A DNA stretch of 64,000 nt from an uncultured virus (IMG/VR IMGVR_UViG_3300032134_000001) (taxonomy: Duplodnaviria > Heunggongvirae > Uroviricota > Caudoviricetes), in the IMG/VR virus record IMGVR_UViG_3300032134_000001; one strand, 5' to 3'. Each line of letters starts with the position of its first letter. The stretch's first letter is position 1. A program made the translations under genes and the position numbers. The notes beneath the pieces were generated by a model, which was given only the letters and a program-made list of their open reading frames with translations, was not told where the DNA came from and made no database searches. Shown here piece by piece: positions 1 to 64,000 of this stretch.

Positions 1-570
1 CTCCGTCTTCATGTTTGTCGTCAGCTCTGCCTTCGTTGACTTGATGAGGGCGCGGAGGAGGTCTTGGGCGATAACCACCAACTCAGGGGCCTGAGGAACA
101 GACTTGCGGATGCCCACCACGGCCTTGCGGAGCAGAGTGAGCCGGTTGATCCCCAGGTTCGCGGCGTCGTAGTAGCCCTTCTGCCAGAGCTTCTCTGGCG
201 ACAGGTAGCCCATGTAGAGCTGAACCGAGATGTCGCCCCTCTTCTTCTTCCCCCGCTCCGAGATGCTGATGTAGGGCGTGCCGTGAAGACGACCAGCCCG
301 ACCGTCACCCTTGGCCCGCGTATCGACGAAGCCAGCTTCGCCCAAGAACACTTCCCCCACGCTGCCCATGTTGACGTCCCAGCACACCGTGTCTCGTTCG
401 AGCTTGGGGGTGTGGCAGTGGGGGAGGACAGCCTCGTAGACCCGCCGGAAGCTCATCGCGGCGGCCTGCTTGGCCTCAGCCTTGTGGGCCACTTCCGTCT
501 CGCGAACCTCCTGACGCTCGGCCCACTCCGCTTCCTTCAGGCGCTGGAGCTTGGTGATGCGCTTGGCCAT
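1..570 (-). CDS. hypothetical protein, 3' end runs off the window (MAKRITKLQRLKEAEW...)
   Basis: Hand-translated. ATG at 570 overlaps the upstream TGA (TGATG); frame open to base 1 with GC3-rich codons. Missing from the ORF track. Confidence 0.75.
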   Translation of the reverse strand, partial: MAKRITKLQRLKEAEWAERQEVRETEVAHKAEAKQAAAMSFRRVYEAVLPHCHTPKLERDTVCWDVNMGSVGEVFLGEAGFVDTRAKGDGRAGRLHGTPYISISERGKKKRGDISVQLYMGYLSPEKLWQKGYYDAANLGINRLTLLRKAVVGIRKSVPQAPELVVIAQDLLRALIKSTKAELTTNMKTE

Positions 571-1010
571 CAGGCTGCCTCCACGCGGGTGAGGGTGTAG
601 CGAGCGATGCGGAGCTGCTCCGTGCTCTTCGTGATGCGGTCTGCGATCAGACTCTGCTCCGTGCGCCAGTAGGCCGAGTTGTCGAAGAGCTGTCCGATCA
701 GGCGGAGGTGGTCGCTGCCATCCTTGTTGCCGCCGCAGGTCTGGATGTAGATGTGCAGGCCCCGTCCGCAGCCCCGGCCCGTGCCGATTCGCAGCTCACT
801 CACGCCGTCGCCACAGGCGAAGACGTTGTTGGCCAGCCCACCCTGCCTTGAGGAGGGGTCTATCAGCCAGACCTGCTCCAGTCCCGCCCGATTCTTCATC
901 CTGAAGTCAGTCGAGATGGGGTCTCCCCCGTTCCCGAGAGTCGTCTTGGCACTCGTACACACCAGCTTGGGGAGCTGGTTCCTGACGTGTTCCCACACTT
1001 GTCCGCTCAT
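570..1010 (-). CDS. hypothetical protein
   Basis: Start moved to MSGQVW (ATGA overlap with upstream stop). Confidence 0.7.
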   Translation of the reverse strand: MSGQVWEHVRNQLPKLVCTSAKTTLGNGGDPISTDFRMKNRAGLEQVWLIDPSSRQGGLANNVFACGDGVSELRIGTGRGCGRGLHIYIQTCGGNKDGSDHLRLIGQLFDNSAYWRTEQSLIADRITKSTEQLRIARYTLTRVEAA

Positions 1011-1321
1011 TGTTCCTGTCCCTTGTTGTGGTCCGCCGCGACCGTTGCAAGCAGCTCCAGCGGGGTCGGCAGATCCGCGGCTGTGATGATTTCGATGACA
1101 CGCAGCCATCGGTTGTCCGGGGCCGCCAAGACAGCCACCGCTCCGGGTCCGACCAAAGCAAGCACCTGACGCAGCCGCTTCTCAGCACCCTCCTGCGTGG
1201 CCTCGCTCATCTCGGCAAGCTGCGAGTCAAGCCAAGTCTCGCCGTAGCTGCCGCAGTCGTCCTCACTCACCAGACGCCGGTGCTGTAGCGACCGGAAGAT
1301 GTACCACCGAGTGATGGGCAC
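1007..1321 (-). CDS. hypothetical protein with C-terminal TPLELLA tag
   Basis: Coupled ORF ending ...DLPTPLELLATVAADHNKGQEQ. Confidence 0.75.
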   Translation of the reverse strand: MPITRWYIFRSLQHRRLVSEDDCGSYGETWLDSQLAEMSEATQEGAEKRLRQVLALVGPGAVAVLAAPDNRWLRVIEIITAADLPTPLELLATVAADHNKGQEQ

Positions 1322-2019
1322 TACTCTTCGCCTTCCGCTTCGATCTCGTGGAAGCAGGTGATGCAGACCGAGCGGCCATCTGAGGTCGGCAGGCTCGCCC
1401 CGGTGTCGTGAGGGTCACTGGTCATGTCCGACTGCGTGAAGAGCCAGACCTGCTGACACGAGCTGCACAGCTCCACACAGCCAGGGCAGTACTCAGCCTC
1501 GTCGATGGTGGCGTGGGACTCAGACTCGGGCGAGTCGTGACCTGGCCCCGCGCCGTAGGCGTAGGCAAAGCCCATCCAGTAGTGAACCGCGTCCCCGCCG
1601 ATCCACTGGAGGTCGCCACCCACCACACCGTCGACTTTCCCGTCCGGGTAGTCCGACTCGGGGTCCGAAGCGACTTGGACGTTGCAGCAGGCACACGACC
1701 AGAGCGGTTCCACTGCTGGATACTCCCAGGCCGGGCGGCTGTCGTTGGAGCCATCGCGGTCAACGCGGGCCAGCAGCTCGTGACTGCCATCCTCGTCGGG
1801 GTTGATGAGGATGCGGTCCCGCAGGAAGGCCTCCTCGGGGTGCTGAAGACCTGCCAGGTCCTCCAGGGGTCCGTTCTTGGGGAAGGGGCTCTTCCCCGTG
1901 CAGGCAGGGCAGCCAGCGCCCTTCAGGAAGAGACTGGCCTCCCACCGGAGCATGTCCCCATGCCGGACGCCCCAGGCACCCCAGGGCTCGCCGCAGACCA
2001 CACAGGTCAGGTCACTCAT
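1321..2019 (-). CDS. Cys-rich, probably zinc-binding protein
   Basis: Six CxxC-type pairs (CVVC, CPAC, CACC, CPGC, CSSC, CITC); internal GPLEDLA. Confidence 0.75.
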   Translation of the reverse strand: MSDLTCVVCGEPWGAWGVRHGDMLRWEASLFLKGAGCPACTGKSPFPKNGPLEDLAGLQHPEEAFLRDRILINPDEDGSHELLARVDRDGSNDSRPAWEYPAVEPLWSCACCNVQVASDPESDYPDGKVDGVVGGDLQWIGGDAVHYWMGFAYAYGAGPGHDSPESESHATIDEAEYCPGCVELCSSCQQVWLFTQSDMTSDPHDTGASLPTSDGRSVCITCFHEIEAEGEE

Positions 2020-2023
2020 CGTT

Positions 2024-2410
2024 CTACTCCCTCCACATGAAGACGGTGGCAGCGATGTTGTGGTCGCCGCCGGGGATCACCATCAAGCCGTAGGCCACAC
2101 GCCGAACGAGCCCCCTCGTAGAAGCCGAAGCGAGGGGGGAGTTCCCCGGGCTGAACTCAAAGCGAAGGGTCGGGGCAAGGTCCCGAAGGAACCGCACCGC
2201 CCGATCCCGGTTGCGCTCGCCGCGACTTCTCAGGTCGCCGCAGGCGGCCAGAGCTTCCAGCGGAGTCTCCGGCGGTAACAATCCCTTCCCGGAAGGCGCT
2301 TGCCAGCCGACCACGCCCAACATGTCCCTCGGAAACTCCTCCTTGAGGCGGGCGAAAGCCTTGTCCCCCAAGCTGAGTTCCACCCAGGCAAAGCGAAGGC
2401 CGTCATCCAT
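2024..2410 (-). CDS. hypothetical protein with internal TPLEALA
   Basis: Start at MDDGLRF after a GGAGG RBS. Confidence 0.7.
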   Translation of the reverse strand: MDDGLRFAWVELSLGDKAFARLKEEFPRDMLGVVGWQAPSGKGLLPPETPLEALAACGDLRSRGERNRDRAVRFLRDLAPTLRFEFSPGNSPLASASTRGLVRRVAYGLMVIPGGDHNIAATVFMWRE

Positions 2411-2798
2411 CAGCCACCTCACGTTGGTTCCAGGCAGCTGCGACAGCTTCGACAGCCGCATCGAACTGGCCCGTCTCGACCACATGGCTTGCCGTGTCGA
2501 CACCGAGGGCTTCACCCACTGCATCCACGAGCCCTTCGGCCCAAGGCACGACGGTCGACTCCTCAACCGAGGACAGCGCAGCACGGATGCGATCAGCTCG
2601 GGCCGCGTCTTGGTCGTAGGCCAGAAGGAACGCTTCCTGCATCACAGGGTCCGCGTTGGGGTGGGCCAACGCCTTCACTTTCCGCATCAACGCGAAGGTC
2701 TTCAGCTCCGCGATCATCCCGGCCACGGCTTTCAGCTCGAAGGCGTCCAGACCGGTCATGCAGAGACGCAGGGTGTAGGTCTTGCTCACCTCAGCCAT
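2403..2798 (-). CDS. hypothetical protein
   Basis: Start at MAEVSK after GGAG; coding-like codon bias. Confidence 0.7.
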   Translation of the reverse strand: MAEVSKTYTLRLCMTGLDAFELKAVAGMIAELKTFALMRKVKALAHPNADPVMQEAFLLAYDQDAARADRIRAALSSVEESTVVPWAEGLVDAVGEALGVDTASHVVETGQFDAAVEAVAAAWNQREVADG

Positions 2799-2962
2799 CG
2801 CTTCTCCACGTAGTCGAAGAGGTCTGTCAGCTTCTGCGTGAGCCGCTTGTGCAAGCTGCTCTTGCTCCACGCTTCCGTGATGGCGGTGCCCAGCACCAGG
2901 TTCAGGAGCCACATGGCCGCGATAGCGATGCAGATCCAGTAGAGCGGGGGCATGAGGGTCAC
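2786..2962 (-). CDS. small membrane protein (58 aa)
   Basis: Hand-translated MTLMPPLYWICIAIAAMWLLNLVLG...; GTGA overlap; fills a gap between genes. Confidence 0.6.
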   Translation of the reverse strand: MTLMPPLYWICIAIAAMWLLNLVLGTAITEAWSKSSLHKRLTQKLTDLFDYVEKRWLR

Positions 2963-3273
2963 GGCGTCTCTCCTTCTGCTTTGTTCAGGCAGCCTGCGAG
3001 GGCTGAGAGCGGGTCGAACACCACGGCCATGCCGGGGACTCGGCCCTTGGCATGGCCAAGGCGGTAGCCGCTGTCCGGGTTGGACAACTCCCAGCGGTGC
3101 TCAGCGATCTCTGTCAGCGTCAGATCGCGAGCCAAAGCCCTGTCATGGTCGTCCAACTCTGCGTAGTCGAACTGGGCCAGGTAGGCGATCCAGGGCTCGA
3201 CATCCCGGTGGTAGGGGGTGCCGGGACGAGGAATCTTCGCCTCCCTCGTCTCTGCCGGAGCGAGGGCCATCAC
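2959..3273 (-). CDS. hypothetical protein with C-terminal DPLSALA tag variant
   Basis: Coupled ORF. Confidence 0.7.
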   Translation of the reverse strand: MMALAPAETREAKIPRPGTPYHRDVEPWIAYLAQFDYAELDDHDRALARDLTLTEIAEHRWELSNPDSGYRLGHAKGRVPGMAVVFDPLSALAGCLNKAEGETP

Positions 3274-3983
3274 CCCTCCTCATCGTAGAGCTGCCAGCCG
3301 TCGTACCTGAGCCAGGCATCACCGTGACAGCAAGCTGCCTCTCGGGTAGCAGCTGCGCCTTCCTTGCCCCCCAGGGGGCCGAAGCGCTGAACAGCCCAGC
3401 TCCAGGGGTTGACCTTCCAGTCCGCCAGCTCCCCCTCGTAGTCGTGACGGTCCTCGTCGTACTGCTCGTCATCCCCCATCTGGTAGTTGCCCATGTTGGG
3501 CTCGACGGGCTTCATGCGAGGACCAACCCTGATCACCGGCTCCTCAACACCTTCGCGGCCCAACGTGCTGCGGTTGTGAACCCCGAAGGCCTCCGCAGGA
3601 GTGAACCGCACCAGAGCTTCGGGGCTGGCCCCGGTGTTCGTCTCCTTGGCGTAGGGAGAGCCGTTGTAGGGCACCCACGGGCCTGCCATCTTCGCGTGCA
3701 TCATGGCCCGCTTGACCGGGAGCCCGCCGCTCGCCGCCGCTGTCGCTACTACTGCCTGCTCGAACTTGTCGGCGGCTCGGTTGAACTCCTCCTGGGCCTC
3801 CGCCGTGTAGTCGCTGTCGCTCCACTGGCCGGTGTAGGAGGGAACTTCCTGCCGCGCCTGGGCCAGCTTTTCCGTGGCCTGGACCAAGAAGATGTGCATC
3901 TGGGCCAGGGCCATCGCCGTGCCGCGGGCCGGGACCGGGTCCTTGCCCCCGAAGCCGAAGCCGTTGTCGTCGTGCTCACTCAT
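3270..3983 (-). CDS. hypothetical protein
   Basis: Start moved to MSEHDD; acidic; coupled at the 3' end. Confidence 0.7.
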   Translation of the reverse strand: MSEHDDNGFGFGGKDPVPARGTAMALAQMHIFLVQATEKLAQARQEVPSYTGQWSDSDYTAEAQEEFNRAADKFEQAVVATAAASGGLPVKRAMMHAKMAGPWVPYNGSPYAKETNTGASPEALVRFTPAEAFGVHNRSTLGREGVEEPVIRVGPRMKPVEPNMGNYQMGDDEQYDEDRHDYEGELADWKVNPWSWAVQRFGPLGGKEGAAATREAACCHGDAWLRYDGWQLYDEEG

Positions 3984-4644
3984 TGTCGTCATCCTCGGCA
4001 ACCGAGGCCAGGGCTTCCAGGGGGGTGAGGGGTGGGACCTCGTCGTGGCTGATCCACACCCAAGCGCTGACCCAACAGCCGTCCTCCCCCTCAGAGAGGC
4101 AGGCGTCGGCATCAACTTCGATGTCCTCGTCGTTCCGGTCTCCGAGGCGGAGGGTGCGGGCCGCTTCGATCAGCTCGCCGTGCTGGGGGTGGTTGAGGGT
4201 CTGCTCACGCTGGTAGGCCCGGCTTCGCTCCAGGTCAGAAGCCACGTCCCGCAGGCCGGGGATGATGCCCTGCGACCGCCGAGTCTCCAGGCGTTCCGCC
4301 CAGTCACGGAGCTGCTCGACCAGCGTGACGAGGGGGCTGTCCATCCCCCGCTCGACTGGCGTGGGGGGAGGCTCTGCCTCTTCCCCCGGCAGCGGACTGA
4401 GGAGCCAGGCCAGGATGGCGTGCATCGTCGCCGCATCGCAGCGGGTCGTGCCGTGGCTGCCGGTCCAGATCTCGACGTGCGAGCCCTTGTTCCAGATGGT
4501 GTAGGGGCTTCCCCGCCACATGAAGGTCTTGTTGGCCTGCGTGTGGGCGAGACCGGCGTCGTTCATCGCCTGCAGCGCTTGGCGGTTGAGCTGCCCGATG
4601 TCGAGGGCGGCGGGGCGGCAGATGAGGTCCAGGTTGGTGCTCAT
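3976..4644 (-). CDS. hypothetical protein with C-terminal TPLEALA tag
   Basis: ATGA overlap; ends ...LTPLEALASVAEDDDNE. Confidence 0.75.
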   Translation of the reverse strand: MSTNLDLICRPAALDIGQLNRQALQAMNDAGLAHTQANKTFMWRGSPYTIWNKGSHVEIWTGSHGTTRCDAATMHAILAWLLSPLPGEEAEPPPTPVERGMDSPLVTLVEQLRDWAERLETRRSQGIIPGLRDVASDLERSRAYQREQTLNHPQHGELIEAARTLRLGDRNDEDIEVDADACLSEGEDGCWVSAWVWISHDEVPPLTPLEALASVAEDDDNE

Positions 4645-5879
4645 TCCCACTCCCCGTTGTTCTCGTCGTCGAGCCGAAGGACGTGTCCCCAGGCCCCCCG
4701 GGTGGGGTCGCTGCCACCCTGAGTGAGGACCCAGATCACGCCCTGGAGCGACTCCGGCATGGTCTGAGGCACGCCGATGTACCCGTCGGTGAAGGCGATG
4801 ACCACGGAGTCGTTGCGCTCCTCGTCCATCAGCTTGAAGGCCGGGCAGAAGTCTGACCCGCCCCCGCCTGCCAGGGCTTCGAGGACTGCTTCGGCCTCCG
4901 TCACGTCCGTCAGGTCAGAGTGGATGGCAGCGTCGATGATGATGACCCGGATGGTCAGGTCCAGGTCCTCGCAGATGAAGGCGACTTCAGGGAAGATGTA
5001 CTTCTCGGTCCCCATCTGCGAGCCGCTGGTGTCCCAGAAGATCGTCACGTCCGGGAAGCTCTTGCGACGAGTCCCCATCAGAATCTCACCGACCGCCGCA
5101 CTCCGGCGGGAAGGCCGGAGGTAGGTCAGGTCTGGCTTGCCTGCGTGTTCCCCCAAGAAGTTCGACAGGAGCGTGAGCCAGTTGACCTTGGGGTCGAGAA
5201 TCTCGTCGATGAGGAGCTTGAGCCCACCCGGCAGCGTGCCCTGACCCTTCTGCTGCTCGTGGACCTGCGCCGCCGCGATGACCTGGATGGCCCACTCTCG
5301 CTCCAGCCGTTCCTGTGCCGCCGTGTCGCCTTGGCCTGCTGCCTTGCCGCCCGGCGTGGAGGAGAGGTCAGGTCGGCAGTCCTGTCCGATGCCCTGCGAG
5401 CCGTCGCTCTTGCCCTTTCCCTTGCCGTTGCCCTTTCCCTTGCCGCCGCTCTTGGGGAGCTGATTGTAGATCTCCTCCGCGGCCATGCCAGCGTACTTCG
5501 GGTCGTGCAGCCCGTTCGGGGGGAGCTGGATGTTGTTCCGCAGCCCACCGGCGATGAAGTCCAGGATGATGAGATTGATGGCGTGGTCGTGCGCCACGTT
5601 CCAACCTCGGAGGTCTCGGCCTCCCATGCGCTCGAAGAAGCGCATCGCCGGATGCAGCACCTCGTGGGCGATGAGGCCGCGAACCTGAGGCTCCGTGAGC
5701 GTGGCCATGAACTCTTCGTTGAGCACCAGGGTGCCGTCAGGCCCCACGCCTGCCGTCGGGACCATGTCCTGTGGCGCTGCCACTCGGGGCCGGAGGCGAA
5801 GCGTCATGAAGCCGAGGAAGGGGATCTTCGCGGCCAGGTAGGTCCGGGCCTCACTGACCCGTGCGAGTACGTCACTCAT
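4641..5879 (-). CDS. DUF2201-type HExxH metallopeptidase plus VWA domain protein
   Basis: HEVLH motif, G/K-rich linker, MIDAS DTSGS, GGGGSDF and FTDG; lies downstream of a MoxR-type ATPase. Confidence 0.88.
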   Translation of the reverse strand: MSDVLARVSEARTYLAAKIPFLGFMTLRLRPRVAAPQDMVPTAGVGPDGTLVLNEEFMATLTEPQVRGLIAHEVLHPAMRFFERMGGRDLRGWNVAHDHAINLIILDFIAGGLRNNIQLPPNGLHDPKYAGMAAEEIYNQLPKSGGKGKGNGKGKGKSDGSQGIGQDCRPDLSSTPGGKAAGQGDTAAQERLEREWAIQVIAAAQVHEQQKGQGTLPGGLKLLIDEILDPKVNWLTLLSNFLGEHAGKPDLTYLRPSRRSAAVGEILMGTRRKSFPDVTIFWDTSGSQMGTEKYIFPEVAFICEDLDLTIRVIIIDAAIHSDLTDVTEAEAVLEALAGGGGSDFCPAFKLMDEERNDSVVIAFTDGYIGVPQTMPESLQGVIWVLTQGGSDPTRGAWGHVLRLDDENNGEWE

Positions 5880-6150
5880 CTGCGTTGTCCTCACCGGACC
5901 CGGGGGTCCGATTGGTGAAAGGGGGGGCTGCGTTCCAGTCGTTCCCGAGCAGGAAGGCGGGGTCGGTGCCGTGGGCGGCCAGCGAAGTGGCCATCGCCTC
6001 GGGGGTGATGCTTTGGGAAGTCGACTTCCACGAACCGCTCCACGCCCCCGACACAGTCTCCCGGACGATGTCCGGGAGTTCCATGTCGGAGGGAAGCGGG
6101 TTCTTGTGGAGGACCTCCAGGACGATCACGGTCCTGTAGAGGTCTGCCAC
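5872..6150 (-). CDS. hypothetical protein
   Basis: GTG start (VADLYRT) after GGAG. Confidence 0.65.
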   Translation of the reverse strand: MADLYRTVIVLEVLHKNPLPSDMELPDIVRETVSGAWSGSWKSTSQSITPEAMATSLAAHGTDPAFLLGNDWNAAPPFTNRTPGSGEDNADE

Positions 6151-6152
6151 GG

Positions 6153-6659
6153 CTACTTCTCCACCGCCGGGATGTGCAGCTCGACGAAGCCGGGCTGTCC
6201 TCGGAGGGCCGAGAGGGCGGCGTTGGCCTCGGCCTGCCGTTCCTCCGGACTGAGGCGAGCGATCCGCATCGCCTCGTGGGCCTTCTCGTGCTCCTGCTGG
6301 TAGATCGAGTGGCTCACCGCCAGGAAGGGAGGCGAGCCACTCGATCTGGACCGCCACCGCCCCCGTCCGGAGGTGGCGACCAGGCAGCAGGAGATGTTCC
6401 CCAGCCGCCGCTTGACCCGGTCCTCCAGGGACTCTGCGGCCTCGGCAGCGCGGTCGGCCCGGCTCTTTCCCGCCAGGATGTCCTGGAAGGAGTAGCCCTG
6501 GATCTTCTCGGCCGTCTGGATCTCCCAGGAGCAGTCCGCCAGCGGGGTCGCGGCGCTCTTGGCCTTGCTCTTGGCCTTCGCGGCCCTCACCTGGTCCAGC
6601 GCCGTCACCATGTCCGGTGCGGCCTGGACCTCGCCCCAGGTCAGCGTGATGGTAGCCAT
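6153..6659 (-). CDS. hypothetical protein
   Basis: Start at MATITL immediately after the ATPase stop. Confidence 0.7.
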   Translation of the reverse strand: MATITLTWGEVQAAPDMVTALDQVRAAKAKSKAKSAATPLADCSWEIQTAEKIQGYSFQDILAGKSRADRAAEAAESLEDRVKRRLGNISCCLVATSGRGRWRSRSSGSPPFLAVSHSIYQQEHEKAHEAMRIARLSPEERQAEANAALSALRGQPGFVELHIPAVEK

Positions 6660-6660
6660 C

Positions 6661-7821
6661 TCACTTCTCCAGGGTCTTCGCGAGCCAGCCAATCAGCTCG
6701 CGGATTTCCGGGTCGTTTCCACCCCGGCGGGCCGCGACGAGCAGGTCCTGCATCCGGCCCTGGCAGGCCGTGAAGGTGCTGATGCTCACTGCGATGTACT
6801 CCCGGTTCGTGCTCGTGACCCAGGCCAAAGCCCGGAGGTACTTCGTGAGCGTCTCCTGGGCCTTGCCGCCCTTCGCCTTGCGGGCAGCCACCTCACCGAG
6901 ACCGGTCGCCATCGCAATCACCCGGTCGGGCTTGTTGCCGAGGACGCCGAGGTCGGGAAGCGCCTGCTTGGGGTTCTCCAGCACCCGCTCCGGGTCCACC
7001 AGCTCTCGCCGGAGCATACGGAAGGCAGCGAACTCCGAGGCCACACCCTCCCCGACGAGGCCGGAGGCGATGTCGATGACCGTCTCTTCGGGGAGCGCCC
7101 CCGAGACCTTGCCCAGCAGGGACCAGCTCCGAGGCGTCGCGAAGGCGCCGCGCTTGTCGGCGTCCTTGGGCAGCCGGGAGAAGTGCTCCTTCTTGTAGTG
7201 GAGGAAGGCCGGGACATCGGTCTCGTACCCCTGCGCCATGTACCAGGCTTCCCAGCCCTTGAAGTCGGGCGAGAAGGGCAGGATGCAGACCGAGTTGCGG
7301 AAGTGGGCCGGGAGCGTGCTGGCTGCGGACTTGTCCTCTCGCCGGTTGCCCGTGACGATGACGAAGACGCCGGGAGACAGCTTCATGTCGTGGATGCGGC
7401 GCTCAAGCGACACCTGCCGACAGGCGACCTGGACCTGGGCCCCTGCCGCGGGCAGGTCGTCGAGGATGAGGACGCCGTAGGCCCCCTCCGCGCAGAAGGG
7501 AGCCAGCCAGCTCTGGGGGATGTAGCGGGTCACCCGCTTCCCTGTGGAGCCGCACAGCTCCTTGGTGTCGGGCAGGCCCATGAGGTCCTCGGGCAGCATG
7601 GAGCTGAGGTCGAGGGCACCGTGGGGGGCCAGCACGGCAGGCGGGGCGTTGGGGTTGCGGGCCTGGACGTCTTCGGTCATCAGCTCCGCGAGGAACTTGC
7701 CTGCGGCCGTCTTGCCGACTCCGGGCGGTCCGAGCACGCAGACCGTGATCGGCTCACGGTCCTTCTTCTGGGCATCGCGCCACATCTTGAAGCAGGTGTT
7801 GGCCAAGGTGGTGAAGTTCAT
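6661..7821 (-). CDS. MoxR-like AAA+ ATPase
   Basis: Walker A GPPGVGKT, Walker B LILDD, TGNRRED sensor, ATPRSW; start at MNFTTL after AGAGGA. Confidence 0.88.
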   Translation of the reverse strand: MNFTTLANTCFKMWRDAQKKDREPITVCVLGPPGVGKTAAGKFLAELMTEDVQARNPNAPPAVLAPHGALDLSSMLPEDLMGLPDTKELCGSTGKRVTRYIPQSWLAPFCAEGAYGVLILDDLPAAGAQVQVACRQVSLERRIHDMKLSPGVFVIVTGNRREDKSAASTLPAHFRNSVCILPFSPDFKGWEAWYMAQGYETDVPAFLHYKKEHFSRLPKDADKRGAFATPRSWSLLGKVSGALPEETVIDIASGLVGEGVASEFAAFRMLRRELVDPERVLENPKQALPDLGVLGNKPDRVIAMATGLGEVAARKAKGGKAQETLTKYLRALAWVTSTNREYIAVSISTFTACQGRMQDLLVAARRGGNDPEIRELIGWLAKTLEK

Positions 7822-7914
7822 TCTCATCCTCTCGTGGTGTGGTCTCGGCCCGAAACGGGCACTCGTGGTTGGTGGAGCGAGTCGCTCCGGGTTGGCTCCC
7901 CTCAGAGCCGTGAA

Positions 7915-7926
7915 TGTCAGGTGGCA
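7915..7926. promoter_or_regulatory. palindromic operator copy TGTCA-GG-TGGCA
   Basis: Intergenic, upstream of the AAA ATPase; matches the recurring GTGCCA-N2-TGGCAC motif. Confidence 0.6.
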
Positions 7927-7930
7927 CTCT

Positions 7931-8266
7931 TTAGCTGAGGCCGACCTGTCGTTCAACGTAGTCGTTGCGAGCATCCGGCTCGGCCTGGTCGTAGTGCCCC
8001 TCGAAGAGGTGCGAGTACGGGTCTTCAGCCAGCTTCCTGCGGACGCAGCCCCGGTGGGTGCCCCAGGTCTTCGCTCCCGGCACGCCGAAGCGAGCAGGAC
8101 GACTCCAGAGCACCACGAACACGGCGTAGACGTCGCGGCTTGCGCCGTTCCAGCCGGGCCGAAACTCGTACTCCAAGTCCACCAGCTCCGCGCCGATGGC
8201 CGAAGTGGTGTTCTGCTCGACCATCGCCCAGATGTCGGGGCGGGCCAGGTTCATCAGGTCACCCAT
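7931..8266 (-). CDS. hypothetical protein
   Basis: Start moved to MGDLMNL. Confidence 0.65.
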   Translation of the reverse strand: MGDLMNLARPDIWAMVEQNTTSAIGAELVDLEYEFRPGWNGASRDVYAVFVVLWSRPARFGVPGAKTWGTHRGCVRRKLAEDPYSHLFEGHYDQAEPDARNDYVERQVGLS

Positions 8267-8468
8267 CGCTCTCGTCCTCTCGTGGTTGGTAAGTGCGTGC
8301 GAGCAGCTCCAGGTCTGTGACGTCTCGCTCCTCCAGCCGGTAGTGGCGGGTGGGCTGCGTCTTCCTGAGCCGCTCCATCTGCCGGGTCGCACCCTCGCGG
8401 GTGGTCCAGCCGTAGTGGCCTGCGTCCAGCTCTTTCCACCAGCCGACGCGGTAGTCAATCCCCGGCAT
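8259..8468 (-). CDS. small protein with C-terminal TDLELLA tag
   Basis: MPGIDY... after GAGG; ends ...VTDLELLARTYQPREDESDG. Confidence 0.7.
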   Translation of the reverse strand: MPGIDYRVGWWKELDAGHYGWTTREGATRQMERLRKTQPTRHYRLEERDVTDLELLARTYQPREDESDG

Positions 8469-8691
8469 GAGACACCTCGGCAAGCAGCTCAAGTGGAGTC
8501 ATCGTCCGGGAGTCGATCCAGTGCTCCAGCTCGGGGCGGTGCCGGTTCCCGTGCAGGACCCAGGCCTCCGTGCGGGCCTTGTTCAGGCACCAGGGGCCGT
8601 AGGAGATCTTGTCCACTGGCTTCGAGCCAGCAGTCCCCAGCCGAGCGCGCGAAGCCACTCGGTACTCGACCCAAAGCTCAGCCGGGCTCAT
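8455..8691 (-). CDS. small protein with C-terminal TPLELLA tag
   Basis: MSPAELW...MTPLELLAEVSHAGD. Confidence 0.7.
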   Translation of the reverse strand: MSPAELWVEYRVASRARLGTAGSKPVDKISYGPWCLNKARTEAWVLHGNRHRPELEHWIDSRTMTPLELLAEVSHAGD

Positions 8692-9487
8692 GGGTGACCT
8701 CGGCAAGCTGCTCCAGTGGCGTGCCTGCGTTGTGGTCTGGGAGGTAGGCACACACCTCGCCGTCCTGGTCGAAGTTGATGAAGCGGCAGCTCACTCTGCG
8801 AGCCAGCTCCAGGATGGGCTGGAGCCAGGGCTCAGCGTCCTTGTCGTGCTCCTGGTCGCCCAAGAAGACGATCCAGCCGCACTTGTGAGCCACGTAGCGA
8901 GGGTTCGGCTCGTCCCGGATGGCGGGCCAAAGCAGCTTGCCCCAAGGGTACTGCTGGCCCGCCCACTCCAGCACTTCCTGCGGGATGTGCGCTGTCGAGA
9001 GGTCCAGCGCCGAGCAGAAGGCCTGGTTGTCGAACACGCCGGAGTGGTCCAGCATGGTCAGCGCTCGGCACCCCTCAGGCTCGTCCCCCCAGGAGGAGCC
9101 ACCAGCCACCCACCAGTGCTGGCCCCCCAGGAGCAGCACCGTCACGAGCGTGCTGCTGGCGGCGTCCTGGTAGGCAGTGACCAGCTCCCCGGCCAGAGAG
9201 CGTCGGCCCCAGGTCGCGACCGGATCATCGTCCTGCGACTCGGCCAGGTCTTCCAGGGGGGCCTCGGGCCTCTCCTGGTACGCCTCGTCGAGGCTCTCCT
9301 CGCCGCCCAGTGCGAAGAAGCTGAAGAACTCCTCCAGGTCTCCTCGACTCACCCCAGCGGCGTAGGTGTGGAGCGCCGCTTCGATGGCAGGCGGGGTGCC
9401 CAGTCCGACGTTCCGGGGGTGGGAGCAGACTCCCAGAATCAGGTCAGCTCCCACCGTGTGCTTCCTCCATGGTGTCGTCGTCGTCAA
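8678..9487 (-). CDS. hypothetical protein with two tags (APLEDLA internal, TPLEQLA C-terminal)
   Basis: ORF track; coding-like bias. Confidence 0.75.
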   Translation of the reverse strand: MTTTTPWRKHTVGADLILGVCSHPRNVGLGTPPAIEAALHTYAAGVSRGDLEEFFSFFALGGEESLDEAYQERPEAPLEDLAESQDDDPVATWGRRSLAGELVTAYQDAASSTLVTVLLLGGQHWWVAGGSSWGDEPEGCRALTMLDHSGVFDNQAFCSALDLSTAHIPQEVLEWAGQQYPWGKLLWPAIRDEPNPRYVAHKCGWIVFLGDQEHDKDAEPWLQPILELARRVSCRFINFDQDGEVCAYLPDHNAGTPLEQLAEVTHEPG

Positions 9488-9923
9488 CCTCGAACTCGGG
9501 CCCGAAGAGCAGCTGGACCAGAGCCTGCTCCTCCCGCTGCCACTCCGCCTCGTCGAGCACTCCGTCCCGCCGCTCCCCGTGTTCGTGCATCTTCAGGAGG
9601 ATGTAGGCTTCCTCCCAGTCCATGCCGCCGTGGATGAGGGAAGCCAAGAGGGAGCGGTGCTGCTCCAGCCAGAGCCGTCCGCTCTGCACGACGAGCCATG
9701 CGGCACTCTTCTTGGGGTCGTGCTTCCACATGAGAAGCACAGCCACCGCGACCAGCACCATGTCGGCCCACCAGGGCAGGAGGGCTGTCGGCGCCAGGAA
9801 GAACACCTCCCAGGACAGCACCGTGCAGAGAAACAGGCGGAGCTTGCCCCCTTGGAGGGACCACAAGAGGGGCCGGGCGGCCCCCATCTGGAGCCGTTCC
9901 CAGAAGGTGAACTTCAGCATCAT
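9444..9923 (-). CDS. membrane protein
   Basis: Start at MMLKFTF (ATGA overlap); two hydrophobic segments. Confidence 0.65.
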   Translation of the reverse strand: MMLKFTFWERLQMGAARPLLWSLQGGKLRLFLCTVLSWEVFFLAPTALLPWWADMVLVAVAVLLMWKHDPKKSAAWLVVQSGRLWLEQHRSLLASLIHGGMDWEEAYILLKMHEHGERRDGVLDEAEWQREEQALVQLLFGPEFEVDDDDTMEEAHGGS

Positions 9924-10591
9924 GCGACCTCGATGAAGCCGCAAGAGTCGACTCGCATCGCCTTGCCGCCGGGCAGGACGAAGACATCGCCCACCGCGCT
10001 GCTGCGGGCCTTCCGGGCGAGGCTCTTCACGCCGTCGTTGTCCTGCCAGGCGCGGTCGACGTGGTTGGTCTGCTGCCAAGCGTGGCTCAGCGCCTCGTCC
10101 TCGTCGGCCGCCCCGACGATGACCCAGGCCACCTGCTTGAAGTCGCTCGGCCACGGTGCTGGGGGCTGGATGTCCCACATGTAGGACCCGGCGAAGTTGG
10201 GATGCTGGGCATGGAAGACCGCCACGAGCCCCGGCTCGACTTGGGGAATCTTCACCTCGGGCAGCGTAAGGCGCTGGCTCCAGGCCAGAATCTCCAGGTC
10301 AGAGAGGCCCGCGGTCTGCACACCGTCCTCCGGGTCTTCCTCGTTCTCCGCGGTGGCGATGAACATCGGCCCGATGATGTCCCACTCCTGGCCTGCCGCG
10401 TCCGTGACCATCCGGTTGAACGGCAGGTGGCGAATCCGCCCCTCCTCGTTGAACCAGAGGTCGATGTCGGGGGTCAGCGAGACACACTGAATCAGGCCCC
10501 CCACGATGGCCTGCATGGCATCCAAGTCGAGCTTCTCCAGCTCGCGCACTTCCGGCTGCTTCCCCGGCTCACACACGATGATCTTCTGCAC
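9920..10591 (-). CDS. DUF3846-like domain protein
   Basis: LDAMQAIVGGLIQCV, LWFNEEG, LPFNR and IIGPMFI pattern; SDLEILA at the end of the domain. Confidence 0.75.
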   Translation of the reverse strand: MQKIIVCEPGKQPEVRELEKLDLDAMQAIVGGLIQCVSLTPDIDLWFNEEGRIRHLPFNRMVTDAAGQEWDIIGPMFIATAENEEDPEDGVQTAGLSDLEILAWSQRLTLPEVKIPQVEPGLVAVFHAQHPNFAGSYMWDIQPPAPWPSDFKQVAWVIVGAADEDEALSHAWQQTNHVDRAWQDNDGVKSLARKARSSAVGDVFVLPGGKAMRVDSCGFIEVA

Positions 10592-10594
10592 TCT

Positions 10595-11035
10595 CTACTC
10601 CTGGTTGTGGACCGAAGCGAGAAGCTCCAGGTCCGAGACACTCAGCCGGTGCCGGGCTTCGTCGCCCAGTCCGTGGTGAATCAGTCGAATCAAGTTGGTG
10701 TCGACGACCGCCGACCCGCCGGACTGTCAGTCCCAGCCGGTGTAGTCACACCCGGCCTCCGCATAGGCGTAGCGCCCATCCTTCAGGCGGAAGAGGCCCA
10801 TCCAAGAGGACTCGTCGTTCGCGCCGTCGGACATAGCCAAGATCTGCACCACGTCCTCGCGGGTGAACTCCGCCGTCCCCGGGCCGGGGTAGCCGAGGAT
10901 GCTCATGTCCTTCTTGAAGCCATCGGTGGCCCGGACGTCGGGCTCGTTGTCCGGCCCCCACGAGCTGTCGCCATCCGGGGGTCCACAGCACTCGAAGACC
11001 TTCGCCCAGTCGTAGTCGTCCAGCTCATCCAGCAT
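10595..11035 (-). CDS. 146-aa protein with in-frame UGA (10727-10729); candidate selenoprotein
   Basis: Frame stays open 43 codons past the UGA to a TAG next to the following gene; the extension ends in the SDLELLA tag; SECIS-like hairpin 11 nt after the UGA. Confidence 0.65.
10700..10715 (-). promoter_or_regulatory. candidate bacterial SECIS apical hairpin GUCGGC-GGUC-GUCGAC
   Basis: 6-bp stem with GGUC loop, starting at +12 from the UGA; lower stem CAGUC/GACUG possible. Confidence 0.55.
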
Positions 11036-11038
11036 TGT

Positions 11039-11335
11039 TCATCCTCTGTGGGTGTCCGCGAGAAGCTCCAGCGGCGTCATGTGTTGCACCTTCCCGAGAC
11101 GGTCGTTCACCAGATGGCCTCGCCAGGTGACGCGGTACCGGAAGGAGACGTCGTACTGCCACTCAGGGGGGTCAGCCTTTCGGGCCACCAGGCCCTTACG
11201 CCGGAGAGACCGAAGGGCCGAGCTGGCCTTCTGGTGGCGCCAGTCGGGATACTGGCTGAGCTGCCGGAGAACCGACTGCTCCGCCACACCCAGCGTGACT
11301 CGAATCTCAGGAATGACCACCTGCGTGCGACCCAT
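11039..11335 (-). CDS. small winged-helix-like protein with C-terminal TPLELLA tag
   Basis: ALRSLRRKGLV...YRVTWRG pattern; ends MTPLELLADTHRG. Confidence 0.7.
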   Translation of the reverse strand: MGRTQVVIPEIRVTLGVAEQSVLRQLSQYPDWRHQKASSALRSLRRKGLVARKADPPEWQYDVSFRYRVTWRGHLVNDRLGKVQHMTPLELLADTHRG

Positions 11336-12177
11336 CAGGTGGCCTCAGCCTTCTGGCGACGCTCTTCACGAGCCTTCTGCTCACGCTTCTTGCCTGCCAG
11401 GTACTCGTGAACCCGGTGAGTCTTCCTGCCGTGCTTCCTCTCATCGCAGCCCCACCAGCCGTGGTGCTCCCGCTCGATGACTCCCTCACTCCCGTCGAAG
11501 GTGAAGGTCTCCCAGGGCATCCCTTCCCGAAGGCTCTCGCCCTCGAAGAAGAAGGTTCTTCCGTCGATGTCAATGACCGGACCCATGCGGTCATTCCGGT
11601 CGGTGCGGACCTGGTAGAGGTCCTTCTCCTGGGCAGCCAGGTGGCTTCGGACGATGCGAGCCAGCTGGCTCATGTAGAAGCCCTTCCGATACCAGAGCTG
11701 CCGATCTCGCACCGTGTACGCGTGGAAGGCCCCGATCAGCTCCTGGTCGAAGCCCAGCTCGTCACGCCAGCGAGCCTCCCAGTCCTTCTCGGCCATCAAG
11801 TGGGCCTGTGTTCCCGCAAGCTGCTCCAGGGGACCCTCGTCCCAGTCCTTGAGGCGCCAGTCGTCGGAGTTGTGCCGCTCCAGGCAGCGCTTGTCGTGCG
11901 GCCCATCGTGCCACTCGTGGCTGTAGGACCGGCACGGCTTGTTCTGGTAGCGGCTCCACCCGAAGCTGTAGACCAGGAACGACAGCTTGTCGTCTTCGCC
12001 CGACGGCACGAAGGCAGAGCGGTGGATCTGCCCCCGCCGGTTGAAGTCGGTGTCAGAGGGCTCCTTGCCTGCGTAGATCCGCTCGAAGAGCGCGGTCCCG
12101 ACCAGCTGGTGCTTGATGAGAACCACGGCAACGCCGTCGTACATGGCCAGGATGGCCTTCATGGAGCGGTCCTTCAT
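11335..12177 (-). CDS. hypothetical protein with internal GPLEQLA
   Basis: Coupled at both ends. Confidence 0.75.
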   Translation of the reverse strand: MKDRSMKAILAMYDGVAVVLIKHQLVGTALFERIYAGKEPSDTDFNRRGQIHRSAFVPSGEDDKLSFLVYSFGWSRYQNKPCRSYSHEWHDGPHDKRCLERHNSDDWRLKDWDEGPLEQLAGTQAHLMAEKDWEARWRDELGFDQELIGAFHAYTVRDRQLWYRKGFYMSQLARIVRSHLAAQEKDLYQVRTDRNDRMGPVIDIDGRTFFFEGESLREGMPWETFTFDGSEGVIEREHHGWWGCDERKHGRKTHRVHEYLAGKKREQKAREERRQKAEAT

Positions 12178-12578
12178 TACGCCTCCGGGACTTCCGGCAT
12201 GATCCAGCCGTGGACCGGACCCGGGAGGTCCTTCTTCTTGCCGTGGATGGGGCAGTTGGGGTTGCCGCAGTCGGGCAGCGCCGGGTCATCTGCACGCCGG
12301 GACTCTGCGGTCGTCTTGCCGTCGCGCTTGTCGTCCTCCAGGACCGGTCCCATGTTCTCCAGCACAGAGAGCAGCATGGAGGTCCAGGGCCGTCCCGAGC
12401 GCTCTTCTCGGTAGGTCGAGATGCCCGCCAGCATGGCGATGGGGGCGTCGTCGTCCCCCAGCTCCATCCGGGGGTCGACCACCAAGATGCCCTCCCGGCC
12501 AAGCACAAGCCGGTAGTCGCCCTTCACGAGGGCGATGAGGCCCTTCATGATCAACACTGCTTTCGCGAACTTGTCCAT
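12177..12578 (-). CDS. hypothetical protein
   Basis: Start at MDKFAK (TGATG overlap); C-terminal CGNPNCPIH. Confidence 0.7.
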   Translation of the reverse strand: MDKFAKAVLIMKGLIALVKGDYRLVLGREGILVVDPRMELGDDDAPIAMLAGISTYREERSGRPWTSMLLSVLENMGPVLEDDKRDGKTTAESRRADDPALPDCGNPNCPIHGKKKDLPGPVHGWIMPEVPEA

Positions 12579-13045
12579 CAGTTGTCTCCTCGGCAGACCG
12601 GGCCAATGCCCAGGCTGATTGATGTGGGGTCTGTGAGCTTGCGGTTGCACTTCCCGCAGCGGCCCTCGTGAAAGACCGCCCCTCGACTGAGCCGAGCAGC
12701 GTCCTCGGCCACGATGGCTTCGATGAGGCGACGGAACCAGACGACTGGCATCGCCTCGCTGCCCAGGCAGCTTGCCCGGGTCAGCCGGAAGCGCATGACG
12801 TCACCACGACGCTGAGTGTTCTCCAGCAGCCCGATGTAGGTGAAGTCCGAGGTGTTGTCTGGCCCACTCAGCAGGTTCACGAACCAGCGGAGCGGAGCGT
12901 GAGCTGGGTCGTCCGGCCGCGTCTTGGCCTGCTTGACCTTGTAGGTGTAGTGCTTCCCCGAGGGGGCCTGAAGCGTCATGGTGGCGCTTCCCGCCAGCAT
13001 GAAGTTCAGGATCTCGGGAACGGTCTGGAGCTGTCCTTGCGGCAT
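12578..13045 (-). CDS. DUF6011 domain protein
   Basis: C-terminal HEGRCGKCNRKLTDPTSISLGIGPVC and LLSGPDN signature. Confidence 0.8.
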   Translation of the reverse strand: MPQGQLQTVPEILNFMLAGSATMTLQAPSGKHYTYKVKQAKTRPDDPAHAPLRWFVNLLSGPDNTSDFTYIGLLENTQRRGDVMRFRLTRASCLGSEAMPVVWFRRLIEAIVAEDAARLSRGAVFHEGRCGKCNRKLTDPTSISLGIGPVCRGDN

Positions 13046-13584
13046 CAGGTGGTCCTCTTGGCGTCAGTGAAGCTGTTCACCCATGTCGTCGGGATGGGGC
13101 CTCCGGTCAGCTCTCGGATGCGCTTGATGGCCTGCTCCACACTCGTGGCAGCATGTGGGAGTGCCAACAGCTCAGCGTTGAGCCCCTTGTACTGGTGGAA
13201 CAGGAGGGCACGTTCTGCCTCAGAAGCCTCTTCGCCCTGGACTACCAGCGCCCACATCTCCTCCCCGTAGTCAGCGGCCGTCTTCTTCAGCGAGACGACC
13301 CTCTCGACGTGAACCAGGGGAGTTCCGTAGCCGTAGGCTTCGTTGCCCCGGCCGAAGCGAGGACCGTAGCGGGTGAGGCCGACCTCGATGTGGGTCACGG
13401 TGAAGACCCCGATGAGGGCGTGAGGGGCCTCCTCACCCTCATCGTTGACGGTGTCCCCGCCCTTGAAGGTGCCCTGCTCGTAGAGCGGGATGACCAGACC
13501 GATGGAGGGCGGGAAGGGGAGGGAGACCTTGACCAGAGACGCCTTTGGGTCGCTCTGGCAGTGGATGTCGACGTAGACGGACAT
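13045..13584 (-). CDS. hypothetical protein
   Basis: Start moved to MSVYVD. Confidence 0.7.
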   Translation of the reverse strand: MSVYVDIHCQSDPKASLVKVSLPFPPSIGLVIPLYEQGTFKGGDTVNDEGEEAPHALIGVFTVTHIEVGLTRYGPRFGRGNEAYGYGTPLVHVERVVSLKKTAADYGEEMWALVVQGEEASEAERALLFHQYKGLNAELLALPHAATSVEQAIKRIRELTGGPIPTTWVNSFTDAKRTT

Positions 13585-13585
13585 T

Positions 13586-15052
13586 TCAGGTTCCTGCGTA
13601 GGGGTGAGTCTTTCGGTAGTCCGGCACAACGCTCAGCATGAACGCGATGAACCGTTCGGAAGCCCTGGTGACTGCCGTGTAGGTGAGCCGCCGCTTGAAC
13701 TCGACGTCGTCGTAGCCGCGGAAGCCAGGGCAACTGATGAAGCCCACCTCGTCGTACTGGCTGCCCTGCGACTTGTGGACGGTCAGGCAGTAGCCCCAGG
13801 TCGCCTGGAGGCCGTAGTTCTTGACCCGCTCCCTCCACATGCGGAGGTCTTCCATGCTCCAGCCCAGGCGATGGCAGAGCGTGTAGGCGCTCTCCTCTCC
13901 CTCCCGGGTCGGCCGCTTCTTGGCCCAGAGCGGCTTCCACGCGTCTCGGTAGACCCGGCGCTCGCTGCGCCGCTTCGCGAGGACATCGGGGTGGTCGAAG
14001 GTCTGGGGCAGCACCAGGAACTTCGTCTCCTCGCCCTCCTCGTCAGTCTCGATGACCCACTGGACCGTCGTGCCCAGGCACTCGCTCAGCTCGGGGCAGG
14101 GCTCGACTCGGGCGACGTCGACGACCTCGCCGTTCATTCGCCCGAGGCTGTGGTTGTTGAAGGTACAGAGCAGGGTCTCCCCTTCTTGCACCTCGCCTCG
14201 CGGGTAGCCTCGCTTCTCCCGCGTGAGGCTGTTGGCCAGAGCCCGGACCTTGTTCGTCCAGGTCAGCAGGATGCGAGTGGGGAGCGTGACCTCCTGGTCC
14301 GCCGGCGTGAACTCCGCCAGAGCTTCCAGCGTCGAGCGGGCCTCCTCGGCCCAGTCCACCGCCTGCTGCACCGTGGCCGGGTAGATCCGCTGTGCCTCGT
14401 TGCCCCAGTTCGTGAAGGTGCGGCCCTTGCCCTGTCGAATGAGGGTAGCCAGCTCCAGCACCGGGCTCTGAAGCGCCTGCCGGTGGACCGTCTCCAGGCG
14501 GGCTCGCGCCTGCTCAAGGTCGGCCCCGACGAGCATCGACGCCTCGTCGACGATGACGAGCGTCCTCCGGGTGAGGCCATCAGGAGCCACAGCCTCACCG
14601 AAGATCAGCGTCTCGGTCTCGGTCACGACGGGACCAAGCTGCTTGTGGTCCCCCACCAGCAGCAGCGAGCCGCCCCGGCTGAAGACCACCTTGCGCAGGT
14701 TGTCCAGCAGGCTCAGCCGGTCCTCGCTCCGCTGGGGCCGCGGCCGGGCCTTGTCCAGCTCTTCCACCGTGCGGAAGATGCTGCTGTGGACCGTCGTGGC
14801 CTTCCGCCCGGAGGTCTCCGACAGGCGGCTGGCCGCCTTCCCCGTCGGCGCGAGGAGGATGACGGGGCCCTTCCAGAGCTGGATGAGCAGCGCCATCAGG
14901 ACCGACTTCCCGCAGCCGGCTGCTCCTGCGAGCCGGGACTCAGACCCGGGAGTCTTCAACTCAGCGAGGATCATGTCGATCGCCCGGTCCTGCGACGGGT
15001 CGAGCGTCAGCTCCTCGCCCGTCGGTGTGGTGAAGGTCCGGGGCATCAGCAC
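13586..15052 (-). CDS. Dda/RecD-like SF1B DNA helicase with motifs II and III in swapped order
   Basis: GAAGCGKS, APTGKAA, TVHS, VGDHKQLGPV, VIVDEASM, VHRQA, TVHKSQGSQY and YTAVTRA. Confidence 0.88.
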   Translation of the reverse strand: MLMPRTFTTPTGEELTLDPSQDRAIDMILAELKTPGSESRLAGAAGCGKSVLMALLIQLWKGPVILLAPTGKAASRLSETSGRKATTVHSSIFRTVEELDKARPRPQRSEDRLSLLDNLRKVVFSRGGSLLLVGDHKQLGPVVTETETLIFGEAVAPDGLTRRTLVIVDEASMLVGADLEQARARLETVHRQALQSPVLELATLIRQGKGRTFTNWGNEAQRIYPATVQQAVDWAEEARSTLEALAEFTPADQEVTLPTRILLTWTNKVRALANSLTREKRGYPRGEVQEGETLLCTFNNHSLGRMNGEVVDVARVEPCPELSECLGTTVQWVIETDEEGEETKFLVLPQTFDHPDVLAKRRSERRVYRDAWKPLWAKKRPTREGEESAYTLCHRLGWSMEDLRMWRERVKNYGLQATWGYCLTVHKSQGSQYDEVGFISCPGFRGYDDVEFKRRLTYTAVTRASERFIAFMLSVVPDYRKTHPYAGT

Positions 15053-15387
15053 CGCTCCCCGTACCAGTCCAGGAAGTCCTGGATGGACATGCTCGACCCG
15101 CCCCAGCAGAGGTCCTTGCTGTCCCGATCTCCCCAGCCCGGCTGATCGAGGATGATGCGCACGTCCCCGGCCGGGAACTCAGCCAGGCCACCGATGAAGC
15201 CAGGCTTGATGCCCTTCGTCAGCGCCTGGTAGCACTCGCTGACAGCGCCGCGAGAGTGGTAGAGCCACTCCCTGGTGTCCCCTTCGCGGGGCTCGGTGTT
15301 GCGGACGAAGGCTCCGACTTCGCGCAGCTCCCCGTCGTCGTAGCGAAGGCTCAAGTCCTTCACGGGTTTCGGAAATCCCATGATCAC
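15046..15387 (-). CDS. hypothetical protein
   Basis: Coupled ORF. Confidence 0.7.
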   Translation of the reverse strand: MIMGFPKPVKDLSLRYDDGELREVGAFVRNTEPREGDTREWLYHSRGAVSECYQALTKGIKPGFIGGLAEFPAGDVRIILDQPGWGDRDSKDLCWGGSSMSIQDFLDWYGERC

Positions 15388-15857
15388 TCCTCTCCCTGAG
15401 GGCCGACGAGGCCCCCGGCTTCCAGGTCGTCCTGGCTGACACCGGCGTGAGCTGCCAGAGCCCGCAGCGCCGTGTCCTTGCGGTCCTCGCCCTCGACAGT
15501 CGAGTGCAGCAAGGCGACGACCATGCTGCTCGTGCGGCGGCTGGCTTCATTGCCGCTGGCGATGATGGCCTCCCCGAAGGCGTCGTGGTGACCCTCCCGG
15601 TAGGCTTCGATGACGGTCTCCCGGATGTCCGCGAAGAGCGTCGGGGCCATGTCTCGAAGGGTGGCCATCCCCTGCGCCCCGAAGAGCGCGTGCAGCTGCC
15701 CCGCCACGGCGGACGAGGCCTGCTCTGCCATGCTGGCCAGGTGCGTGGGGTGACCGTGCTCGTTCTCGGTCTTGGGCTCGGTCCAGCCGTGCTCACCGTC
15801 CACCCGAAAGCGGTTGGTGTGGAACAGGGCTTCCGCCTCGGTAGGCTCCCAGCTCAC
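15384..15857 (-). CDS. hypothetical protein
   Basis: Coupled ORF. Confidence 0.7.
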   Translation of the reverse strand: MSWEPTEAEALFHTNRFRVDGEHGWTEPKTENEHGHPTHLASMAEQASSAVAGQLHALFGAQGMATLRDMAPTLFADIRETVIEAYREGHHDAFGEAIIASGNEASRRTSSMVVALLHSTVEGEDRKDTALRALAAHAGVSQDDLEAGGLVGPQGEE

Positions 15858-16330
15858 GCCTCACCGCCCAGCAGCGCAGCCTGCTGCTCGTTGATGTGCT
15901 TGAAGCCGCCGGTCCAGAACATCGGCTGGCGCTCGAAGTCCTCGGCGTCGAAGCCCTCCTCTCCCGGGCGGGCCAGGGGCTCGGCCATGGGCCAGGCGAT
16001 GCCGTAGCTCTCGTAGAGCACGGGGATGCAGAACTCGGTCAGCTCAGCGCCGTCGCCCCGGTGGTCCATGATGTGGACGCCACCCTCGGCGGCCTCGACA
16101 AGCGCCGTCCACCACGCGTCGTGCTCTCCGAGCCAGTGGCGGCTGGACACCACGACCGGGCGGAAGCCAGCCTCGATGGCGGCCTCCAGGCGGCCGGTCG
16201 TGTAGTAGGTGACCGGGTCGCCGCTGCTGTCCTTCCCCTCCCAGCGCACGTTCGCTGGAGTTCGCTGCTCCCGACGGACGTAGGTGGAGAAGACGGAGGA
16301 GGTGGTCAGGAGGTGGATGGGCTTGGTCAT
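15854..16330 (-). CDS. hypothetical protein
   Basis: Coupled ORF. Confidence 0.7.
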   Translation of the reverse strand: MTKPIHLLTTSSVFSTYVRREQRTPANVRWEGKDSSGDPVTYYTTGRLEAAIEAGFRPVVVSSRHWLGEHDAWWTALVEAAEGGVHIMDHRGDGAELTEFCIPVLYESYGIAWPMAEPLARPGEEGFDAEDFERQPMFWTGGFKHINEQQAALLGGEA

Positions 16331-17295
16331 CGTCGTGGGTCCTCTTCGTAGGGGGGAGCAGAAAGCAGGTTCTCGGGAGTCGGCAGGTCTTCCAGCCCCC
16401 CGTGGATGTGGCTGGTCACCATCTCAGCGAGCCGCCCGTACTCGAAGGAGGTGGCGTTCGTCTGCCAGTAGGCCCAGGGGTCGATGCCGACCGCTTCCGC
16501 GTCGTCGAACAGGGCTCGCCAGACGCCAGGGTCATCGTCTCGCCACCCGCGTGGGTCGCCACACACAGCATCGAGGGTCCGCTCCATCGCGTCCTTGGCG
16601 ATTCGAGCCACCCGGTCGCTCGGTCCGTCCGGCTCGTTGGCGATGGCCTCGCTCTCCCGCCGCATGACGCAGGTGGGACAGAGGCAGCCTTCCTCGTAGG
16701 TGAGCTGCTTGGCCTTGGGCAGCAGCGCCTCGACGCGACGGTCTTCCAGCAGGTTGAAGATGTGCTGCTCCGCAGCCACCAGGTGGAGCCGCTCGATCTG
16801 GTGGGGCTCGTACCAGTCCGAGTGGGCCTCACCCTCCGGGAGGATGAAGTCCACGAGCCAGTGCATCGTCTGGCGGTCGGTGCCGTCTTCGAGGGTGCGC
16901 CAGTCCGTCTGCTTGACCTGGCCGACCCACCCGTAGGGCGTCGCTGCTTTGTCTGTCACTCGGACCATGCACTCGACCACGACCTGCTGGTCAGACACGA
17001 ACTTCCCCAGCCAGGCGGCTGCCGTGGCGGCCATCGTCGGCAGGTCCCGCTCGGGGACGTCGGTGTTGGCAAGCCCCATCGCCTCGGCCAGCAGGGTGGA
17101 GGCGGAGTGCGCTGCACCCTGCCAGAAGGCTTCCTCCGCCTTCGCCACGGCAGCCTCAGACGGCACGCCGTCTGCCCGGTCGTTGGAGCGCTTCAGCTCC
17201 TTCGCTGCCGACTCGATGGCTCGGGCCAGCTTGGGCAGGGTGTCCTCCACCAGGGTGACTCCCCGGAGAGTGTGAATCCAGTCGTTGCCGCTCAC
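16327..17295 (-). CDS. hypothetical protein
   Basis: GTG start (VSGNDW) overlapping the upstream stop. Confidence 0.7.
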   Translation of the reverse strand: MSGNDWIHTLRGVTLVEDTLPKLARAIESAAKELKRSNDRADGVPSEAAVAKAEEAFWQGAAHSASTLLAEAMGLANTDVPERDLPTMAATAAAWLGKFVSDQQVVVECMVRVTDKAATPYGWVGQVKQTDWRTLEDGTDRQTMHWLVDFILPEGEAHSDWYEPHQIERLHLVAAEQHIFNLLEDRRVEALLPKAKQLTYEEGCLCPTCVMRRESEAIANEPDGPSDRVARIAKDAMERTLDAVCGDPRGWRDDDPGVWRALFDDAEAVGIDPWAYWQTNATSFEYGRLAEMVTSHIHGGLEDLPTPENLLSAPPYEEDPRR

Positions 17296-18188
17296 GTGTG
17301 AACTCCCCATCCCGGGCCGCCATCGTTGATGCGGACGGCGAAGGTGGCGTGGCCCATCCCGTGCAGGAGGAGGCCACCGTTGAAGGCGAAGCCGTAGCGG
17401 AGGTACTCCACCGACCCGCCCAGCTCGTAGGTCCCGACGCTGCACCGCGAGCAGCCGTAGTAGCTGTGACCCTCGTGGTCTTCGGCTTCGTGCGTGGCCG
17501 CATACTCGGCCCGCTTGGCCTTGGTCCAGCTCGGGGTCCAGTGGCGGGAGTCGTCCAGTTCCTTGCGGAGCTTGAGCTTCTCGGCAGCCTTGTCCAAAGC
17601 TGCGGACCAGCGACGGCTGCTTTCGTCAGAGTCCAGCTCCTCGCCGGAGGCTGTCTTGCCCTGGTAGGACTCCTCGTCGACCTCCCGGGCCGCAGCGTGG
17701 ACCTGCGCGGTCGTGTAGGGCCGGTGCCAGAGGATGCCGAAGCCTCCGAAGGTGCCGTCGTCGTAGAGCACCACCTTGTAGCCGGGAGCCTTGACCACCT
17801 GAGCCTCGCGGCCCTCCGCGGCAGCCTCGACCTCGAACTCCCGCTCACCGCCGTAGGAAGCGAGGTAGCTCAGCTTCTCGTCCAGCGACACCGCGAGGTG
17901 CAGCGCCAGCTCACGCGGGCCGACTGCCTCGGAGCCGGTGGCCGCGAGGGCCTCCAGCGGACTCAGCTCAGCCACCGTGCAGAGACCCTTGAGGAAGCCA
18001 GCGATGTTCGCGAGCCGGGCAGCGCCTGACTCCTCGAAGCTCAGGCCACCGCCCCAAGGCGTCATCCCGCGAGCAGTACACCGGCGGTTGAAGGCCAAGA
18101 TCTTCTTGAGGGAAGCCTCACGAGCCTCACTCAACTCCTGGTCTCGCCGTGCTCGGCGTTGCTCCAGGGTTTCTTTCACAGCGTCCAT
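17292..18188 (-). CDS. hypothetical protein with internal SPLEALA
   Basis: ORF track; C-terminal FNGGLLLHG...GWGVHT. Confidence 0.75.
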   Translation of the reverse strand: MDAVKETLEQRRARRDQELSEAREASLKKILAFNRRCTARGMTPWGGGLSFEESGAARLANIAGFLKGLCTVAELSPLEALAATGSEAVGPRELALHLAVSLDEKLSYLASYGGEREFEVEAAAEGREAQVVKAPGYKVVLYDDGTFGGFGILWHRPYTTAQVHAAAREVDEESYQGKTASGEELDSDESSRRWSAALDKAAEKLKLRKELDDSRHWTPSWTKAKRAEYAATHEAEDHEGHSYYGCSRCSVGTYELGGSVEYLRYGFAFNGGLLLHGMGHATFAVRINDGGPGWGVHT

Positions 18189-18385
18189 TCGTCAATCCAT
18201 CCCACGGTACGAGGGGCGGACAGCATCCACCCCTGCTTGATGCTGAGAACCAAGTCTCGGCAGCCACGGCGCATCCGTGTCTTCCGCTTGTCCCAGTGCG
18301 TTCGGGTGCCGTCACCCGGAACCTGGCAGAGCGTCGGGGTCCATCCCCGCTCGGGCTCCACCAGCGTCTCTTCGTTGCTGTCCAT
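18176..18385 (-). CDS. small hypothetical protein
   Basis: MDSNEETL after AGGAGA RBS. Confidence 0.55.
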   Translation of the reverse strand: MDSNEETLVEPERGWTPTLCQVPGDGTRTHWDKRKTRMRRGCRDLVLSIKQGWMLSAPRTVGWIDEWTL

Positions 18386-18400
18386 CACGCTCTCCTGAAA

Positions 18401-18689
18401 TGGTGGAGGCGAGGGGACTCGAACCCCTCCGCTTCGCCTGTAGGTCTCGGCCGCGATCTGCCCCACTCCTCATCCCCTTCCGTTCGGGGGTACAGGGCCC
18501 TCGCTGTTCACCAGAGCGACCGCTTGAGTCAGTCGGCTTAGCTGGTGTCTTTCCGCGCCTTTGAGGTTCAGCGTCCTACCCAACGTAGTCGCTCCCATAG
18601 ATGGGCTTGAGCGCCCCACCGGAACTTCCCCGGCAGGCCTGGCACCCCTCGCTGTTCGGCCGTAGCCGGGCTGCGAATCACCCTGGACC
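18401..18689 (-). ncRNA. candidate structured RNA ending in a tRNA/tmRNA-like T-arm and ACCA
   Basis: 3' end AGGGG-TTCGAGT-CCCCT-CGCCTCC-A-CCA; about 290-nt gene-free gap with several hairpins. No perfect 5' acceptor strand found. Confidence 0.55.
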
Positions 18690-19190
18690 TCAGCCCTGGG
18701 CAGCCTTCTTGCCAGCCGAGGCTTCCAGGAGCCGGAGCCGCTCCTGGAGCGCATCCATCTGCGCCTGGGTCGGGCCCGCCTTGGCCTTGGCCTTCTTGGC
18801 AGGCTTCTTGGCCTTGGCCGCCTTCCGGGCCTTGGCCTTGGCGTCGAGCGCCACGGCGACCCCGGCCCGCTCCGTCGTGAGGGCCGCGAGGTCCTCGTCG
18901 CTCAGGAAGCTCACGCCCTGGAGGACGCTCTTCTTGAGCAGGGCCTTGTCGGCCTTGGTCTTGGCGGGGCGGAGGACGCGCGAGCCGTCCTTGAGCTGCC
19001 GCTCCAGGCGGCGGAGCGCCTTGGAGTTCTCGCTGAGGACCCACACCACGGAGCCGGGCTCCGTGTGGCGAGCCGTCGAGGCCCGAAGGGAGGGAGCACG
19101 GCAGACGGCCAAGCCGTCACAGAAGACCGCGAGACGATCCTGGCCGTCGGGGGTCGCGAAGGTAGCGAAGGTGATTTCCATGACACTCAT
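18690..19190 (-). CDS. basic protein with Lys/Ala-rich histone-like tail
   Basis: AKAKARKAAKAKKPAKKAKAKA tract; strongly biased codons. Confidence 0.8.
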   Translation of the reverse strand: MSVMEITFATFATPDGQDRLAVFCDGLAVCRAPSLRASTARHTEPGSVVWVLSENSKALRRLERQLKDGSRVLRPAKTKADKALLKKSVLQGVSFLSDEDLAALTTERAGVAVALDAKAKARKAAKAKKPAKKAKAKAGPTQAQMDALQERLRLLEASAGKKAAQG

Positions 19191-19327
19191 CCAGCACCCC
19201 TGGGGATTCTCGGCGTCACCAGGAGGCGCACTGGTGCCGTTGCATAGGTTCGGTGGAACCTCGACAAGCCCCTGACCGACCCCCGAAGGGGCAAGGCAGG
19301 GGCTTCTCGGGAGCCCACCGGGGCTCG

Positions 19328-19360
19328 AAAAGGGTGGGGGTTGGTACCCGGCCCCCCACC
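19328..19360 (-). terminator. probable intrinsic terminator
   Basis: GGTGGGGG...CCCCCACC stem followed by CTTTT, about 10 nt after the stop at 19370. Confidence 0.5.
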
Positions 19361-19369
19361 GGGAGAGAC

Positions 19370-20212
19370 TCAGCTCTCGCCGTTCTCGCCGCCCTCACCG
19401 GACTCGCCGCCGCCGTCGACCTCGGGGGTCTCGGGACCGTCCTCGTACAGGTCGGCCTGGACCTGGCGGAGGCTCTCGCCCTGGGCCGCGACCTGCTGGG
19501 TCAAGCCCTTGAGCAGAGCCAGCATCTCGGCCATGGCGTCGTCACCGACAGCCGGAGCCTTGGCGGGGACCGCTGCGGCGGGGGCCTCAACCTCCGCCTC
19601 GCCCTCCAGCTTCGCGAGGCGCTTCGCCAGCTTCTTGGCCGCCTTGCGCTCCGCCTTCAGCTGGGCCTTGAGGTCGTCTTCGTCCTCGGTGTCGCGGCGG
19701 GTGAAGCCCTGGCCCCGGAGGGCCTTCATGGCCTCCTCCATCTCCAGCTTCTCCAGGGCAGCCAGGGCGTCCTCGGCACCCTCCCGGTCGGGGTTCACCA
19801 TCTCCCCGTCCAGGGCGATGGAGTAGCCGATGCCGTCCTCGTCGACGCCGCCCCACTGAGCGACCACCTTGTCGGCGGCCTCCGCCGGGACGTCCCAGTC
19901 GCCAATGCGGAGGTAGCCTTCCGGCGCCTCCTCACCGGAAGCCGGGACCGGCTCGTAGCCGGAGCGCTTCCACACCTTGCTGCGGCCCATGTTGGACAAG
20001 ACCTGCTTGTCCTGGCTCGCTGCGGTGTGAGTGACGTTGCTGATTCGGATGCCCAGCCGCTTGGTCGGCCGGACCAAGAGCCGGAGGCCACCGGCCTTGC
20101 TCGGCACGGCCACCAGGAAGCACCTGGTGGTCTCGATCACCGGGTCGCCACCCTTGACCACGGGAGCCGTGGTCTTGGACTTGAAGCAGGGAATGTACGT
20201 GATGTCGCTCAT
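19370..20212 (-). CDS. hypothetical protein with acidic coiled-coil C-terminus
   Basis: Start moved to MSDITY after GAGGA; strongly biased codons. Confidence 0.8.
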   Translation of the reverse strand: MSDITYIPCFKSKTTAPVVKGGDPVIETTRCFLVAVPSKAGGLRLLVRPTKRLGIRISNVTHTAASQDKQVLSNMGRSKVWKRSGYEPVPASGEEAPEGYLRIGDWDVPAEAADKVVAQWGGVDEDGIGYSIALDGEMVNPDREGAEDALAALEKLEMEEAMKALRGQGFTRRDTEDEDDLKAQLKAERKAAKKLAKRLAKLEGEAEVEAPAAAVPAKAPAVGDDAMAEMLALLKGLTQQVAAQGESLRQVQADLYEDGPETPEVDGGGESGEGGENGES

Positions 20213-20380
20213 GTCGTCTTCCTCGTATTGCAGTCCCATGGAGAATCCGAGGACCGGACCCACCATGGAAACCACGCTGAACAACGGAAACCATCGGTTC
20301 AAATCACAAACCAAAGCTCTCCGTTGTTAGCTGATTGCACCCTGACTTTTCGCTCTATGAAGTAACTCCGGTCCCCTTTG

Positions 20381-20426
20381 TTACGCGCGTAGCACGCGCG
20401 TCTGCGCGCTGGCGCGTTACGCGCGT
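20381..20426. repeat. short ACGCGCGT-type repeat tract
   Basis: TTACGCGCGT twice, ACGCGCGT, GCGCGC and GGCGCG in an intergenic region. Confidence 0.55.
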
Positions 20427-20532
20427 TCCCCCTGGCATATGGAGCACATGGGGCCTTCACGTGCGGGGCTGAGCCCCTCTCTCCAACCCGTGCGTGTGGA
20501 GACCGTGAACAGTCCTCCCGTGTCTGCGGGTC

Positions 20533-20868
20533 CTACGTCAGCTTCGGCTCCTCGGGCGGGAGTTCGTAGGCGAGCTGCTCCAACAGACCGACGGCTGACT
20601 CGTACCCGTCGGGAGGCTCGGCTCGGTAGCTGATGCTGGAGGGCTTCGTCGCCCAGGCGAGCGTGAGGACAGGAATCTCCGACGTCTGAGGCGGCACCCC
20701 GGGCATGAGCAGGGGCTGGATCGCGTTCACGATGTGATCGGTCGGGACCTCGTGCCACTCCTTGCACTTCTCGTTGTGGTCCGCCGCCCAGGCGATGGCA
20801 TCGGGATGGTGGAGCGGGATGTAGAGCTTGCACTTCACGCAGCAGACGTAGTTCTTCACGAGTTCCAT
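20533..20868 (-). CDS. small zinc-finger-like protein with LLEQLA tag variant
   Basis: CVKC...H...C; C-terminal VGLLEQLAYE. Confidence 0.7.
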   Translation of the reverse strand: MELVKNYVCCVKCKLYIPLHHPDAIAWAADHNEKCKEWHEVPTDHIVNAIQPLLMPGVPPQTSEIPVLTLAWATKPSSISYRAEPPDGYESAVGLLEQLAYELPPEEPKLT

Positions 20869-21101
20869 CCGGGCTCCTTCGCGATGGCCGCAAGCTGTTC
20901 GAGGGGGGTGAGGTCAGCCCGGTAGTCGGGCGGGGGAGGCAGTCTCTCGTGGACCTTGGTCATCAGCTGGCCGCAGGTGCAGGGAGCACCAGGACTCCAG
21001 CCAGCCCACTGACTGCACCTGTAGACACGACAACGGCGACAGACCACGAAGCTGGGGTAGGTCTCCCCGCGCTTCCACGACCAGTGGATGGACTCACTCA
21101 C
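20856..21101 (-). CDS. small zinc-finger-like protein with C-terminal TPLEQLA tag
   Basis: CRRC...CTCG; ends LTPLEQLAAIAKEPGWNS. Confidence 0.7.
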   Translation of the reverse strand: MSESIHWSWKRGETYPSFVVCRRCRVYRCSQWAGWSPGAPCTCGQLMTKVHERLPPPPDYRADLTPLEQLAAIAKEPGWNS

Positions 21102-21297
21102 GCACGCAGGCCTGGCACTTCATCCCAAACTGCGCGACCTCTGTGCCGCACGACCAGCAGGTCGGCTTGATGGTGGGCTTCATGCCCTCGGCCACCAGGT
21201 GGCGTACCCGGTCGTGAAGCGGAGACAGCGCCTTGCTGCCTCTGTTGTCGCGCTCCCCGGCAAGGAGCTGTGTGTAGGCTCGATCCAGGTCGTTCAC
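21094..21297 (-). CDS. small zinc-ribbon protein
   Basis: GTGA overlap; CWSC...CQAC. Confidence 0.65.
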   Translation of the reverse strand: MNDLDRAYTQLLAGERDNRGSKALSPLHDRVRHLVAEGMKPTIKPTCWSCGTEVAQFGMKCQACVRE

Positions 21298-21686
21298 GAC
21301 TCGTCCTCCCACTCGCTGGCGATGCCAGCCAGCATCTCCAGCGGGCTGATGTCTGTGGTGTAGTCCTCGGGGATCTCATCCATGTCCGCGAAGAAGCGGA
21401 AGCCACCGCAGTTGCGGTGCTTCACGGCCCAGGTGCCGCGCCCGACGTAGCTCCGGCTCATCCACTCGTCGCAGATCGTGCAGGCGACGTAGTCCATGTG
21501 CTCGAACCCGCCGACGATGTTGTCGAAGAGAGCGACAGGCTCCAGCCCATCCCGCTGGCCCTTCAGCCCCGCGAAGTAGGCCTTCCTGACCTCCGGCTCC
21601 CAGTCCCTCATGTGCTCCAGGAGCGACTTGTCAGCCCTGACCTGCCGCTCTCCAGGCGTCTTCCCGTCCCAATCACGCTGTGCCAT
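21294..21686 (-). CDS. zinc-finger-like protein with C-terminal SPLEMLA tag
   Basis: YVACTIC...KHRNC; paralog-like to the next ORF. Confidence 0.75.
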   Translation of the reverse strand: MAQRDWDGKTPGERQVRADKSLLEHMRDWEPEVRKAYFAGLKGQRDGLEPVALFDNIVGGFEHMDYVACTICDEWMSRSYVGRGTWAVKHRNCGGFRFFADMDEIPEDYTTDISPLEMLAGIASEWEDES

Positions 21687-21921
21687 TCTCGGCCTCCCAT
21701 GCGTCCGCGACAGACGCCAGTGCCTCCAAGTCTCCCAGCTCTGGGGTCCAGTCGGGGCCAGGCGGCGTGTCGAAGAAGATGAAGCAGTCGCAGTTCGCGT
21801 GCTTCTGACCCCACTTGTCGCGGGCGACGCTGTCGTTCTTCGTGTAGGCGAGACAGGCTCGGCAGGCGGCGTACTTCATGTGCCCGAAGTTGGCCGTGAG
21901 CTTCTGGAAGGCAAAGCCCAT
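21673..21921 (-). CDS. zinc-finger-like protein with C-terminal GDLEALA tag
   Basis: MGFAFQK start (TGATG overlap); YAACRAC...KHANC. Confidence 0.7.
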   Translation of the reverse strand: MGFAFQKLTANFGHMKYAACRACLAYTKNDSVARDKWGQKHANCDCFIFFDTPPGPDWTPELGDLEALASVADAWEAENGTA

Positions 21922-22116
21922 CACCCGATCTCGATGATGGATTTGAAGACGCCATCGAGGCCCAGCCTCATGCGGACGGGGCCCTTGGGCACCACATCTC
22001 GATCCCAGCCCAGGCAGAGGGTCCACGAGGCCTTCGGGGGCAGGCACACAGGGTGAGTCCCGTAGTCGCGCTTCCCCCGGAAGAGCTTGTTGTTGTGCAG
22101 CCGGGCTGGAGACTGG

Positions 22117-22551
22117 TCAAGAGAGTTCCTCTCGGACAGCCATGAGCAGCTTTCCAAGCCAGTTCTCGCCGGGGATGGAGGCGTGCTCTGAGCAGCGGCA
22201 GTCCCCCCACTCTTGATCGTGCCAGGTGTTGCCCTCGATCAGCTCCTCCTCGCCCGTCGCCAGGAGGCGCTTGCCGAGGTGCTCGTGCCGTCGGAACTTC
22301 TGGAGAAGGAGCTTCCCCATGACCCCGCGCTTGATCTCCTCCCAGTCCTCGCGCAGCGTGACAGCCCGACCGAGCCGCTTGGCTCTTCCTGGTGTGGCCG
22401 CGCCGGCGATGATGCGGCGCTGACTGGCGCTGAGAGTCTTCGCGGCCTGGAAGGCGTACTCCGTGGAGTCGTATTCCTCGTCCTCGAAGGTCACCTGCGC
22501 AGGGAAGAAGTTGCTGAGGTAGCGATGCACGCCATCGAAGCTGTCGATCAT
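22117..22551 (-). CDS. NADAR (YbiA-like) family protein
   Basis: LSNFFP, EYAFQAAK, AKRLGR, LLATGEEELIEGNTWHD and GENWLGKLLMAVR. Confidence 0.92.
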   Translation of the reverse strand: MIDSFDGVHRYLSNFFPAQVTFEDEEYDSTEYAFQAAKTLSASQRRIIAGAATPGRAKRLGRAVTLREDWEEIKRGVMGKLLLQKFRRHEHLGKRLLATGEEELIEGNTWHDQEWGDCRCSEHASIPGENWLGKLLMAVREELS

Positions 22552-22931
22552 TCCTCACCGCCCTCGTGTGCGATCTCTGCCAGCATCTCCAGCGGTGTTG
22601 CTTGGACCTTCGGGTAGATGAGGCGCTGCCAGAGCACCTTGCCGTCCTCGCCGGTCTCCCTCATCTGCCAGATGCCCTTGTCCGCGTGCAAGCCCCCGAC
22701 CCCGTCACACCAGGACGGGATGCGCTTCTCGTCCGGTCCTATGAGGTCGCCCCAGCGGTAGATCCAGAAGCTGCCCTTCGGCACGCCCAAGATCTCACGG
22801 ACGAACTCCGTGGCCTCTTCGGGAATCTGCTTCCTGTTCGGGGGCGGGACCCTCCGACGCGCACGCCGCCGCTTCCGTCTCAGCCCCGGCACCGCCAGCG
22901 AAGCCACCCACCCTCGGACCGGAGGGCTCAT
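22548..22931 (-). CDS. hypothetical protein with C-terminal TPLEMLA tag
   Basis: Coupled ORF. Confidence 0.7.
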   Translation of the reverse strand: MSPPVRGWVASLAVPGLRRKRRRARRRVPPPNRKQIPEEATEFVREILGVPKGSFWIYRWGDLIGPDEKRIPSWCDGVGGLHADKGIWQMRETGEDGKVLWQRLIYPKVQATPLEMLAEIAHEGGEE

Positions 22932-23362
22932 CCGGCAGCCGCAGCAGGTTCCTCAGGGGAGGCAGCGACTTCCTCCTTGGGCTTGGGCCCGCGGAGGTTG
23001 ATGCCGACCCGGTCCTGCCGGACCTCACACCACTTGCGGGCGAGGTCAGCTCGGTCGAAGACCTGCTTGGACATGCGAGAGCCGTGCTCGTCGAAGACGG
23101 CCCAGCCCTCACCGTCTCGCTGCACCTTCCACCCGCGCGAGAGCCAGAGCCCGACAACCTGACTCCAGCCCGAGGGAGGGGCAAGAGAGTCCGCCTTGTC
23201 GATGGCTGCTTCCAGTGACGCGGCCTCGATGGGCACGATCTGGTCGCTGAGCAGGAGGAAGACGCCGCGGTGGGCGATGAGTGTGAGCAACCCGGACTCC
23301 CGGGAGGCCCACCCGTAGCGTCGGTTTGTCTGCCAGGCGCTGGTGGGAGTGTCGTTGCTCAT
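22928..23362 (-). CDS. hypothetical protein, first gene of the leftward arm
   Basis: ATG 6 nt after a -10 hexamer (probably leaderless). Confidence 0.75.
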   Translation of the reverse strand: MSNDTPTSAWQTNRRYGWASRESGLLTLIAHRGVFLLLSDQIVPIEAASLEAAIDKADSLAPPSGWSQVVGLWLSRGWKVQRDGEGWAVFDEHGSRMSKQVFDRADLARKWCEVRQDRVGINLRGPKPKEEVAASPEEPAAAAG

Positions 23363-23368
23363 GACTCC

Positions 23369-23412
23369 AATCTACTGCGGGAACGCAAGAGGGTCAAGCG
23401 TGCCAACTGGCG
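23369..23412 (-). promoter_or_regulatory. sigma70-type promoter TTGACC-N17-TAGATT plus operator TGCCA-AC-TGGCG
   Basis: -35 at 23392-23397, -10 at 23369-23374, palindrome at 23401-23412. Confidence 0.7.
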
Positions 23413-23633
23413 AACTCTACGAAGAGGGTTGCGGAAAGGGGTGCTAAACCTTATGAGAGGACAGGTGAAGCTAATATTTGTCCTAACTGAAAAGTTCTTA
23501 CTACTTACAAGAACGCACTCCAAAGGTATAAGACCTAAGGTATCGCTCCTATAAGTAGAAAAGACACAGTTTTTTGAAGAGATACATGTACCTCGATTAG
23601 GACAGCAATCTCACTTATCACAAGGAGAATCAC

Positions 23634-24797
23634 GTGAGTAGACGGAAGAACGAAGACATGGAAGCCTTTCAGGTCTGGCTCATCGACGTGCAGTGCCTGG
23701 CTGATTCAACAGCCTGCGTCTACGCCTCCACCGTCCGAGCGACCCTTCCTTGGGTCGATGACCTGGAAGACGAGGACAAGATCACGGCCTCTTTCACAGC
23801 CATGGGGAAGGAACTCTCCCGACGAGCCCTCACCAGCCGCAGGTCGGCCTGGAAGCGCTTCATCGGCTTTGCTGAGACCCGTGGGGTCACCTTGGCCATG
23901 CCACGAGCCGCAGCAGACGAAAGAGGCCCTCCTGCCCTCCCCCACGAGGCCAGAGCCGCCCTCCACTACCTGTCGCAGGCCGGACGCTTCCTGCAGAAGC
24001 ACGTTGCTCGCCTGACCTGGGACCTCTTCGACACCGAGATCCCCACCTCGCAGGTCTTCCAGATGCGAGACCCCACCAAGCCAGGTGAGGTCCTCGACAT
24101 CCCCCGAGAGCACGTCGAGGCACTCCGGGCCTGGGCAGGCTGGGACGTGGGAGACAAGATGCCCCTCATCCCGTGGCGAACCAGCTCCACCATCCCCTAC
24201 ACGACCTCGGGCTACCGCCGTGAGCTGAGGATCTACCGGAAGTCCATCGGGTGGGCGAACGAGTACACGACGTCCACTGAGGTCGACAGGGCCGCTCTCG
24301 CAGAGACGGAGGCCATCCTGGCAGCACGCCGCGGGGTGAAGGTCCATGGCCAGAACGCACCGGACCCTGACTTCGTGCCCACGAGGTCGACACAGGAGCT
24401 TCGGGCCCTCATCGAGGGCGGGTCTCTGCCGTCGCTCATCCCGACCTTGGGCACCAAGCAGGCACAGGAGGACGGACCGGACCGCGGGGCTCCCGGTCCA
24501 GCGGAAGACAAGGCTGTTGAGGCGTCCCCTGCACCGCGTGACCGGGAGCCTACGCCGGTCGTCCTGTCCGCTCCTGTGTCTGCTGGGTTCATCGAGCCCG
24601 AGCTGTCGCCTCCTGCGGTGCCCGATGCTGGAGGGTGTCTGATCTGTGGCTACCCCCGAGAGGTCCATGCTGAGGCTTTCGGGCTGACCGATGGCACCAT
24701 CAGCAACTGCGCGGTCGAGAACGGCTTCCCGGAGGACACCTGCCAGATGTGCGAGAAGGGCTGCTACGGCCGCCACGGCTTCAAGGCGGGGGTGTAG
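23634..24797 (+). CDS. degenerate tyrosine-recombinase-like DNA-binding protein with C-terminal Cys cluster
   Basis: N-terminal integrase core-binding-like pattern and a box-I-like EARAALHYLSQAG...VARLTWDLFD; no HxxR or catalytic Tyr motif. Confidence 0.55.
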   Translation: MSRRKNEDMEAFQVWLIDVQCLADSTACVYASTVRATLPWVDDLEDEDKITASFTAMGKELSRRALTSRRSAWKRFIGFAETRGVTLAMPRAAADERGPPALPHEARAALHYLSQAGRFLQKHVARLTWDLFDTEIPTSQVFQMRDPTKPGEVLDIPREHVEALRAWAGWDVGDKMPLIPWRTSSTIPYTTSGYRRELRIYRKSIGWANEYTTSTEVDRAALAETEAILAARRGVKVHGQNAPDPDFVPTRSTQELRALIEGGSLPSLIPTLGTKQAQEDGPDRGAPGPAEDKAVEASPAPRDREPTPVVLSAPVSAGFIEPELSPPAVPDAGGCLICGYPREVHAEAFGLTDGTISNCAVENGFPEDTCQMCEKGCYGRHGFKAGV

Positions 24798-24802
24798 GAG
24801 CA

Positions 24803-25093
24803 ATGGGGATGAACTGGCTGCGTGAGGGCACCAAGGCTGTTGTCCCGAAGGGCACGGAGGTCCATGGCAAGTTCGGCGGCTGGGCCGGAGGGGTTCCTTC
24901 TTCCCGCAGGTCTGTCGTGACCGTCTGGTACTTCTACGCCCCTGCCGGCAAGCAAGTGGAGCGCAGCCGCGCTGTTTATGCGGGCTGGACGAACCATCGC
25001 TTCCATTCGCAGGGTCGCTGGTGTCGCATCGAGGATCTCCGTGAGGTGCCCACCGACTTGGAGCGCTTGGCTGAGGTCGGGGCAGCACTGTGA
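24803..25093 (+). CDS. small protein with C-terminal TDLERLA tag
   Basis: AGGAG RBS; ends PTDLERLAEVGAAL. Confidence 0.7.
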   Translation: MGMNWLREGTKAVVPKGTEVHGKFGGWAGGVPSSRRSVVTVWYFYAPAGKQVERSRAVYAGWTNHRFHSQGRWCRIEDLREVPTDLERLAEVGAAL

Positions 25094-25485
25094 CTCTCGA
25101 AGAGCGTCTCGCCGCTTTGGGCCGTCTGCGGACTTTGGAGGCTGATGTCACCCGGCTGGATCGCAAGGTGGAGACGCTGAAGGTGCAGCTCCACGAGGCT
25201 CAGGCTGGCCTCTACGAGGCTGTCTGGGCTGACGGGTGCTCCGTGGTCTGGCCCATGCCTACTTGGAAGGAGGAGGATGGTGGCGTGGACATCAACCTCA
25301 CGAAGCGGAACTACAAGGCGCTGAAGGCGCAGGCCAAGGAGCTGGGCATCCCCGTCGGGAAGCATGTGGAGAACGTCTTGAAGGACGCGATGGCTCGGGG
25401 CGCAGTGGCGAAGGCCTTGCCCGGGGAGAACACCGACACGGCTCTCAACCGGCAGATCCTCCACCTGGCCGGACTCGGGCTGTGA
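25090..25485 (+). CDS. coiled-coil plus possible ribbon-helix-helix protein
   Basis: VDINLTKRNYKALKAQAKELGIPVGKHVENVL resembles an RHH domain. Confidence 0.6.
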   Translation: MTLEERLAALGRLRTLEADVTRLDRKVETLKVQLHEAQAGLYEAVWADGCSVVWPMPTWKEEDGGVDINLTKRNYKALKAQAKELGIPVGKHVENVLKDAMARGAVAKALPGENTDTALNRQILHLAGLGL

Positions 25486-25763
25486 GCCGACTGCCTTCGA
25501 CTTGCTGCCACTGGCCTATGGGGAAGAGCGTGTGTGGCCGGGAGCTGGAGGAAGAGCAGATTTGCCCTGTCCACGGCATCGCCCGCAGGCGGAGGCGGCG
25601 GAAGGACGCAGCTCTTACAGACAGCCAGGTGCGCGAGGTGCGACGCCTCCTTGCAGCCGACGTGCCTCAGCCGGAGATCGGTGCTCGCTTTGGGGTGGAC
25701 CGCTCGGTCATCAGCAAGATCAAGACGGGACGGAAGTACGCCAACGTCCCTGCGGAGGTGTGA
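25482..25763 (+). CDS. small HTH DNA-binding protein
   Basis: GTGA overlap; LTDSQVREVR...EIGARFGVDRSVISKIKTG. Confidence 0.75.
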   Translation: MSRLPSTCCHWPMGKSVCGRELEEEQICPVHGIARRRRRRKDAALTDSQVREVRRLLAADVPQPEIGARFGVDRSVISKIKTGRKYANVPAEV

Positions 25764-25764
25764 C

Positions 25765-25968
25765 ATCCCAATCTACGAGTTCGAGTGTGAGTGCGGACGA
25801 GAGCAAGAGCTGCTGCTCAAGATGCGAGACCCGGACCCAGCTTGTCCCAACTGCCACAAGCCCATGCGCCGGAAGGTCAGTCGTGTCGCCTTCTCCTTGA
25901 AGGGGGATGGCTGGGCGAAGGACAACTACGGCATCCAGCCGCCCGCGCCCAAGCCGAGCGAGTCGTGA
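25765..25968 (+). CDS. FmdB-family zinc-ribbon protein with apparent ATC start
   Basis: (M)PIYEFECECG...CPNC...FSLKGDGWAKD; GGAGG 6 nt before the ATC. Confidence 0.8.
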   Translation: MPIYEFECECGREQELLLKMRDPDPACPNCHKPMRRKVSRVAFSLKGDGWAKDNYGIQPPAPKPSES

Positions 25969-26312
25969 GCCGTCGGACGAAGCGCAGCCTCTACCGCTAC
26001 TCACCTTGGATCGAGACGACCTTTGAGCGTGGCGGGAAGGAGATTCTTCTGCCCATCCGAGCCCGTGCTTGGTTTCGCGGCAAGAAGGCGCGGGGGGAGT
26101 CTCAGATCCTCCGAGACGGTGAGTGGGTCCACCACATGTTCTTCCCCTGGTGTGCCCTGATGCACGTCCCTGACGAAGCTCAGAGAGCGGTCTACGGGGC
26201 GACCATCGCGGACGCCATCATCGAACACTTCGAGGCCAACGACCCGGAGGGGCTTGAAGAGGTGCTGGGCGAGTCGCCGGTGATGGAGCCCGAAGCCGAG
26301 ATGCTTCTCTGA
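25965..26312 (+). CDS. hypothetical protein
   Basis: GTGA overlap. Confidence 0.7.
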   Translation: MSRRTKRSLYRYSPWIETTFERGGKEILLPIRARAWFRGKKARGESQILRDGEWVHHMFFPWCALMHVPDEAQRAVYGATIADAIIEHFEANDPEGLEEVLGESPVMEPEAEMLL

Positions 26313-26313
26313 C

Positions 26314-26607
26314 GTGGGAGATCGCTGCCGCTTCAACGGCTGCTTCTGGGGTGTTGGCCACGAGGGGCCTCACGAGACGCGATGTCGAGGCTGCGGCGGG
26401 ACCAACCTGGTCGCGTCGATGGCTGTTCGGAGGGCCTACTTCTACGCCGATGCTGACGGGGATGGCCTGCCGCGGCCCAGCGACGAGGACATCCGGCACT
26501 GGACGACTTGTCCGTGCCGGCGACCGACGCCGCTTGAGTTGCTGGCTGCGGTCGGAAAGGAGCTGGACGCCACCTCCCTGCCGGAGTATGACAGTTGGCA
26601 CGGATAG
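26314..26607 (+). CDS. Cys-rich small protein with TPLELLA tag
   Basis: ...CRRPTPLELLAAVGKE. Confidence 0.7.
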   Translation: MGDRCRFNGCFWGVGHEGPHETRCRGCGGTNLVASMAVRRAYFYADADGDGLPRPSDEDIRHWTTCPCRRPTPLELLAAVGKELDATSLPEYDSWHG

Positions 26608-26610
26608 GAG
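26564..26610 (+). promoter_or_regulatory. promoter TGGACG-N17-TATGAC overlapped by operator TGACA-GT-TGGCA, then RBS
   Basis: The same TATGACAGTTGGCAC string occurs at 45237 and 46418. Confidence 0.65.
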
Positions 26611-26616
26611 TCCTCT

Positions 26617-26871
26617 ATGGCCGCCACCCATGCTGACATCACTGGTTGGGTGACCCGCCCCCCTGAGGGCACAAAGTTCGTGGTGGTGGTGTGCGACACC
26701 TTCGACCACGAGGACTACCCGGTTCACTGTGAGACGGCGGAGAAGTGCCGCGCGACGGTGGCCAAGCCGGGCGGGATGCAGCGGGTCATGGAGGTCTACG
26801 ACCTGAGCAAGGACGTGCCTTCCCAGCTTCGTGAACACCGTGCTTGGCATCTGCCAGCCGAGGAGACCTGA
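26617..26871 (+). CDS. hypothetical protein
   Basis: AGGAG RBS; VVCDTFDHEDYPV. Confidence 0.75.
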   Translation: MAATHADITGWVTRPPEGTKFVVVVCDTFDHEDYPVHCETAEKCRATVAKPGGMQRVMEVYDLSKDVPSQLREHRAWHLPAEET

Positions 26872-27074
26872 TGCACCCCGCAGTCACCCACATTCTGCAG
26901 TTCTTCGCCTTCGAGCACTTGCCGGAGCACCTTCAGTCGGCGTCGATGCCTTTCCATGCGCTCGCTCACGACATCGCAGCCAACTCCAGCAACCCAGAGA
27001 CCACCGTGGCACTCAGGAAGCTGCTGGAGGCCAAGGACGCCGCAGTTCGCGCGGTGCTTGCGGAGAAGACGTGA
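26871..27074 (+). CDS. small helical-hairpin phage protein (possibly Acb2/Tad1-like fold)
   Basis: ILQFFAFEHLPEHLQ...ETTVALRKLLEAKDAAVRA; TGATG overlap. Confidence 0.6.
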   Translation: MHPAVTHILQFFAFEHLPEHLQSASMPFHALAHDIAANSSNPETTVALRKLLEAKDAAVRAVLAEKT

Positions 27075-27203
27075 AGTGGCCTTGGAGCAAGAAGGCGAAG
27101 CCCGAGGACCAGCCTCTCTCTGCGAAGGAACGCTGGTGCCTCCTCTGCGACATGCACTGGGCGGACTGCAGCTGCCCGGGTCCGCACGACGAGGAGGAAG
27201 AAG

Positions 27204-27494
27204 ATGACCGCTGAGGAGCGAGAGGCCCTGCGAAGCAAGGCTGAGAAGGCGACGCCAGGGCCCTACTACGGTCCCCGCGTGACCGACCACTGGCCGCCAG
27301 GCTGGGTCGGCATCTACGCCTGCGATGGCGACGGCACACCCATCCCTGGCGACATTGTCGGGGTCACGGGCCGTTACGACGAGGAGCAGCAGCAGGCTGA
27401 CGCTGCCTACTTCGGTGCCCTGGCACCTGAGAGGGTCCTTTGGCTGCTCAATGAGGTCGAAAGACTCACAGGAGAGACCGATGAATCGGAGTGA
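27204..27494 (+). CDS. Ead/Ea22-like phage protein
   Basis: LRSKAEKATPGP...DAAYFGALAPERVLWLLNEVERL. Confidence 0.7.
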   Translation: MTAEEREALRSKAEKATPGPYYGPRVTDHWPPGWVGIYACDGDGTPIPGDIVGVTGRYDEEQQQADAAYFGALAPERVLWLLNEVERLTGETDESE

Positions 27495-27714
27495 GAAGAG
27501 AGCGCTGCGGAAGCAGCTCCGTGTGGCAGCGAAGGGCTTGGCAGCCGAAGGTGTCGAGGTTCTCTTTGAGGGAGAGCAGGCCGTGACGCTGCTGACCGAT
27601 GAAATCGGGGAGCAGGCGCAGCACATGGCTGTTGTGGTCTCCGTCAACCCGCATGTGACGGCAGCCATCGCAGAGCTGCTCGACCAGATGTTCACGCCCG
27701 AAGGAGAGGAGTGA
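27481..27714 (+). CDS. hypothetical protein
   Basis: MNRSEKR after AGGAG. Confidence 0.7.
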   Translation: MNRSEKRALRKQLRVAAKGLAAEGVEVLFEGEQAVTLLTDEIGEQAQHMAVVVSVNPHVTAAIAELLDQMFTPEGEE

Positions 27715-28118
27715 TGTCCTGGTACAAGGCCGAGCAGAAGAAGTACCTTCAGCTGGCCGTGCTCAAGCGCGACCTGGCTGAGGTGCTTCAGTGGCCCTTC
27801 CTGCCGAACCTGTCCTGGTGGCAGGCTTGGCCGGGTGGTTGGGCGCTGCACGGCCGCCCTGCCGGGATGGGGATGCAGGATGCCCAGCGGTCCATCAACT
27901 TCGAGCTACCGGAGAGTGTGCGGGACCCGGCAGAAGCTCTGAGACTGGCGATCGAGAAGGTCGCCGCTCACCCGGAGCGGTTGGGTGAGCGGGTCCGGTG
28001 GTTCTGCCCCTCACATGGCTGGGAGGAGATCGTGCCGCGCGGTGAGATGCACTCCGGGTGCCCGAAGTGTGGCGGCTACTACTGCGAACCCTGGCCCCCG
28101 CCAGCAGGAGAAGAGTGA
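27711..28118 (+). CDS. hypothetical protein with C-terminal zinc ribbon
   Basis: CPSH...CPKC. Confidence 0.7.
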   Translation: MMSWYKAEQKKYLQLAVLKRDLAEVLQWPFLPNLSWWQAWPGGWALHGRPAGMGMQDAQRSINFELPESVRDPAEALRLAIEKVAAHPERLGERVRWFCPSHGWEEIVPRGEMHSGCPKCGGYYCEPWPPPAGEE

Positions 28119-28693
28119 TGCCCTACCGGTCAGATGGCGAGCGCATGAGGGCCTTTGTGAAGACCGATTGGGGCGGTCAAGTGCTCAGGGGAGAGGTCCG
28201 GTACGCCGACAACGCTATCAAGCACCCGGAGAGGCAGTTCTTCGAGATGATGACGCTGGATGCTGGCGGCCCCTACTTCATGCGGGTGTCAGACCCAGAG
28301 ACCCAGACGCTGAGCCTGCTCCTCAAGCCACTGGTGGACGAGGCGGCCTTCAAGGCTGAGCACGGCGCTTTCATGGAGGAGAAGTGGCGGAAAGGCGACC
28401 TCTGGGCTCGCTGCTACGCGGACAAGGGTGCGACTGTCACCCTCTTGGAGGAGGAGAACTCCGGCTGGCGGGCGGTCCTGCCCGAGGAGGAAGACAACCT
28501 CGTTGTTCGTGCTCTGGGGGGCCTGAGCGCGCGAAAGGGGGAGATCTTGGAGCGGCTCATCATGCGAGCCGGCCTTCAGTGGGGGCGCGAGTCGGATTGG
28601 ACTTCGGGTAGGTCGATGCTGTCCGATGGGCAGACCCGGCAGGGTGCTGTGCTTCACCTGTCGGGAGCCTCAGAGATTGACGTTTGGCACTGA
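28118..28693 (+). CDS. hypothetical protein
   Basis: MPYRSD start (TGATG overlap). Confidence 0.7.
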   Translation: MPYRSDGERMRAFVKTDWGGQVLRGEVRYADNAIKHPERQFFEMMTLDAGGPYFMRVSDPETQTLSLLLKPLVDEAAFKAEHGAFMEEKWRKGDLWARCYADKGATVTLLEEENSGWRAVLPEEEDNLVVRALGGLSARKGEILERLIMRAGLQWGRESDWTSGRSMLSDGQTRQGAVLHLSGASEIDVWH

Positions 28694-28705
28694 CGCGGGT
28701 AGGTT
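28677..28705 (+). promoter_or_regulatory. sigma70-type promoter TTGACG-N17-TAGGTT with operator variant TGACG-TT-TGGCA over the -35
   Basis: Exact 17-nt spacer; ATG 6 nt after the -10. Confidence 0.7.
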
Positions 28706-28711
28706 CATGTC

Positions 28712-29164
28712 ATGTCAACCGATCCATCCGAAGTAGATCGTGAGCTGCTGGAGCTGTGTGGCTACGTCCGAGTCCACGACATCCTCGTAGGCGAAGGGCA
28801 GTCCGTGAGCTTCAATCTCATCAACGGGTGGAAGCAGGTGGCGCTCACCTCCTCCGACCTGGGGGGTGAAGGCAGTGCTCTGGGCTCGACAAAGCAGGTC
28901 ACTGTCTGGGCGCTCCCAGGAAGCGCGGGGCTGAAGTCCTGGCGCTACGACATCACGGTCCAGTATGGCGGGGAGGATCTCAACGTGGTCGCCATGCGGT
29001 CGGCGGCCGGAGAGCAGGAAGAGCTGATCACGCGTCGGGGCAAGCTGGTGGCGCTGGACCTGCCGACCCCTCTGGAGATGCTGGCTGCGCAGGCCGACCA
29101 CTTCTCAGACGACGGTGTTCAGGATGAGGGCCCACCGGGTGCCGGAGAGGACGGGGCTGACTGA
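28712..29164 (+). CDS. hypothetical protein with TPLEMLA tag
   Basis: ...DLPTPLEMLAAQAD. Confidence 0.75.
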   Translation: MSTDPSEVDRELLELCGYVRVHDILVGEGQSVSFNLINGWKQVALTSSDLGGEGSALGSTKQVTVWALPGSAGLKSWRYDITVQYGGEDLNVVAMRSAAGEQEELITRRGKLVALDLPTPLEMLAAQADHFSDDGVQDEGPPGAGEDGAD

Positions 29165-29788
29165 GTGGCGCGGGCCTTGAACACCGTCGATGGTGCAGGG
29201 CAGCACAGTGACGTCGCCCGGTGCCATGCGGAAGCGCACACCTTCTTCGGTGCGAGTCTCGGCGCCGGTCCACTCTCCGAAGGTGCCGATCACCGTGTGC
29301 CCGAGGTTGTTCTTCGGGTCGCGATGGGAGTAGACCTCTTGCCCTCGCGTGTAGCGCTGGAGGAAGACGGTGTTGAACTGCTGGCCGGGCACCTGAGCTT
29401 CGAGCTGGAGCACCAGGTCGGCCAGCTCGACGGCGAAGGGCACGGGATCGGGTGTGTTGCCTCCCCACATGCGGAAGGAGAAGTTGCCCAGCCACTTCGG
29501 ACAAGGCCGCAGCGGCAGTCCGCGGGCGGCTTCGAGGTAGCGCTCTTCGGGGAAGAAGCAGCCCTCGCGGTGTCCCACGACGACATCCTCGGCATCGTCT
29601 TCGATGTCGCGGCACTCTCGGGCCAGCTCGTCCATGGGGCTGATGATGCACTGGTAGCCCTCGGGGGGCTCGAAGCCGTGCATGTAGACAGCATGGCTCT
29701 CGAACCAGGTCCCGAACTCGGGCCAGCCAAGGCGCGCGTAGGTCTTGCAGGAGCGGCAGCCGTAGTAGGGCTTCGGCGGTTGCAGCAT
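29105..29788 (-). CDS. AlkB-like 2OG-Fe(II) dioxygenase with N-terminal zinc-finger-like region
   Basis: FNTVFLQRY, HRD, distal H (RHSV) and R-W-A-L; start at MLQPPK. Confidence 0.75.
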   Translation of the reverse strand: MLQPPKPYYGCRSCKTYARLGWPEFGTWFESHAVYMHGFEPPEGYQCIISPMDELARECRDIEDDAEDVVVGHREGCFFPEERYLEAARGLPLRPCPKWLGNFSFRMWGGNTPDPVPFAVELADLVLQLEAQVPGQQFNTVFLQRYTRGQEVYSHRDPKNNLGHTVIGTFGEWTGAETRTEEGVRFRMAPGDVTVLPCTIDGVQGPRHSVSPVLSGTRWALILNTVV

Positions 29789-29790
29789 GG

Positions 29791-30966
29791 TCAGGGAGTC
29801 GCGTGGAGGGTGTAGACGATGCCCAGGGTGGTCTTCTGGCGCGTGACGCGGCCCTCCTCCATCAGGGCATCGAGCATCTCTACGATGGGGCGCTTGCGCA
29901 TCTTCATCACGCTCAAGATCTCCCCCAGCGTGGCCACCCCCTTGAACTGGAGGATGGCGAGCATCACGGACCGGCGGAGCCGCGCGTCCGGGTGCTCTGC
30001 GATCACATCCGAGAGGTGGATGAGGCTCTTGATGTGCAGCTCGGCCAAGGCGATGGCGGGCTCCAGCACGTCCAGGTCCATCTGCCAGGGCTGGCCGTGA
30101 GCAGCAGGACCGAAGTCCCAGCCGTAGACCAGGGCGATCTTGCGGGCCATGGAGGGGGCACGGGACCGGATGCCGATGATGTTGTCGGGCAGGTGGCGAT
30201 TGGTGACATCGCCGTACCAGTCGTACCAGAGGGAGGTCGCGGCAGGAGTCAGCCCGGAGCACCAGCCTGCTGCCGAAGTTGTCGCCCGCTTTCGCAGCTC
30301 GTCGCAGAGCCACTGGGTGTGGGTGTTGTCGCCTGTGGGGTCTGGGTCGTCCCGCTCTCGCTTGCCGTAGAGCACCATCCACCGACCCATGAAGCCACCG
30401 GTCCAGTCCTCAGCCAGGGTGTGCTTCTCCAGGTAGGGAATCGAGCAGGCGGCGCCGATGGACAGCCGCGGGTTGTCGACTCGGACGGTCTTGTTGTTGG
30501 CCTTGGTCCGCTGCGTCGCGAGGGAGTCCCACAGCTCAGCCAGCAGGGTCTTGGTGGGCTCGAAGTAGCCACGCTGGGCCGCCGACAAGAACTTGCCAAA
30601 CTCGGAGATGGGGATGAACTGGCTCGGGCGCCGGGCGAGGCTGTCGATGAGCCCCTCAGGCGAGCCGGGAAAGTCACCGATCAGCGGTGCGGCAGCTTCG
30701 TCGAGAATCTTCTTCCCGACCGAGAGAGCCGTGGACTTCTGGTCCTCGCCAGACCTCCCTACCAGCAGGCAGAAGTTGTTGGCCCTGAGCGGTCCAGCGT
30801 ACTGCATCCCGTAGGCCAAAGGGCACGTCGTACCCAGGATTGTCACCCCAACTCCGAGGTGATAAATCAGCGGCGCTGTGGTCTGGTTCATGGCGTGCAG
30901 AACGAAGGTTCTGATCCAACCAGACTTGGGCACAGCACTCGCAGCTTCTGCTTCTGTAACCGGCAC
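29791..30966 (-). CDS. DUF3987 (YfjI-like) P-loop protein, probably replication-associated
   Basis: LLVGRSGEDQKST, SPEGLIDSL, ISEFGKFL, LAELWD and GGFMGRW; C-terminal winged helix. Confidence 0.75.
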   Translation of the reverse strand: MPVTEAEAASAVPKSGWIRTFVLHAMNQTTAPLIYHLGVGVTILGTTCPLAYGMQYAGPLRANNFCLLVGRSGEDQKSTALSVGKKILDEAAAPLIGDFPGSPEGLIDSLARRPSQFIPISEFGKFLSAAQRGYFEPTKTLLAELWDSLATQRTKANNKTVRVDNPRLSIGAACSIPYLEKHTLAEDWTGGFMGRWMVLYGKRERDDPDPTGDNTHTQWLCDELRKRATTSAAGWCSGLTPAATSLWYDWYGDVTNRHLPDNIIGIRSRAPSMARKIALVYGWDFGPAAHGQPWQMDLDVLEPAIALAELHIKSLIHLSDVIAEHPDARLRRSVMLAILQFKGVATLGEILSVMKMRKRPIVEMLDALMEEGRVTRQKTTLGIVYTLHATP

Positions 30967-31006
30967 TCGTACACCCTCATCCTCGCCCCTGGAGTAGCGT
31001 CTGGAG

Positions 31007-31018
31007 TGCCAGTTGGCA
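31007..31018. promoter_or_regulatory. operator with perfect arms, TGCCA-GT-TGGCA
   Basis: In the divergent gap 30967-31084; overlaps a TTGCCA -35-like hexamer on the minus strand. Confidence 0.7.
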
Positions 31019-31084
31019 AGCGTCTGAGGAGGCGTAGCACCCCACTTCCCGGCCCTGGGTCAGGCCCGGGCTAAGATGCCCTCG

Positions 31085-31312
31085 ATGCCCAAGTTCAAGC
31101 CAAGCAAGGCGAGCCTCACTCCTCGGAAGAAGGCGCTTCTTTCCCTGGGCTACGCGAAGGCAGCGATCACCAAGCTCGAAGCCTTCCTCGCGGGGACGGA
31201 AGAAGGCGCGGTTCCAGCTTGGGTGCTGACGAAGATCAACCAGGGCGCTTCCTCTCTCGGGCAGGCCGTGAGCTTCGTGACCTTCAAAGCGAGCAAGAAG
31301 GAAGAGTCATGA
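31085..31312 (+). CDS. small basic protein
   Basis: MPKFKPSK, 7 nt after TAAGAT; VPAWVLTKI. Confidence 0.65.
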   Translation: MPKFKPSKASLTPRKKALLSLGYAKAAITKLEAFLAGTEEGAVPAWVLTKINQGASSLGQAVSFVTFKASKKEES

Positions 31313-31698
31313 CGAAGGCGGAAAGAACTGCTCTCATCTACGGGCTGTCGGTGGCCGGTGCGGCCGTGGTCTCGTACTCGCGCGGGCGCCGCGGCATGGC
31401 CGAGCTTGGCATGGATGCTGCAGTTCACGGCGGCATCGTCGGAACGGGCATCAACGTGGTCGTCTACCTCCAGGAAGACGCGAGCGAGAAGTCTGAGGTC
31501 GGCGCAGCCAAGGCGATCCTCGCCCGCCAGAATCAGGGGCAGAAGGACTGCTCTCCCCTCGGAAAGCTCACAGGTCAGGGGCTCAGCCTGTTGTCGGCCA
31601 TCAACCCTGAAGTGCTCTACAAGACCGCGAAGATGGTCGGTGTGTCCATCGGGCCGGAGGGGGACGACCCGCACAAGGTCGTGCTCCCGGCAGACTGA
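31309..31698 (+). CDS. membrane protein
   Basis: MTKAERT (ATGA overlap); two hydrophobic Gly-rich segments. Confidence 0.7.
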   Translation: MTKAERTALIYGLSVAGAAVVSYSRGRRGMAELGMDAAVHGGIVGTGINVVVYLQEDASEKSEVGAAKAILARQNQGQKDCSPLGKLTGQGLSLLSAINPEVLYKTAKMVGVSIGPEGDDPHKVVLPAD

Positions 31699-31701
31699 GC
31701 C

Positions 31702-33759
31702 ATGGAGTGGACGCCCCAGCTTGGCGGGACCTTCTGGCAGGCATCCCCTTCCGGTCAGGGCGGGGGCCGCTACTGGGTTCGCGAGGTGCTGCTGGGCACT
31801 GACATCAACGGGTGTCCGATGCAGGACTCTGTGACCTGCTATGAGGTCGGCTTCTCCCCGCGACGTGGCGGGCACGAGCGGTTCGAGATGCACTACCGGC
31901 ACCCCGAAGACGCGATGGATGCGGCCGAGCAGGACTGGGCCTTGCGGCAGTTCGGGCCCGCGGCGGAGAAGAACCCCACCAACGCGACCGGAGTGCCCCT
32001 CTTCCAGTTCTCTCACCGGCACAAGCTCTCGGAGGGCTACCCGGAGGACAAGCAAGAGCTGGTGGGTCTCCTACAGGCCCCCTGGGTGCCTCTTGGCGAC
32101 ACACTGTCAGCTTGGATGTCCTGGGGCTGGCGACTCGGAGAGCCTCACAAGGACCCCAGCTACCTGGCTCAGCTTCGCGCAGATGAGCACTACCACCTCT
32201 GGCACTACGCCGGGTATGCAGCTCGCATCACGGGAGGCCCTGAGTTCCTCGGGCGTTTTGCCGGTCCTGCCCAGGCCAACGAGGCTGCGAAGTGGGACCA
32301 GAAGGTCCGTGCTGGTCTGGGCTTGTTCGGGCCCAAGAAGACCCGACGGAACCCCATTCCTGGTGTGGAGCGGCACTACCGGAACTACCTGCGCGAGGGG
32401 AAGCTCGACTGGGCCTCGAACGAGGTGCTCGTCTGGCGACCCCGCTCCCCCCAGGCTGCGCACCCGGCCTACTCCATCGAGTCTCAGACGCGGGGAAGCC
32501 ACGGGCCGTGGCGTGTCCTCTACTCCCACACCGTGGCTTGCTGGCACTCGGGGGACAAAGACGAGCTGCCAGGAAGTCCCTTCCGCAGCCTGCGTGATGC
32601 CATCTTGGCCGCGAAGAAGGACTGGGCGCTGGCTCAGTTCGGGCCGGCACAGCAGTCCGCACCCGCTAAGGAGAATCCCATGAGAAAGCCCCGTAAGAGC
32701 CGGAAGAACCCCGGCCGCAGCACCTACCTCCGGCAGCGCCACCCGAACCTGACCGCGGAGGACAATCCTCACACCTCGGAGTGGCTGATCGTCACGCCGC
32801 ACAGCAACATGTCGAAGGTGCGGCGCGTAGCGAAGGTGCTCATCGACTGGGGCTACGCGACGGAGGTCTCGATTCGTCGGACGATGGAAGGCTCCAAGCA
32901 GGCGCTGGGCGTGACGCTCAAGAACGTGCCTGTGATCCGGGTTCCCATCGCACCGCGGAAGGCCGGGGCAGCCTACGCTGCCGGTCCGCCATGGCGCTAC
33001 GCCGCGAACATCCCGACCATCGAGAGCTACCTGGGTCAGTTCGGCAAGGTGGTGGGCTACGCCACGCACGCGCGGGAGAATCCACAGAAAGACAAGCGGA
33101 TGTCGGCGTTGCCCCGGAAGTACCAAGGGGACGACGTCTACGACCCCAGAGAGGAGGCTGTCCGGGCCGTCGCTCGTGGGACAGGCGGGAAGTGGGGCGT
33201 CGCTGTCGGGACCTACTTGGCGCAGCACAGCGTCGGGGAAGTCATTCAGCGGAGCTGGGAGCGGTACCAGGACCCCGATGCGGTGCTCCGCAAGCGCCAG
33301 GCCTACGAGGTGATGCTCAGCGAACAGCGGCAGTCGAGTCCCTACCGGGTCACAGCCGAGCCCACGGCAGCGGGGCTTCGCTACTTCGTCTGGCCCATGC
33401 GCAAGGGGCAGCGGGTGCCCAAGGCGTACACGACGATGCGCGCGGCCGAGCGCCGGCTGGCCGAGACCTACTACGATGACCGGCCGGTAGCCGGCCTGCC
33501 TCGCAGGGCCTACACCAAGGCAGAGCTGTCTGACTGGCTCCCGCCCGAGAGCATCTTCAAGGGCCGGTCGGGCCACCCCACGCGGGCCAAGATCACAGCT
33601 GACCGGAAGGCAACCCGGACTGCGACGACGACTACGCGCTGCTTCCCGGCGAACAGCCCCGAGCTGGTGAGGGCCTACCGCCGCCACGACCCAGACTGGT
33701 GCCACGACCCTGAGCTGCTGCGTCGCTACCGGGCCGGGAAGATGCCTCCCAAGAGGTAG
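31702..33759 (+). CDS. large basic modular protein punctuated by xxNP motifs (probable virion protein)
   Basis: EKNP, RRNP, KENP, RKNP, EDNP and RENP; three modules ending AA..D....FGP..NP. Confidence 0.75.
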   Translation: MEWTPQLGGTFWQASPSGQGGGRYWVREVLLGTDINGCPMQDSVTCYEVGFSPRRGGHERFEMHYRHPEDAMDAAEQDWALRQFGPAAEKNPTNATGVPLFQFSHRHKLSEGYPEDKQELVGLLQAPWVPLGDTLSAWMSWGWRLGEPHKDPSYLAQLRADEHYHLWHYAGYAARITGGPEFLGRFAGPAQANEAAKWDQKVRAGLGLFGPKKTRRNPIPGVERHYRNYLREGKLDWASNEVLVWRPRSPQAAHPAYSIESQTRGSHGPWRVLYSHTVACWHSGDKDELPGSPFRSLRDAILAAKKDWALAQFGPAQQSAPAKENPMRKPRKSRKNPGRSTYLRQRHPNLTAEDNPHTSEWLIVTPHSNMSKVRRVAKVLIDWGYATEVSIRRTMEGSKQALGVTLKNVPVIRVPIAPRKAGAAYAAGPPWRYAANIPTIESYLGQFGKVVGYATHARENPQKDKRMSALPRKYQGDDVYDPREEAVRAVARGTGGKWGVAVGTYLAQHSVGEVIQRSWERYQDPDAVLRKRQAYEVMLSEQRQSSPYRVTAEPTAAGLRYFVWPMRKGQRVPKAYTTMRAAERRLAETYYDDRPVAGLPRRAYTKAELSDWLPPESIFKGRSGHPTRAKITADRKATRTATTTTRCFPANSPELVRAYRRHDPDWCHDPELLRRYRAGKMPPKR

Positions 33760-33835
33760 CACTCCGAGTTCCTTCGCCAGTGAGTGCCAGCAGGCACCCC
33801 GAGCTAAGGTCAGCACAGACCTGCGGAGAACTCAC

Positions 33836-34954
33836 ATGGCTCGACGCCGAAAGACCCAGCGGAATCCGCGCCGAGGAGGCGTCGGGAGAGGCTCGTTCAC
33901 TTCGGACGGCTTCCAGCGGACTGCGGCCCTCTCGCAGGTGGGCCAGGCTCCATCTACGACCCGGAACATCTACACGTCGAGACCGACGCTTCAGGCGGTT
34001 CGGGTCTATCCAAGCGGTGAGCCGTTCCAGTCGGTCACCAAGCAGTTGGAGCCAGTCTACGTCCCTGCGGTCACGCAGACAGAGGGGCCCCGGATCGCCC
34101 CTCCGAGTCCCAGTGTGGCCCAGACTCCACCCGGCTACCTCCGTCGTGGCACGGGCTACAGCCGCATCTCTCTCGCCTCACAGCCTGGCGCGGCCACGGC
34201 CGAAGCCACGTTGATGAAGCAGCTCATCGACCCTCAGCTCTGGCGGCTGGCGGACGGTGGTGACCGCTGGGCCATGCACGAGCTTCAGCGCCGTGGGCCA
34301 GCACACTACCGTCCTGCCCGCCCAAACCCGAGGGCCCGCCGCAACCCCAGTCAGCGCGTCGAGCGCTTCTACAACAAGGCTGTCCGAGCCACGCAGAACC
34401 CCTCGGCGGAGGGGCGTGCGAAGTACTGCAAGTACGTCGGCACTATCGCCAAGATTCATGTCGAGACGGGGGGCCGGGCCCCGCTTCATGCCATGGACCC
34501 CCGCGTGGCAGAAGACGTGCTGAGGATGGTCGAGAAGATGGGCGGCGTGCAGGCGGTCGACAATCCCCGCGTCGCTGCCTTCGTCTCCGATGGCTACGGC
34601 CTGCGGGCGCGGGATCTGACCCGGGACAAGGCTCGACTCCCGTCACGTGGTTCCGGCTCGCGCGGGGGATACACGCCTGATGAGCGCAAGGCCCTGCCTG
34701 CAGTGATGTTCCTGAAGCCGTCGACCCGCTCCTGGCCGGTCGCGGACGAGGCTCACTTCGTCATCGCTCTCCAGTACATGACTCGGGGCTTCGGCAGCCC
34801 GGGCGAGTACCCGAAGCTCCTGCGGCGCCTGGCCAAGCTCTGGCCCGTGGCACAGCACCGGAGCCTCTGGGCAGAGTTCACCCGTCTGCGGCCCAAGATC
34901 GTGGCCAAGGCACCTCGGTCCATCCCGACCCTCGCCCAGCTGCGGAGAGTCTGA
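33836..34954 (+). CDS. Arg-rich xxNP protein with DUF6582-like C-terminal domain
   Basis: QRNP, RPNP, RRNP, TQNP and VDNP; TPDERKALPAVMFLKPSTRSWPVADEAH. Confidence 0.7.
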   Translation: MARRRKTQRNPRRGGVGRGSFTSDGFQRTAALSQVGQAPSTTRNIYTSRPTLQAVRVYPSGEPFQSVTKQLEPVYVPAVTQTEGPRIAPPSPSVAQTPPGYLRRGTGYSRISLASQPGAATAEATLMKQLIDPQLWRLADGGDRWAMHELQRRGPAHYRPARPNPRARRNPSQRVERFYNKAVRATQNPSAEGRAKYCKYVGTIAKIHVETGGRAPLHAMDPRVAEDVLRMVEKMGGVQAVDNPRVAAFVSDGYGLRARDLTRDKARLPSRGSGSRGGYTPDERKALPAVMFLKPSTRSWPVADEAHFVIALQYMTRGFGSPGEYPKLLRRLAKLWPVAQHRSLWAEFTRLRPKIVAKAPRSIPTLAQLRRV

Positions 34955-34955
34955 G

Positions 34956-35261
34956 ATGCCTCGCCGTGTCGCCTACTTGACCTTCGAGCCCTCGACGTAC
35001 AGCACGGGGCTGGCCTTTCCTGGCCAGGGCCTCCCGCCGCAGGAGGTCTACGGCTCGGCTGAAGGCGAGGAGTACGGCTTCATCGTCACGGGGCCGCTTC
35101 TGCTGGCCTCCTACCTGCTCGCAGACGAGGAGGAGAGGAAGGCGAAGACGGCGTTGATCAAGAAGTACTGGTGGGTGGCCTTCCTGGTCGCGCCCTTGGC
35201 CTACGTCGGCATCAACAAGGGCCTGGACCTCGTGGCGGCGCAGAAGGGGAAGACAGCATGA
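34956..35261 (+). CDS. small membrane protein with FEPSTYS...EYG leader
   Basis: Hydrophobic segments follow EEYG. Confidence 0.7.
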   Translation: MPRRVAYLTFEPSTYSTGLAFPGQGLPPQEVYGSAEGEEYGFIVTGPLLLASYLLADEEERKAKTALIKKYWWVAFLVAPLAYVGINKGLDLVAAQKGKTA

Positions 35262-37063
35262 GCCAGTCCACCTTCGCAGACCGAACTGTCCTCCGCATCT
35301 TGGGGGAGCAGGGACCAAGCCGCACAGCATTGATCACGGTGTGGGCCTGGGATGACGCTGTGACCAAGCTCCAGGTGCTCACCGCGGTCAAGAAGCTGCG
35401 AGACCTGGGGGCCATCGAGGTCGGTCCTCCCGACCCGCGGGGTGAGCAGACCTGGCAGCTCTCCACGCACGCCCGCAACAACCCCAACTGGGACTGGTGG
35501 AAGAAGGAGGCCACGCGGCGCGGGAAGCGGGCAGGCAAGCGAGCCCAGTACGGCGCGAAGGTCGGCTACAAGTACGGCAAGAAGGGCGCGAAAGAAGCAG
35601 CTCGTCGCAGCAGGCACGGTGCAGCCCTCGCAGCTTGGAAGGCCAAGGAGCAGGCAGCAGCCGCGGACATCTACCGCTTGGAGAGCTGCGCTTCGGCCCT
35701 CGGCTTCGACCCCTACAAGCTCCCCGCCCCTGGCGACCAGGTGATCAGCCGGGCCTACAGCAAGCGGGCGAAGATCCGGGACACACAGCGCCCGTTGCTC
35801 GCCAACTACAACCCCCGAGCCCGCGACAACTTCTTCTGGGGCAAGAAGAAGACCAGTGCGCCGATGCTGCCGGTCATCCCCTTCGAGGAGGCCCTCCAGC
35901 GAGCACGAGCCCTGGGCAAGCAGGCTCCCCTGACTCGCGACCAGTACTACCTGGTGCGGATGCCGGCTCCCGGCGGGCGCCCGGGGACCATGTGGTACTT
36001 CCTGAACGGCCTTCGCGACCGCTCCTTCGAGATGGCCTCGGGCAGTGCCAGCCCCAAGGGCTACATCACGCGTGCGGACCCCTGGCGGGACGTCTACAAC
36101 AACTTCCGGGCTCACCGCAGCCCGGAGAAGTACAGCGTCGTCTTGCTCGATACGCTGGAGAACAAGGTCGGAGGGGTCTACGACTATGCCCGTGTCGCAG
36201 CCACCATCCAGGCCAAGGCCAAGGCCAATCCTGAGTTCCAGGTGGTCGCTTTGGGGCATCCGTCGTGGGACACGGAGGCTCGGCTTTACGCCCCTTACGA
36301 CTACGAGGTAGACGCTCGAAGTCTGAGGGCAGCTCGAAAGCAGCTCAGGCAAGAGGGCTACGCAGTCCACACTGGCTACGACCATGCCAGCCCTGAGTAC
36401 CCGGGAGAGCCTCGGAAGAGCAAGAAGTCCCGGAAGGCTCGAAGGAAAGGGAAGAGGGCCAAGGCCAATCCCCAGGCTCGGGAGAACTGGCAGGCGCAGG
36501 CCGCTCAGCTTGCCATCCAGTTCGGGGTGCCCATCGCCAAGAAGATCGGGGCAAAGAGGTGGGGCATCCTCATGGCCATGTCCGTGGACGAACGGACTGA
36601 TTGGCTGCTCAACACCGCCAAGATGACCTCGTGGCTCGGCGGACCTGCTGGGCGAATCGGCTTCGGTGTGTGGCCCGACAAGATCCAGAGGAAGGTGTTC
36701 AGGGCCGTCTCGGAGGCGATGACTGACCCGCAGGTGCAGCAGGCGACCCTGGAGGCTGCGAAGCTCGGTGGGTCGGTGGCCCAAGCCAAGTACGGCAAGG
36801 CGGCTGCGAACCCGGCTCCGATGGTCTGGGAAGAGCGCATCTACCAGAACGGGAAGCTCTACAACACCCTCCACTTCGACACGCTCGACGACTTCTTCCG
36901 CATGATCGACGGGGAGGACCCCCAAGAGGGCAACGAGCAGGTCTACGCCAACTGGAAGGGGGGCCGCGGGTCGGCCGAGACCTGGTACGTCGACGGGACC
37001 GACACGCGGTGGACGCTGAAGTTCAGGAAGGTCCAGGACCCACGCCGCCGCCGACGACGATAG
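35258..37063 (+). CDS. large basic modular xxNP protein
   Basis: MSQSTF start; ARNNP, ANYNP, ARDN, AKANP twice, AREN and AAANP. Confidence 0.75.
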   Translation: MSQSTFADRTVLRILGEQGPSRTALITVWAWDDAVTKLQVLTAVKKLRDLGAIEVGPPDPRGEQTWQLSTHARNNPNWDWWKKEATRRGKRAGKRAQYGAKVGYKYGKKGAKEAARRSRHGAALAAWKAKEQAAAADIYRLESCASALGFDPYKLPAPGDQVISRAYSKRAKIRDTQRPLLANYNPRARDNFFWGKKKTSAPMLPVIPFEEALQRARALGKQAPLTRDQYYLVRMPAPGGRPGTMWYFLNGLRDRSFEMASGSASPKGYITRADPWRDVYNNFRAHRSPEKYSVVLLDTLENKVGGVYDYARVAATIQAKAKANPEFQVVALGHPSWDTEARLYAPYDYEVDARSLRAARKQLRQEGYAVHTGYDHASPEYPGEPRKSKKSRKARRKGKRAKANPQARENWQAQAAQLAIQFGVPIAKKIGAKRWGILMAMSVDERTDWLLNTAKMTSWLGGPAGRIGFGVWPDKIQRKVFRAVSEAMTDPQVQQATLEAAKLGGSVAQAKYGKAAANPAPMVWEERIYQNGKLYNTLHFDTLDDFFRMIDGEDPQEGNEQVYANWKGGRGSAETWYVDGTDTRWTLKFRKVQDPRRRRRR

Positions 37064-37072
37064 CGCTGGGCG

Positions 37073-37834
37073 ATGCGGATTCTTCACACCAGCGACCTCC
37101 ACGGGATGTGGCGGCTTCCGATGCGCTACGAGGACTTCGATGTCTGGGTGGACACGGGTGACTTCATCCCCAACGTCTCGCGAGGCGAGCGGGTCGAGGC
37201 CAACTTCCAGCGCCTCTGGCTGACCAAGAGCAAGCTCAAGGTCCGCAAGCTGACCATGCCGTGGCTCCGAGAGCGCTACGGCTCAGAAGCAAGCTACTGG
37301 TACCCCAAGGGGTCGCGTCAGCCGCCGTCCTCGGGCAGCATTGTCGGTGAGCTGACTCGCTGGCTTCGTGGACGCCCGTTCATCTCGGTGCAAGGCAACC
37401 ACGACTTCACCAGCCTGGCCCGGCCAATGCAGAGGGCAGGGGCCAAGGTGTGGGATGTCGCTGACGGGCCTGTCGAGATTGACGGTGAGCGGTTTGCTGG
37501 GTTCCGGCACATCCCCTTCATCACAGGCGAGTGGGCGGGTGAGATGGGTCGGGGGGTTCTCGGTACGATGGAAGGGGCGCGGCGGACGGCTAAGGCGATG
37601 GCAGCCGACCCGACGGTGCTTGTGACTCACTCCCCCGGGATGGGTGTTCTCGACCAGTGCCCGTCCAAGGGGGGTCGCTGTGGCATCCCTGGCATCACCA
37701 CGCACCTCTTCATGAAGCCGAACCGGGTCAAGCTCCATCTCTTTGGCCACGTCCATGAGGAGCCCAACGTGCATCAGGAGGACGGCATCGTCTTCTCGAA
37801 CGCGGCGCAAACAGCCAGGATCATTCACCTGTGA
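37073..37834 (+). CDS. calcineurin-like metallophosphoesterase
   Basis: SDLH, TGD, GNHD, THSP and FGHVHE. Confidence 0.9.
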   Translation: MRILHTSDLHGMWRLPMRYEDFDVWVDTGDFIPNVSRGERVEANFQRLWLTKSKLKVRKLTMPWLRERYGSEASYWYPKGSRQPPSSGSIVGELTRWLRGRPFISVQGNHDFTSLARPMQRAGAKVWDVADGPVEIDGERFAGFRHIPFITGEWAGEMGRGVLGTMEGARRTAKAMAADPTVLVTHSPGMGVLDQCPSKGGRCGIPGITTHLFMKPNRVKLHLFGHVHEEPNVHQEDGIVFSNAAQTARIIHL

Positions 37835-38328
37835 GTTGGCTCGACCGCTTCGAGGGCATCAGTCCGACTCGTCGCATCGTCTTGGCCACCGGGCCAATCA
37901 CGCGCTTCGTCAACATGAGGTCGCGGCAGTCGATGGAGTTCAAGCCCAAGGGCCTCTGGTACGCCTGCGGTGACGCTTGGCTCGACTGGCTCGACTCTGG
38001 GATGCCCGAGTGGAAAGAGAACACCACGCACATCTACGAGCTGAAGCTCGGGGTCGGTGTGCTCTACCTCAAGAGTGCCGCTGAGGTGGAAGAGTTCGCC
38101 GCTCGCTACGCGAAGGGTCGCTTCCCCGGCGACAGGTCGGCGTACATCGACTGGCCCACAGTTGCTCGCCGCTACACGGGGATCGAGATCTGCCCCTACC
38201 AGTGGGAGCTGCGCATGAAGGCGGGCTTCATGTGGTACTACGGCTGGGACGTGGCCTCTGGCTGTATCTGGGCCCAGCCCGGAGTCAGCCAGATCATGCT
38301 CCTGGCCACGAAGCCGGGGGTCGGCTGA
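37831..38328 (+). CDS. conserved viral hypothetical protein
   Basis: KPKGLWYACG, IDWPTVARRYTGIEI and WYYGWDVASGCIW. Confidence 0.75.
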   Translation: MSWLDRFEGISPTRRIVLATGPITRFVNMRSRQSMEFKPKGLWYACGDAWLDWLDSGMPEWKENTTHIYELKLGVGVLYLKSAAEVEEFAARYAKGRFPGDRSAYIDWPTVARRYTGIEICPYQWELRMKAGFMWYYGWDVASGCIWAQPGVSQIMLLATKPGVG

Positions 38329-38630
38329 TGGCGAACAAGTACACCCTCTTCGCAGGGCGCAAGCTCACTGGGCTGGTCTTCTGCGTGGTCGGGATGGTCG
38401 GGACAGCTCTGGGCACGCTGGGTCTCTGTGCGGCTGAGATGCTGGACGCCAGCTTCGCCACCAACATCACCATCACGGTCGTGAGTGGCATCGGCACGCT
38501 GTTCGCCACTTTCGTCGGTGGCAACTACGGCGAGCACATCGCCAAGAACAAGTACGGCAACGGGCACGCTACTCCTCCTGGGCCGGTGTCTCCTCCCTCA
38601 GAGCCTGCTGTCTCAGCTCCTCCTTCGTGA
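38328..38630 (+). CDS. two-TM membrane protein (holin-like)
   Basis: GRKL followed by two TM helices, then GGNYGEH. Confidence 0.6.
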   Translation: MANKYTLFAGRKLTGLVFCVVGMVGTALGTLGLCAAEMLDASFATNITITVVSGIGTLFATFVGGNYGEHIAKNKYGNGHATPPGPVSPPSEPAVSAPPS

Positions 38631-38772
38631 CGATCCACTGGGCCAAGAGGACGATGCCCGCCAAGTCGTGGGCGGCATCCGCACTGAGGTGGGTACCGGG
38701 GTCGGCATCGGAGAGCTTGGCCCACCACCCAACCAGGCCACGGGCCAGTTGCAGGGCACGCTGCTCGGCCAT
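38569..38772 (-). CDS. small counter-oriented hypothetical protein
   Basis: Extended -10 TGcTACTGT 6 nt before the ATG; helical protein-like sequence. Confidence 0.5.
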   Translation of the reverse strand: MAEQRALQLARGLVGWWAKLSDADPGTHLSADAAHDLAGIVLLAQWIVTKEELRQQALREETPAQEE

Positions 38773-38853
38773 GACCACACAGTAGCACTCCGTCTGCGCC
38801 CGACCAGGCGACCAAAGAAGCTGCTTCTGCTACTACTCCTGGAGGAGTACCTC

Positions 38854-39237
38854 ATGGCCCACGCCCAAGACAACCCCGCCTGGACACCCCTGGGCCTTCT
38901 CGCTGTTGGTCTCGTCGGGGCTGGCGCGTGGTGGCTCTACTCGGAGCGGCAGAAGGACAAGGAAGCCGAAGAGGCGTTCCTCGCCCTGGCGGCCGAGGTT
39001 GAGCTGGAGCAGGGCTTCAACCCCATGACGCTGATCACCAAGGTCGGCAACATGATGGGGGACCTGAAGGTCACGGGCCTCAGCGCCCTGAAGAGCGGCA
39101 GCGTTGTCGAAGACGACCTGGGTGAAGAGCACAAGTACACGGCGGGGAAGGCGTGGCTTGTCCAGGCCACGATTCACGGCGACCCCGTTGTCCTCCTTGT
39201 GCGGCGCAACGGGTCCGTCGAACTTCTGGAAGGCTGA
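38854..39237 (+). CDS. membrane protein with N-terminal TM
   Basis: GGAGGAG RBS; MAHAQDNP then a TM segment; second FNP. Confidence 0.75.
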   Translation: MAHAQDNPAWTPLGLLAVGLVGAGAWWLYSERQKDKEAEEAFLALAAEVELEQGFNPMTLITKVGNMMGDLKVTGLSALKSGSVVEDDLGEEHKYTAGKAWLVQATIHGDPVVLLVRRNGSVELLEG

Positions 39238-39240
39238 GCC

Positions 39241-39747
39241 ATGTCAGAGCACGACGACTACGCCCGCTCAAGAATGTCCTTCCGTCCGTCGGTCTACTCG
39301 ACGGGCGTGGAGCCAGTGCAGTCCTACACGCCGGTGTGGCCTGAGGGGCAGGAGTACGGAGCCTGGTACAGCCCTGACCAGCTCTACAAGTACACTCCCA
39401 TCGGCTACGTCTACGACAAGTACATGACCGAGAAGGAGGAGTCCGCGGGTGGTCTCTGCACGGACTGGGACGGTGCTCTGGGCAAGAAGGGTGCGCAGGT
39501 CAGCTGCCACGAGCTGGCTCAGAAGATGGGCCTCAAGGGTGCAGGTGAAGGCGAGTTCTCGCCCTCCGACCTCCTGCCTACGGCAGTCCAGGAAGTCCTG
39601 GGCATCGAGGACAAGCCCGGCTGCGACGAGGACTGTCAGCGCAAGAAGAAGTGGAAGCAGGCGCTCGGCATCCTGGTGCCTCTGATCGGTGTGGTCGGCG
39701 GTGTCGTCGCCTACCAGCGCTACCAGAAGACGGGGAAGATCATCTGA
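39241..39747 (+). CDS. C-terminally anchored protein with FRPSVYS...EYGA leader
   Basis: Four Cys; C-terminal TM flanked by basic residues. Confidence 0.75.
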   Translation: MSEHDDYARSRMSFRPSVYSTGVEPVQSYTPVWPEGQEYGAWYSPDQLYKYTPIGYVYDKYMTEKEESAGGLCTDWDGALGKKGAQVSCHELAQKMGLKGAGEGEFSPSDLLPTAVQEVLGIEDKPGCDEDCQRKKKWKQALGILVPLIGVVGGVVAYQRYQKTGKII

Positions 39748-40256
39748 TGCCCCTCATGCACCACGTCGAGCGGCTCTCGATCTCTGACCCTCGCTACAAC
39801 GTCCGCGAGATCGTGAAGCAGATGCTCCTGCTGGAGCAGCACCTGCTCGAAGAGAGCAAGTACTGCCCGGACTGTATCTCCAAGCACATCCTCACCATCG
39901 AGGCGCTGGCGGAGGAAGGGCAGAACCTGGACAGGAACCAGGAGTGGAGCAAGACCTTCACTCCGCTGGTCGGCAAGGCCCGCGTCTGGGGCGCAGCCTT
40001 CTCTGCCGGTGCGCCCCCCAAGCACATCGGACAGGCCGTGCGGAAGGTCCGCAAGACCTTGGCTCCCGACCTGCTCTCCCCCATCGCGCAGTCGGAGCTG
40101 GACCAGCTCGACACGACAGAGCTGGCAGGCTTCATCGGCCCGGACATGGGAACGGGTGAGTGGAAGGTCTGGGCCGTGCTCTTCGCAGGCCTCGCCGCCG
40201 GCGTGTGGCTGACAGAACGCAGGCTTGGGCCCAACGCCCAGAGGAGGCTGACATGA
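39747..40256 (+). CDS. C-terminally anchored protein
   Basis: LLLEQHL...CPDCISKH; C-terminal TM. Confidence 0.75.
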   Translation: MPLMHHVERLSISDPRYNVREIVKQMLLLEQHLLEESKYCPDCISKHILTIEALAEEGQNLDRNQEWSKTFTPLVGKARVWGAAFSAGAPPKHIGQAVRKVRKTLAPDLLSPIAQSELDQLDTTELAGFIGPDMGTGEWKVWAVLFAGLAAGVWLTERRLGPNAQRRLT

Positions 40257-40507
40257 GCCAGTACGACAAGTTGGTGGGCGGGCGTCTCCTGCAGAACCCC
40301 GAGCCTTCCATGCCGACTCACTACATCGACGACGCCCAGTACGAGATGCTGATGGACGCGCTCAACAACCCGGCGAAGGGTCATGGTGTGGCCTGGTGGA
40401 CTGCGGTGGTGGTTGGGGTGGGCCTCGTGGTCTTCCCCGAGCCTGCGACGACTGCGACGGGCCTGGCTCTCTTGGCCGGTACTCTCACGCTCGGGTCCAT
40501 GAAGTAG
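40253..40507 (+). CDS. small membrane protein
   Basis: LQNP and LNNP; VFPEPATTATGL hairpin TM. Confidence 0.7.
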   Translation: MSQYDKLVGGRLLQNPEPSMPTHYIDDAQYEMLMDALNNPAKGHGVAWWTAVVVGVGLVVFPEPATTATGLALLAGTLTLGSMK

Positions 40508-41385
40508 TGAGCCAGCTCCGCCACACCCTGACCGACCTCCTCGCGAACCTGCGAGCTATCCATTGGCACGCTTGGAACACGCACTGGAAAGCTCAGGGTG
40601 GAGATTCGTACTCCGACCACCTCCTGTTCCAGCGCATCTATGCAGGGGACGGGGGAGGCCCGAAGATCGAGGACCAAATCGACGGTCTGGGCGAGCGCAT
40701 CATCGCTTTGTTCGGCAACAGGTCGGTGGATGGAGTGGCTATCTCCCGCAAGGCGGCCGACATCCATCAGCGCATACAAGACATGGGCAGGGTGGCTGGG
40801 GCTTTGGCTTTGGAGAAGGAAGCGCTCCAGCGTGTAGCAGCAGTAGCAGACCAAGTAGAGAAAGGTCCTGCCGAGCTGCGCGTTAGCCTCGACAACTTCG
40901 TCCGAGAGCTTGCCGATTCACGCAGCACGGTCATCTACCTGCTCCAGCAGAGGCTGAAGGGCGGGACAGACAACTATGGCGCTGTGTCTGCCGACACCCT
41001 CTCTACCGGAGGAATGGTTGGAGGGGCTGCACTTATCACCGGCATCATCCTCCTCCCCTCTCTTGTCATCACCCCCTTTATTCTCAAGGCCTTCGTACCC
41101 AAGTGGAGCTACGGACGACGGGTGGTGGCTGGCTTTGGCCTCGGCATGGGCATCGCAGCGATCACGAGAGTTGTGAAGGCAGCGAACCCTTCCACTGTGG
41201 TGGTGGAAGAGGCAAGATCCAACGTGGTTTACCTGGATGACTACCGGGACGTCGGTACTCTTGTTGACGAAGACGAAGAAGCTCTCTTCACGGCGGAAAG
41301 GCGGGGACAACTCATGGGCTGGGCCTTCCTGGGTCTCATGGGGTACGTCGCCTACTGGAACTCTCAGCAGCCTCAGAGGGGGTAG
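40507..41385 (+). CDS. Dps/ferritin-like domain fused to three TM segments
   Basis: NTHWKAQGGDSYSDHLLFQRIY and EDQIDGLGERI (Dps pattern); DNYGA then hydrophobic helices. Confidence 0.8.
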   Translation: MSQLRHTLTDLLANLRAIHWHAWNTHWKAQGGDSYSDHLLFQRIYAGDGGGPKIEDQIDGLGERIIALFGNRSVDGVAISRKAADIHQRIQDMGRVAGALALEKEALQRVAAVADQVEKGPAELRVSLDNFVRELADSRSTVIYLLQQRLKGGTDNYGAVSADTLSTGGMVGGAALITGIILLPSLVITPFILKAFVPKWSYGRRVVAGFGLGMGIAAITRVVKAANPSTVVVEEARSNVVYLDDYRDVGTLVDEDEEALFTAERRGQLMGWAFLGLMGYVAYWNSQQPQRG

Positions 41386-41388
41386 ACG

Positions 41389-41745
41389 ATGATCGAGCTG
41401 ATCACCCGCTGGCTCCAGGCCGTCTGCTCTCACGACGTGAACCGAGTCCTGTCGCTCTACTGCTCCGATGCGGTGCTGCTGGGCACCTTCGCGTCGGAGA
41501 TCAAGCAGGGCCAGGAGTTGGTCGACTACTTCCGTGCGTTCCTCGGCAAGTCTGAGCTTTGCGGCCAGATCGACGAGTGCATCATGCAGGAGACACCAGG
41601 CGGGCCCGTCCTCTCTGGGATCTACACCTTCTGGTGGGTTGGGCCTGGCGGTCCTGAACGGGAACGGGCTCGCTTTTCCTTCGTCTTCACGCTGGTCGGA
41701 GAGGACTGGCTGATCGTGAATCACCACTCGTCGCTGGTGCCCTGA
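41389..41745 (+). CDS. NTF2-like (SnoaL/CaMKII-association-like) protein
   Basis: LYCSDAVLLGT, SGIYTF, ARFSFVF and WLIVNHHSS. Confidence 0.85.
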   Translation: MIELITRWLQAVCSHDVNRVLSLYCSDAVLLGTFASEIKQGQELVDYFRAFLGKSELCGQIDECIMQETPGGPVLSGIYTFWWVGPGGPERERARFSFVFTLVGEDWLIVNHHSSLVP

Positions 41746-42749
41746 TGCCTGGCGTGCGCATGGGAGCCGGTCCCGCGACGGGCCAGTACTACGTCACCAT
41801 CGCCGGCGAGCGGGGCATGAGCCCTGATGGCTGGCACTGGGGCTACCTCGCTGGTCGAGTCCCCGAGCTGGTGAAGATCAAGGGCCCCCTGGTGCCCGGC
41901 ACCCGCATCCAGTTCAAGCGGATGCACGGGAACACGGCGACCCAGTGGGCCATCCTGCGCGACCGTCAGCGGATGCCTCAGCACAGCGCCCGCGGGATGC
42001 CCGGGCCTGGCATGGTGGGCTTCGACGCCTACTCGATGCACCCCGGCGTCCGCGTGGTGGTGCCTCCTGCCCGAGTCAACCCCTTGGAGTTCCAGCCCTC
42101 CGAGTACAGCGGCGACTACGGGTGGGCTTCGTCCTTCCCGGTGGCCGCCCTGACGGTGAGCGCGACGGCCAGGGCTCGGGGCATGAGCAACCAGCCGGCC
42201 ACCTCGACCCACAACAGCAACCTCTCGCTCCTGTCGGACTTCCTCGGCAAGCTGCCCTTCACCCTGCGGATCAACTCGGGGTACCGGGCCCCTGACGTGA
42301 ACTCCGCGGTCGGCGGTGCGAAGTCCAGCCAGCACATGAACGGGCTCGCGGTCGATGCCTCGCCTCAGGGCGTGAGCAACAAGGACGTGGCAGCCTGGCT
42401 GTTCGAGCACCGGCGTGAGTTCCCCGAGCTGGACCAGGTGATCTGGTACACAGACACGAGCCACATCCACATCGGAATCTGCCCAGCTCGGGGTCAGAAC
42501 TGCGCGAGAAGCTCCGGGTCCCGAGGCGAGTTCCTCCGGGCTAACAAGGAGGGCGGCACCTACCTCCCGTGGGCGCCGACGGCAGAAGAGACCGCCAAGA
42601 TGGCTGCACTCTACGCTTACCACCGGCCCGTGCAGAGCCTGGCCTTTGTCTGGGGGCTGAGCCTGGTCGGCGCGGCCGGCGTGCTCGGCCTGCTGTTCTT
42701 CATCGAGAAGAAGGTGGAGGCGAAGCGAGCCGCGAAGGCGACGGCCTGA
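41745..42749 (+). CDS. peptidase M15A-like zinc peptidase with N-terminal extension and C-terminal TM
   Basis: INSGYR...NSAVGGAKSSQHMNGLAVD...HIHIG. Confidence 0.88.
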   Translation: MPGVRMGAGPATGQYYVTIAGERGMSPDGWHWGYLAGRVPELVKIKGPLVPGTRIQFKRMHGNTATQWAILRDRQRMPQHSARGMPGPGMVGFDAYSMHPGVRVVVPPARVNPLEFQPSEYSGDYGWASSFPVAALTVSATARARGMSNQPATSTHNSNLSLLSDFLGKLPFTLRINSGYRAPDVNSAVGGAKSSQHMNGLAVDASPQGVSNKDVAAWLFEHRREFPELDQVIWYTDTSHIHIGICPARGQNCARSSGSRGEFLRANKEGGTYLPWAPTAEETAKMAALYAYHRPVQSLAFVWGLSLVGAAGVLGLLFFIEKKVEAKRAAKATA

Positions 42750-43396
42750 TGCCGGTCTTCCAGCCCAGCCCCTACAGCCGCCGCACCAATCCCATGTGGA
42801 TCTACCGGGGGCAGTACCTCGATACCGGGGGTGACTACGGCGGCCCCGCGGACCAAGCAGTGGGCCTCAACAGCGGGCAGCGGGCCAACGCCCGCATCAT
42901 CGAGCGCGAGTTCAGCGCTGCGGGGTTCGGCTCTCCGGTGGTCGCTGCGGCGATCATCAACGCCCTCGCGGAGTCCATGCTGAACAACGAGGCTGTAGGA
43001 GACGGTGGGTCCTCCGTGGGCCTCTTCCAGCTGCACGAGCGCGGCGGTGGGCACGGGATGAGCGTCGAGGACCGGAAGAACCCGACACTCAACACCCGGC
43101 GCATCATCGACCAGGCCAAGAAGGCCAAGGGCTTCATGGCGAAGGTCCATGCGGGAGTCACCTCAGTCCCTGAGCTGGCCGCAGCCTTCTCCACCTACGT
43201 GGAACGGCCAGCTGACAAACCCGGCAACGAGGTCAAGCGCGCGGCGATGGTCGCGCGTTACTTCCCCGGAGAGCTTGCCGCCCTGGCGACTCACGAAGTG
43301 AAAACAGCCCCCTGGTGGATGTGGGGGTTGATGGTCTCGTCCACCCTGGTCGCTCTCTGGGGCCTCAAGGGGGTGGTGCAGAACAGGAGGAAGTAG
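42749..43396 (+). CDS. phage-tail-lysozyme-like peptidoglycan hydrolase with C-terminal TM
   Basis: AAIINALAES, GDGGSSVGLFQ and YVERPA; start at MPVFQPSPYS. Confidence 0.8.
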   Translation: MPVFQPSPYSRRTNPMWIYRGQYLDTGGDYGGPADQAVGLNSGQRANARIIEREFSAAGFGSPVVAAAIINALAESMLNNEAVGDGGSSVGLFQLHERGGGHGMSVEDRKNPTLNTRRIIDQAKKAKGFMAKVHAGVTSVPELAAAFSTYVERPADKPGNEVKRAAMVARYFPGELAALATHEVKTAPWWMWGLMVSSTLVALWGLKGVVQNRRK

Positions 43397-43397
43397 G

Positions 43398-43661
43398 ATG
43401 CCCGAGTACGACATCAACGCGGTCATCGAGACGGGTGACTACGACCTGACCATCCAGGAGAGGCTGCCCTTCCGCAAAGGTGAGGAGATGGCCTACGAAG
43501 TGCTGGAGGGCGGCATTGTCCAGGAGGACGGGAGCATCCCTTGCACCGTCAAGCTCAAGCTCCCGCCGCGTCTCCGAGGCCGCGTGGTGAAGGCCAGGCT
43601 GGTCCCACACAACCGCACCGTCCCGCTGCTGATGGGGATGGGCGTCACCGGGTTGGCTTGA
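43398..43661 (+). CDS. hypothetical protein
   Basis: AGGAGG RBS. Confidence 0.7.
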   Translation: MPEYDINAVIETGDYDLTIQERLPFRKGEEMAYEVLEGGIVQEDGSIPCTVKLKLPPRLRGRVVKARLVPHNRTVPLLMGMGVTGLA

Positions 43662-44146
43662 TGAAGCCCGTCGAGTTGCACATCTACGACTTCGATGGCG
43701 CGCTCTACGACAGCCCCCGGCTTCGCGTAGATCGACCGGACTGGTGGTACTCCGCCAAGAGCCTGAAGGGCTGGGGAGCACCAGGGCGCGACTCGAAGTG
43801 GATTCTCGGCACGGTGGTGCAAGCTCGCCGCTCTGCCCAGACGCCGTGGGTGTGGTCCGCGCTCCTCACCGGCCGCCCCGAGCACCGGGAGATGACTCAG
43901 ACCCTGCGGCAGATGCTCTCGGGTGCTGGCCTTCGCTTCAACACGGTGCAGCTCAAGCCGATCTGGCCTCCGATCGGGACGCCGGCCTACAAGGCGCTGA
44001 AGGTGGTGGACTGGATCACGGACCACCCGACCATCCGCAAGGTGGACTACTACGATGACCTCCAAGAGAACCTCGACGCGGTCGGGGCCGTCGTAGTGGA
44101 CGCGGGACTGCGGTACACCCCCCACCTGACAGCGGGTGTCTCGTAG
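43661..44146 (+). CDS. HAD-superfamily phosphatase (Swiss-Army-Knife RNA-repair-like)
   Basis: IYDFDGALYDSP, LLTGR, LKP and YYDD. Confidence 0.8.
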   Translation: MKPVELHIYDFDGALYDSPRLRVDRPDWWYSAKSLKGWGAPGRDSKWILGTVVQARRSAQTPWVWSALLTGRPEHREMTQTLRQMLSGAGLRFNTVQLKPIWPPIGTPAYKALKVVDWITDHPTIRKVDYYDDLQENLDAVGAVVVDAGLRYTPHLTAGVS

Positions 44147-44221
44147 CACCGCAGGTTGAGCAGGGTGCGGGGCGCGGCAGTGCCGCCCGGCTAAGCTGCT
44201 ACCTCTAAGGAGAGCTTCCCC

Positions 44222-44767
44222 ATGGCTGTCGACGGAATCTTCACGATGCTCCTCTCCGCTCGCGAGACTCTGGCCACCCCAGAGAACCGCAGCGGGGTCA
44301 TCTTTGACTCCATGCGGCAGAGCTATGCCTTCTCCAACGGCACTGGTGTCGCCCAGAACGACCTGGTCTGGTCTGACCGCATCACGGTTGCTGGGGGGGA
44401 CACGGCCATCATCGACTTCGCTCCTCTGTCCTTGGACCTGGGCGGCGGTGGCGGTGCTGTGGCACAGACCGATGCTTTCGGCAACGCCATGACCTTCGTG
44501 GAGGTGACAGCGCTTGCTATCCGCAACCGCGAGACCGTGGCCGGCACCCGGACCCTCAACTTCGGCCCGGCTGCTGTCAACCCCTTCCTCTGGCTCTTCC
44601 TGGACGCCTCGGACCTGGTCGTCATCGTGCCCAACGGGGCCTACATGCAGTGGTCAGATGAGGCCCAGACTGTCACGGCCGGGGCCAGCGACAGCTTGCG
44701 CTTCATCAACACGGACGGCGTGAACGCAGTCACCTTCGACATCCTCTTCACGGGCCGGTCTGCGTAG
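44222..44767 (+). CDS. beta-rich probable virion structural protein
   Basis: Own promoter/RBS (TAAGCT, AAGGAG); Gly/Ala/Thr-rich and lacks Lys. Confidence 0.6.
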   Translation: MAVDGIFTMLLSARETLATPENRSGVIFDSMRQSYAFSNGTGVAQNDLVWSDRITVAGGDTAIIDFAPLSLDLGGGGGAVAQTDAFGNAMTFVEVTALAIRNRETVAGTRTLNFGPAAVNPFLWLFLDASDLVVIVPNGAYMQWSDEAQTVTAGASDSLRFINTDGVNAVTFDILFTGRSA

Positions 44768-45213
44768 TGAATGAGGACTCTGCCGCGGCCCTCTACGCCA
44801 AGCTGGGCAGACACCTCTACAGCGACACCCTGAGCAAGGGCGAGCGGAAGGAGATGGTGACTCGGCGCCAAGCTCTCCTCCGCGAGTTCGGCCAGGGGAT
44901 CATGCGCCCAGGCTCCCGGACTGCGGCCAGCCGGAAGCACTTCACCCTGCGCAAGCCGCGGCAGCGCGAGGTCACCGAGGGCATCGAGCAGCAGCTCCTG
45001 GTTGCAGCAGGCAAGGCCACCGCGTCTGCGGGGCCCTTGTCGACTGGGTACGTCGTTGTCCTACTCCTCGACCACGCGGGCGAGGTGGTCTTCCGGCACG
45101 ACCTTGCTGTCGGGAGCATCTGGCGCAGCCGCAAGAAGTCGCTGGCCCCAGAAGGGCGGGCGAAAGTCGCTGCTGCTCTCCGCCAGTTGGCGGGGAAGAT
45201 CGACCGCGACTGA
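44767..45213 (+). CDS. basic hypothetical protein
   Basis: Coupled ORF. Confidence 0.7.
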   Translation: MNEDSAAALYAKLGRHLYSDTLSKGERKEMVTRRQALLREFGQGIMRPGSRTAASRKHFTLRKPRQREVTEGIEQQLLVAAGKATASAGPLSTGYVVVLLLDHAGEVVFRHDLAVGSIWRSRKKSLAPEGRAKVAAALRQLAGKIDRD

Positions 45214-45261
45214 TTGCCTCTTCGCACCTGCCAGACTATGACAGTTGGCACAGACGAGGAG
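45214..45261 (+). promoter_or_regulatory. promoter TTGCCT-N17-TATGAC with operator TGACA-GT-TGGCA, then RBS
   Basis: Exact 17-nt spacer; GAGGAG follows. Confidence 0.7.
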
Positions 45262-45269
45262 CGACGCGG

Positions 45270-45419
45270 ATGCTGGAACTGCTACTGACCTGGGCGATGC
45301 TGGTCCACGAGATCACCGTCGCTCAGATGGACTGGGACACCACCCAGCCTCCCGACGATCCGGGCTGCCCGGACACCGACATCTTCGCCTCGACCTTCTT
45401 GTGGCGGGAGGACCTGTGA
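45270..45419 (+). CDS. small protein (49 aa)
   Basis: Hand-translated MLELLLTWAMLVHE... after GAGGAG; GTGA-coupled to the next gene. Confidence 0.55.
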   Translation: MLELLLTWAMLVHEITVAQMDWDTTQPPDDPGCPDTDIFASTFLWREDL

Positions 45420-45697
45420 CCCCCCTCGAACATGCCGAGCGGCTCTCCGAAGACGGGGAGGTCATCCTCCTCGCGGACGGCTTCGAGGGCGCCCTGATGG
45501 GCATCCAGCAGACCTTCGAGGGCAGCAACGGCATCACCTACCGTGCTCTCTACTCGCTCAAGAAGTGCGTGGAGATCATGATGGACGACGGCGCGACCTT
45601 CGAGTCTGCGCTGGAGTTCCTCCACTTCAACACCCTCGGGGCCTACGTGGGCGAGGGCACTCCGAGCTTCTTCCTCGACATCGAGCTGGAGGAGTAG
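45416..45697 (+). CDS. conserved phage hypothetical protein
   Basis: ADGFEGALMG...ALEFLHFNTLGAYVGEGTP. Confidence 0.75.
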   Translation: MTPLEHAERLSEDGEVILLADGFEGALMGIQQTFEGSNGITYRALYSLKKCVEIMMDDGATFESALEFLHFNTLGAYVGEGTPSFFLDIELEE

Positions 45698-46101
45698 TGG
45701 CCGACAAGCGCACTTATGCCGCCGACACCACGGTCCCCGTGGGGCGGAGTCGGGGGGAGATCGACAAGCTGCTGCGGGGCTGGGGCTGCGGCGCCATCTC
45801 TTGGGGGGACGACTACGACCACGGCGTCGTCCAAGTCAGCTTCCGCTGGCAGCACGACGGTCGAACCTGGGACGCCCGCATCTCGATGCCGCAGCCCAAG
45901 GGAGAGACCCGTGAGGACAAGCAGCGACGGCGGCAGCTCCACCGCATCCTGCTCATCAAGCTCAAGAGCGACCTCAACTGCGTCGAGGCCGGCTTCGTCT
46001 CCGCGGCGGTCGTGTTCCTGCCCTACCTGGTGGGGACCAGCGGCCTGACTGCGGCAGAGCGCCTGGAGCACACCGGCGTCGCCGGTCTGCTGGAAGGCTG
46101 A
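45697..46101 (+). CDS. conserved phage hypothetical protein
   Basis: YAADTTVPVGRSRGEIDKLL...VFLPYL. Confidence 0.75.
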   Translation: MADKRTYAADTTVPVGRSRGEIDKLLRGWGCGAISWGDDYDHGVVQVSFRWQHDGRTWDARISMPQPKGETREDKQRRRQLHRILLIKLKSDLNCVEAGFVSAAVVFLPYLVGTSGLTAAERLEHTGVAGLLEG

Positions 46102-46415
46102 TGGCCCGGCGCATCACCATCCACTTGGAGCGGCCTCTCTGCGACTGCCGCACAGAGACGGGGAGTCCGCCCTTCACTTGGAGCATGGGCGCGTCTGGGA
46201 TCACGGTGTCGTGCCCTGAGTGCAAGATCCAGATCTCCTACCCCCGGGAGGGCCTGACAGGCGGCATCGACTACAGCCACTGGTCCCGAAGTGAGGAGCA
46301 AGCAGCACACGAAGCCAAGAAGCAGAAGGACACCACCGCGGCCCGCAAGAAGATCATCTTGCTGGACCCGCCCAAGAAGAGCGACCCGTCAGGGGAGCCC
46401 CCCGAGACCCGATAG
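46101..46415 (+). CDS. zinc-ribbon protein
   Basis: CDC...CPEC. Confidence 0.7.
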   Translation: MARRITIHLERPLCDCRTETGSPPFTWSMGASGITVSCPECKIQISYPREGLTGGIDYSHWSRSEEQAAHEAKKQKDTTAARKKIILLDPPKKSDPSGEPPETR

Positions 46416-46417
46416 GC

Positions 46418-46443
46418 TATGACAGTTGGCACGGATGAGGAGG
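46418..46443 (+). promoter_or_regulatory. TATGAC -10-like hexamer with operator TGACA-GT-TGGCA, then RBS
   Basis: Third copy of TATGACAGTTGGCAC. Confidence 0.65.
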
Positions 46444-46453
46444 AATCTCACCA

Positions 46454-47011
46454 ATGGCGAAGACAAGACTGAACGCGGACAAGAGGGCTGTGCTCACCAA
46501 GCTGGCCGCAGAGCTGGTCGACATGAGCGTGGAGGAAGCAGCGGCTGAACAGGCCCTCGGCGTCTTTCAGGATGCGATGCGCTCTCACCTCCTGGCCAAG
46601 TACCCTCCCGAGGACATGGAGGTCCTTGGGCGCTACCAGTTGGCTGTGACCCACACGAGTCTGGCCATCCAGGCGAGGATGGCACACCACCAGGAGCGGA
46701 TGACGGTCGAGCTGAACCCGCCCCTCGACCTTCCCCGAAACACGTCGTGCCGCCCGGAGCCCACTGAGCCGCTCTGGGTGCTGGCCCAGGAGACGAAGAA
46801 GATCGTGGACCGGGTGGCAACAGTCCGCAGGGAACGGGAGGCGCCCTACCGGACCCTCATCAAGACGAGTCGCTACTACGAGGACGTGGTCGAGGTCTGG
46901 GAGGAGGCCGGTCAGGCGTCCTTCAAGATGAAGCTCCAGCTCCCGGCTGCCGTCACCCCCTCGATGGTCCGCCAGATCAAGCAGGACATGGCCCGGAGGG
47001 CCCGGGCGTGA
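46454..47011 (+). CDS. hypothetical protein (possibly Nmad5-like)
   Basis: Strong RBS; N-terminal TRLN and C-terminal VVEVWEEA. The family call is tentative. Confidence 0.6.
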   Translation: MAKTRLNADKRAVLTKLAAELVDMSVEEAAAEQALGVFQDAMRSHLLAKYPPEDMEVLGRYQLAVTHTSLAIQARMAHHQERMTVELNPPLDLPRNTSCRPEPTEPLWVLAQETKKIVDRVATVRREREAPYRTLIKTSRYYEDVVEVWEEAGQASFKMKLQLPAAVTPSMVRQIKQDMARRARA

Positions 47012-48975
47012 ACAACTGGGAGGTCATGGCCCCCTGTGCGCAGGTCGGCTTCAAGCCATCAGCAGCCACAGCGAGTCTCCACAAGGAGATGGCCAAGATC
47101 CCCGGCGTGAAACAACGGGGGGCGGGCTGGCAGGTCCCAGGCAACGCCGTGAAGATCGTGGCCGAGCTGTGTGACCGCCTTGAAGTCCCGCTCGCCTATG
47201 CGAAGTGGCAGAGGGACCCGGCCTCTGCCGTCCCTTGGGATGACATCCACCGGAGCTTGGTCCGTGGCGGGGAGGTGCGAGAGTTCGTCCTCGACGGCTT
47301 CCTCACCCCCTTCCAGACGGACGCTCTCAGCTTTGGCTGGGCCAAGTCGGGCATCCACTACTGGCATCCCACGGGCTCGGGGAAGACGCTGACAGGCATC
47401 CTGGCCGCGTTGTCCACAGGCGGGCCGGTCGTCATCGTGACTCGCGCAGCCTCTCGGCTCCAGTTCGGCCGTGAAGTAGCGCGATTCACCCACCTCAAGC
47501 CCTACGTCGTGCGCCCCGAGGGGGAGCGTCATGGGCTGATGACCGTCAACGGCCAGACCTGGGTGGACTTCTTCAAGGCGCAGATGCCTGTGCTGGGCAA
47601 GGCCGCACGCGTAGCTGAAGCCTGGGGCGAGGCCAAGGTCGCTCACGGCGTGCTCGTGAAGAAAGGCAGCAGCCTGGTGGACTACCTCAAGGCCTGCACC
47701 CGAGCCCGGCGTCGCCCGGTCGTCATCGTCGGCTGGGAGGCCCTGCCCCTGCACCTGAAGGCCCTGAAGTCGCTCGGTGCCACCGCTGTCGTCTTCGATG
47801 AGCTTCACCAGGGCAAGAACAGCAAGAGGTGGGATGTCGTCCCTCTCGAAGACCCCGAGGGCGTGACAGACGGAGAGCTGCTGGGGCACATCCGGCGGCA
47901 GACCGCAGAGGCGAAGAAGGCAGGCGGCTTCATCAAGGACACCGACGAAGGCCGCAAGATGTTCCTGCCCGTGATGAACCGAGCGGCGGCAGCCGCCGAG
48001 CTGTCTCGGTGCGTGATGAAGCGCATCGGAACGACAGCGACGCCCATCAAGGACCGGGTGCGCGACCTCTGGAGCCAGCTCGATGTCATCGAGCCCAATG
48101 CCTGGGGCGCGAAGACGACCTGGGAGAACCGGCACTGCGACCGCAAGCCCGGGACCTACGGCGGCTACGACACTCGGGGATCGAGCAACCTGCCCGAGCT
48201 GAAGATCCGGCTGGAGCCCATCGCCCACATCCTCAACTACGAGGACACTCACCGGCACCTGCCTGCCAAGCGCCGGCAGTCCATCTACCTCGCCCCTGAG
48301 GACCAGTGCAGGCCGACTGGAGGCTTCGCCAAGGAGCGCCGGGACGCGAAGAAGCGAGGCCCGACAGCGATGCTGGAGTGCGGGCTTGCAGAGGCCGCTT
48401 CTCGCAAGCGTCCCGCTGTCATCGGGCTCGTCGAGGACCACGTCGGCAGCAAGCAGAAGGTCGTACTCTTCACAGGGCGCCGACGAGACTGCGACGCTCT
48501 CGGCAAGAGCATCCGGGCGTCCAAGCTGGTGAAGGCCAAGGAGGTCACCGTCTGGTGTGCCCACGGGGGGACCAGCCAGCAGGAACGCGACGAGATCATC
48601 CAGGAGTACATGGCCCACCCGGGGCCCTGTGTGCTCGTCGGGACCGGGCCTGCCTTCGGGGAGAGCCTCAACATCCACGACACCGACGCTGCCTTCTTCG
48701 TGATGCTGCCCTACACGCCAGGGCAGCTGCGCCAGTGGGAGGGCCGCTTCTGCCGCCTGGGCCAGGTCCGGCCGGTCATCATCTACTACGTCATCGCAGA
48801 GGGGACCGTGGACGAGCACATGGCCGCCATCCTCATCGACAAGCTCCCGGCTGTGGAGAAAGTTGTGGATGACACCGAGCTGGGGGCCGCCAAGGGCGTG
48901 CTCGCTGGCTTCGACCCCAACGAGACCGAAGAAGAGTTCGCTCGCTCGGTCCTTGCAGACTTGGACTTCGGATGA
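47008..48975 (+). CDS. SF2 (SNF2-like) helicase
   Basis: PTGSGKT, VFDELH, TATP, GESLN and QWEGRFCRLGQ. Confidence 0.9.
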   Translation: MNNWEVMAPCAQVGFKPSAATASLHKEMAKIPGVKQRGAGWQVPGNAVKIVAELCDRLEVPLAYAKWQRDPASAVPWDDIHRSLVRGGEVREFVLDGFLTPFQTDALSFGWAKSGIHYWHPTGSGKTLTGILAALSTGGPVVIVTRAASRLQFGREVARFTHLKPYVVRPEGERHGLMTVNGQTWVDFFKAQMPVLGKAARVAEAWGEAKVAHGVLVKKGSSLVDYLKACTRARRRPVVIVGWEALPLHLKALKSLGATAVVFDELHQGKNSKRWDVVPLEDPEGVTDGELLGHIRRQTAEAKKAGGFIKDTDEGRKMFLPVMNRAAAAAELSRCVMKRIGTTATPIKDRVRDLWSQLDVIEPNAWGAKTTWENRHCDRKPGTYGGYDTRGSSNLPELKIRLEPIAHILNYEDTHRHLPAKRRQSIYLAPEDQCRPTGGFAKERRDAKKRGPTAMLECGLAEAASRKRPAVIGLVEDHVGSKQKVVLFTGRRRDCDALGKSIRASKLVKAKEVTVWCAHGGTSQQERDEIIQEYMAHPGPCVLVGTGPAFGESLNIHDTDAAFFVMLPYTPGQLRQWEGRFCRLGQVRPVIIYYVIAEGTVDEHMAAILIDKLPAVEKVVDDTELGAAKGVLAGFDPNETEEEFARSVLADLDFG

Positions 48976-49250
48976 ACTGCCCCAACTGTGCTGCGCCGCG
49001 AACCAAGCGGAAGGCCGAGAACTGCGCCTACTGCGGCACCCTCTACACCACTCCCAAGGTCGAACGTCGTGTCATCCGTGGTGACATGGGCAACTACTGC
49101 GTCTTGGAGAACGTGGAGCTTCGTGGAGACATGAACAACGTCGGAGAGGCCCGTGGGTGCCTCATCATCGGGGACATGAACAACCTGCACCGAGTGGACA
49201 AAGCGACGCTCGTCCGCGGTGACATGAACAACGTGGGACGGAGGATCTGA
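48972..49250 (+). CDS. zinc-ribbon plus GDMNN-repeat protein
   Basis: CPNC, CAYC; four GDM(N/G)N units. Confidence 0.8.
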   Translation: MNCPNCAAPRTKRKAENCAYCGTLYTTPKVERRVIRGDMGNYCVLENVELRGDMNNVGEARGCLIIGDMNNLHRVDKATLVRGDMNNVGRRI

Positions 49251-49600
49251 TGAGCAAGTGGACTGTCGAGAGGAGGGCGGAAGCAGGGCCTGGGCTGCTC
49301 TACGACCGGGACGGCATGGACGAGTTTGCCTACTGCTCGTCGTGCTCTGCGCGGTCGTCAGACGTCTATGACGGCCCCGAGGAGTTTGAGCTGTCCGCTC
49401 GGATCGCCTTGGGGAGCACAGAGCACCGCAAGTGCCGCAACGAGCGCCTCGTGCTCCTGCGGAACGGTCTCGATGTGTGCGAGGCGGCCAGCCCCGAAGG
49501 CTTGGTGGACCGGCTGCTGGAGGATGGCGTCGCGGTCACGGGCCGGGAGGCCCTTCGGCTTGGCATCCTCATCGAGCGCTCCTGGCAGGGGGGGTCATGA
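49250..49600 (+). CDS. hypothetical protein
   Basis: Coupled ORF. Confidence 0.65.
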   Translation: MSKWTVERRAEAGPGLLYDRDGMDEFAYCSSCSARSSDVYDGPEEFELSARIALGSTEHRKCRNERLVLLRNGLDVCEAASPEGLVDRLLEDGVAVTGREALRLGILIERSWQGGS

Positions 49601-49938
49601 GCCCAGAAGAACACGAGAGGCTGGTGGCCGAGGCTGTATTGGCTGAGCGTCGTCGGTGCTCCGAGCACATCGCCGGCTGCGTCCCCGTGGGGTTCAGCTC
49701 ACCGGAGGAGCAGCAGCGCTACCAGGCCCTCGTCGACTCCCTGGCCATCGACATCCTCTCGTGGCCGGACCAGCGGAGGTGCGCCCCCGATGCCCTGGGC
49801 GGTCTCCTGGCCCGCCTGGAGGAGAAGCTGGACCTGGCCTACCTCCAGATCCGAAGCGAGGAGCACGACGTGTGGAGGGCTGAGACGGACAAGCTGTTGG
49901 CCGAGACCGATCGCCTGCTGAAGGAGCACGGAGCATGA
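49597..49938 (+). CDS. hypothetical protein
   Basis: MSPEEH (ATGA overlap). Confidence 0.65.
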   Translation: MSPEEHERLVAEAVLAERRRCSEHIAGCVPVGFSSPEEQQRYQALVDSLAIDILSWPDQRRCAPDALGGLLARLEEKLDLAYLQIRSEEHDVWRAETDKLLAETDRLLKEHGA

Positions 49939-50321
49939 CCCGCGACCTGCTGACCCGCGACGACCTGGCGAAGCTCAGGGCTGTCGCCACGGCAGCCCAC
50001 GACGAGACGGGCTGGAAGAGAGGCCCGATGGGCATCTACGTCTTCCGGGAGGACAACGGCGGCATGGTGGCCGAAGCCGGCGACATGGACCAGGCTGCTC
50101 GGGATGCAGGAGCTGTTGCAGAGCCCCGCGGCCATGGGGCTGGTCGGCTGGACGACTACGCCAACCACGTCGCAGCCTTCGACCCGCCGACGGTGTTGGC
50201 GCTGCTGGACGAGCTGCTGGCTGCCCGGCCCTCGTGCTGCAACTCGCTCCAGGCAGGCTCTCACCGCGTCGACTGCGAGAAGCACGGAGTCGAAGCTCAG
50301 CGACGGAATGTGGTCGGATGA
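49935..50321 (+). CDS. Ead/Ea22-like phage protein
   Basis: LAKLRAVATAA...ANHVAAFDPPTVLALLDEL. Confidence 0.7.
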   Translation: MTRDLLTRDDLAKLRAVATAAHDETGWKRGPMGIYVFREDNGGMVAEAGDMDQAARDAGAVAEPRGHGAGRLDDYANHVAAFDPPTVLALLDELLAARPSCCNSLQAGSHRVDCEKHGVEAQRRNVVG

Positions 50322-50632
50322 AGGTGATTCGCGAGAACGAAGTGGCGATGCCGCTGGCCGGTGAGCCGCGCTGGTGGACCGTCGAGATCGGGGTGCCCCC
50401 GAAGCGCATGGAGCTGGTCCGCGTGGACCACAGCGCCATCGACCCCAACCTCCACCTCCTCTTCGTCTTCCTGCCCCCGGGGGTCTACGCCTGGCCGCCT
50501 CTGGTGGCCCCGACCATGAAGCTGGGGCCGATGGCCTTCGAGCAGATCAAGGAGAAGGGCGGCAAGGTCATCCACTACCCCACGAAGCTCGGGCGAGCCC
50601 TGGAGTGGAGGCTCGTAGGATGGAAGCGCTGA
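50318..50632 (+). CDS. hypothetical protein
   Basis: MKVIRE (ATGA overlap). Confidence 0.65.
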   Translation: MKVIRENEVAMPLAGEPRWWTVEIGVPPKRMELVRVDHSAIDPNLHLLFVFLPPGVYAWPPLVAPTMKLGPMAFEQIKEKGGKVIHYPTKLGRALEWRLVGWKR

Positions 50633-50949
50633 TGCGCGAGTGGAACTTCGAGAGGACAAGCCTGAAGCCGGAGCCGAAGGGCCCCCCAGCTCCCCGGCCC
50701 CGTCAGCTTCTTCCGACACACGGCGTGGCCAAGCAGCTTCGCGTCTGGGTGCTGGAGAGTGGCATCCCGGTCGCTCTGGGCTGCATCGACGCTCAGTCCC
50801 GCAAGTCAGAGTTGATGGACCACTTCAAGGCCGCCATGCCCAAGACCGGCGAGGAGGACAGGACCTTCCGGCTGCGGCCTGTCGACCAGAACGGGCGCGA
50901 GGTGGGCCAGGAGATCACCCTGGTCATCAAGGGCGGGGAGGCCTTCTGA
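50632..50949 (+). CDS. hypothetical protein
   Basis: MREWNF (TGATG overlap). Confidence 0.65.
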   Translation: MREWNFERTSLKPEPKGPPAPRPRQLLPTHGVAKQLRVWVLESGIPVALGCIDAQSRKSELMDHFKAAMPKTGEEDRTFRLRPVDQNGREVGQEITLVIKGGEAF

Positions 50950-51146
50950 TGGACTCCTTCGTCCACGCAGCCAAGGACACCGTCGTCAAGAAGTCGACCT
51001 GTGGCGTCGGTCGCCGGCGCCTGGCCTGGTGCTGGGTGTGGGTCTCGGCCGCACGCTGCGTGACGAAGCCGACCGGTTCGATGATCACGTGCTCAGGGTG
51101 CAAGAGGGCCCTGGACGCTGCTGGCGTCTACTCCGGGGGGCTGTGA
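50949..51146 (+). CDS. small Cys-rich protein
   Basis: MDSFVH...TCSGC. Confidence 0.6.
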   Translation: MDSFVHAAKDTVVKKSTCGVGRRRLAWCWVWVSAARCVTKPTGSMITCSGCKRALDAAGVYSGGL

Positions 51147-51634
51147 TGCCCCTCCCTGACGCCTGGTACGAGCCTGTCCGCTGGTGGCTGGCGGCCAACG
51201 AGACCGAGACGCTCAGCGCCTTCGTCTCGGAGTCCTGGTGCCCGAAGTGCGAGGCCAAGCCGGGAGAGCCCTGCGTGACGGTGGTCTCCATGAACCCCAA
51301 GCGGGAGGCCGGGAAGGAAACGCCTCACCACGCACTTCGCATCAACAAGGGCCGCATCGGCTGGAACGTCCACAAGGGAGCGTGCAGGTTGGACCCTGAA
51401 ATGAAAGAGCTGGAGAAGCAGGTCCGTGCCCTCTCCATCCAGGTCGCCCGAGCCAGGCGCATCAAGGCACTCCAGGACCTCGTTGCCCATCTGACGGGGC
51501 AAGTCGAGGTCCTGGTGGAATCAGGCTGGAAGGAGCCGAAGGCACTCAGGCAACTCAGGAAGGCTCTGACTGCGGCTCAGGCGTCCCTCGACAAGCTCAT
51601 TCCGCCGGAGCGGCCGGAGCCGAAGACTTCCTGA
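51146..51634 (+). CDS. zinc-finger plus coiled-coil protein
   Basis: CPKCEAKPGEPC...HALR. Confidence 0.7.
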   Translation: MPLPDAWYEPVRWWLAANETETLSAFVSESWCPKCEAKPGEPCVTVVSMNPKREAGKETPHHALRINKGRIGWNVHKGACRLDPEMKELEKQVRALSIQVARARRIKALQDLVAHLTGQVEVLVESGWKEPKALRQLRKALTAAQASLDKLIPPERPEPKTS

Positions 51635-52112
51635 ACAGCTTGGTCAGGTCGAAGCCGCCCATCGCGATGCCGGCTGCGGCCAGGGTGCCGGTGAGAACTG
51701 CTCCCCACTCCAGCTGGCCCAAGAGGGCAGCACCGACGTTGGCTGCGGCAGCCAGGGCCAGGGTCACCCACGGGAGTGCCTTGCTGCCCTTCGGGAGCTT
51801 GCCCTCGATGCCGACCTTGCGGAGCACGGCCACGATAGCGATGAGGACCACGCCGATGAGGATGGGCCAGGTGTGCGCCTGAGCGGCCACCACCACGACC
51901 TCGACCACCTCTGCTGCGTCCTCGACGGCCTCTTCGACCTCCTCGGGCGTCACGGAAGCGGCTTCTTCAGGCTCCTCGGCGGTGGGAACCTCTTCTACGG
52001 GAGCCTCGACAGCTTCGGTCGTCTCGACAGCGGGGGGAGCCTCGTCCTGTGCGTAGGACGGGGTTGCGAAGAGCGCGAAGATGAGAGTGAGGAACAGGAC
52101 GAAGTGGCGCAA
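51597..52112 (-). CDS. signal-peptide-bearing multi-TM membrane protein
   Basis: Signal peptide (SYA|QD), acidic linker, three TM segments; AAGGAGG RBS. Confidence 0.75.
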   Translation of the reverse strand: MRHFVLFLTLIFALFATPSYAQDEAPPAVETTEAVEAPVEEVPTAEEPEEAASVTPEEVEEAVEDAAEVVEVVVVAAQAHTWPILIGVVLIAIVAVLRKVGIEGKLPKGSKALPWVTLALAAAANVGAALLGQLEWGAVLTGTLAAAGIAMGGFDLTKLFRKSSAPAAPAE

Positions 52113-52152
52113 GAAGCACCTCCTTTGCAGAATCTCAGGGGGGTGTAGCCTG

Positions 52153-52422
52153 TCAGCTCGGGTCGTTCCAAGGCACGGCTTCGTCCCACTGGGGGTCGTC
52201 GGCGTACACCGTCTTCCAGCCCTTGTGCTCGCCGCGGCTGTTCTTCCTCTCGATGGAGCGGCAGAGATCGTTGCGGGCCAGGGTCTCGTGACAGCTGCTG
52301 TTGAGCTTGCTGCAGTCGACGCCCATGTGGTGGGGCAGGATGTCGATGAGGGTCTGGCGGTCGATGGTTCCCGTCTCGGTCAGGTCCATGAGAGCAGCGA
52401 AGAGTGCGGTTGCGTCGTTCAT
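52153..52422 (-). CDS. hypothetical protein
   Basis: Follows the structural pair. Confidence 0.65.
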   Translation of the reverse strand: MNDATALFAALMDLTETGTIDRQTLIDILPHHMGVDCSKLNSSCHETLARNDLCRSIERKNSRGEHKGWKTVYADDPQWDEAVPWNDPS

Positions 52423-52425
52423 GGT

Positions 52426-53391
52426 CTACCCGTTGTCAAAGGACGCGGCATCGCTGCTGCCTGTTGATGTGCTGCTCACGAAGTAGGACTGGGGGGCGTT
52501 GGCAGAGTCGAGGACCATCCCCCGCATGGAGCCGTCCTCAGCTCGCCGGATCTGCCGGAGCACGCCCACACCGTTGGTGGGGTTGACCCCGCCCGGTGTG
52601 CCGAGGGTGGTCACGCCAGCCTGGAACATCATCACGGGAATCGACATGCGTGTGCCCGCCTCCGTGGCGAACTTGGGCTGGACCTCTCCGACGGAGAGGG
52701 AGCGGTCCAGGAGGCTCCAACGGGCAGGGAGGGCCGGGCGGAAGCAGCCGACGACAGGGTCGAGATTTCCTACACCGCTGTTGAAGAGGTCGCTTGCACC
52801 GGCCCAGAAGTTGCTGGAGATCAGGTCCCGACCGGACACGAACATGCCGAACACCCGACCCGGTGTTCCTTCCCCGTCAGCGTCGGTCGGAGGGTCGATG
52901 AAGGCTCCTCCGCCTCCTCCCCACCAGTCTTCGGTGTTGTCTTTCTGGAGCCAGATGCTGGCGACCTCGTCGGAGGTGAGCACGAAGAGGCGGTTGATGA
53001 AGTTGGTGTTGATCGTGCTGGAGATGCGCCAGTAGAGGCTCCAGCGGGCTGCGCCGTAAGGGTCTCCCGCGCCGTGGGCGTCTCCGAGGGTGCCCCCGTC
53101 TGGGGCGATGCCCATCCACAGTTCGTTGGCGTCCACAGCAGCGCCGTCGTGAGGCTCCTGCCGCTGCGCCGCGTTGATCCCGAAGGCGATGAGGAGCCGG
53201 ATGTTCGGGGTGGCGCTCCCGGCCAAGGGTCCGATCTCCAGCTCACCGGGAGCAGATGACTTCACCTCCCAGGTGGTGCTGTCTCCGATGGCGAGGGCGA
53301 TGGCGTCGAGCACGTCCTGCACCGCTGTCGGGTTGGCAGGGATGCGCAGGTTGGTCATCTGCCAGGTGAGGGCTGGGGCGGTGCTGGGCAT
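52426..53391 (-). CDS. probable virion protein, paralog A
   Basis: Gly/Ala/Ser/Thr-rich; colinear with 53398-54387. Confidence 0.75.
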   Translation of the reverse strand: MPSTAPALTWQMTNLRIPANPTAVQDVLDAIALAIGDSTTWEVKSSAPGELEIGPLAGSATPNIRLLIAFGINAAQRQEPHDGAAVDANELWMGIAPDGGTLGDAHGAGDPYGAARWSLYWRISSTINTNFINRLFVLTSDEVASIWLQKDNTEDWWGGGGGAFIDPPTDADGEGTPGRVFGMFVSGRDLISSNFWAGASDLFNSGVGNLDPVVGCFRPALPARWSLLDRSLSVGEVQPKFATEAGTRMSIPVMMFQAGVTTLGTPGGVNPTNGVGVLRQIRRAEDGSMRGMVLDSANAPQSYFVSSTSTGSSDAASFDNG

Positions 53392-53397
53392 TTGGGG

Positions 53398-54387
53398 TCA
53401 TCCCTGGTCGAAGGAGGCAACGTCCACGTTGCCTGTAGTGCTGCCCCCGATGAGGAAGCTCTTGTTCACGGCGCTGCCGTTCTGGACGACGACGCGCATC
53501 TTGTTGTCCGATGTCCGCCGGATCTGCCGCAGGATGCCGACCCCGTTGGGGGGATTGACCCCGCCGGAGGACCCGAGGGTGGTCCGGGCGTGCTGGAACA
53601 CCACGGTCGGCATCGTGATCCGGGTGCCGCCTTCTGTCTGGTGTCTGGGGGCAAGCTGGCTTGCCTCGCTGGAGCGCCCCAGGATGCTCCAACGGGCAGG
53701 GAGGGCCGGGCGGAAGCAACCCATCACAGGGTCGAGACTTCCTAGACCGCTGTTGAAGAGGTCGCTTGCACCGGCCCAGAAGTTGCTGGAGATGATGTCG
53801 CGGCCCGAGGTCAACATGCCGAACACTCGGCCGGGTGTTCCTTCCCCGTCAGCGTCGGTCGGAGGGTCGATGAAGGCTCCTGCTACGCCGCCCCACCAGT
53901 CCTCAGGCGCTGCCTCGTTGAACCAGCAGGAGAAGACCTCGTCCGAGGCCAGGCAGAACAGGTTGTCGACGTCCGCGCCTCCCGTGATGATGCCACTGCA
54001 CCGCCAGAAGAGGCTCCAGCGCGTGGTGTAAGGATCAGCCGCGGTCAAGGGACCAGCGCCGATGATGCCGACGCTGCCGCCCTCGGGGGAGACACCCATC
54101 CACAGCTCGCCTGCGTTCACAGCAGCGCCGTCGTGAGGCTCCTGCCGCTGCGCCGCGTTGATCCCGAAGGCGATGATGATGCGGAAGTTGACGTAGTCGT
54201 CCGTCGTGGGCGAGTTGACGACCGGGCCAATCTCCACGAAGCCAGCGCCGCTGGAGATGACCCGCCAGGTGGTCGTGTCCCCTACGGACAGCGCCAGGGC
54301 GTCGAGGACATCCTGGGCCAGTGTTGGGTCTACGGGAGCCCGCGTCGCTGTCATGGCCCAGGTCAGAGTTGGTGCTGTGGATGCCAT
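53398..54387 (-). CDS. probable virion protein, paralog B
   Basis: Shares identical DNA blocks with paralog A. Confidence 0.75.
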   Translation of the reverse strand: MASTAPTLTWAMTATRAPVDPTLAQDVLDALALSVGDTTTWRVISSGAGFVEIGPVVNSPTTDDYVNFRIIIAFGINAAQRQEPHDGAAVNAGELWMGVSPEGGSVGIIGAGPLTAADPYTTRWSLFWRCSGIITGGADVDNLFCLASDEVFSCWFNEAAPEDWWGGVAGAFIDPPTDADGEGTPGRVFGMLTSGRDIISSNFWAGASDLFNSGLGSLDPVMGCFRPALPARWSILGRSSEASQLAPRHQTEGGTRITMPTVVFQHARTTLGSSGGVNPPNGVGILRQIRRTSDNKMRVVVQNGSAVNKSFLIGGSTTGNVDVASFDQG

Positions 54388-54566
54388 CAGGGTCCAGTGT
54401 CCGTTGCGCCTGTGATGTCGAAGACCTTGTCGATGTAGCCGGGCACCGTGGTGGGCTGACGCGAGCTTCGCTTGGAGTCAGCGCTGGCCTTCACAGCCTC
54501 TGCTGCGTTGCTGGTGCCCCCTGCGTGGGCTGCTCGGGCTGCTTCGGGGGAGGGGTAGGTCGCCAT
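54387..54566 (-). CDS. small protein (59 aa)
   Basis: Hand-translated MATYPSPEAA...; TGATG overlaps at both ends. Confidence 0.65.
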   Translation of the reverse strand: MATYPSPEAARAAHAGGTSNAAEAVKASADSKRSSRQPTTVPGYIDKVFDITGATDTGP

Positions 54567-55000
54567 CAGGTCACCGTTGCGTAGACTGCGAGGTAGATCC
54601 CAGTCCCGTTGAAGGCACCGTTGTTGCTTGTGAGGTCGAGCCTCATGATGCCCATGTCAAGGAGAGCCAGGTCAGCGCCGACAGCCGTGACCGGCACGTT
54701 GGTGACGACGCCTGAGCCGAGGGTGTTCATGTTGAAGGTGGCGGCAGAGAGCATCGTGTTGGTGGTGCCGAGGTTGGTCACCGTGAGCAGGTACGTCCCC
54801 TCGTTGTTCACGCTGCCCATGTAGCCCCGGATGCTGGAGAGGGTGACAGCGACAGGGAACCACAGCTCGTACCGGATGGTGTTGCCGCCCTGAGCTACAC
54901 CTTCCGGCCAGTCCATGTGCCTGTAGAAGGGAGCCCCGGAACTGCCGGGACTAGGTCCGGGGAAGGCGTAGCCGCTGTCCGAGTGCATTGCGAGAGGCAT
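54566..55000 (-). CDS. beta-rich probable virion protein
   Basis: Start at MPLAMHSD; Thr/Gly/Asn-rich and lacks Lys. Confidence 0.65.
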   Translation of the reverse strand: MPLAMHSDSGYAFPGPSPGSSGAPFYRHMDWPEGVAQGGNTIRYELWFPVAVTLSSIRGYMGSVNNEGTYLLTVTNLGTTNTMLSAATFNMNTLGSGVVTNVPVTAVGADLALLDMGIMRLDLTSNNGAFNGTGIYLAVYATVT

Positions 55001-55082
55001 CAACCCAGCCGAGAGAAGGAGATCAGAAGACCAGCATAACTTCCGCCCGGAAGCGACTTCCTCGGTGTGGCACTCTAAAGAT

Positions 55083-55117
55083 TGCCAGTTGACACTTACG
55101 GGTGGACTGACTAACTT
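55083..55117 (+). promoter_or_regulatory. promoter TTGACA-N17-TAACTT with operator TGCCA-GT-TGACA over the -35
   Basis: Consensus -35 and exact spacer upstream of the ParB-like gene. Confidence 0.75.
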
Positions 55118-55167
55118 CTCATCACCCCTGAGGATGAGGGGCCAGAAACAACCCGAGGGAGCCTCAC

Positions 55168-56022
55168 ATGGCACGAGAAGTCAAGTACATCGACCCCAAC
55201 CACCTCATCATCGTCGGCCTCGATGCTGATGAAGAGGGCAGCCCGCTGAACGATGAGCGGGCCCAGTGGGAAGTCGACGAGCCGATGGTCAAGAACATCA
55301 TGGTCTACGGCATCCAGCAGCCGGTCCTCGTTCGGTCGGAGGCGGGCAAGATGTACGTCGTCGACGGCCGGCAGCGGGTGAAGGCTGCTCGGGTCGCTGT
55401 TCAGCGGCAGGAGGGTGCAGGAGAGTTCTCCACCAAGGTGCCCTGCATCGAGGTCAAGGGGGACGACGGGCGCGTCAGCGGCATCATGGTCTCCACCAAC
55501 GAGATTCGGCAGGACGACGACGTGCTGACGAAGGCGGCGAAGGCTGCCCGGCTCCTGGACCTCGTGGGCGACAAGGAAGAGGTGGCCCTGGCCTTCGGTC
55601 GGTCCACCAAGACGCTCGACAACTGGACGAAGCTGCTGGCCGCTGACCCTGTGGTCCACACGGCCATCCGGGACGGCAAGATCAGCGCCGCTGTCGGCAT
55701 CAAGCTCGCAGGGAAGACCCGCCAGGAGCAGGTCGTCGCCCTGGACCAGATTCTCTCCGCCGGACCGGGCACCAGCAACCCGAAGCCGAAGGCGAAGCCC
55801 AGCTCTGCGGGCTCGTCCAGCTCCTCGAACGACGTCGACCGGACCCACCCCGGCATCAAGAAGGGCTGGCTGAGGAAGGCAGAGAAGACCGACGCCTACG
55901 CCAACCTCGAAGAAGACCAGCAGGCTGTCATCTCGTGGATTCTCACGGGTCACATCGGCAAGGACCACTGGCTCGACAAGTTCACCTGGAACGTCGACGA
56001 AGAACTCGACACGCACGAGTAG
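55168..56022 (+). CDS. ParB-like protein
   Basis: YGIQQPVLVR, VVDGRQRVKAA (GxxRxxA), HTH EEVALAFGRSTKTLDNW and GKISAA. Confidence 0.85.
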   Translation: MAREVKYIDPNHLIIVGLDADEEGSPLNDERAQWEVDEPMVKNIMVYGIQQPVLVRSEAGKMYVVDGRQRVKAARVAVQRQEGAGEFSTKVPCIEVKGDDGRVSGIMVSTNEIRQDDDVLTKAAKAARLLDLVGDKEEVALAFGRSTKTLDNWTKLLAADPVVHTAIRDGKISAAVGIKLAGKTRQEQVVALDQILSAGPGTSNPKPKAKPSSAGSSSSSNDVDRTHPGIKKGWLRKAEKTDAYANLEEDQQAVISWILTGHIGKDHWLDKFTWNVDEELDTHE

Positions 56023-56028
56023 GGGCCG

Positions 56029-56475
56029 ATGCGCGACCGAGACGAACACGTCTCTGAGGTGCGGGCGTGGGAAGAGGGAACCTGCCAGGAGTGTGGGTTC
56101 CTCTTCCCGCGCCGGAACCACTACGAGCAGCGCTGCCCGCTCTGCTTCAAGCTCCACAAGGGCTACAACGTCCTGTGGGGCGACCAGGCCTTCCTGTGGG
56201 CCCAGGACCGTCTCTTGGAGCTGCAAATGCAACTCAGGGACGCGAAGAAAGAGCTGGCAGCCGAGGCCAAGAAGGCCAAGACCGCCAAGGCGGCGCCCCC
56301 CGCAGACCCCGGACTGGCCGGGCTGAAGGGAGGTCTACTCAGGCAGGTGATCATCCTCTGCCACCCCGACAAACACGGCGACAGCGAGCGGGCCACGAAG
56401 GTCACACAGGAGCTTCTCCGGCTCCGCTCTGCTCCCCGCCGCGCCCCAAAGAAGAGGACTAGGAGGAAGCCATGA
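56029..56475 (+). CDS. zinc-finger plus minimal J-domain protein
   Basis: CQEC, CPLC; LCHPDKHG (HPD motif). Confidence 0.75.
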   Translation: MRDRDEHVSEVRAWEEGTCQECGFLFPRRNHYEQRCPLCFKLHKGYNVLWGDQAFLWAQDRLLELQMQLRDAKKELAAEAKKAKTAKAAPPADPGLAGLKGGLLRQVIILCHPDKHGDSERATKVTQELLRLRSAPRRAPKKRTRRKP

Positions 56476-57476
56476 AAGTTGGCATCATCAGCAACAAGAG
56501 CCACGCGAAATCCCACGCCGCAGCCCTTCGCAAGAAAGGCCACGACGTTGTGATGCTCGGGGGGAACCCCAAGCAAATCCCACCAACACTCGACGCACTG
56601 GTCTGCCGGCCTGCCTCCATCTCCCACGGAGGCTTCGACTCCGCGATGGCGGCCAAGAAGACAGGGATGACCGTCATCCTCGCCAACGGGGTGACGGAAG
56701 TCCTGACGGCCATCTACGAACTGGAACCACACGAGGAAGAGGACACCACCATGAACGAGATCAACAACTCCGCGGACGCCATGAGGGTCCTCAGCCGGCT
56801 CCTCGGCGTCTACGGCTCGCCACTGCACGAATCCAAGGCCGGTCCTGTCGTCGAGCAGCTGGCCCACGCGCGGGGGGAGAACGGCGCCCTGGGGCTCAAG
56901 CTCTGGCAGAAGGCCCTGAAGACCTGCAAGCGCGAGTCGGTTCGGAGCTGGGCCAAGGACCAGGGCGACAAGAAGGACCCCCGGGCGAAGTGGGTCTACA
57001 CCTACCCCCGGCGCGGCGGGGTGCGGAAGGTCTGCGTCTTCGTCACCGACGGCGACTCCCTGGGCATCATGCTGTCCCGGATGGAGATCGCAGCCACGGA
57101 GAAGAACGCCAAGAAGCTCAAGAAGAGCCGAAACCCCGGCGTGCGAAAGGCAGAGGCACCGGGCAAGAGCGCGGAGGCGGGGCTCCCGGTCAAGCCGTCC
57201 AAGGTGGGTGGTCTCCCCACGCCAGCGAGCAACGCAGAGCTGTCTCCGCCGAAGAAGTCGCTTCCTGTGCCGCCCCCGCCGGCTACTCCTGCCCCCGCTG
57301 TCCAGGCCAACGGAGCCTGGGATACGCAGCTCAAATCAGCCATCAGCCTCGTGCTGGCGGAGATGAAGGTGACCAACGTCAAGGTGGTCAACATCGGCGC
57401 GGACGGGTCTGTGGCTTGGCAGCGGGTCGAGGTCACCGAGGGCTCCATGCAGCTTCAGCCCGACGGGTCGGAGTAG
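56472..57476 (+). CDS. hypothetical protein
   Basis: Coupled ORF; Pro/Lys-rich linker. Confidence 0.75.
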   Translation: MKVGIISNKSHAKSHAAALRKKGHDVVMLGGNPKQIPPTLDALVCRPASISHGGFDSAMAAKKTGMTVILANGVTEVLTAIYELEPHEEEDTTMNEINNSADAMRVLSRLLGVYGSPLHESKAGPVVEQLAHARGENGALGLKLWQKALKTCKRESVRSWAKDQGDKKDPRAKWVYTYPRRGGVRKVCVFVTDGDSLGIMLSRMEIAATEKNAKKLKKSRNPGVRKAEAPGKSAEAGLPVKPSKVGGLPTPASNAELSPPKKSLPVPPPPATPAPAVQANGAWDTQLKSAISLVLAEMKVTNVKVVNIGADGSVAWQRVEVTEGSMQLQPDGSE

Positions 57477-58010
57477 ATGCCCTGGGGAGGACCCGTCAGC
57501 ATGTCTGAGACTGTTCGAGCATCGTCTGGTGCCATGTGGACCAGCCTCTACCTCTCCGCCGGCACCGAGCTGGCGGGGAGGAGCTTCCCCATGTTCGACG
57601 TAGCGCAGGGCAAGGTCGCTCAGTGTGGGAGGACGTTCGGTCTCACCGACACCAACATGCGGGAGGCAGGGCGGACTCAGAGCGGGGTGGCCTACAACTG
57701 CACCCATGCGAGTTGGCTTGTTCGAGAGGCTGCGGGCCCGTCTTCACTGGACCAGCTTGCCCAGGCCTACGGACGCTCGATGGTTGATCTCATCCAAGAG
57801 CACGGCACCCTGTCTTGGGACTTCACGCAAGTGCGCATCGACATCGCGCCGCTGTGGCTGGACTCCATCCCACAGCTCGTGACCATTCCTGGCAGCCAGA
57901 CCTTCCGCATCATCCTGGCCTTCGGGAAGGGTGCGCCGAAGCTGGACTTGGACCATGTGGTGCGCCTCACGCTCCAGGGTCAGTTCAAGCACAGCATCGA
58001 CTTCGGCTGA
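57477..58010 (+). CDS. beta-rich protein, paralog of 59016-59630 (possibly capsid-derived)
   Basis: F..AQG...TDTNMREAG, LSWDFTQ and IAPL shared with the paralog. Confidence 0.6.
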   Translation: MPWGGPVSMSETVRASSGAMWTSLYLSAGTELAGRSFPMFDVAQGKVAQCGRTFGLTDTNMREAGRTQSGVAYNCTHASWLVREAAGPSSLDQLAQAYGRSMVDLIQEHGTLSWDFTQVRIDIAPLWLDSIPQLVTIPGSQTFRIILAFGKGAPKLDLDHVVRLTLQGQFKHSIDFG

Positions 58011-58249
58011 TGCCTGCGAACCCGCCACCGCGCATCCACCTCCGGCGGGGCGAGAAGCCAGAGCCAGGCTGGGCTTGGTGTGGACAGCAGCTCATCTACG
58101 TCCAGGGTCGGTGGAGGGACGCGGACAAGGTCGCTGGCGTGACGTGCCTTCAGTGTCTCCGGCGGCTCGGTGCCTACCACCGGGACATGATGATCTGGGC
58201 CGGGGGCCTGGAGGCGCATGAGAGGGCTCGGCGCGGTCCTGTCAAGTAG
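58010..58249 (+). CDS. small Cys-rich protein
   Basis: H...WCG...VTCLQC. Confidence 0.6.
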   Translation: MPANPPPRIHLRRGEKPEPGWAWCGQQLIYVQGRWRDADKVAGVTCLQCLRRLGAYHRDMMIWAGGLEAHERARRGPVK

Positions 58250-58283
58250 GGGGACAGAAGGTGTCCGATGCGGCTTGGAGTGC

Positions 58284-58297
58284 GTGCCGACTGGCAC
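58284..58297. promoter_or_regulatory. operator copy GTGCCG-AC-TGGCAC
   Basis: Intergenic, upstream of the exonuclease. Confidence 0.65.
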
Positions 58298-58338
58298 TGA
58301 ACCGGCTACTCCTCCTACAAGGATGAGGAGGCCGTGGG

Positions 58339-59019
58339 ATGACGCAACCGAAGGTTCTGGCCTACGACTTGGAGTTCGCTCGCCCGCTCCCAGGGAACGA
58401 CTGGAGGCGGCAGACAGAGTGCGGCATCGGCGTGCTCGCGAGCTGGTCGAACCAAGAGGTAGAGCCCCGCGTCTGGCTGCCTGAGGAGGGCGAGCACGTC
58501 CTCCGGGACTTCTGCGTCCATGCCCTCGACCACGATGTCTTTCTGTCCTGGAACGGGCTCGGCTGTGACGACCCGATGATCTACGCGCAGTTCCCGCTCT
58601 GGCAGGAGGTCCTGAAAGAAGGCAAGCGCGTGGACCTCGGGGCCATCATTGGGCTCTACGCACTCTCTGCGAAGAAGAAGCTCGACCTCGACTACTTGAC
58701 CGAGGTGCTCACCCGCGGCGTGCCGAACAACTACCCCGAGCTGGTCGGCTACAAGCCGGGGGCGAAGGTGAACGTGCGAAGCGGCTGGAACCTCAACGTG
58801 ACTCACTGCGAGACCTTCGAGCGTGGCGGGAAGTCCATGCCCGGTGAGCAGGCCCCGATCAAGTGGCAGGCAGGTCAGCGGGGCGAGGTCATCGGCTACT
58901 GCGTCGGGGACGTGCGACGGCTCCTGGACCTCTGGCAGCACGCTTGGACCGGGAACCCGCTGGTGGGCAAGGCTGGCCTCCCTACCTGTGTGCCGCAAGC
59001 TGCTCTGGGTGCTCCTTGA
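58339..59019 (+). CDS. DnaQ/RNase H-like 3'-5' exonuclease
   Basis: YDLE, SWNGLGCD and YCVGDV (DEDDy). Confidence 0.8.
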   Translation: MTQPKVLAYDLEFARPLPGNDWRRQTECGIGVLASWSNQEVEPRVWLPEEGEHVLRDFCVHALDHDVFLSWNGLGCDDPMIYAQFPLWQEVLKEGKRVDLGAIIGLYALSAKKKLDLDYLTEVLTRGVPNNYPELVGYKPGAKVNVRSGWNLNVTHCETFERGGKSMPGEQAPIKWQAGQRGEVIGYCVGDVRRLLDLWQHAWTGNPLVGKAGLPTCVPQAALGAP

Positions 59020-59630
59020 CGCCCTGGTGGGAGGTCAGCGGTCGACCGGTCACGTTCTGGAGCACCTATCGCTTCGAGCAAGGCGACCAGGCTAACGACA
59101 CCCAAGTTCGGCTCTTCGTGACTCCGTTGGGCCAGTGGGGCCAGGGCTTCCGCAGCGGCTGCCTGGGCTCGGCTGAGACGAATCTCAGGGAAGGCGGTAG
59201 TACCGGTCTGTCCCGTCCTGTGGTCTTCCACCGGCTCTTCTGGACTCCTGCCTGGGATGGCGACGAGGACCTCACTCCGATGGAGCAGTTGGCCCTGACT
59301 GCCTACGACACACCCGACCAGCGCTACAACCGCTTCTGGCACCACGCGGCCTTGAGTTGGGACACGACGCAGATGAACTTCCCTCTGGCGCCGGTGCTGG
59401 CCGCGGAGACTCCACTCCTGCTCGTGGCAGAGCCGCGGGATCGCTTCTCTGTGACGTTGTCGCTTGGTTCCCGGGCGCCGGCGGTGCCCAACGGCTGTCG
59501 GCTGCGAGCGGTACTGATGGGTGTGGCCGTAGAGCCCTCGCATGTCGAGGAGACCCTGGCCGACTTCGGTGCTCTCTACCGCAAGGGTCAGCATCCCATC
59601 CCCACGCACCCCTTGGCGGTGACGACATGA
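59016..59630 (+). CDS. beta-rich protein, paralog of 57477-58010, with TPMEQLA insert
   Basis: TTG start overlapping the upstream stop; LFVTPLGQWGQGF...AETNLREGG. Confidence 0.65.
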   Translation: MTPWWEVSGRPVTFWSTYRFEQGDQANDTQVRLFVTPLGQWGQGFRSGCLGSAETNLREGGSTGLSRPVVFHRLFWTPAWDGDEDLTPMEQLALTAYDTPDQRYNRFWHHAALSWDTTQMNFPLAPVLAAETPLLLVAEPRDRFSVTLSLGSRAPAVPNGCRLRAVLMGVAVEPSHVEETLADFGALYRKGQHPIPTHPLAVTT

Positions 59631-59851
59631 GCTGCCCCTGCTGCCGTGGGGCTCAGCCCTGCTCTCAGTTGCCGGGTTGGACCTGGTACGAGTGGCCCAA
59701 CTCCATCGGCGGTGACAACCGCTTCCTCCAGCACGAGAGCGGTGTGGTCGCTCACAGCCTGTTCGAGGCCCGCGAGAAGGACGTGTCCCTTCGGGCCCAG
59801 GACCCCATGTTCTACGGCCTCCTCAAGCGAAAGGAGGCACCCCGTGGATGA
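59627..59851 (+). CDS. small hypothetical protein
   Basis: ATGA overlap. Confidence 0.6.
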   Translation: MSCPCCRGAQPCSQLPGWTWYEWPNSIGGDNRFLQHESGVVAHSLFEAREKDVSLRAQDPMFYGLLKRKEAPRG

Positions 59852-60734
59852 GGACTCTTGGCCCCTGGTCGACGACCCTCGCATCATGTTCACCGGGCCC
59901 AGCCCGCGAGGCTGGCATCGGCTCCAGAAGGCCGCTGAGTGCCTGCAGCAGTACGCTTGGGCCTACGAGAACGGGCCGCGCGAGGACATCTCCAAGAAGC
60001 CGCCCCTGGCCATCGGCTCTCTCCTCCACTTGGCGCTGGCTCAGTGGTATTCCCGCATGAAGCAGGAGCAGGAGGGGAAGAACCCCAACGAGTACATGGA
60101 CCCCATCGAGGCTGTGCGCTTCATCGCTGACCTCCAGGGCATCTCCAAGCACGTCCCCAACGTGGCTCAGACCTTTCGGGCCTACGAGCAGCGCTACTGG
60201 CAGGACATCAACACCCGTCGGATCGTCGCGGTCGAGGTCCTGTACGACGGCACGGTCGGGAAGTACCGGCTGACCGGGCGGCTTGACCTGATGTACGAGG
60301 ACCTCGCGGGCTTCCTCTGGGCGGAGGACCACAAGACTACGGGCCGGCTCACGAAGAAGCACAAGGAGTTCTTCGCGATCTCCGGGCAGATGCTCGGCTA
60401 CGAGCACATCGTCCGGCAGAAGAACCCCAGGCTGGCTGGCTTCAAGATCAACCTCATCCAGCACGCGGGGAGCCAGGACCCGAAGTTCGAGCGCATCACC
60501 CTCCCGGCGCGGCCAGCACTCTCCAAGCAGTTCGTCGCCCGCGCCATCGACATCGAGGAGTCCATCGAGCGGGTCAAGGCTGAGGGCCGCCCCGTGGATG
60601 AGTGGCCCAAGGCCATGTCCGAGCTGACTTGCTACCACCGCTACGGCCCCTGCGACTACATCGACAAGTGCAGGTTCGGTCCCAACGCCAAGAAGGGTGG
60701 GGCCTGGGTCTTTGACGAGGACGACTGGGGATGA
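59844..60734 (+). CDS. PD-(D/E)xK (RecB/Cas4-like) exonuclease
   Basis: GSLLH, TGRLDL, EDHKT, QMLGY; one N-terminal and three C-terminal Cys. Confidence 0.85.
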   Translation: MDEDSWPLVDDPRIMFTGPSPRGWHRLQKAAECLQQYAWAYENGPREDISKKPPLAIGSLLHLALAQWYSRMKQEQEGKNPNEYMDPIEAVRFIADLQGISKHVPNVAQTFRAYEQRYWQDINTRRIVAVEVLYDGTVGKYRLTGRLDLMYEDLAGFLWAEDHKTTGRLTKKHKEFFAISGQMLGYEHIVRQKNPRLAGFKINLIQHAGSQDPKFERITLPARPALSKQFVARAIDIEESIERVKAEGRPVDEWPKAMSELTCYHRYGPCDYIDKCRFGPNAKKGGAWVFDEDDWG

Positions 60735-61087
60735 GCACTGACTTTGGCGCTGAGAAGAAGCCCGCTCGTGAACGGCTGCTGGACCTGCTCTGGGACAAGC
60801 AGTGGCACACCTGGGCGGAGTGCCGCGGTGAGGGCGGGATGCGCTACTCCGCGAGGATGCTGGAGCTGAGGCGCCTGGGCTGGGTCATCGAGTCTCGCGG
60901 TGCGGACACCGAGGGCAAGGACTACCGGCTGACTGGCATGGGGCCGCCGCAGGACAAGAAGGTGCGCGTGTTCTTCGAGGAGGCGGAGGTCCAGTACTTG
61001 CTCGCCATGCCGGGACTGACGCTCCTCACCCGAGACACCCTCACCAAGGCCTACGGGTCGTTCAAGGCCAACAAGGGCAAGCTGTGA
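60731..61087 (+). CDS. winged-HTH protein
   Basis: RYSARMLELRRLGWVIES...DYRL. Confidence 0.75.
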   Translation: MSTDFGAEKKPARERLLDLLWDKQWHTWAECRGEGGMRYSARMLELRRLGWVIESRGADTEGKDYRLTGMGPPQDKKVRVFFEEAEVQYLLAMPGLTLLTRDTLTKAYGSFKANKGKL

Positions 61088-61169
61088 CGCCCTGGATCGA
61101 GCTGGTCGGAGGTGCGGTTGCCCTCTTCTTTGTTCTCGGCCTGATGGTCCTTTTCGGGGACTGGCCCCG

Positions 61170-61523
61170 GTGAGGCGGCAGCAGATGTTCCACCGCTGGC
61201 TCGCGAGGCACCCTGACTGGGGCCCACCTGGTCGCCTCATGCGCCTGTGCAAGGAGCTGAACGTCGACCTCTTCGACCTGGGGGAGCCCGGGAAGCGACT
61301 GCCGACGTACAACGACTACTGCGACGCTGTCTTGGGCCCGTTGGAGGCGGCATGGCTGGAGATCGAGGTGGTGTGTGGTACGGGTGGGGAGGAGCAGCTT
61401 GTACAAGACGCGGGGAAGGCCGCCGCGCGGACACTGATTCCTGTAGACGAGGCTCAGCAGCTCCTGAAGAGCGCCTGGTCCTCGTGGAGGCTCGACCTCC
61501 AGAAGCCAAACACGGAGTGGTGA
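61170..61523 (+). CDS. hypothetical protein
   Basis: ORF track. Confidence 0.65.
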   Translation: MRRQQMFHRWLARHPDWGPPGRLMRLCKELNVDLFDLGEPGKRLPTYNDYCDAVLGPLEAAWLEIEVVCGTGGEEQLVQDAGKAAARTLIPVDEAQQLLKSAWSSWRLDLQKPNTEW

Positions 61524-61524
61524 C

Positions 61525-61770
61525 ATGGCAGACGTGACCGAGAGCAACCGGGTCTTCGACGACCAGTGGGAGCCCGTCTTGGGCCTCCTGGCCATCATCC
61601 ACCGCGACGGCGGGCACTACACCGGGGAGCACGGGATTGAGAAGGCCTGTGAGGATGCGGTCGAGGTCGTGGGCCTTCTCCGTGAACGCCTCGATCGGGC
61701 AGAGTACGACCTGGCTGAGTCCAGGAAGCAGATTCCTCCTCCGCTCATGTTGGTCCCGGAGGATACTTGA
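61525..61770 (+). CDS. small phage protein
   Basis: LLAIIHRDGGHY. Confidence 0.7.
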   Translation: MADVTESNRVFDDQWEPVLGLLAIIHRDGGHYTGEHGIEKACEDAVEVVGLLRERLDRAEYDLAESRKQIPPPLMLVPEDT

Positions 61771-62105
61771 GGGTGATGGAAGACGACGACGGACCACTCA
61801 CGCTCGACGAGCAGATGAAGATCGTGCGGGACCTTCTCACGGGAGGCGACCTGCTGTTCTTGGCTGTGGATCGAGAGGACGGGCAGGTGGTCGTTGTGGT
61901 GAACCCGCTCTTCACCAACCCCTGTGAGTTCGGCATCGTGCTGGCCGACATGGTTGAGCACGTCGCCAATGCCTATGCCACGGCGGGATTCGACCCGGTT
62001 CGGGTTCGGCAGTCGATTCTCGGCACGCTGGGCGACGAGCTGGACTTCCCGACCGGCACACCCAGCTCTGTGAAGGAGGCCCGCGATGCTATCCCCCAAG
62101 GCTGA
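61767..62105 (+). CDS. hypothetical protein
   Basis: FGIVLADMVEHVANAY. Confidence 0.7.
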   Translation: MRVMEDDDGPLTLDEQMKIVRDLLTGGDLLFLAVDREDGQVVVVVNPLFTNPCEFGIVLADMVEHVANAYATAGFDPVRVRQSILGTLGDELDFPTGTPSSVKEARDAIPQG

Positions 62106-62610
62106 TGCTGCCCACGAGGCCAAGTGCGAGCGGTGTGGGGTCGGCTGCCATGCTGCCGTCCCTCTGGCGGATGGCCGCATGGTGGTGGTCGAGGACCTGC
62201 ACTGCAAGTTCTACGGCACCGCCCCTGACGGCAAGCCTGGCTGCACCGTCTACGAGGACCGCTTCGAGAAGGCGCCGTGGTGCCTCCACATCCCTACCGC
62301 CCGGTACATGGGGGCGCTCCGCGTCGGCTGCCCCTACTCCACTTCTGACTCCCCGGGGAAGACCCGAGTGGGTCCCGAGGAGTACGACCGGCTCTGGCCG
62401 CAGCTTGTTGCCGCTATTCTGGAAAACCCGGTCGTGAACCTCAGCTTTAGCTGGAAGAAGTTCCTTCAGGCAGCGAGCAAGAGGGAGCCAGATCAGGTCT
62501 GGGGTCTCTCCACCAACGTGACCGAGACGACAGGGCGGATCACGCGGAAGAAGACAGCCTGGGCTCGGTTCAAGGACAGCTTGCCGGGAGACTCACAGCT
62601 GCATAAGTGA
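62086..62610 (+). CDS. YkgJ/YcgN-like cysteine-cluster protein
   Basis: CERCGVGCH, CKFY, CTVYEDR and CPY. Confidence 0.7.
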   Translation: MLSPKADAAHEAKCERCGVGCHAAVPLADGRMVVVEDLHCKFYGTAPDGKPGCTVYEDRFEKAPWCLHIPTARYMGALRVGCPYSTSDSPGKTRVGPEEYDRLWPQLVAAILENPVVNLSFSWKKFLQAASKREPDQVWGLSTNVTETTGRITRKKTAWARFKDSLPGDSQLHK

Positions 62611-62631
62611 CGGCTGGCAAAGGAGCCTCCC

Positions 62632-63018
62632 GTGCAGCTGTCGCCGTTTATCTCCAAGTGGATCGCCTTCTTCCGGCCTCGGCTGGGGTGGGCTGAGATG
62701 CTGCGGGAGTTCAAGGCGGGCAAGAACGTCTGGAACATCCCGGGCAAGCCGGACAAGCCCCAGGTGGTTCCCTTCCCGATCGAGTGGATGCCGCATCGGC
62801 TGGAGCTGACGGAGGCTGACGATGCCGCAGCTCAGACCCGCGGCTTCGTCTTCCTTCCTGGTGTCTGCGTGGACTCCGGGAAGGAGGTCGAGATCGGCGT
62901 GGCCGTGAGCTGCTGTCGGTGTGCTGTGACGCTACACCCCGGCATGGCCGGGATGATCGCAGGCTTCGACCCGCCCTACTGCTCTCGCTGCAAGTGGGTC
63001 ATCAAGCTCGTGCTGTAG
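62632..63018 (+). CDS. hypothetical protein with zinc ribbon
   Basis: AAGGAG RBS; CCRC...CSRC. Confidence 0.65.
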   Translation: MQLSPFISKWIAFFRPRLGWAEMLREFKAGKNVWNIPGKPDKPQVVPFPIEWMPHRLELTEADDAAAQTRGFVFLPGVCVDSGKEVEIGVAVSCCRCAVTLHPGMAGMIAGFDPPYCSRCKWVIKLVL

Positions 63019-63019
63019 C

Positions 63020-63616
63020 TCAGAGGACCTTGACGAAGAACTCGTCCAGGGTCACGTCGGTGTCGTTGGCCGAGAAGGCTGCCGTCGGGGTGATGGCCAA
63101 GGCAGCGGTCGTGTCGACCGCGGTGCTTGCGAGCACGAAGGGCTCCAGGTTGGTCGTACCGCCCGGCGTGCCGGTGGTGGTCAGGGCGCTGGAGACCACC
63201 GTTCCGGCAGCACCGATCGTGCGGCAGGTGATCTTGGCATCCAGGATGTAGACGTCGCCGTTGGCGCCGTTCACGGCCGCGCTCTCTGCGAGGATCGGTG
63301 TGGTCAACCCGTTGATGCGGAACCGGCAGGTGATGGCGGAGGCGCCGCCTGCATCGGCCAGGGTCAGCCGCGCGTAGAGGTGCAGGACATCGCCAGCGAC
63401 CAGCGAGTTGGCCGGCAGGTTGTACGCGGTGAAGGCTCCTTCTGCGGCTCCAACCACGGCGCCCTGGAGGACTTCGGGGGCCACAGCGGTGTACGCCTTG
63501 CCTGCGATTGTCAGGGCGGTTCCTGCCGTCACACCACGCGTGGTGGTGAGGGCAGTGTCGATGGCGTTGGTCCAGGCGGCGTCGCCGTTCCCGGAGGTTC
63601 CCTGAAGGAGAGGCAT
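63020..63616 (-). CDS. beta-rich probable virion protein
   Basis: Ala/Thr/Gly-rich; YNLPANSLVAGD. Confidence 0.7.
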   Translation of the reverse strand: MPLLQGTSGNGDAAWTNAIDTALTTTRGVTAGTALTIAGKAYTAVAPEVLQGAVVGAAEGAFTAYNLPANSLVAGDVLHLYARLTLADAGGASAITCRFRINGLTTPILAESAAVNGANGDVYILDAKITCRTIGAAGTVVSSALTTTGTPGGTTNLEPFVLASTAVDTTAALAITPTAAFSANDTDVTLDEFFVKVL

Positions 63617-63724
63617 TTGTGGCTCCGCGAAGCTGCGAGGTCTGAGTAGCTGAGATTAGCGCAACCCCCTCTCTTGGGCCCGGTTCCGGGGGAATCCCGA
63701 GTGCTACAAGAGGCTTCTCCTGCG

Positions 63725-63759
63725 TGCCACTTGACACGCCAGAAGGCGTCCCCTACATG
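63725..63759 (+). promoter_or_regulatory. promoter TTGACA-N17-TACATG with operator TGCCA-CT-TGACA
   Basis: Consensus -35 inside the palindrome, upstream of the HNH gene. Confidence 0.65.
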
Positions 63760-63785
63760 ACTCGGGAGGATGAGGAGGAGCGTCG

Positions 63786-64000
63786 ATGAGCCAATGGGTT
63801 GTTCCCACGACACGCTGGGCGATCTACCTGCGAGACGGCCTCTCGTGCGTCTACTGCCAGGTCACCCTGGCTGACATCCTGGCCGAGCGGGGAGAGAACT
63901 TCCTGACGCTTGACCACATCAAGTCGCGGAAGCAGGGCGGCTGCAACAGCCCCTACAACTTGGTGACCTGCTGCTACGTCTGCAACAGCCACAAGGCGCG
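63786..64000 (+). CDS. HNH endonuclease (3' truncated by the window edge)
   Basis: Hand-translated RDGLSCVYC...TLDHIKSRKQGG...NLVTCCYVCN; GAGGAGG RBS. Confidence 0.9.
   Translation, partial: MSQWVVPTTRWAIYLRDGLSCVYCQVTLADILAERGENFLTLDHIKSRKQGGCNSPYNLVTCCYVCNSHKA

Follow-up and report, generated by a model that had tools for sequence, protein, structure and literature searches.

A short helical tag near the C-termini of unrelated small phage proteins: a candidate docking motif

The window analysed here is a stretch of 64 kb, out of a contig 167 kb or more in length that belongs to a large uncultured phage. A codon-usage caller finds 120 proteins in it (20,316 aa), which are gene calls rather than a validated annotation, and the calls of the short ORFs (32–53 aa) are uncertain. 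Left of 31 kb, around one in four of the small non-structural proteins, which are otherwise unrelated, carries a tag of about ten residues, phi-[TS]-[PD]-L-E-x-L-A-x-[VI]-A. Fifteen copies of the motif lie 5–25 residues before a stop codon, in the coding frame and in each of the ORFs where a sequence-only reading of this DNA had placed them (Table 1). The internal and variant copies listed in that reading are also present, namely those in Table 1 and a TPLEALA within ORF 2024, which has weak coding support. Its count of more than 20 tagged proteins survives as about 15 clear C-terminal tags, the remainder being internal look-alikes of uneven standing.

Table 1. Tag copies, look-alikes and candidate reader genes, by position in the window
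Feature	Position	Strand	Evidence or remark
C-terminal TPLELLA, ORF 1007-1321 (104 aa)	1046..1066	-	12 residues before stop; profile 18.6 bits
C-terminal TPLEALA, ORF 3976-4644 (222 aa)	4006..4026	-	9 residues before stop; motif and profile; protein matches only itself among 5.8 billion proteins
C-terminal TDLELLA, ORF 8259-8468 (69 aa)	8298..8318	-	L001 orthologue keeps SDIELLA
C-terminal TPLELLA, ORF 8455-8616 (53 aa; 98 aa from first start codon)	8479..8499	-	23.3 bits, best profile match
C-terminal TPLEQLA, DUF5983 protein, ORF 8678-9454 (258 aa)	8702..8722	-	motif, homologues, AlphaFold2 helix
C-terminal SDLELLA, small ORF 10595-10693 (32 aa; weak gene call)	10616..10636	-	motif and profile
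C-terminal TPLELLA, ORF 11039-11335 (98 aa)	11057..11077	-	motif and profile
C-terminal variant GLLEQLA, ORF 20533-20868 (111 aa)	20569..20589	-	profile 9.0 bits
C-terminal TPLEQLA, ORF 20856-20963 (35 aa; 81 aa from first start)	20889..20909	-	motif and profile
C-terminal SPLEMLA, ORF 21294-21686 (130 aa)	21327..21347	-	motif; paralogue of ORF 21673
C-terminal GDLEALA, ORF 21673-21924 (83 aa)	21715..21735	-	motif; paralogue of ORF 21294
C-terminal TPLEMLA, ORF 22548-22892 (114 aa)	22578..22598	-	motif and profile
C-terminal TDLERLA, ORF 24803-25093 (96 aa)	25052..25072	+	motif and profile
C-terminal TPLELLA, ORF 26314-26607 (97 aa)	26527..26547	+	motif and profile
C-terminal TPLEMLA, ORF 28712-29164 (150 aa)	29066..29086	+	25 residues before stop; motif and profile
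Internal GPLEDLA, ORF 1321-2019 (232 aa)	1852..1872	-	L001 orthologue keeps GPMENLA
Internal look-alike APLEDLA, DUF5983 protein, residues 65-71	9242..9262	-	similar form in 12/12 aligned homologues; modelled helix 66-73; position computed from residue numbers
Internal look-alike SDLEILA, ORF 9920-10591, after DUF3846 domain	10283..10303	-	profile 2.8 bits
Internal GPLEQLA, ORF 11335-12177 (280 aa)	11815..11835	-	profile 8.5 bits
Internal STLEALA, ORF 13586, residue 240
Internal SPLEALA, ORF 17292-18188 (298 aa)	17943..17963	-	profile 10.7 bits
Variant SPMDELA, ORF 29105
Variant SSLDQLA, ORF 57477/57534
Internal variant TPMEQLA, ORF 59016-59630	59274..59294	+	sole loose match right of 31 kb; 6.8 bits
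Zincin metallopeptidase and vWA protein (DUF2201_N + DUF2201), candidate reader	4641..5879	-	family matches
MoxR-type AAA+ ATPase (candidate part of the reader), within the array of tag genes	6661..7821	-	phrog_1297, E 3e-46

The motif is greatly over-represented. The strict pattern [TS][PD]LE.LA occurs 16 times in the 120 called proteins, against a mean of 0.013 (maximum 1) in 2000 within-protein shuffles of the same set, and the loose pattern [TSG][PDL][LM][ED].LA occurs 22 times, against 0.12 (maximum 4). Six-frame translation of the whole window returns the same totals of 16 and 22, which leaves the shadow frames without a single copy. The tag profile gives 18 matches above 8 bits, 15 of which are its own training rows, and none in 30 shuffled proteomes. 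Of the loose matches, 21 belong to proteins encoded left of 31 kb (62 in all) and one to the 58 encoded beyond that point, and the called proteins between 31 and 57 kb have none. The earlier statement that the tag is missing from a virion block at 31–45 kb is thus borne out for the tag; the label "virion block" is unsupported, and family searches returned no match to terminase, portal or capsid families.

Within tightly packed operons, the copies sit close to the ends of genes, whose strand they follow, as might be expected if the peptide came about as a side effect of a signal in DNA or RNA (a promoter, terminator, coupling or recombination site); chance in high-GC coding sequence would be another such origin. 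When the 15 C-terminal tag peptides were back-coded in simulation with the codon usage of the window, mean pairwise DNA identity was 0.667 ± 0.014, while the real tags show 0.645. For Thr, Pro and Ala each of the four codons is used, Ser is encoded by both TCN and AGY, and the distance of the tags from the stop ranges from 5 to 25 codons. Synonymous sites therefore vary as codon usage predicts, so that selection acts, as the sequence-only reading had proposed, on the peptide rather than on a DNA repeat. As for composition, the strict motif is absent from 21 viral loci used as a control, four of them with a GC content of 0.64–0.66, and in four further phages (G004–G007, described below), two of them GC-rich, the tag does not rise above chance. 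Together with the empty shadow frames, these tests do not support an origin in a nucleic acid signal or in composition, and we give it next to no weight.

The proteins that carry the tag are, as had been claimed, unrelated. In an all-against-all BLASTP comparison they are linked only through stretches of 12–26 residues at the tag itself, the one exception being the paralogues encoded by ORFs 21294 and 21673 (38% over 78 aa). When the DUF5983 protein is aligned with its homologues, G-[TSG]-P-[LIM]-E-Q-L-A is present in all eight that are 43–62% identical, which come from related metagenome contigs, and the sequence downstream of the tag is variable; all four at 35–39% identity end before it. 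Tags are also kept in the orthologues of ORFs 8678, 8259 and 1321 at the related locus L001. Because orthologues keep the tag and distant homologues are without it, the tag behaves in these alignments as a lineage-specific addition to members of wider families.

The internal copies are less uniform. At the position of SDLEILA in ORF 9920 the L002 orthologue has TYEQIKF, and this look-alike is, judging by that comparison, probably no tag. The copy in ORF 17292 corresponds to TPLVALA in L002, without the Glu. Given that neither is fully conserved, the pattern alone over-calls.

Regarding its anatomy, the tag contains S/T-x-x-E, the generic pattern of an N-capped helix, and in an AlphaFold2 model of the DUF5983 protein it falls in a helix (residues 246–253) that follows a coil (230–245), in agreement with the N-capped helix suggested beforehand. 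Mean pLDDT is 58 for residues 241–250 and 45 for residues 251–258; with the preceding coil, these low values place the tag, in the model, in a helix tethered outside the fold. It is important to note that part of the conservation could be structural rather than contact-related, since any N-capped helix shows S/T-x-x-E. The acidic tail that was thought to accompany the tag is not specific to it: the last eight positions hold on average 2.33 acidic residues in tagged proteins, 1.74 in untagged proteins of the left block and 0.90 in the right block. Ribosome-binding sites of the GGAG/GAGG type, belonging to the next gene, sit inside these acidic tails.

A second version of the tag, P-S-A-[VI]-[DE]-x-L-[AG]-x-L-A, is found on about one protein in ten of three jumbo myoviruses of ∼275 kb (G001, G002 and G003); its fuller consensus is (E)-P-S-A-[VI]-[DE]-x-L-[AG]-x-[LVI]-A, and its layout is that seen in the window. 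Searching with [STG][PAD][LVIM][ED].L[AG] gives 37 matches in the 381 genes of G003, a complete genome of 275 kb, against 2.16 expected (maximum 6), 19 in 159 genes of G001 against 0.80, and 24 in 211 genes of G002 against 1.18. Those within 25 residues of the C-terminus number 25, 12 and 14, respectively. C-terminal copies occur on an N6_N4 methylase, a Zeta_toxin-like kinase and an L12_C-domain protein, and internal copies on DnaB_C, DUF6011, PolA, ResIII and HNH proteins. Here too the observed DNA identity of the tags is close to the simulated value (0.630 and 0.644 in G001, 0.643 and 0.641 in G002, 0.651 and 0.627 in G003). By BLASTP, the only proteins of the window's 120 with a match in these three phages are the MoxR ATPase, the vWA-metallopeptidase and a DUF6011 protein.

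Our interpretation of these results is that the tag is probably a portable docking helix, a short linear motif acting at the peptide level and read by one common partner; that the reader is single is inferred. Thr/Ser and Glu would cap a helix of three turns, on one side of which Leu, Leu, Ala and Val/Ala would line up as a hydrophobic face. Held on a flexible linker 2–25 residues from the C-terminus, such a helix would plug many unrelated, mostly small, non-structural phage proteins into the reader, which may route, remodel, process or concentrate them. The tag would then resemble a portable address label, in use in two phage groups; literature searches turned up no published description of it. 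Given the variable distance from the C-terminus and the internal copies, a single mode of recognition is not certain. Supposing that a reader exists, we would by rough odds place a host protein of a high-GC host group first among the named candidates, though well below an even chance, with the MoxR/vWA pair and a capsid or compartment receptor level with one another below it, and leave the rest to something else.

There are several other ways to read the same data. One would dispense with a common partner: the helix could act within small proteins as a built-in cap or solubility element and so help them to fold, or it could be a mini-module of common descent, passed on through recurrent duplications of the 3' ends of genes. 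The generic nature of the S/T-x-x-E cap would fit this, as would the fact that the internal copy in the DUF5983 domain forms one of the regular helices of that fold, and the paralogy of some carriers (the ORF 21294/21673 pair, and the 'WEPSAVDRLAALAEP' group in G001–G003). However, conservation of the tag exceeds that of the proteins that bear it, it is attached to unrelated folds and the model sets it apart from the domain; the DNA has no sign of recent copying, and the same layout recurs in two phage groups that share just three window proteins. We therefore regard this explanation as quite unlikely.

Short terminal peptides on flexible linkers, attached to unrelated cargo, are the format of encapsulin cargo-loading peptides, of the T4 capsid targeting sequence and of microcompartment encapsulation peptides. 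By analogy, and with the linker and helix taken from the AlphaFold2 model, the tag may be a loading signal that binds a shell, scaffold or portal surface and sends the tagged proteins either to a compartment built by the phage or to the capsid interior, to be injected along with the DNA. Carriers include enzymes that could be used at phage entry (the DNA methylase and the kinase-like protein), and the sister phages are myoviruses of ∼275 kb. Yet the structural block is not where the tag genes are: in G003, the region that encodes sheath, baseplate and tape measure (178–275 kb) holds only two of the 37. Family searches of the window returned no shell, encapsulin or microcompartment protein, and some 10% of a proteome would make a large cargo set. 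Loading is thus, in our view, rather doubtful.

Returning to the docking helix, a special case of it, which we hold to be an outside possibility, is that the phage itself supplies the reader in the form of its MoxR ATPase and zincin-peptidase/vWA protein. The metal of the vWA MIDAS would bind the tag through its invariant Glu/Asp; remodelling of the tagged protein would fall to the ATPase, and its trimming or destruction to the peptidase. The pair sits inside the tag-gene array and is the best-conserved part of related loci: MoxR is 64–82% identical in L001, L002, L003 and L006, and the vWA protein is 75% identical in L001, compared with 45–63% for tagged neighbours. HExxH and the MIDAS DxSxS are invariant in 84 aligned homologues of the vWA-metallopeptidase, and the pair makes up two of the three window proteins matched in the phages with the second version. 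Two papers are in keeping with the idea, one describing MIDAS sites that bind extended peptides through an acidic residue (PMC7159879), the other, by Iyer et al., proposing such pairs in jumbo phages as chaperone plus peptidase (PMC7824862).

Against this, the three sister phages were retrieved through their vWA protein, and the pair is therefore present in them by construction. Furthermore, four phages that have the pair show the tag at chance level only (G004, 1 match against 0.54 expected; G005, 1 against 0.60; G006, 0 against 0.44; G007, 2 against 0.34); G005 and G006 are complete genomes with a GC content of 0.62 and 0.67, and G004 lacks the tag although it has 13 window proteins in common, a number far above that for the tag-bearing sister phages. 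A tree of the vWA protein does not settle whether the two tag-bearing clades are sisters. In G003 the pair lies at 2–4.4 kb, far from the densest tag arrays at 96–116 and 131–177 kb. Were the pair nonetheless the reader, it would be a tag-directed machine for chaperoning, processing or timed turnover.

The strict pattern [TS][PD]LE.LA occurs 16 times in the 120 proteins (20,316 aa) that our own codon-usage gene caller predicts for the visible 64 kb of a contig of at least 167 kb, against a mean of 0.013 and a maximum of 1 in 2000 within-protein shuffles. A looser pattern, [TSG][PDL][LM][ED].LA, gives 22 copies where 0.12 are expected (maximum 4 in the same shuffles). All 22 loose matches of a six-frame scan lie in frames called as coding and, given that the six-frame totals (16 strict, 22 loose) equal the proteome counts, the shadow frames add none. 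Thus we no longer consider the motif a chance product of composition, and the enrichment proposed in the sequence-only reading survives both the shuffled and the shadow-frame controls. That reading had listed 15 C-terminal copies; we find them in exactly those 15 ORFs, ending 5–25 residues ahead of the stop codon, and the internal and variant copies it described were also located in the window proteins. The distribution is one-sided. Left of 31 kb, 62 proteins hold 21 of the 22 loose matches, and 15 of these proteins carry the tag (carriers of 32–53 aa being uncertain gene calls); the 58 proteins beyond 31 kb hold a single loose match. A profile built from the 15 tags finds 18 sites above 8 bits in the window proteome and none in 30 shuffled proteomes; 15 of these sites are the training rows themselves, and the other three are internal copies in ORFs 17292, 2024 and 11335.

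A recurring motif of this kind might instead be a nucleic-acid signal, that is, a DNA or RNA repeat at gene ends, but this is not supported. Thr, Pro and Ala of the motif are each encoded by all four codons and Ser by both codon families, while DNA identity among the 15 tags averages 0.645 over all pairs, compared with 0.667 ± 0.014 in simulations using the same peptides and the codon usage of the window. For the second version of the tag, carried by three sister jumbo phages (G001, G002 and G003), observed and simulated identities are 0.630/0.644, 0.643/0.641 and 0.651/0.627 respectively, so there is no excess except a small one in G003, where paralogues exist. Since the nucleotide identity is no more than the peptide requires, the claim that selection acts on the peptide stands. 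Nor do the carriers form a single homologous family, as all-against-all BLASTP of the 120 proteins aligns tagged proteins over just 12–26 residues at the tag, the exceptions being the paralogues 21294 and 21673 (38% over 78 aa) and a weak match between 21294 and 29105; their description as unrelated proteins is therefore upheld outside those pairs. As a separate observation, the rare codons CTT and TTG make up 10 of the 30 codons for the two conserved Leu residues of the C-terminal tags (about 14% genome-wide), and GCT and GCA make up 8 of the 15 for Ala (32% genome-wide), an excess that may reflect weaker codon bias in small genes.

In the motif alignment, the conserved stretch begins with a hydrophobic residue or Pro at −1 and ends with Ala at +9, giving the consensus phi-[TS]-[PD]-L-E-x-L-A-x-[VI]-A. 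Thr or Ser with Glu three residues on is a helix N-cap pattern, and the Leu, Leu, Ala and Val/Ala positions would lie on one face of such a helix. AlphaFold2 models the tag of the DUF5983 protein (ORF 8678; 12-row alignment, mean pLDDT 78) as a helix at residues 246–253 preceded by coil at 230–245, and the last two ten-residue blocks have mean pLDDT of 58 and then 45; a helix that follows coil and is modelled at low pLDDT would fit a tethered element rather than part of the domain. The short acidic tail, which had been noted as often following the tag, is not specific to it: the last 8 positions of a tagged protein hold 2.33 acidic residues on average, compared with 1.74 for left-block proteins that lack the tag and 0.90 for the right block. 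The tails also hold GGAG/GAGG-type ribosome-binding sites for the next gene.

The DUF5983 protein has 11 homologues in a collection of 5.8 billion proteins. All eight at 43–62% identity end in G-[TSG]-P-[LIM]-E-Q-L-A followed by variable residues, while all four at 35–39% identity stop short of it. On this alignment the tag behaves as an addition, kept in close relatives and absent from distant homologues, in line with the lineage-specific origin that had been raised. In the related metagenome locus L001, the orthologues of ORFs 8678, 8259 and 1321 retain the tag. Two internal look-alikes fare worse in conservation than the C-terminal tags: in the orthologues from another such locus, L002, SDLEILA of ORF 9920 is TYEQIKF, and the Glu of the internal copy in ORF 17292 is replaced by Val. 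Megablast of 31–45 kb and 1–12 kb against phage records gave no close relative. The 685-aa protein had no tblastn match in phages and, like the helicase, brought up no relatives from viral_contigs; the DUF5983 alignment likewise matched nothing in genome_contigs or viral_contigs. Among the carriers, ORF 3976 has only itself as a homologue, the ESM Atlas yielded nothing usable for ORFs 3976 and 28712, and no PDB entry matched the DUF5983 model in Foldseek at E ≤ 0.001.

We gathered 21 viral contigs through homologues of the window's vWA-peptidase, the zincin-metallopeptidase/vWA protein encoded close to a MoxR AAA+ ATPase. None of the 21 carries the strict T-P-L-E form, but a de novo count of patterns common to the last 40 residues singled out one locus, L018, where P-S-A-V-[DE]-x-L-[AG]-x-L-A lies near the end of 7 of the 32 genes. 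The records behind three such loci, G001–G003, were read whole using the search pattern [STG][PAD][LVIM][ED].L[AG], with the counts given in the table. The consensus of this second version, (E)-P-S-A-[VI]-[DE]-x-L-[AG]-x-[LVI]-A, matches the layout of the window tag position by position, and the tag is present in about 10% of each proteome. G003, a myovirus, encodes its own replisome, and its sheath, baseplate and tape-measure region (178–275 kb) contains only 2 of the 37 tagged genes. Tagged proteins of the sister phages are small (median 110–118 aa, against 142–173 aa for all genes), and 66 of the 78 have no Pfam match; C-terminal tags occur on an N6_N4 DNA methylase, a Zeta_toxin-like kinase and an L12_C-domain protein, and internal copies in DnaB_C, DUF6011, PolA, ResIII and HNH proteins.

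Coordinates and extents of the window features and phage genomes compared, with matches to the tag pattern
Feature	Coordinates or extent	Description	Tag-pattern matches
Window, vWA-peptidase	4641–5879 (−)	N-terminal peptidase domain matches minimal zincin MJ1213 in the PDB (E 6e-4)	
Window, MoxR	6661–7821 (−)	AAA+ ATPase	
Window, Asn-Pro region	31309–44767 (+)	Mainly ORFs 31702–33759, 33938–34954 and 35330–37063	
Window, adjacent paralogues	52426–53391 and 53398–54354 (−)	321 and 318 aa, 60% identical, Ser/Thr/Gly-rich ends, no family match	
G001, sister jumbo phage	119,266 bp, 43% complete	159 genes	19 vs 0.80 shuffled; 12 at ≤25 residues from C-terminus
G002, sister jumbo phage	159,664 bp, 58% complete	211 genes	24 vs 1.18 shuffled; 14 at ≤25 residues from C-terminus
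G003, sister jumbo phage	275,101 bp, terminal repeats, 100% complete	381 genes	37 vs 2.16 shuffled (max 6); 25 at ≤25 residues from C-terminus
G003, family A DNA polymerase	G003:C1:40880–43639 (L042:880–3636)	Weak intein-splicing match, residues 469–544	Internal tag-like copy
G004, phage	137 kb, 85% complete, GC 0.55	MoxR/vWA pair present	Chance level
G004, tandem family (L070–L071)	G004:C1:46475–61137	15 same-strand genes, 44–322 aa, variable bodies, common ~40-residue C-terminus ...KKRLVVELRADGKLHIKTPIFKY	
G004, MoxR-like matches	G004:C1:42140–42943, 102260–103333, 121636–122586	Two 40–42% identical to window MoxR, one 28%	
G005, phage	81 kb, complete, GC 0.62	MoxR/vWA pair present	Chance level
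G006, phage	64 kb, complete, GC 0.67	MoxR/vWA pair present	Chance level
G007, phage	67 kb, 36% complete, GC 0.52	MoxR/vWA pair present	Chance level

The MoxR/vWA pair sits inside the array of tag genes with its HExxH and MIDAS motifs intact; across 84 sequences, D283, T284, S285, G286, S287 and D365 of the MIDAS are invariant and T364 nearly so. The two window genes are 0.8 kb apart and the arrangement is syntenic in L001, L002, L003 and L006, where DUF5983 is followed by a small gene and MoxR, and in L001 and L006 by the vWA-peptidase next. Only 3 of the 120 window proteins have BLASTP matches in G001–G003, namely MoxR, the vWA-peptidase and a DUF6011 protein, although these phages were originally found through the vWA protein; because the pair is among those three, it stays a candidate reader of the tag. 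A strict link is contradicted by G004–G007, which have the pair with the tag only at chance level, so the pair can exist without the tag. G004 shares 13 proteins with the window, including the DUF3987 protein (62%), SNF2 helicase (52%), M15 peptidase (50%) and ParB (45%), and on that account is the closer relative by shared genes. The last 40 residues of G004–G007 proteins revealed no other common short tag, G004 having instead only the tandem family with a common end listed in the table, and at other vWA-bearing loci testing the final 10 residues position by position gave no convincing end-anchored tag.

The GC content of tag-bearing lineages (0.59–0.67) differs from that of tag-less G004 and G007, a split that could point to a host-encoded reader; G005 and G006 run contrary to it, as they also lack the tag. 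In a tree of the vWA protein in which tag status is known for a minority of the homologues, the S-A-V-D phages form one clade (support 100/100), the window group another, and G004 with G007 a third; all three lie inside one supported clade, within which the tree does not resolve their order. Homologues of the vWA protein at 41–75% identity also occur on metagenome contigs of up to 178 kb. Co-folding of the vWA-metallopeptidase (84-row alignment A2) with a 53-aa tagged protein (15-row alignment A3), Mg and Zn gave an ipSAE of 0.00 in both runs, which counts for neither side. The PDB search brought up no solved structure for the vWA-peptidase family as a whole, and phmmer of MoxR against PDB sequences gave no match.

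Several known systems resemble the tag. Encapsulin cargo-loading, T4 capsid-targeting and microcompartment peptides are short, terminal, joined by linkers to unrelated proteins and received by one surface, and microcompartment encapsulation peptides are amphipathic helices of similar length. The likeness is thus a short terminal peptide on a flexible linker carried by unrelated proteins, with a receptor that is putative here. These peptides sit beside shell genes and mark a handful of proteins, whereas our tag is on 15 of 62 block proteins and about a tenth of jumbo-phage proteomes; moreover, the T4 internal-protein targeting sequence is N-terminal. No shell, encapsulin or microcompartment family was found within the 64-kb window of this contig of at least 167 kb. 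A second group comprises C-terminal tails that bind hubs: the bacterial clamp-binding QL[SD]LF, the tails of T4 gp43, gp55 and gp33, the SspB XB peptide for ClpX and the truncated F-box (PRANC) of poxvirus ankyrin proteins, a single C-terminal module that the virus places on dozens of proteins differing elsewhere. Here too one short terminal motif is carried by many different proteins, and docking on one hub would be the counterpart in our case. The tag does not fit the sliding-clamp motif: read column by column, the 15 tags show no first-position Gln, no Phe and no terminal Phe/Leu pair. The distance of the tags from the stop codon and the variable last residues speak against an ssrA-type or extreme C-terminal degron. 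F-box/PRANC is likewise dropped, no such Pfam family being found in the 120 window proteins (E ≤ 0.001) or the 78 tagged sister-phage proteins, and those modules are about 40 residues long, whereas the tag is about 10.

The third comparison is with MoxR/vWA co-chaperones. Passages of Iyer et al. (2021, PMC7824862) describe a MoxR and metallopeptidase-vWA pair in 'group 2.2' jumbo phages and propose a role in virion assembly and processing, whereas the tag in our phage is carried by non-structural proteins. According to passages of Kaur et al. (2020, PMC7159879), peptides are bound at MIDAS sites by way of an acidic residue, and from its sequence the invariant Glu/Asp of a tag whose array contains such a pair would suit this site. 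The adaptor domains (EADs) treated there for vWA-MoxR conflict systems are domains rather than 10-residue motifs, and homotypic pairing of the EAD type is not supported, since neither the window MoxR nor the vWA protein matches the tag pattern. Those passages of the two papers name no substrate tag for phage pairs. We found no published description of such a tag in the literature on phage short motifs, DUF2201, DUF5983 and MoxR/VWA.

The reading best supported by these results is a portable helix through which its carriers dock on a single partner, based on the enrichment, the selection at the peptide level, the grafting onto unrelated bodies and the existence of two lineage versions. An N-capped ten-residue helix grafted onto a protein would dock it on one receptor, and we infer a single reader; the remaining rivals are an intrinsic, partner-free role of the helix and the nucleic-acid signal, which our tests do not support. 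We rank a host hub first among candidate readers, because the distribution of the tag cuts across shared gene content, and the MoxR/vWA-peptidase second, because of its position, its conservation, its intact MIDAS and HExxH motifs and the invariant acidic residue of the tag, with a capsid or compartment receptor third. In its fullest form, the docking-helix reading is of an undescribed protein-addressing system in large phages, in which an N-capped ten-residue helix on 10–25% of non-structural proteins engages one receptor (a host hub or the MoxR/vWA-peptidase), exists as T-P-L-E-x-L-A here and S-A-V-D-x-L-A in 275-kb myoviruses, and persists in phages that share almost no other genes. We advance this tentatively, as a serious possibility that falls a little short of probable. 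If one reader does recognise the helix, a large share of the small 'dark' proteins in big uncultured phages would be organised by a single interaction, and the reader, once found, would provide a common functional handle on where they go, when they are removed or on which host machine they gather. Being short, portable and defined by sequence, the tag could be used to find more members and, via cross-genome profiling, the reader itself; its two versions in little-related phages and its absence from the closer relative by shared genes constitute a ready comparative design.

The element itself is best called a large uncultured phage, its relatives being classed as viral. Its recognisable genes include the N4 gp24/gp25-like MoxR and vWA-peptidase pair, a Dda-like helicase, NADAR, DUF3846, DUF5983, DUF6011 and DUF3987 proteins, an SNF2 helicase, ParB, a PD-(D/E)XK nuclease, an M15 peptidase, a lysozyme and an HNH endonuclease. 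No terminase, portal or capsid family was matched among the window proteins, and an NCBIfam scan of 88 of them gave nothing useful. The label of 'virion block' previously given to 31–45 kb is therefore not borne out; that block contains membrane proteins, two cell-wall hydrolases and three very basic proteins. A pair of adjacent paralogues lies further to the right (table). The proteins of the 31–45.3-kb block contain 25 Asn-Pro dipeptides, against 7.1 ± 2.4 in 500 shuffles (maximum 17), often after basic or Ala residues (..RRNP.., ..KANP.., ..RENP..) and concentrated in the three very basic proteins, which have a pI of about 10–11 and no family match. The dipeptide may be a processing site, or else a second motif that these proteins share.

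Follow-up and report, generated by a model that had tools for sequence, protein, structure and literature searches.

An FxPSxYS leader that looks like an undescribed address label on otherwise unrelated membrane-anchored proteins of uncultured phage-like elements

The window analysed here is a stretch of 64,000 bases, 64 kb of an element of about 167 kb, and all of its genes numbered below (g1 to g18) lie on the plus strand. Among its replication genes sits a cluster, at 34.9–43.4 kb, with nine membrane proteins encoded within 8.4 kb. Ahead of it lie g1 (31702–33759) and g2 (33836–34954), which encode large, very basic proteins with four AxxNP motifs each; g4 (35258–37063) encodes a third such protein with five. 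Flanked by these basic, AxxNP-rich neighbours is g3 (34956–35261), a 101-residue protein with FEPSTYS (34983–35003), EVYG, EEYG (35067–35078), two hydrophobic segments and a basic C-terminal tail. Its only database homologue is 93% identical, and its counterpart in L070, a syntenic 5.3-kb contig, is a 93-residue protein that begins MTFEPSQHS..EEYGF and carries a TM hairpin. Further downstream, g7 (38328–38630; 100 residues) has, from hydropathy and the list of [DEN]YG sites, two TM helices with GGNYGE after the second; it gave no family match in Pfam and PHROG searches and is holin-like by shape only.

The second leader protein, g9 (39241–39747; 168 residues), carries the leader module FRPSVYSTGVEPVQSYTPVWPEGQEYG from 39280, with FRPSVYS at 39280–39300 and QEYG at 39349–39360, followed by a mini-domain with Cys residues, a TM helix at the C-terminus and the tail YQRYQKTGKII. 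Its conserved neighbour g8 (38854–39237; 127 residues) has an N-terminal AQDNP, an instance of AxxNP, then a TM helix and a soluble domain; the A, N and P are invariant in the three aligned counterparts, from the window, L070 and G001, a relative of 136,910 bases. Two tail-anchored companions without the FxPS leader follow at 39747–40507, and their homologues keep the same order in L070: g10 (169 residues) is helical, contains a CPDC motif and ends in a TM segment plus basic tail, and g11 (84 residues) has ALNNP ahead of its TM segments. The product of g12 (40495–41385; start codon uncertain) comprises a Dps/ferritin-like domain (phrog_3636, 4.7e-8), the sequence GGTDNYGA (DNYG at 40972–40983), a TM hairpin, whose loop reads KAFVPKWSYGRR, and a third hydrophobic segment. 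DNYGA thus lies between the Dps-like domain and the membrane segments, as a first-pass annotation of this DNA had observed, and it recurs in the L070 homologue as GGKDNYGAF. The TM-hairpin module of g12 also stands behind the beta-barrel domain, described below for g14, in six other proteins (P0157, P0159, P0184, P0185, P0193 and P0196). Next comes g13 (41389–41745; 118 residues), a SnoaL/NTF2-like soluble protein (Pfam SnoaL_3, 3.9e-8; DUF4440, 7.5e-8) with a homologue in L070 and none detected in G001.

The cluster ends in two cell-wall hydrolases. The first 115 residues of g14 (41745–42089) comprise a five-stranded small beta-barrel predicted by AlphaFold2 at residues 13–75, a Pro/Gly-rich linker and ARVNP (42069–42083). 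This N-domain is 64–93% identical to its counterparts in 18 aligned homologues, and its type was found in 23 carriers, joined to differing cargo; the structure had no Foldseek match, and its SH3/Tudor/KOW-like matches were weak (Z up to 3.2). The second module of g14 (42090–42749) contains FQPSEYS (42090–42110), GDYG (42111–42122), a Peptidase_M15_3 domain at about 42135–42473 (Pfam PF08291, 8.8e-17), a TM segment at about 42654–42704 and the tail EKKVEAKRAAKATA. The leader does stand directly ahead of the M15 domain, as had been noted, but it is not N-terminal in this protein, since it starts at residue 116, behind the barrel-containing domain. In g15 (42749–43396; 215 residues) the order is MPV-FQPSPYS (motif at 42758–42778), RRTNP, GDYGG (42830–42841), a lysozyme-like domain at about 42887–43249 (Pfam PF18013, 4.7e-7; PF18896, 3.4e-4), a C-terminal TM helix and the tail QNRRK. 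Beyond the cluster, g18 (44222–44767; 181 residues) encodes an all-beta-looking protein with AAVNP (phrog_22694, 2.1e-18), homologous to gene 9 of Streptomyces phage Hiyaa, two genes past the major head protein (tblastn, 31–34% identity, E 1e-7 to 6e-4).

The pattern F.PS.YS matches the six frames of the window exactly four times, each time in the coding frame of g3, g9, g14 or g15; these are the four sites that the first-pass annotation had picked out, and four looser patterns return the same sites and nothing more. For the window proteome (100 ORFs, 19,730 residues) the expected count is 0.0024, and only 4 of 2000 within-protein shuffles yielded at least one match. The serine codons vary between copies (TCG, TCC, AGC), so the motif is conserved at the level of protein and is not a DNA repeat. 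The strict motif occurred once in 514,769 bases from 69 loci with more distant lysozyme homologues, outside the lysozyme frame. The polar residue plus Tyr-Gly that had been noted after the motif is there in all four proteins (EEYG, QEYG, GDYG and GDYG), and six of the ten [DEN]YG sites of the window proteome fall in proteins of the cluster. We describe the consensus as F-x-P-S-x-[H/Y]-S, with a polar residue and Tyr-Gly usually 0–35 residues downstream.

The four proteins are otherwise unrelated, as had been claimed: the best pair, g3 and g9, shares 47% identity over 34 leader residues, and no similarity was found outside the leaders. According to hydropathy all four end in a hydrophobic helix and a basic tail, which bears out the membrane anchor of the earlier description but not its single helix, as g3 has two hydrophobic segments. 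In g9, g14 and g15 the hydropathy peaks are confined to the C-terminus, bar one extra peak inside the catalytic domain of g15, and the first 30 or so residues show no hydrophobic core, twin arginine or lipobox, the leaders being polar and aromatic. On this ground we ruled against a Sec, Tat or lipoprotein signal peptide. Like those signals and SAR anchors, the leader would be an N-terminal, cis-acting address on enzymes that have to leave the cytoplasm; unlike theirs, its residues are polar and aromatic, and the proteins that carry it have their membrane segment at the other end. A C-terminal sorting signal of the sortase or exosortase type was also rejected: the four proteins have no common motif immediately before the C-terminal helix, and what they share is at the other end. 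In the AlphaFold2 model of g9, mean pLDDT is 50–60 for residues 1–50, 92 for residues 71–90 and 82–92 for the C-terminal helix, which fits a leader that is a disordered linear motif.

The leader is carried by an uncultured lineage of large (~135–170 kb) phage-like elements, and is conserved between elements of 55% and 65% G+C. Four proteins of L070 begin M-x-F-x-P-S-x-[YH]-S, and a start-anchored DNA pattern run over the 5.2-Mb bin of L070 gave five matches (reversed control, 0): those four, and one in a 4.5-kb contig encoding another leader protein. On contig C24 of the relative's bin, basic NP-rich proteins are again paired with leader-bearing, tail-anchored ones. F.PS.[YH]S is present in 44 of 85 homologues of the g14 M15 peptidase, inside the first 20 residues in 40 of these carriers and with F at position 3 (M-x-F) in 29. 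The g9 family has the motif in 25 of 27 real matches, 12–16 residues from the N-terminus and ahead of a Cys domain or a coiled coil; the sole invariant columns of its 26-sequence alignment, F14, P16, S17, G22, Y39 and G40, all belong to the leader or YG. Conservation among orthologs, on which the earlier proposal depended, is therefore found. So is its expectation that related hydrolases elsewhere would lack the leader: more distant homologues are without it, some starting M-Y-G-W or M-Y-G-N-Y-G, and G001 has it on a g9-like protein only. As the M15 and M15_4 enzymes of G001 are leaderless, the hydrolases do not depend on it.

At least six unrelated types of cargo follow the leader, every one with a C-terminal membrane anchor. 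They are M15_3 peptidases, the directly linked lysozyme-like domain of g15, the g9 family, g3-like proteins, two further proteins of L162, and the small beta-barrel domain fused to M15_3, M15_4, Amidase_2, lysozyme-like or unknown cargo or to a TM hairpin. Its position is either N-terminal or at a module boundary. Internal copies (P0121, P0123, P0151 and P0002) start one or two residues after AxxNP, an offset close to that from the initiator Met, as though the protein acquired a fresh N-terminus at that point. In alignments of these otherwise divergent proteins, conservation is strongest in the motif and in the YG that follows it. A signal for sorting or docking that can be moved between proteins would be expected to behave as the leader does: conservation, modularity, a place at or near N-termini and membrane-anchored cargo agree with the sorting signal first suggested. 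No protease was identified to go with it. The companion idea of a Gly-directed cut after YG fares worse. Because leaderless homologues begin with M-Y-G, YG is likelier to be the start of the mature part.

We found no published description of such a leader. The reading we favour, tentatively and by analogy, is a virion-loading tag for entry proteins that resembles the capsid targeting sequence of phage T4. The leader would be a transferable, probably disordered, N-terminal short linear motif marking unrelated, C-terminally anchored proteins and docking them, while particles assemble, to a single partner that they have in common. In this way the virion would take up cell-wall hydrolases and their companions for use in entry or ejection, much as the 10-residue sequence loads unrelated internal proteins of T4. 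A module boundary, NP or YG, would mark the end of the leader and may be a site of its removal. Binding, the partner itself, the virion destination and any cleavage are elements that we infer.

The account in PMC9026906 describes the T4 sequence as an N-terminal peptide of about 10 residues on divergent proteins, which can be transferred, is found in some and missing from others of a set of related phages, and goes with basic proteins. Like this peptide, which is found on IPI, IPII, IPIII and Alt, the FxPS leader is short, N-terminal and attached to unrelated proteins (four in the window and as many in L070, with cargo of six classes or more). The two differ in that the leader has no sequence similarity to the T4 peptide, which gp21, the prohead protease of T4, cuts after Glu; searches of the window and of 116 ORFs of G001 recognised no such protease. 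Moreover, T4 cargo is soluble while FxPS cargo is all membrane-anchored.

Several features of the cluster bear on loading into a virion. Counting for it, genes for leader proteins lie mixed with those for very basic, NP-rich ones in both the window and a relative, and g18, near the cluster, has its homologue within the head module of a tailed phage. Counting against it, the head of a tailed phage would not usually carry cargo such as nine membrane proteins encoded within 8.4 kb, particle genes were not recognised in the window or G001 and the cluster lies amid replication genes, the G001 hydrolases have no leader, and a lysis cassette, with the holin-like g7 and C-terminally anchored hydrolases, fits equally well.

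Such a cassette is the setting of the strongest alternative, which we consider possible, if doubtful: a Sec- and Tat-independent export or topology leader that helps take the large N-terminal domain of tail-anchored proteins to the periplasmic face of the host's inner membrane (N-out, C-in), or keeps the proteins inactive until then, in a lysis or envelope-remodelling module. The site of action of the M15_3 and lysozyme-like enzymes, and of the Amidase_2 and M15_4 enzymes of relatives, has to lie beyond the cytoplasmic membrane. No hydrophobic signal stands at their N-termini, and their C-terminal TM helix and basic tail predict N-out by the positive-inside rule. The Cys pairs conserved in g9 cargo and the CPDC of g10 suggest an oxidising compartment. 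As far as their reports go, the endolysins M4Lys of BSPM4 (PMC7143992), LysAP of AP1 (PMC8879335) and Enc34 ORF39 (PMC8943055) share the architecture of g14 and g15, with an N-terminal hydrolase domain, no signal peptide, and a C-terminal TM segment with basic residues; they lyse cells, and how the N-domain crosses is explicitly left unresolved. The likeness is one of architecture and not of family (PHA02564/GH24 there, Peptidase_M15_3 and PF18013, Phage_lysozyme2/SLT_3, here), the available text of these reports mentions no conserved N-terminal leader, and the leader is also borne by non-enzymes. Since such endolysins are reported, in the same text, without a signal, the leader does not seem to be needed for this architecture, and leaderless homologues with the same anchor exist. 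Nor would any known translocase read a leader that has neither hydrophobic core nor twin arginine, and basic NP-rich, Dps-like and coiled-coil cargo is unexpected in a lysis cassette.

Two readings without sorting are each improbable. The first is a regulatory pro-peptide or degron, recognised by a protease or chaperone, of host or phage, that times the activity of dangerous envelope proteins. The tagged enzymes would be lethal if active too early, the motif is fixed two residues after the initiator Met in the 29 M15 carriers noted above, the leader is of low confidence in the model, and a MoxR-type ATPase with a DUF2201 putative metallopeptidase/VWA partner is common to the window and G001. 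However, the tag is also found on non-enzymes (g3, relatives of g9 with a coiled coil, and proteins that consist of a beta-barrel and a TM part only), and in the g9 family it lies well in from the N-terminus. The second is an epitope of the mature protein, an aromatic, Pro/Gly-rich peptide that is not removed and that attaches to a component of the envelope (peptidoglycan, or a host protein of the periplasm or outer membrane); the disordered translocation epitopes of colicins offer a comparison. The residues conserved in the g9 family (F, P, S, Y, G, W, Y, G), the association with wall-acting enzymes and the persistence of YG at the extreme N-terminus of leaderless homologues would suit it, and conservation across such different G+C contents could point to a conserved host target; yet a binding epitope would not require so strict an N-terminal or boundary position.

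Particle type bears on the remaining reading. With Pfam and PHROG, neither the window nor the 116 ORFs scanned from G001 gave a recognisable capsid, portal, terminase, scaffold or prohead protease, or a jelly-roll capsid (double or single), FtsK/HerA-type packaging ATPase or adenain-like protease, in a search that divergent capsids would escape. Encapsulin cargo-loading peptides are likewise short and bring proteins of unrelated kinds, ferritin-like ones among them, into a shell that resembles a phage capsid, but they differ from the leader in sequence and are mostly C-terminal, and no encapsulin shell was found in the available sequence of the window and G001. PRD1-type virions offer a further comparison, as they carry wall hydrolases with their membrane. 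The only hint as to virion type, the Hiyaa homologue of g18, points to a tailed phage. The model of the first-pass annotation, in which a viral protease removes the tag at a Gly-directed site after sorting to an internal virion membrane (PRD1-like or NCLDV-like), is very improbable given that these genes were not recognised, the g18 hint, the M-Y-G starts and a genome of 135–170 kb that to our knowledge far exceeds any membrane-containing phage, despite a dense cluster of small membrane proteins with two wall hydrolases that resembles the membrane-protein operons of such phages, the lack of a recognised tailed-phage hallmark in 137 kb of G001, and a search of IMG/VR contigs with two conserved proteins of the element that did not pick the element up.

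In its broadest sense, which we think rather unlikely, the leader would be a new protein-sorting signal for bacterial tail-anchored proteins. It might be the missing topogenic signal that carries large N-domains, including those of C-terminal-TM endolysins, over the inner membrane without Sec or Tat. Or it might join AxxNP and TPLExLA as one of three address codes that a large phage lineage, unclassified and without recognisable capsid genes, would use to sort its proteome to a membrane-bearing particle or intracellular compartment.

The leader, a peptide of the form F-x-P-S-x-[Y/H]-S usually followed by Tyr-Gly, is present as F.PS.YS four times in the six-frame translation of the window, and four looser patterns return the same four sites only. 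All lie in the coding frame of an ORF: g3 (34956–35261), g9 (39241–39747), the M15 peptidase g14 (41745–42749) and the lysozyme-like protein g15 (42749–43396). By chance, 0.0024 occurrences would be expected in the 19,730-residue window proteome; of 2000 shuffled versions, 4 contained a match, one each. The Ser codons of the four copies are not the same, which argues for conservation at the protein level and excludes a DNA repeat or composition artefact as the source of the motif. As the first-pass annotation had described, the four proteins are unrelated outside their leaders, each has a C-terminal hydrophobic helix and, behind it, a basic tail, [DE]YG follows every one of the motifs, and DNYG separates the Dps-like domain from the membrane part of the Dps-like protein. 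Six of the ten [DEN]YG occurrences in the proteome fall within the cluster at 34.9–43.4 kb, one of them being the NYG that a small two-TM protein has behind its second helix. Two details of that description need amending. In g14 the motif is indeed present, at residue 116 and behind a separate domain; in g3 the C-terminal helix and basic tail are as described, and the hydrophobic segments number two, not one. The motif count, proposed as a genome-wide one, covers the window, related loci and the bin of one relative.

A scan of species-representative genomes identified a 5.3-kb contig of a relative (L070) that is syntenic with the window at 38.8–42.7 kb and encodes four proteins with the start M-x-F-x-P-S-x-[YH]-S. 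These are a g9 homologue (..MSFRPSSYS..TEYG), a g3-like protein of 93 residues (MTFEPSQHS..EEYGF), a protein in which beta-barrel, TM, Amidase_2 and TM segments succeed one another (MKFKPSQHSLPNPGVR..), and an M15 peptidase (MRFVPSAHSDGEYGW). In the 5.2-Mb bin of this contig, a degenerate, start-anchored DNA pattern has five matches and the reversed control none. Four of these are in L070 itself and the fifth is in a 4.5-kb contig encoding MKFTPSGYS.. and MTTFQPSSYSRSNPAYG.., both with a C-terminal TM helix and both sitting between very basic, NP-rich proteins.

Across homologue families the leader is retained to very different degrees. Phmmer with g9 against 1.84 billion representatives returned 28 matches, from which one 4,012-residue repeat protein was set aside; 25 of the other 27 carry the motif, and the last two have FRPSSLA and FRPSVYA in its place. 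In the alignment of 26 sequences from this family, F14, P16, S17, G22, Y39 and G40 are the only invariant columns, with Y19, Y29 and W33 near-invariant, giving a family leader of FRPSVYSTGxQxxQPYTxxWPEGxxYG in front of a cargo that is a Cys-containing domain in some members and a coiled coil in others. The cargo of g9 has conserved Cys pairs, and directly after it g10 (39747–40256) encodes a helical, tail-anchored protein with a CPDC motif; to judge from these sequences, g9 and g10 may form a redox pair acting outside the cytoplasm.

In a set of 85 g14 homologues from the database, which includes the window protein itself, F.PS.[YH]S is found in 44; it falls in the first 20 residues in 40 and has its Phe at position 3 in 29. 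The sixth motif position is more often His than Tyr, and a few other homologues have degenerate variants (for example FQPSALS and FRPSEFS). Hydrolases of the same families without the leader, which the first-pass annotation had suggested looking for, do exist: lower-scoring g14 homologues start with MYGW.., MYGTY.. or MFSLSDLTVS... For g15, the leader as judged on annotated starts is confined to two of 120 matches, the window protein and P0002 (FRPSRHS..GGDYGG). No hidden leader was seen in the upstream frame of eleven loci with g15-like ORFs, the two closest of which begin MYGNYG.

A more distant relative, G001 (an IMG/VR record of 136,910 bases, 55% G+C and an estimated 85% complete), is 61% identical to the window in the primase, 52% in the SNF2 helicase and 53% in the M15 peptidase, and has in common with it ParB, the Dps-like protein and the MoxR/DUF2201 pair. 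One of its gene blocks consists of a g9-like tail-anchored protein with ..VFQPSIYSAGVEGYPVYSTRGNYGFF.., Dps-like and g8-like proteins, and M15 and M15_4 enzymes, both of which are further examples of homologous hydrolases without a leader. The HMM of the beta-barrel domain discussed below has no match in G001, and PHROG and Pfam recognised no capsid, portal, terminase or tail family among the 116 of its ORFs that were scanned. At loci L154–L160 this record has three MoxR-ATPase/DUF2201-VWA gene pairs; RIIA is present, as are about 15 tandem repeat-protein genes, all matching phrog_7713, phrog_923 and phrog_15350, and a 1,601-residue DNA polymerase ORF with extra inserted matches that is intein-like.

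The domain preceding the leader in g14 (residues 1–115, the N-domain) shares 64–93% identity with the corresponding domain of 18 aligned homologues. In the 23 carriers found it is fused to M15_3, M15_4, Amidase_2, a lysozyme-like domain, a NUDIX insert or unknown cargo, and in some it is followed by nothing but a TM hairpin (loop KAFxPKWSYGRR), which is also the anchor of the window's Dps-like protein. This two-helix module, with the conserved loop KAF(V/K)P(K/E)W(S/D)Y(G/K)RR, is a second, reused anchor type beside the single C-terminal helix: it follows both the Dps-like and the beta-barrel domain, is also part of a 93-residue leader protein, and occurs in the window at 40495–41385, in P0157, P0159, P0184, P0185, P0193 and P0196, and in L070 at 2573–2854. 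AlphaFold2 predicts the N-domain to be a five-stranded small beta-barrel (residues 13–75, pLDDT about 70–88), followed by a Pro/Gly-rich linker at low confidence. Foldseek against the PDB found nothing at E ≤ 0.001, the ESM Atlas offered no usable feature match, and VIA-align returned SH3, Tudor, KOW and FlgA-like small barrels, all weak (Z ≤ 3.2).

N-domain proteins mostly begin with the leader plus NP (MSFKPSKHSNPGVR..), while four begin MPGVR.., with Met exactly at the place of the Asn in NP. The domain always ends in ..VPPAxxNP, and what follows is either YG (NPDYGW, NPGYGLL, NPSYGAA) or, one to two residues on, a new leader (NP-LE-FQPSEYS, NP-VE-FQPSEYS, NP-MT-FQPSDPS, NP-R-FRPSRHS); leader, NP and YG therefore mark module boundaries. 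The offset of the leader from NP is nearly equal to its offset from an initiator Met. Two positions before the Phe, internal copies have Leu (TTG) in the window (42075–42110), Val in P0123 and Met in P0151. As these are all possible start-codon residues, the junctions look like fossil gene starts, left by the fusion of adjacent genes. The second module might be made separately from an internal start (TTG, GTG or ATG two codons before the Phe); no obvious ribosome-binding site was seen at the window's internal junction.

AxxNP occurs 17 times against 3.0 expected, always in seven proteins of the block at 31702–44767. It is found in large, very basic proteins at 31702–33759 (four sites), 33836–34954 (four) and 35258–37063 (five), and its other carriers are g8, where it is N-terminal, g11, where it precedes the TM helix, g14, where it lies at the domain boundary, and g18. 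In database relatives the beta-barrel domain ends with this motif, which may serve for processing (at Asn-Pro) or for docking. Distinct from it, and without overlap with the FxPS proteins, is a set of C-terminal motifs, [TS]PLExLA, present in 11 window proteins, all small, and lying about 10–30 residues from the C-terminus in eight of them; the looser PL[ED]xL[AG] occurs 15 times in 14 proteins, and about 0.07 occurrences of PLExLA are expected. The carriers lie on both strands at 1007–29164 (for example 1007–1321, 3976–4650, 8455–8751, 11039–11335, 22548–22931 and 26314–26607), in a block (1–29 kb) that also houses replication genes.

The AlphaFold2 model of g9, built from the 26-sequence alignment, has pLDDT 50–60 over residues 1–50, 92 in the small Cys domain and 82–92 in the C-terminal helix. 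Invariant yet modelled at low confidence, the leader looks like a short linear motif that would be read by a partner. Co-folding of the N-domain (residues 1–80) with the g9 leader (residues 8–46) scored 0.00, a value that counts neither for nor against binding; the N-domain is in any case absent from G001, which keeps a leader protein. As a candidate receptor, g8 was dropped, its three positional counterparts being only 18–24% identical. Blocking of the M15 active site by the leader is unlikely because non-enzymes carry it as well.

The window (65% G+C, with a strong third-position G+C bias from which about 100 likely genes were chosen) is part of a 167,369-base contig, according to the cluster entry of its own proteins. 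Pfam and PHROG name a Dda-like helicase, an SNF2 helicase, a DUF3987 primase, ParB, a PD-(D/E)XK nuclease, HNH, NADAR, and a MoxR-type ATPase with a DUF2201 metallopeptidase/VWA protein; none of their matches in the 64 kb is to a capsid, portal, terminase or tail gene. A Terminase_6N search gave sub-threshold matches only, and NCBIfam added nothing for 22 cluster proteins. The putative DUF2201 metallopeptidase (PF13203, 1.7e-32), which adjoins the MoxR-like AAA ATPase (4641–7974, minus strand), is called an HNH endonuclease by PHROG, apparently a mislabel, and is the only peptidase-like gene besides the wall hydrolases. In tblastn against 50,697 phage records, g14 has distant M15 matches only (63 records, none spanning 80% of the query), the helicase distant matches only, and g15 and the primase none; the primase has none in 72,556 plasmid records either. 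IMG/VR scans with g15 and with the N-domain alignment found no relatives, and a degenerate DNA pattern of the g9 leader had a single match there, unrelated and of low G+C.

Taken as a whole, the properties of the leader are more in keeping with a transferable tag, acting in cis for addressing or docking, than with any catalytic or structural role. We tentatively favour a virion-loading tag, which would load tagged proteins into virions as the T4 capsid targeting sequence (CTS) does. The CTS, as far as described in the source consulted, comprises ten N-terminal residues common to divergent basic internal proteins and is cut off by the prohead protease (PMC9026906). We lean towards loading because leader proteins interleave with large, very basic, AxxNP-rich proteins in both the window and the relative's bin, because the motifs act like the boundaries seen in processed polyproteins, and because a homologue of g18 lies two genes after the major head protein in Streptomyces phage Hiyaa.

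That the leader is instead an export or topology signal, with a role in lysis, seems to us rather doubtful, though it has its own arguments. Wall hydrolases with a C-terminal TM helix and no signal peptide are, in the parts of the literature consulted, a known kind of endolysin whose membrane route is unexplained (PMC7143992, PMC8879335, PMC8943055); the basic tails of the leader proteins predict an N-out topology, and a holin-like protein, Cys-pair proteins and the CPDC protein are in the cluster. Against any essential role of the leader in the hydrolases, homologues with the same anchor and no leader are common. It is improbable that the leader is a regulatory pro-peptide, and equally so that it is a binding epitope of the mature protein. 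Cleavage at YG, proposed in the first-pass annotation, is not supported in that form: leaderless homologues begin M-Y-G, so that the mature module would seem to start with YG. Sorting to an internal membrane, a form of the virion-membrane idea put forward there, is the least probable of these readings.

The combination of a hydrolase with a C-terminal TM helix is already known, and T4 provides the precedent for loading by a short peptide that several proteins share. The leader itself is without any of the defining features of Sec, Tat, lipoprotein or sortase-type signals, and a word search of the literature found no prior description, a negative of little weight because motifs cannot be queried in this way; there is a real chance that it represents a new sorting route. 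According to the part of PMC8943055 consulted, it is unknown how endolysins with a C-terminal TM helix bring the catalytic domain through the inner membrane. Here we have a family of such wall enzymes with a short N-terminal tag, invariant in the aligned sequences and common to unrelated tail-anchored proteins, which provides a concrete, mutable handle. If the leader is a loading tag, it would follow the T4 CTS as the second portable peptide of natural origin for virion loading, open to the same engineering uses, and would aid in reading the proteome of an uncultured lineage of 135–170 kb elements in which no structural genes were recognised. Three separate short motifs, each in a gene block of its own, appear to be in use in the window's genome, which would therefore be a good system in which to study linear-motif addressing in phages.
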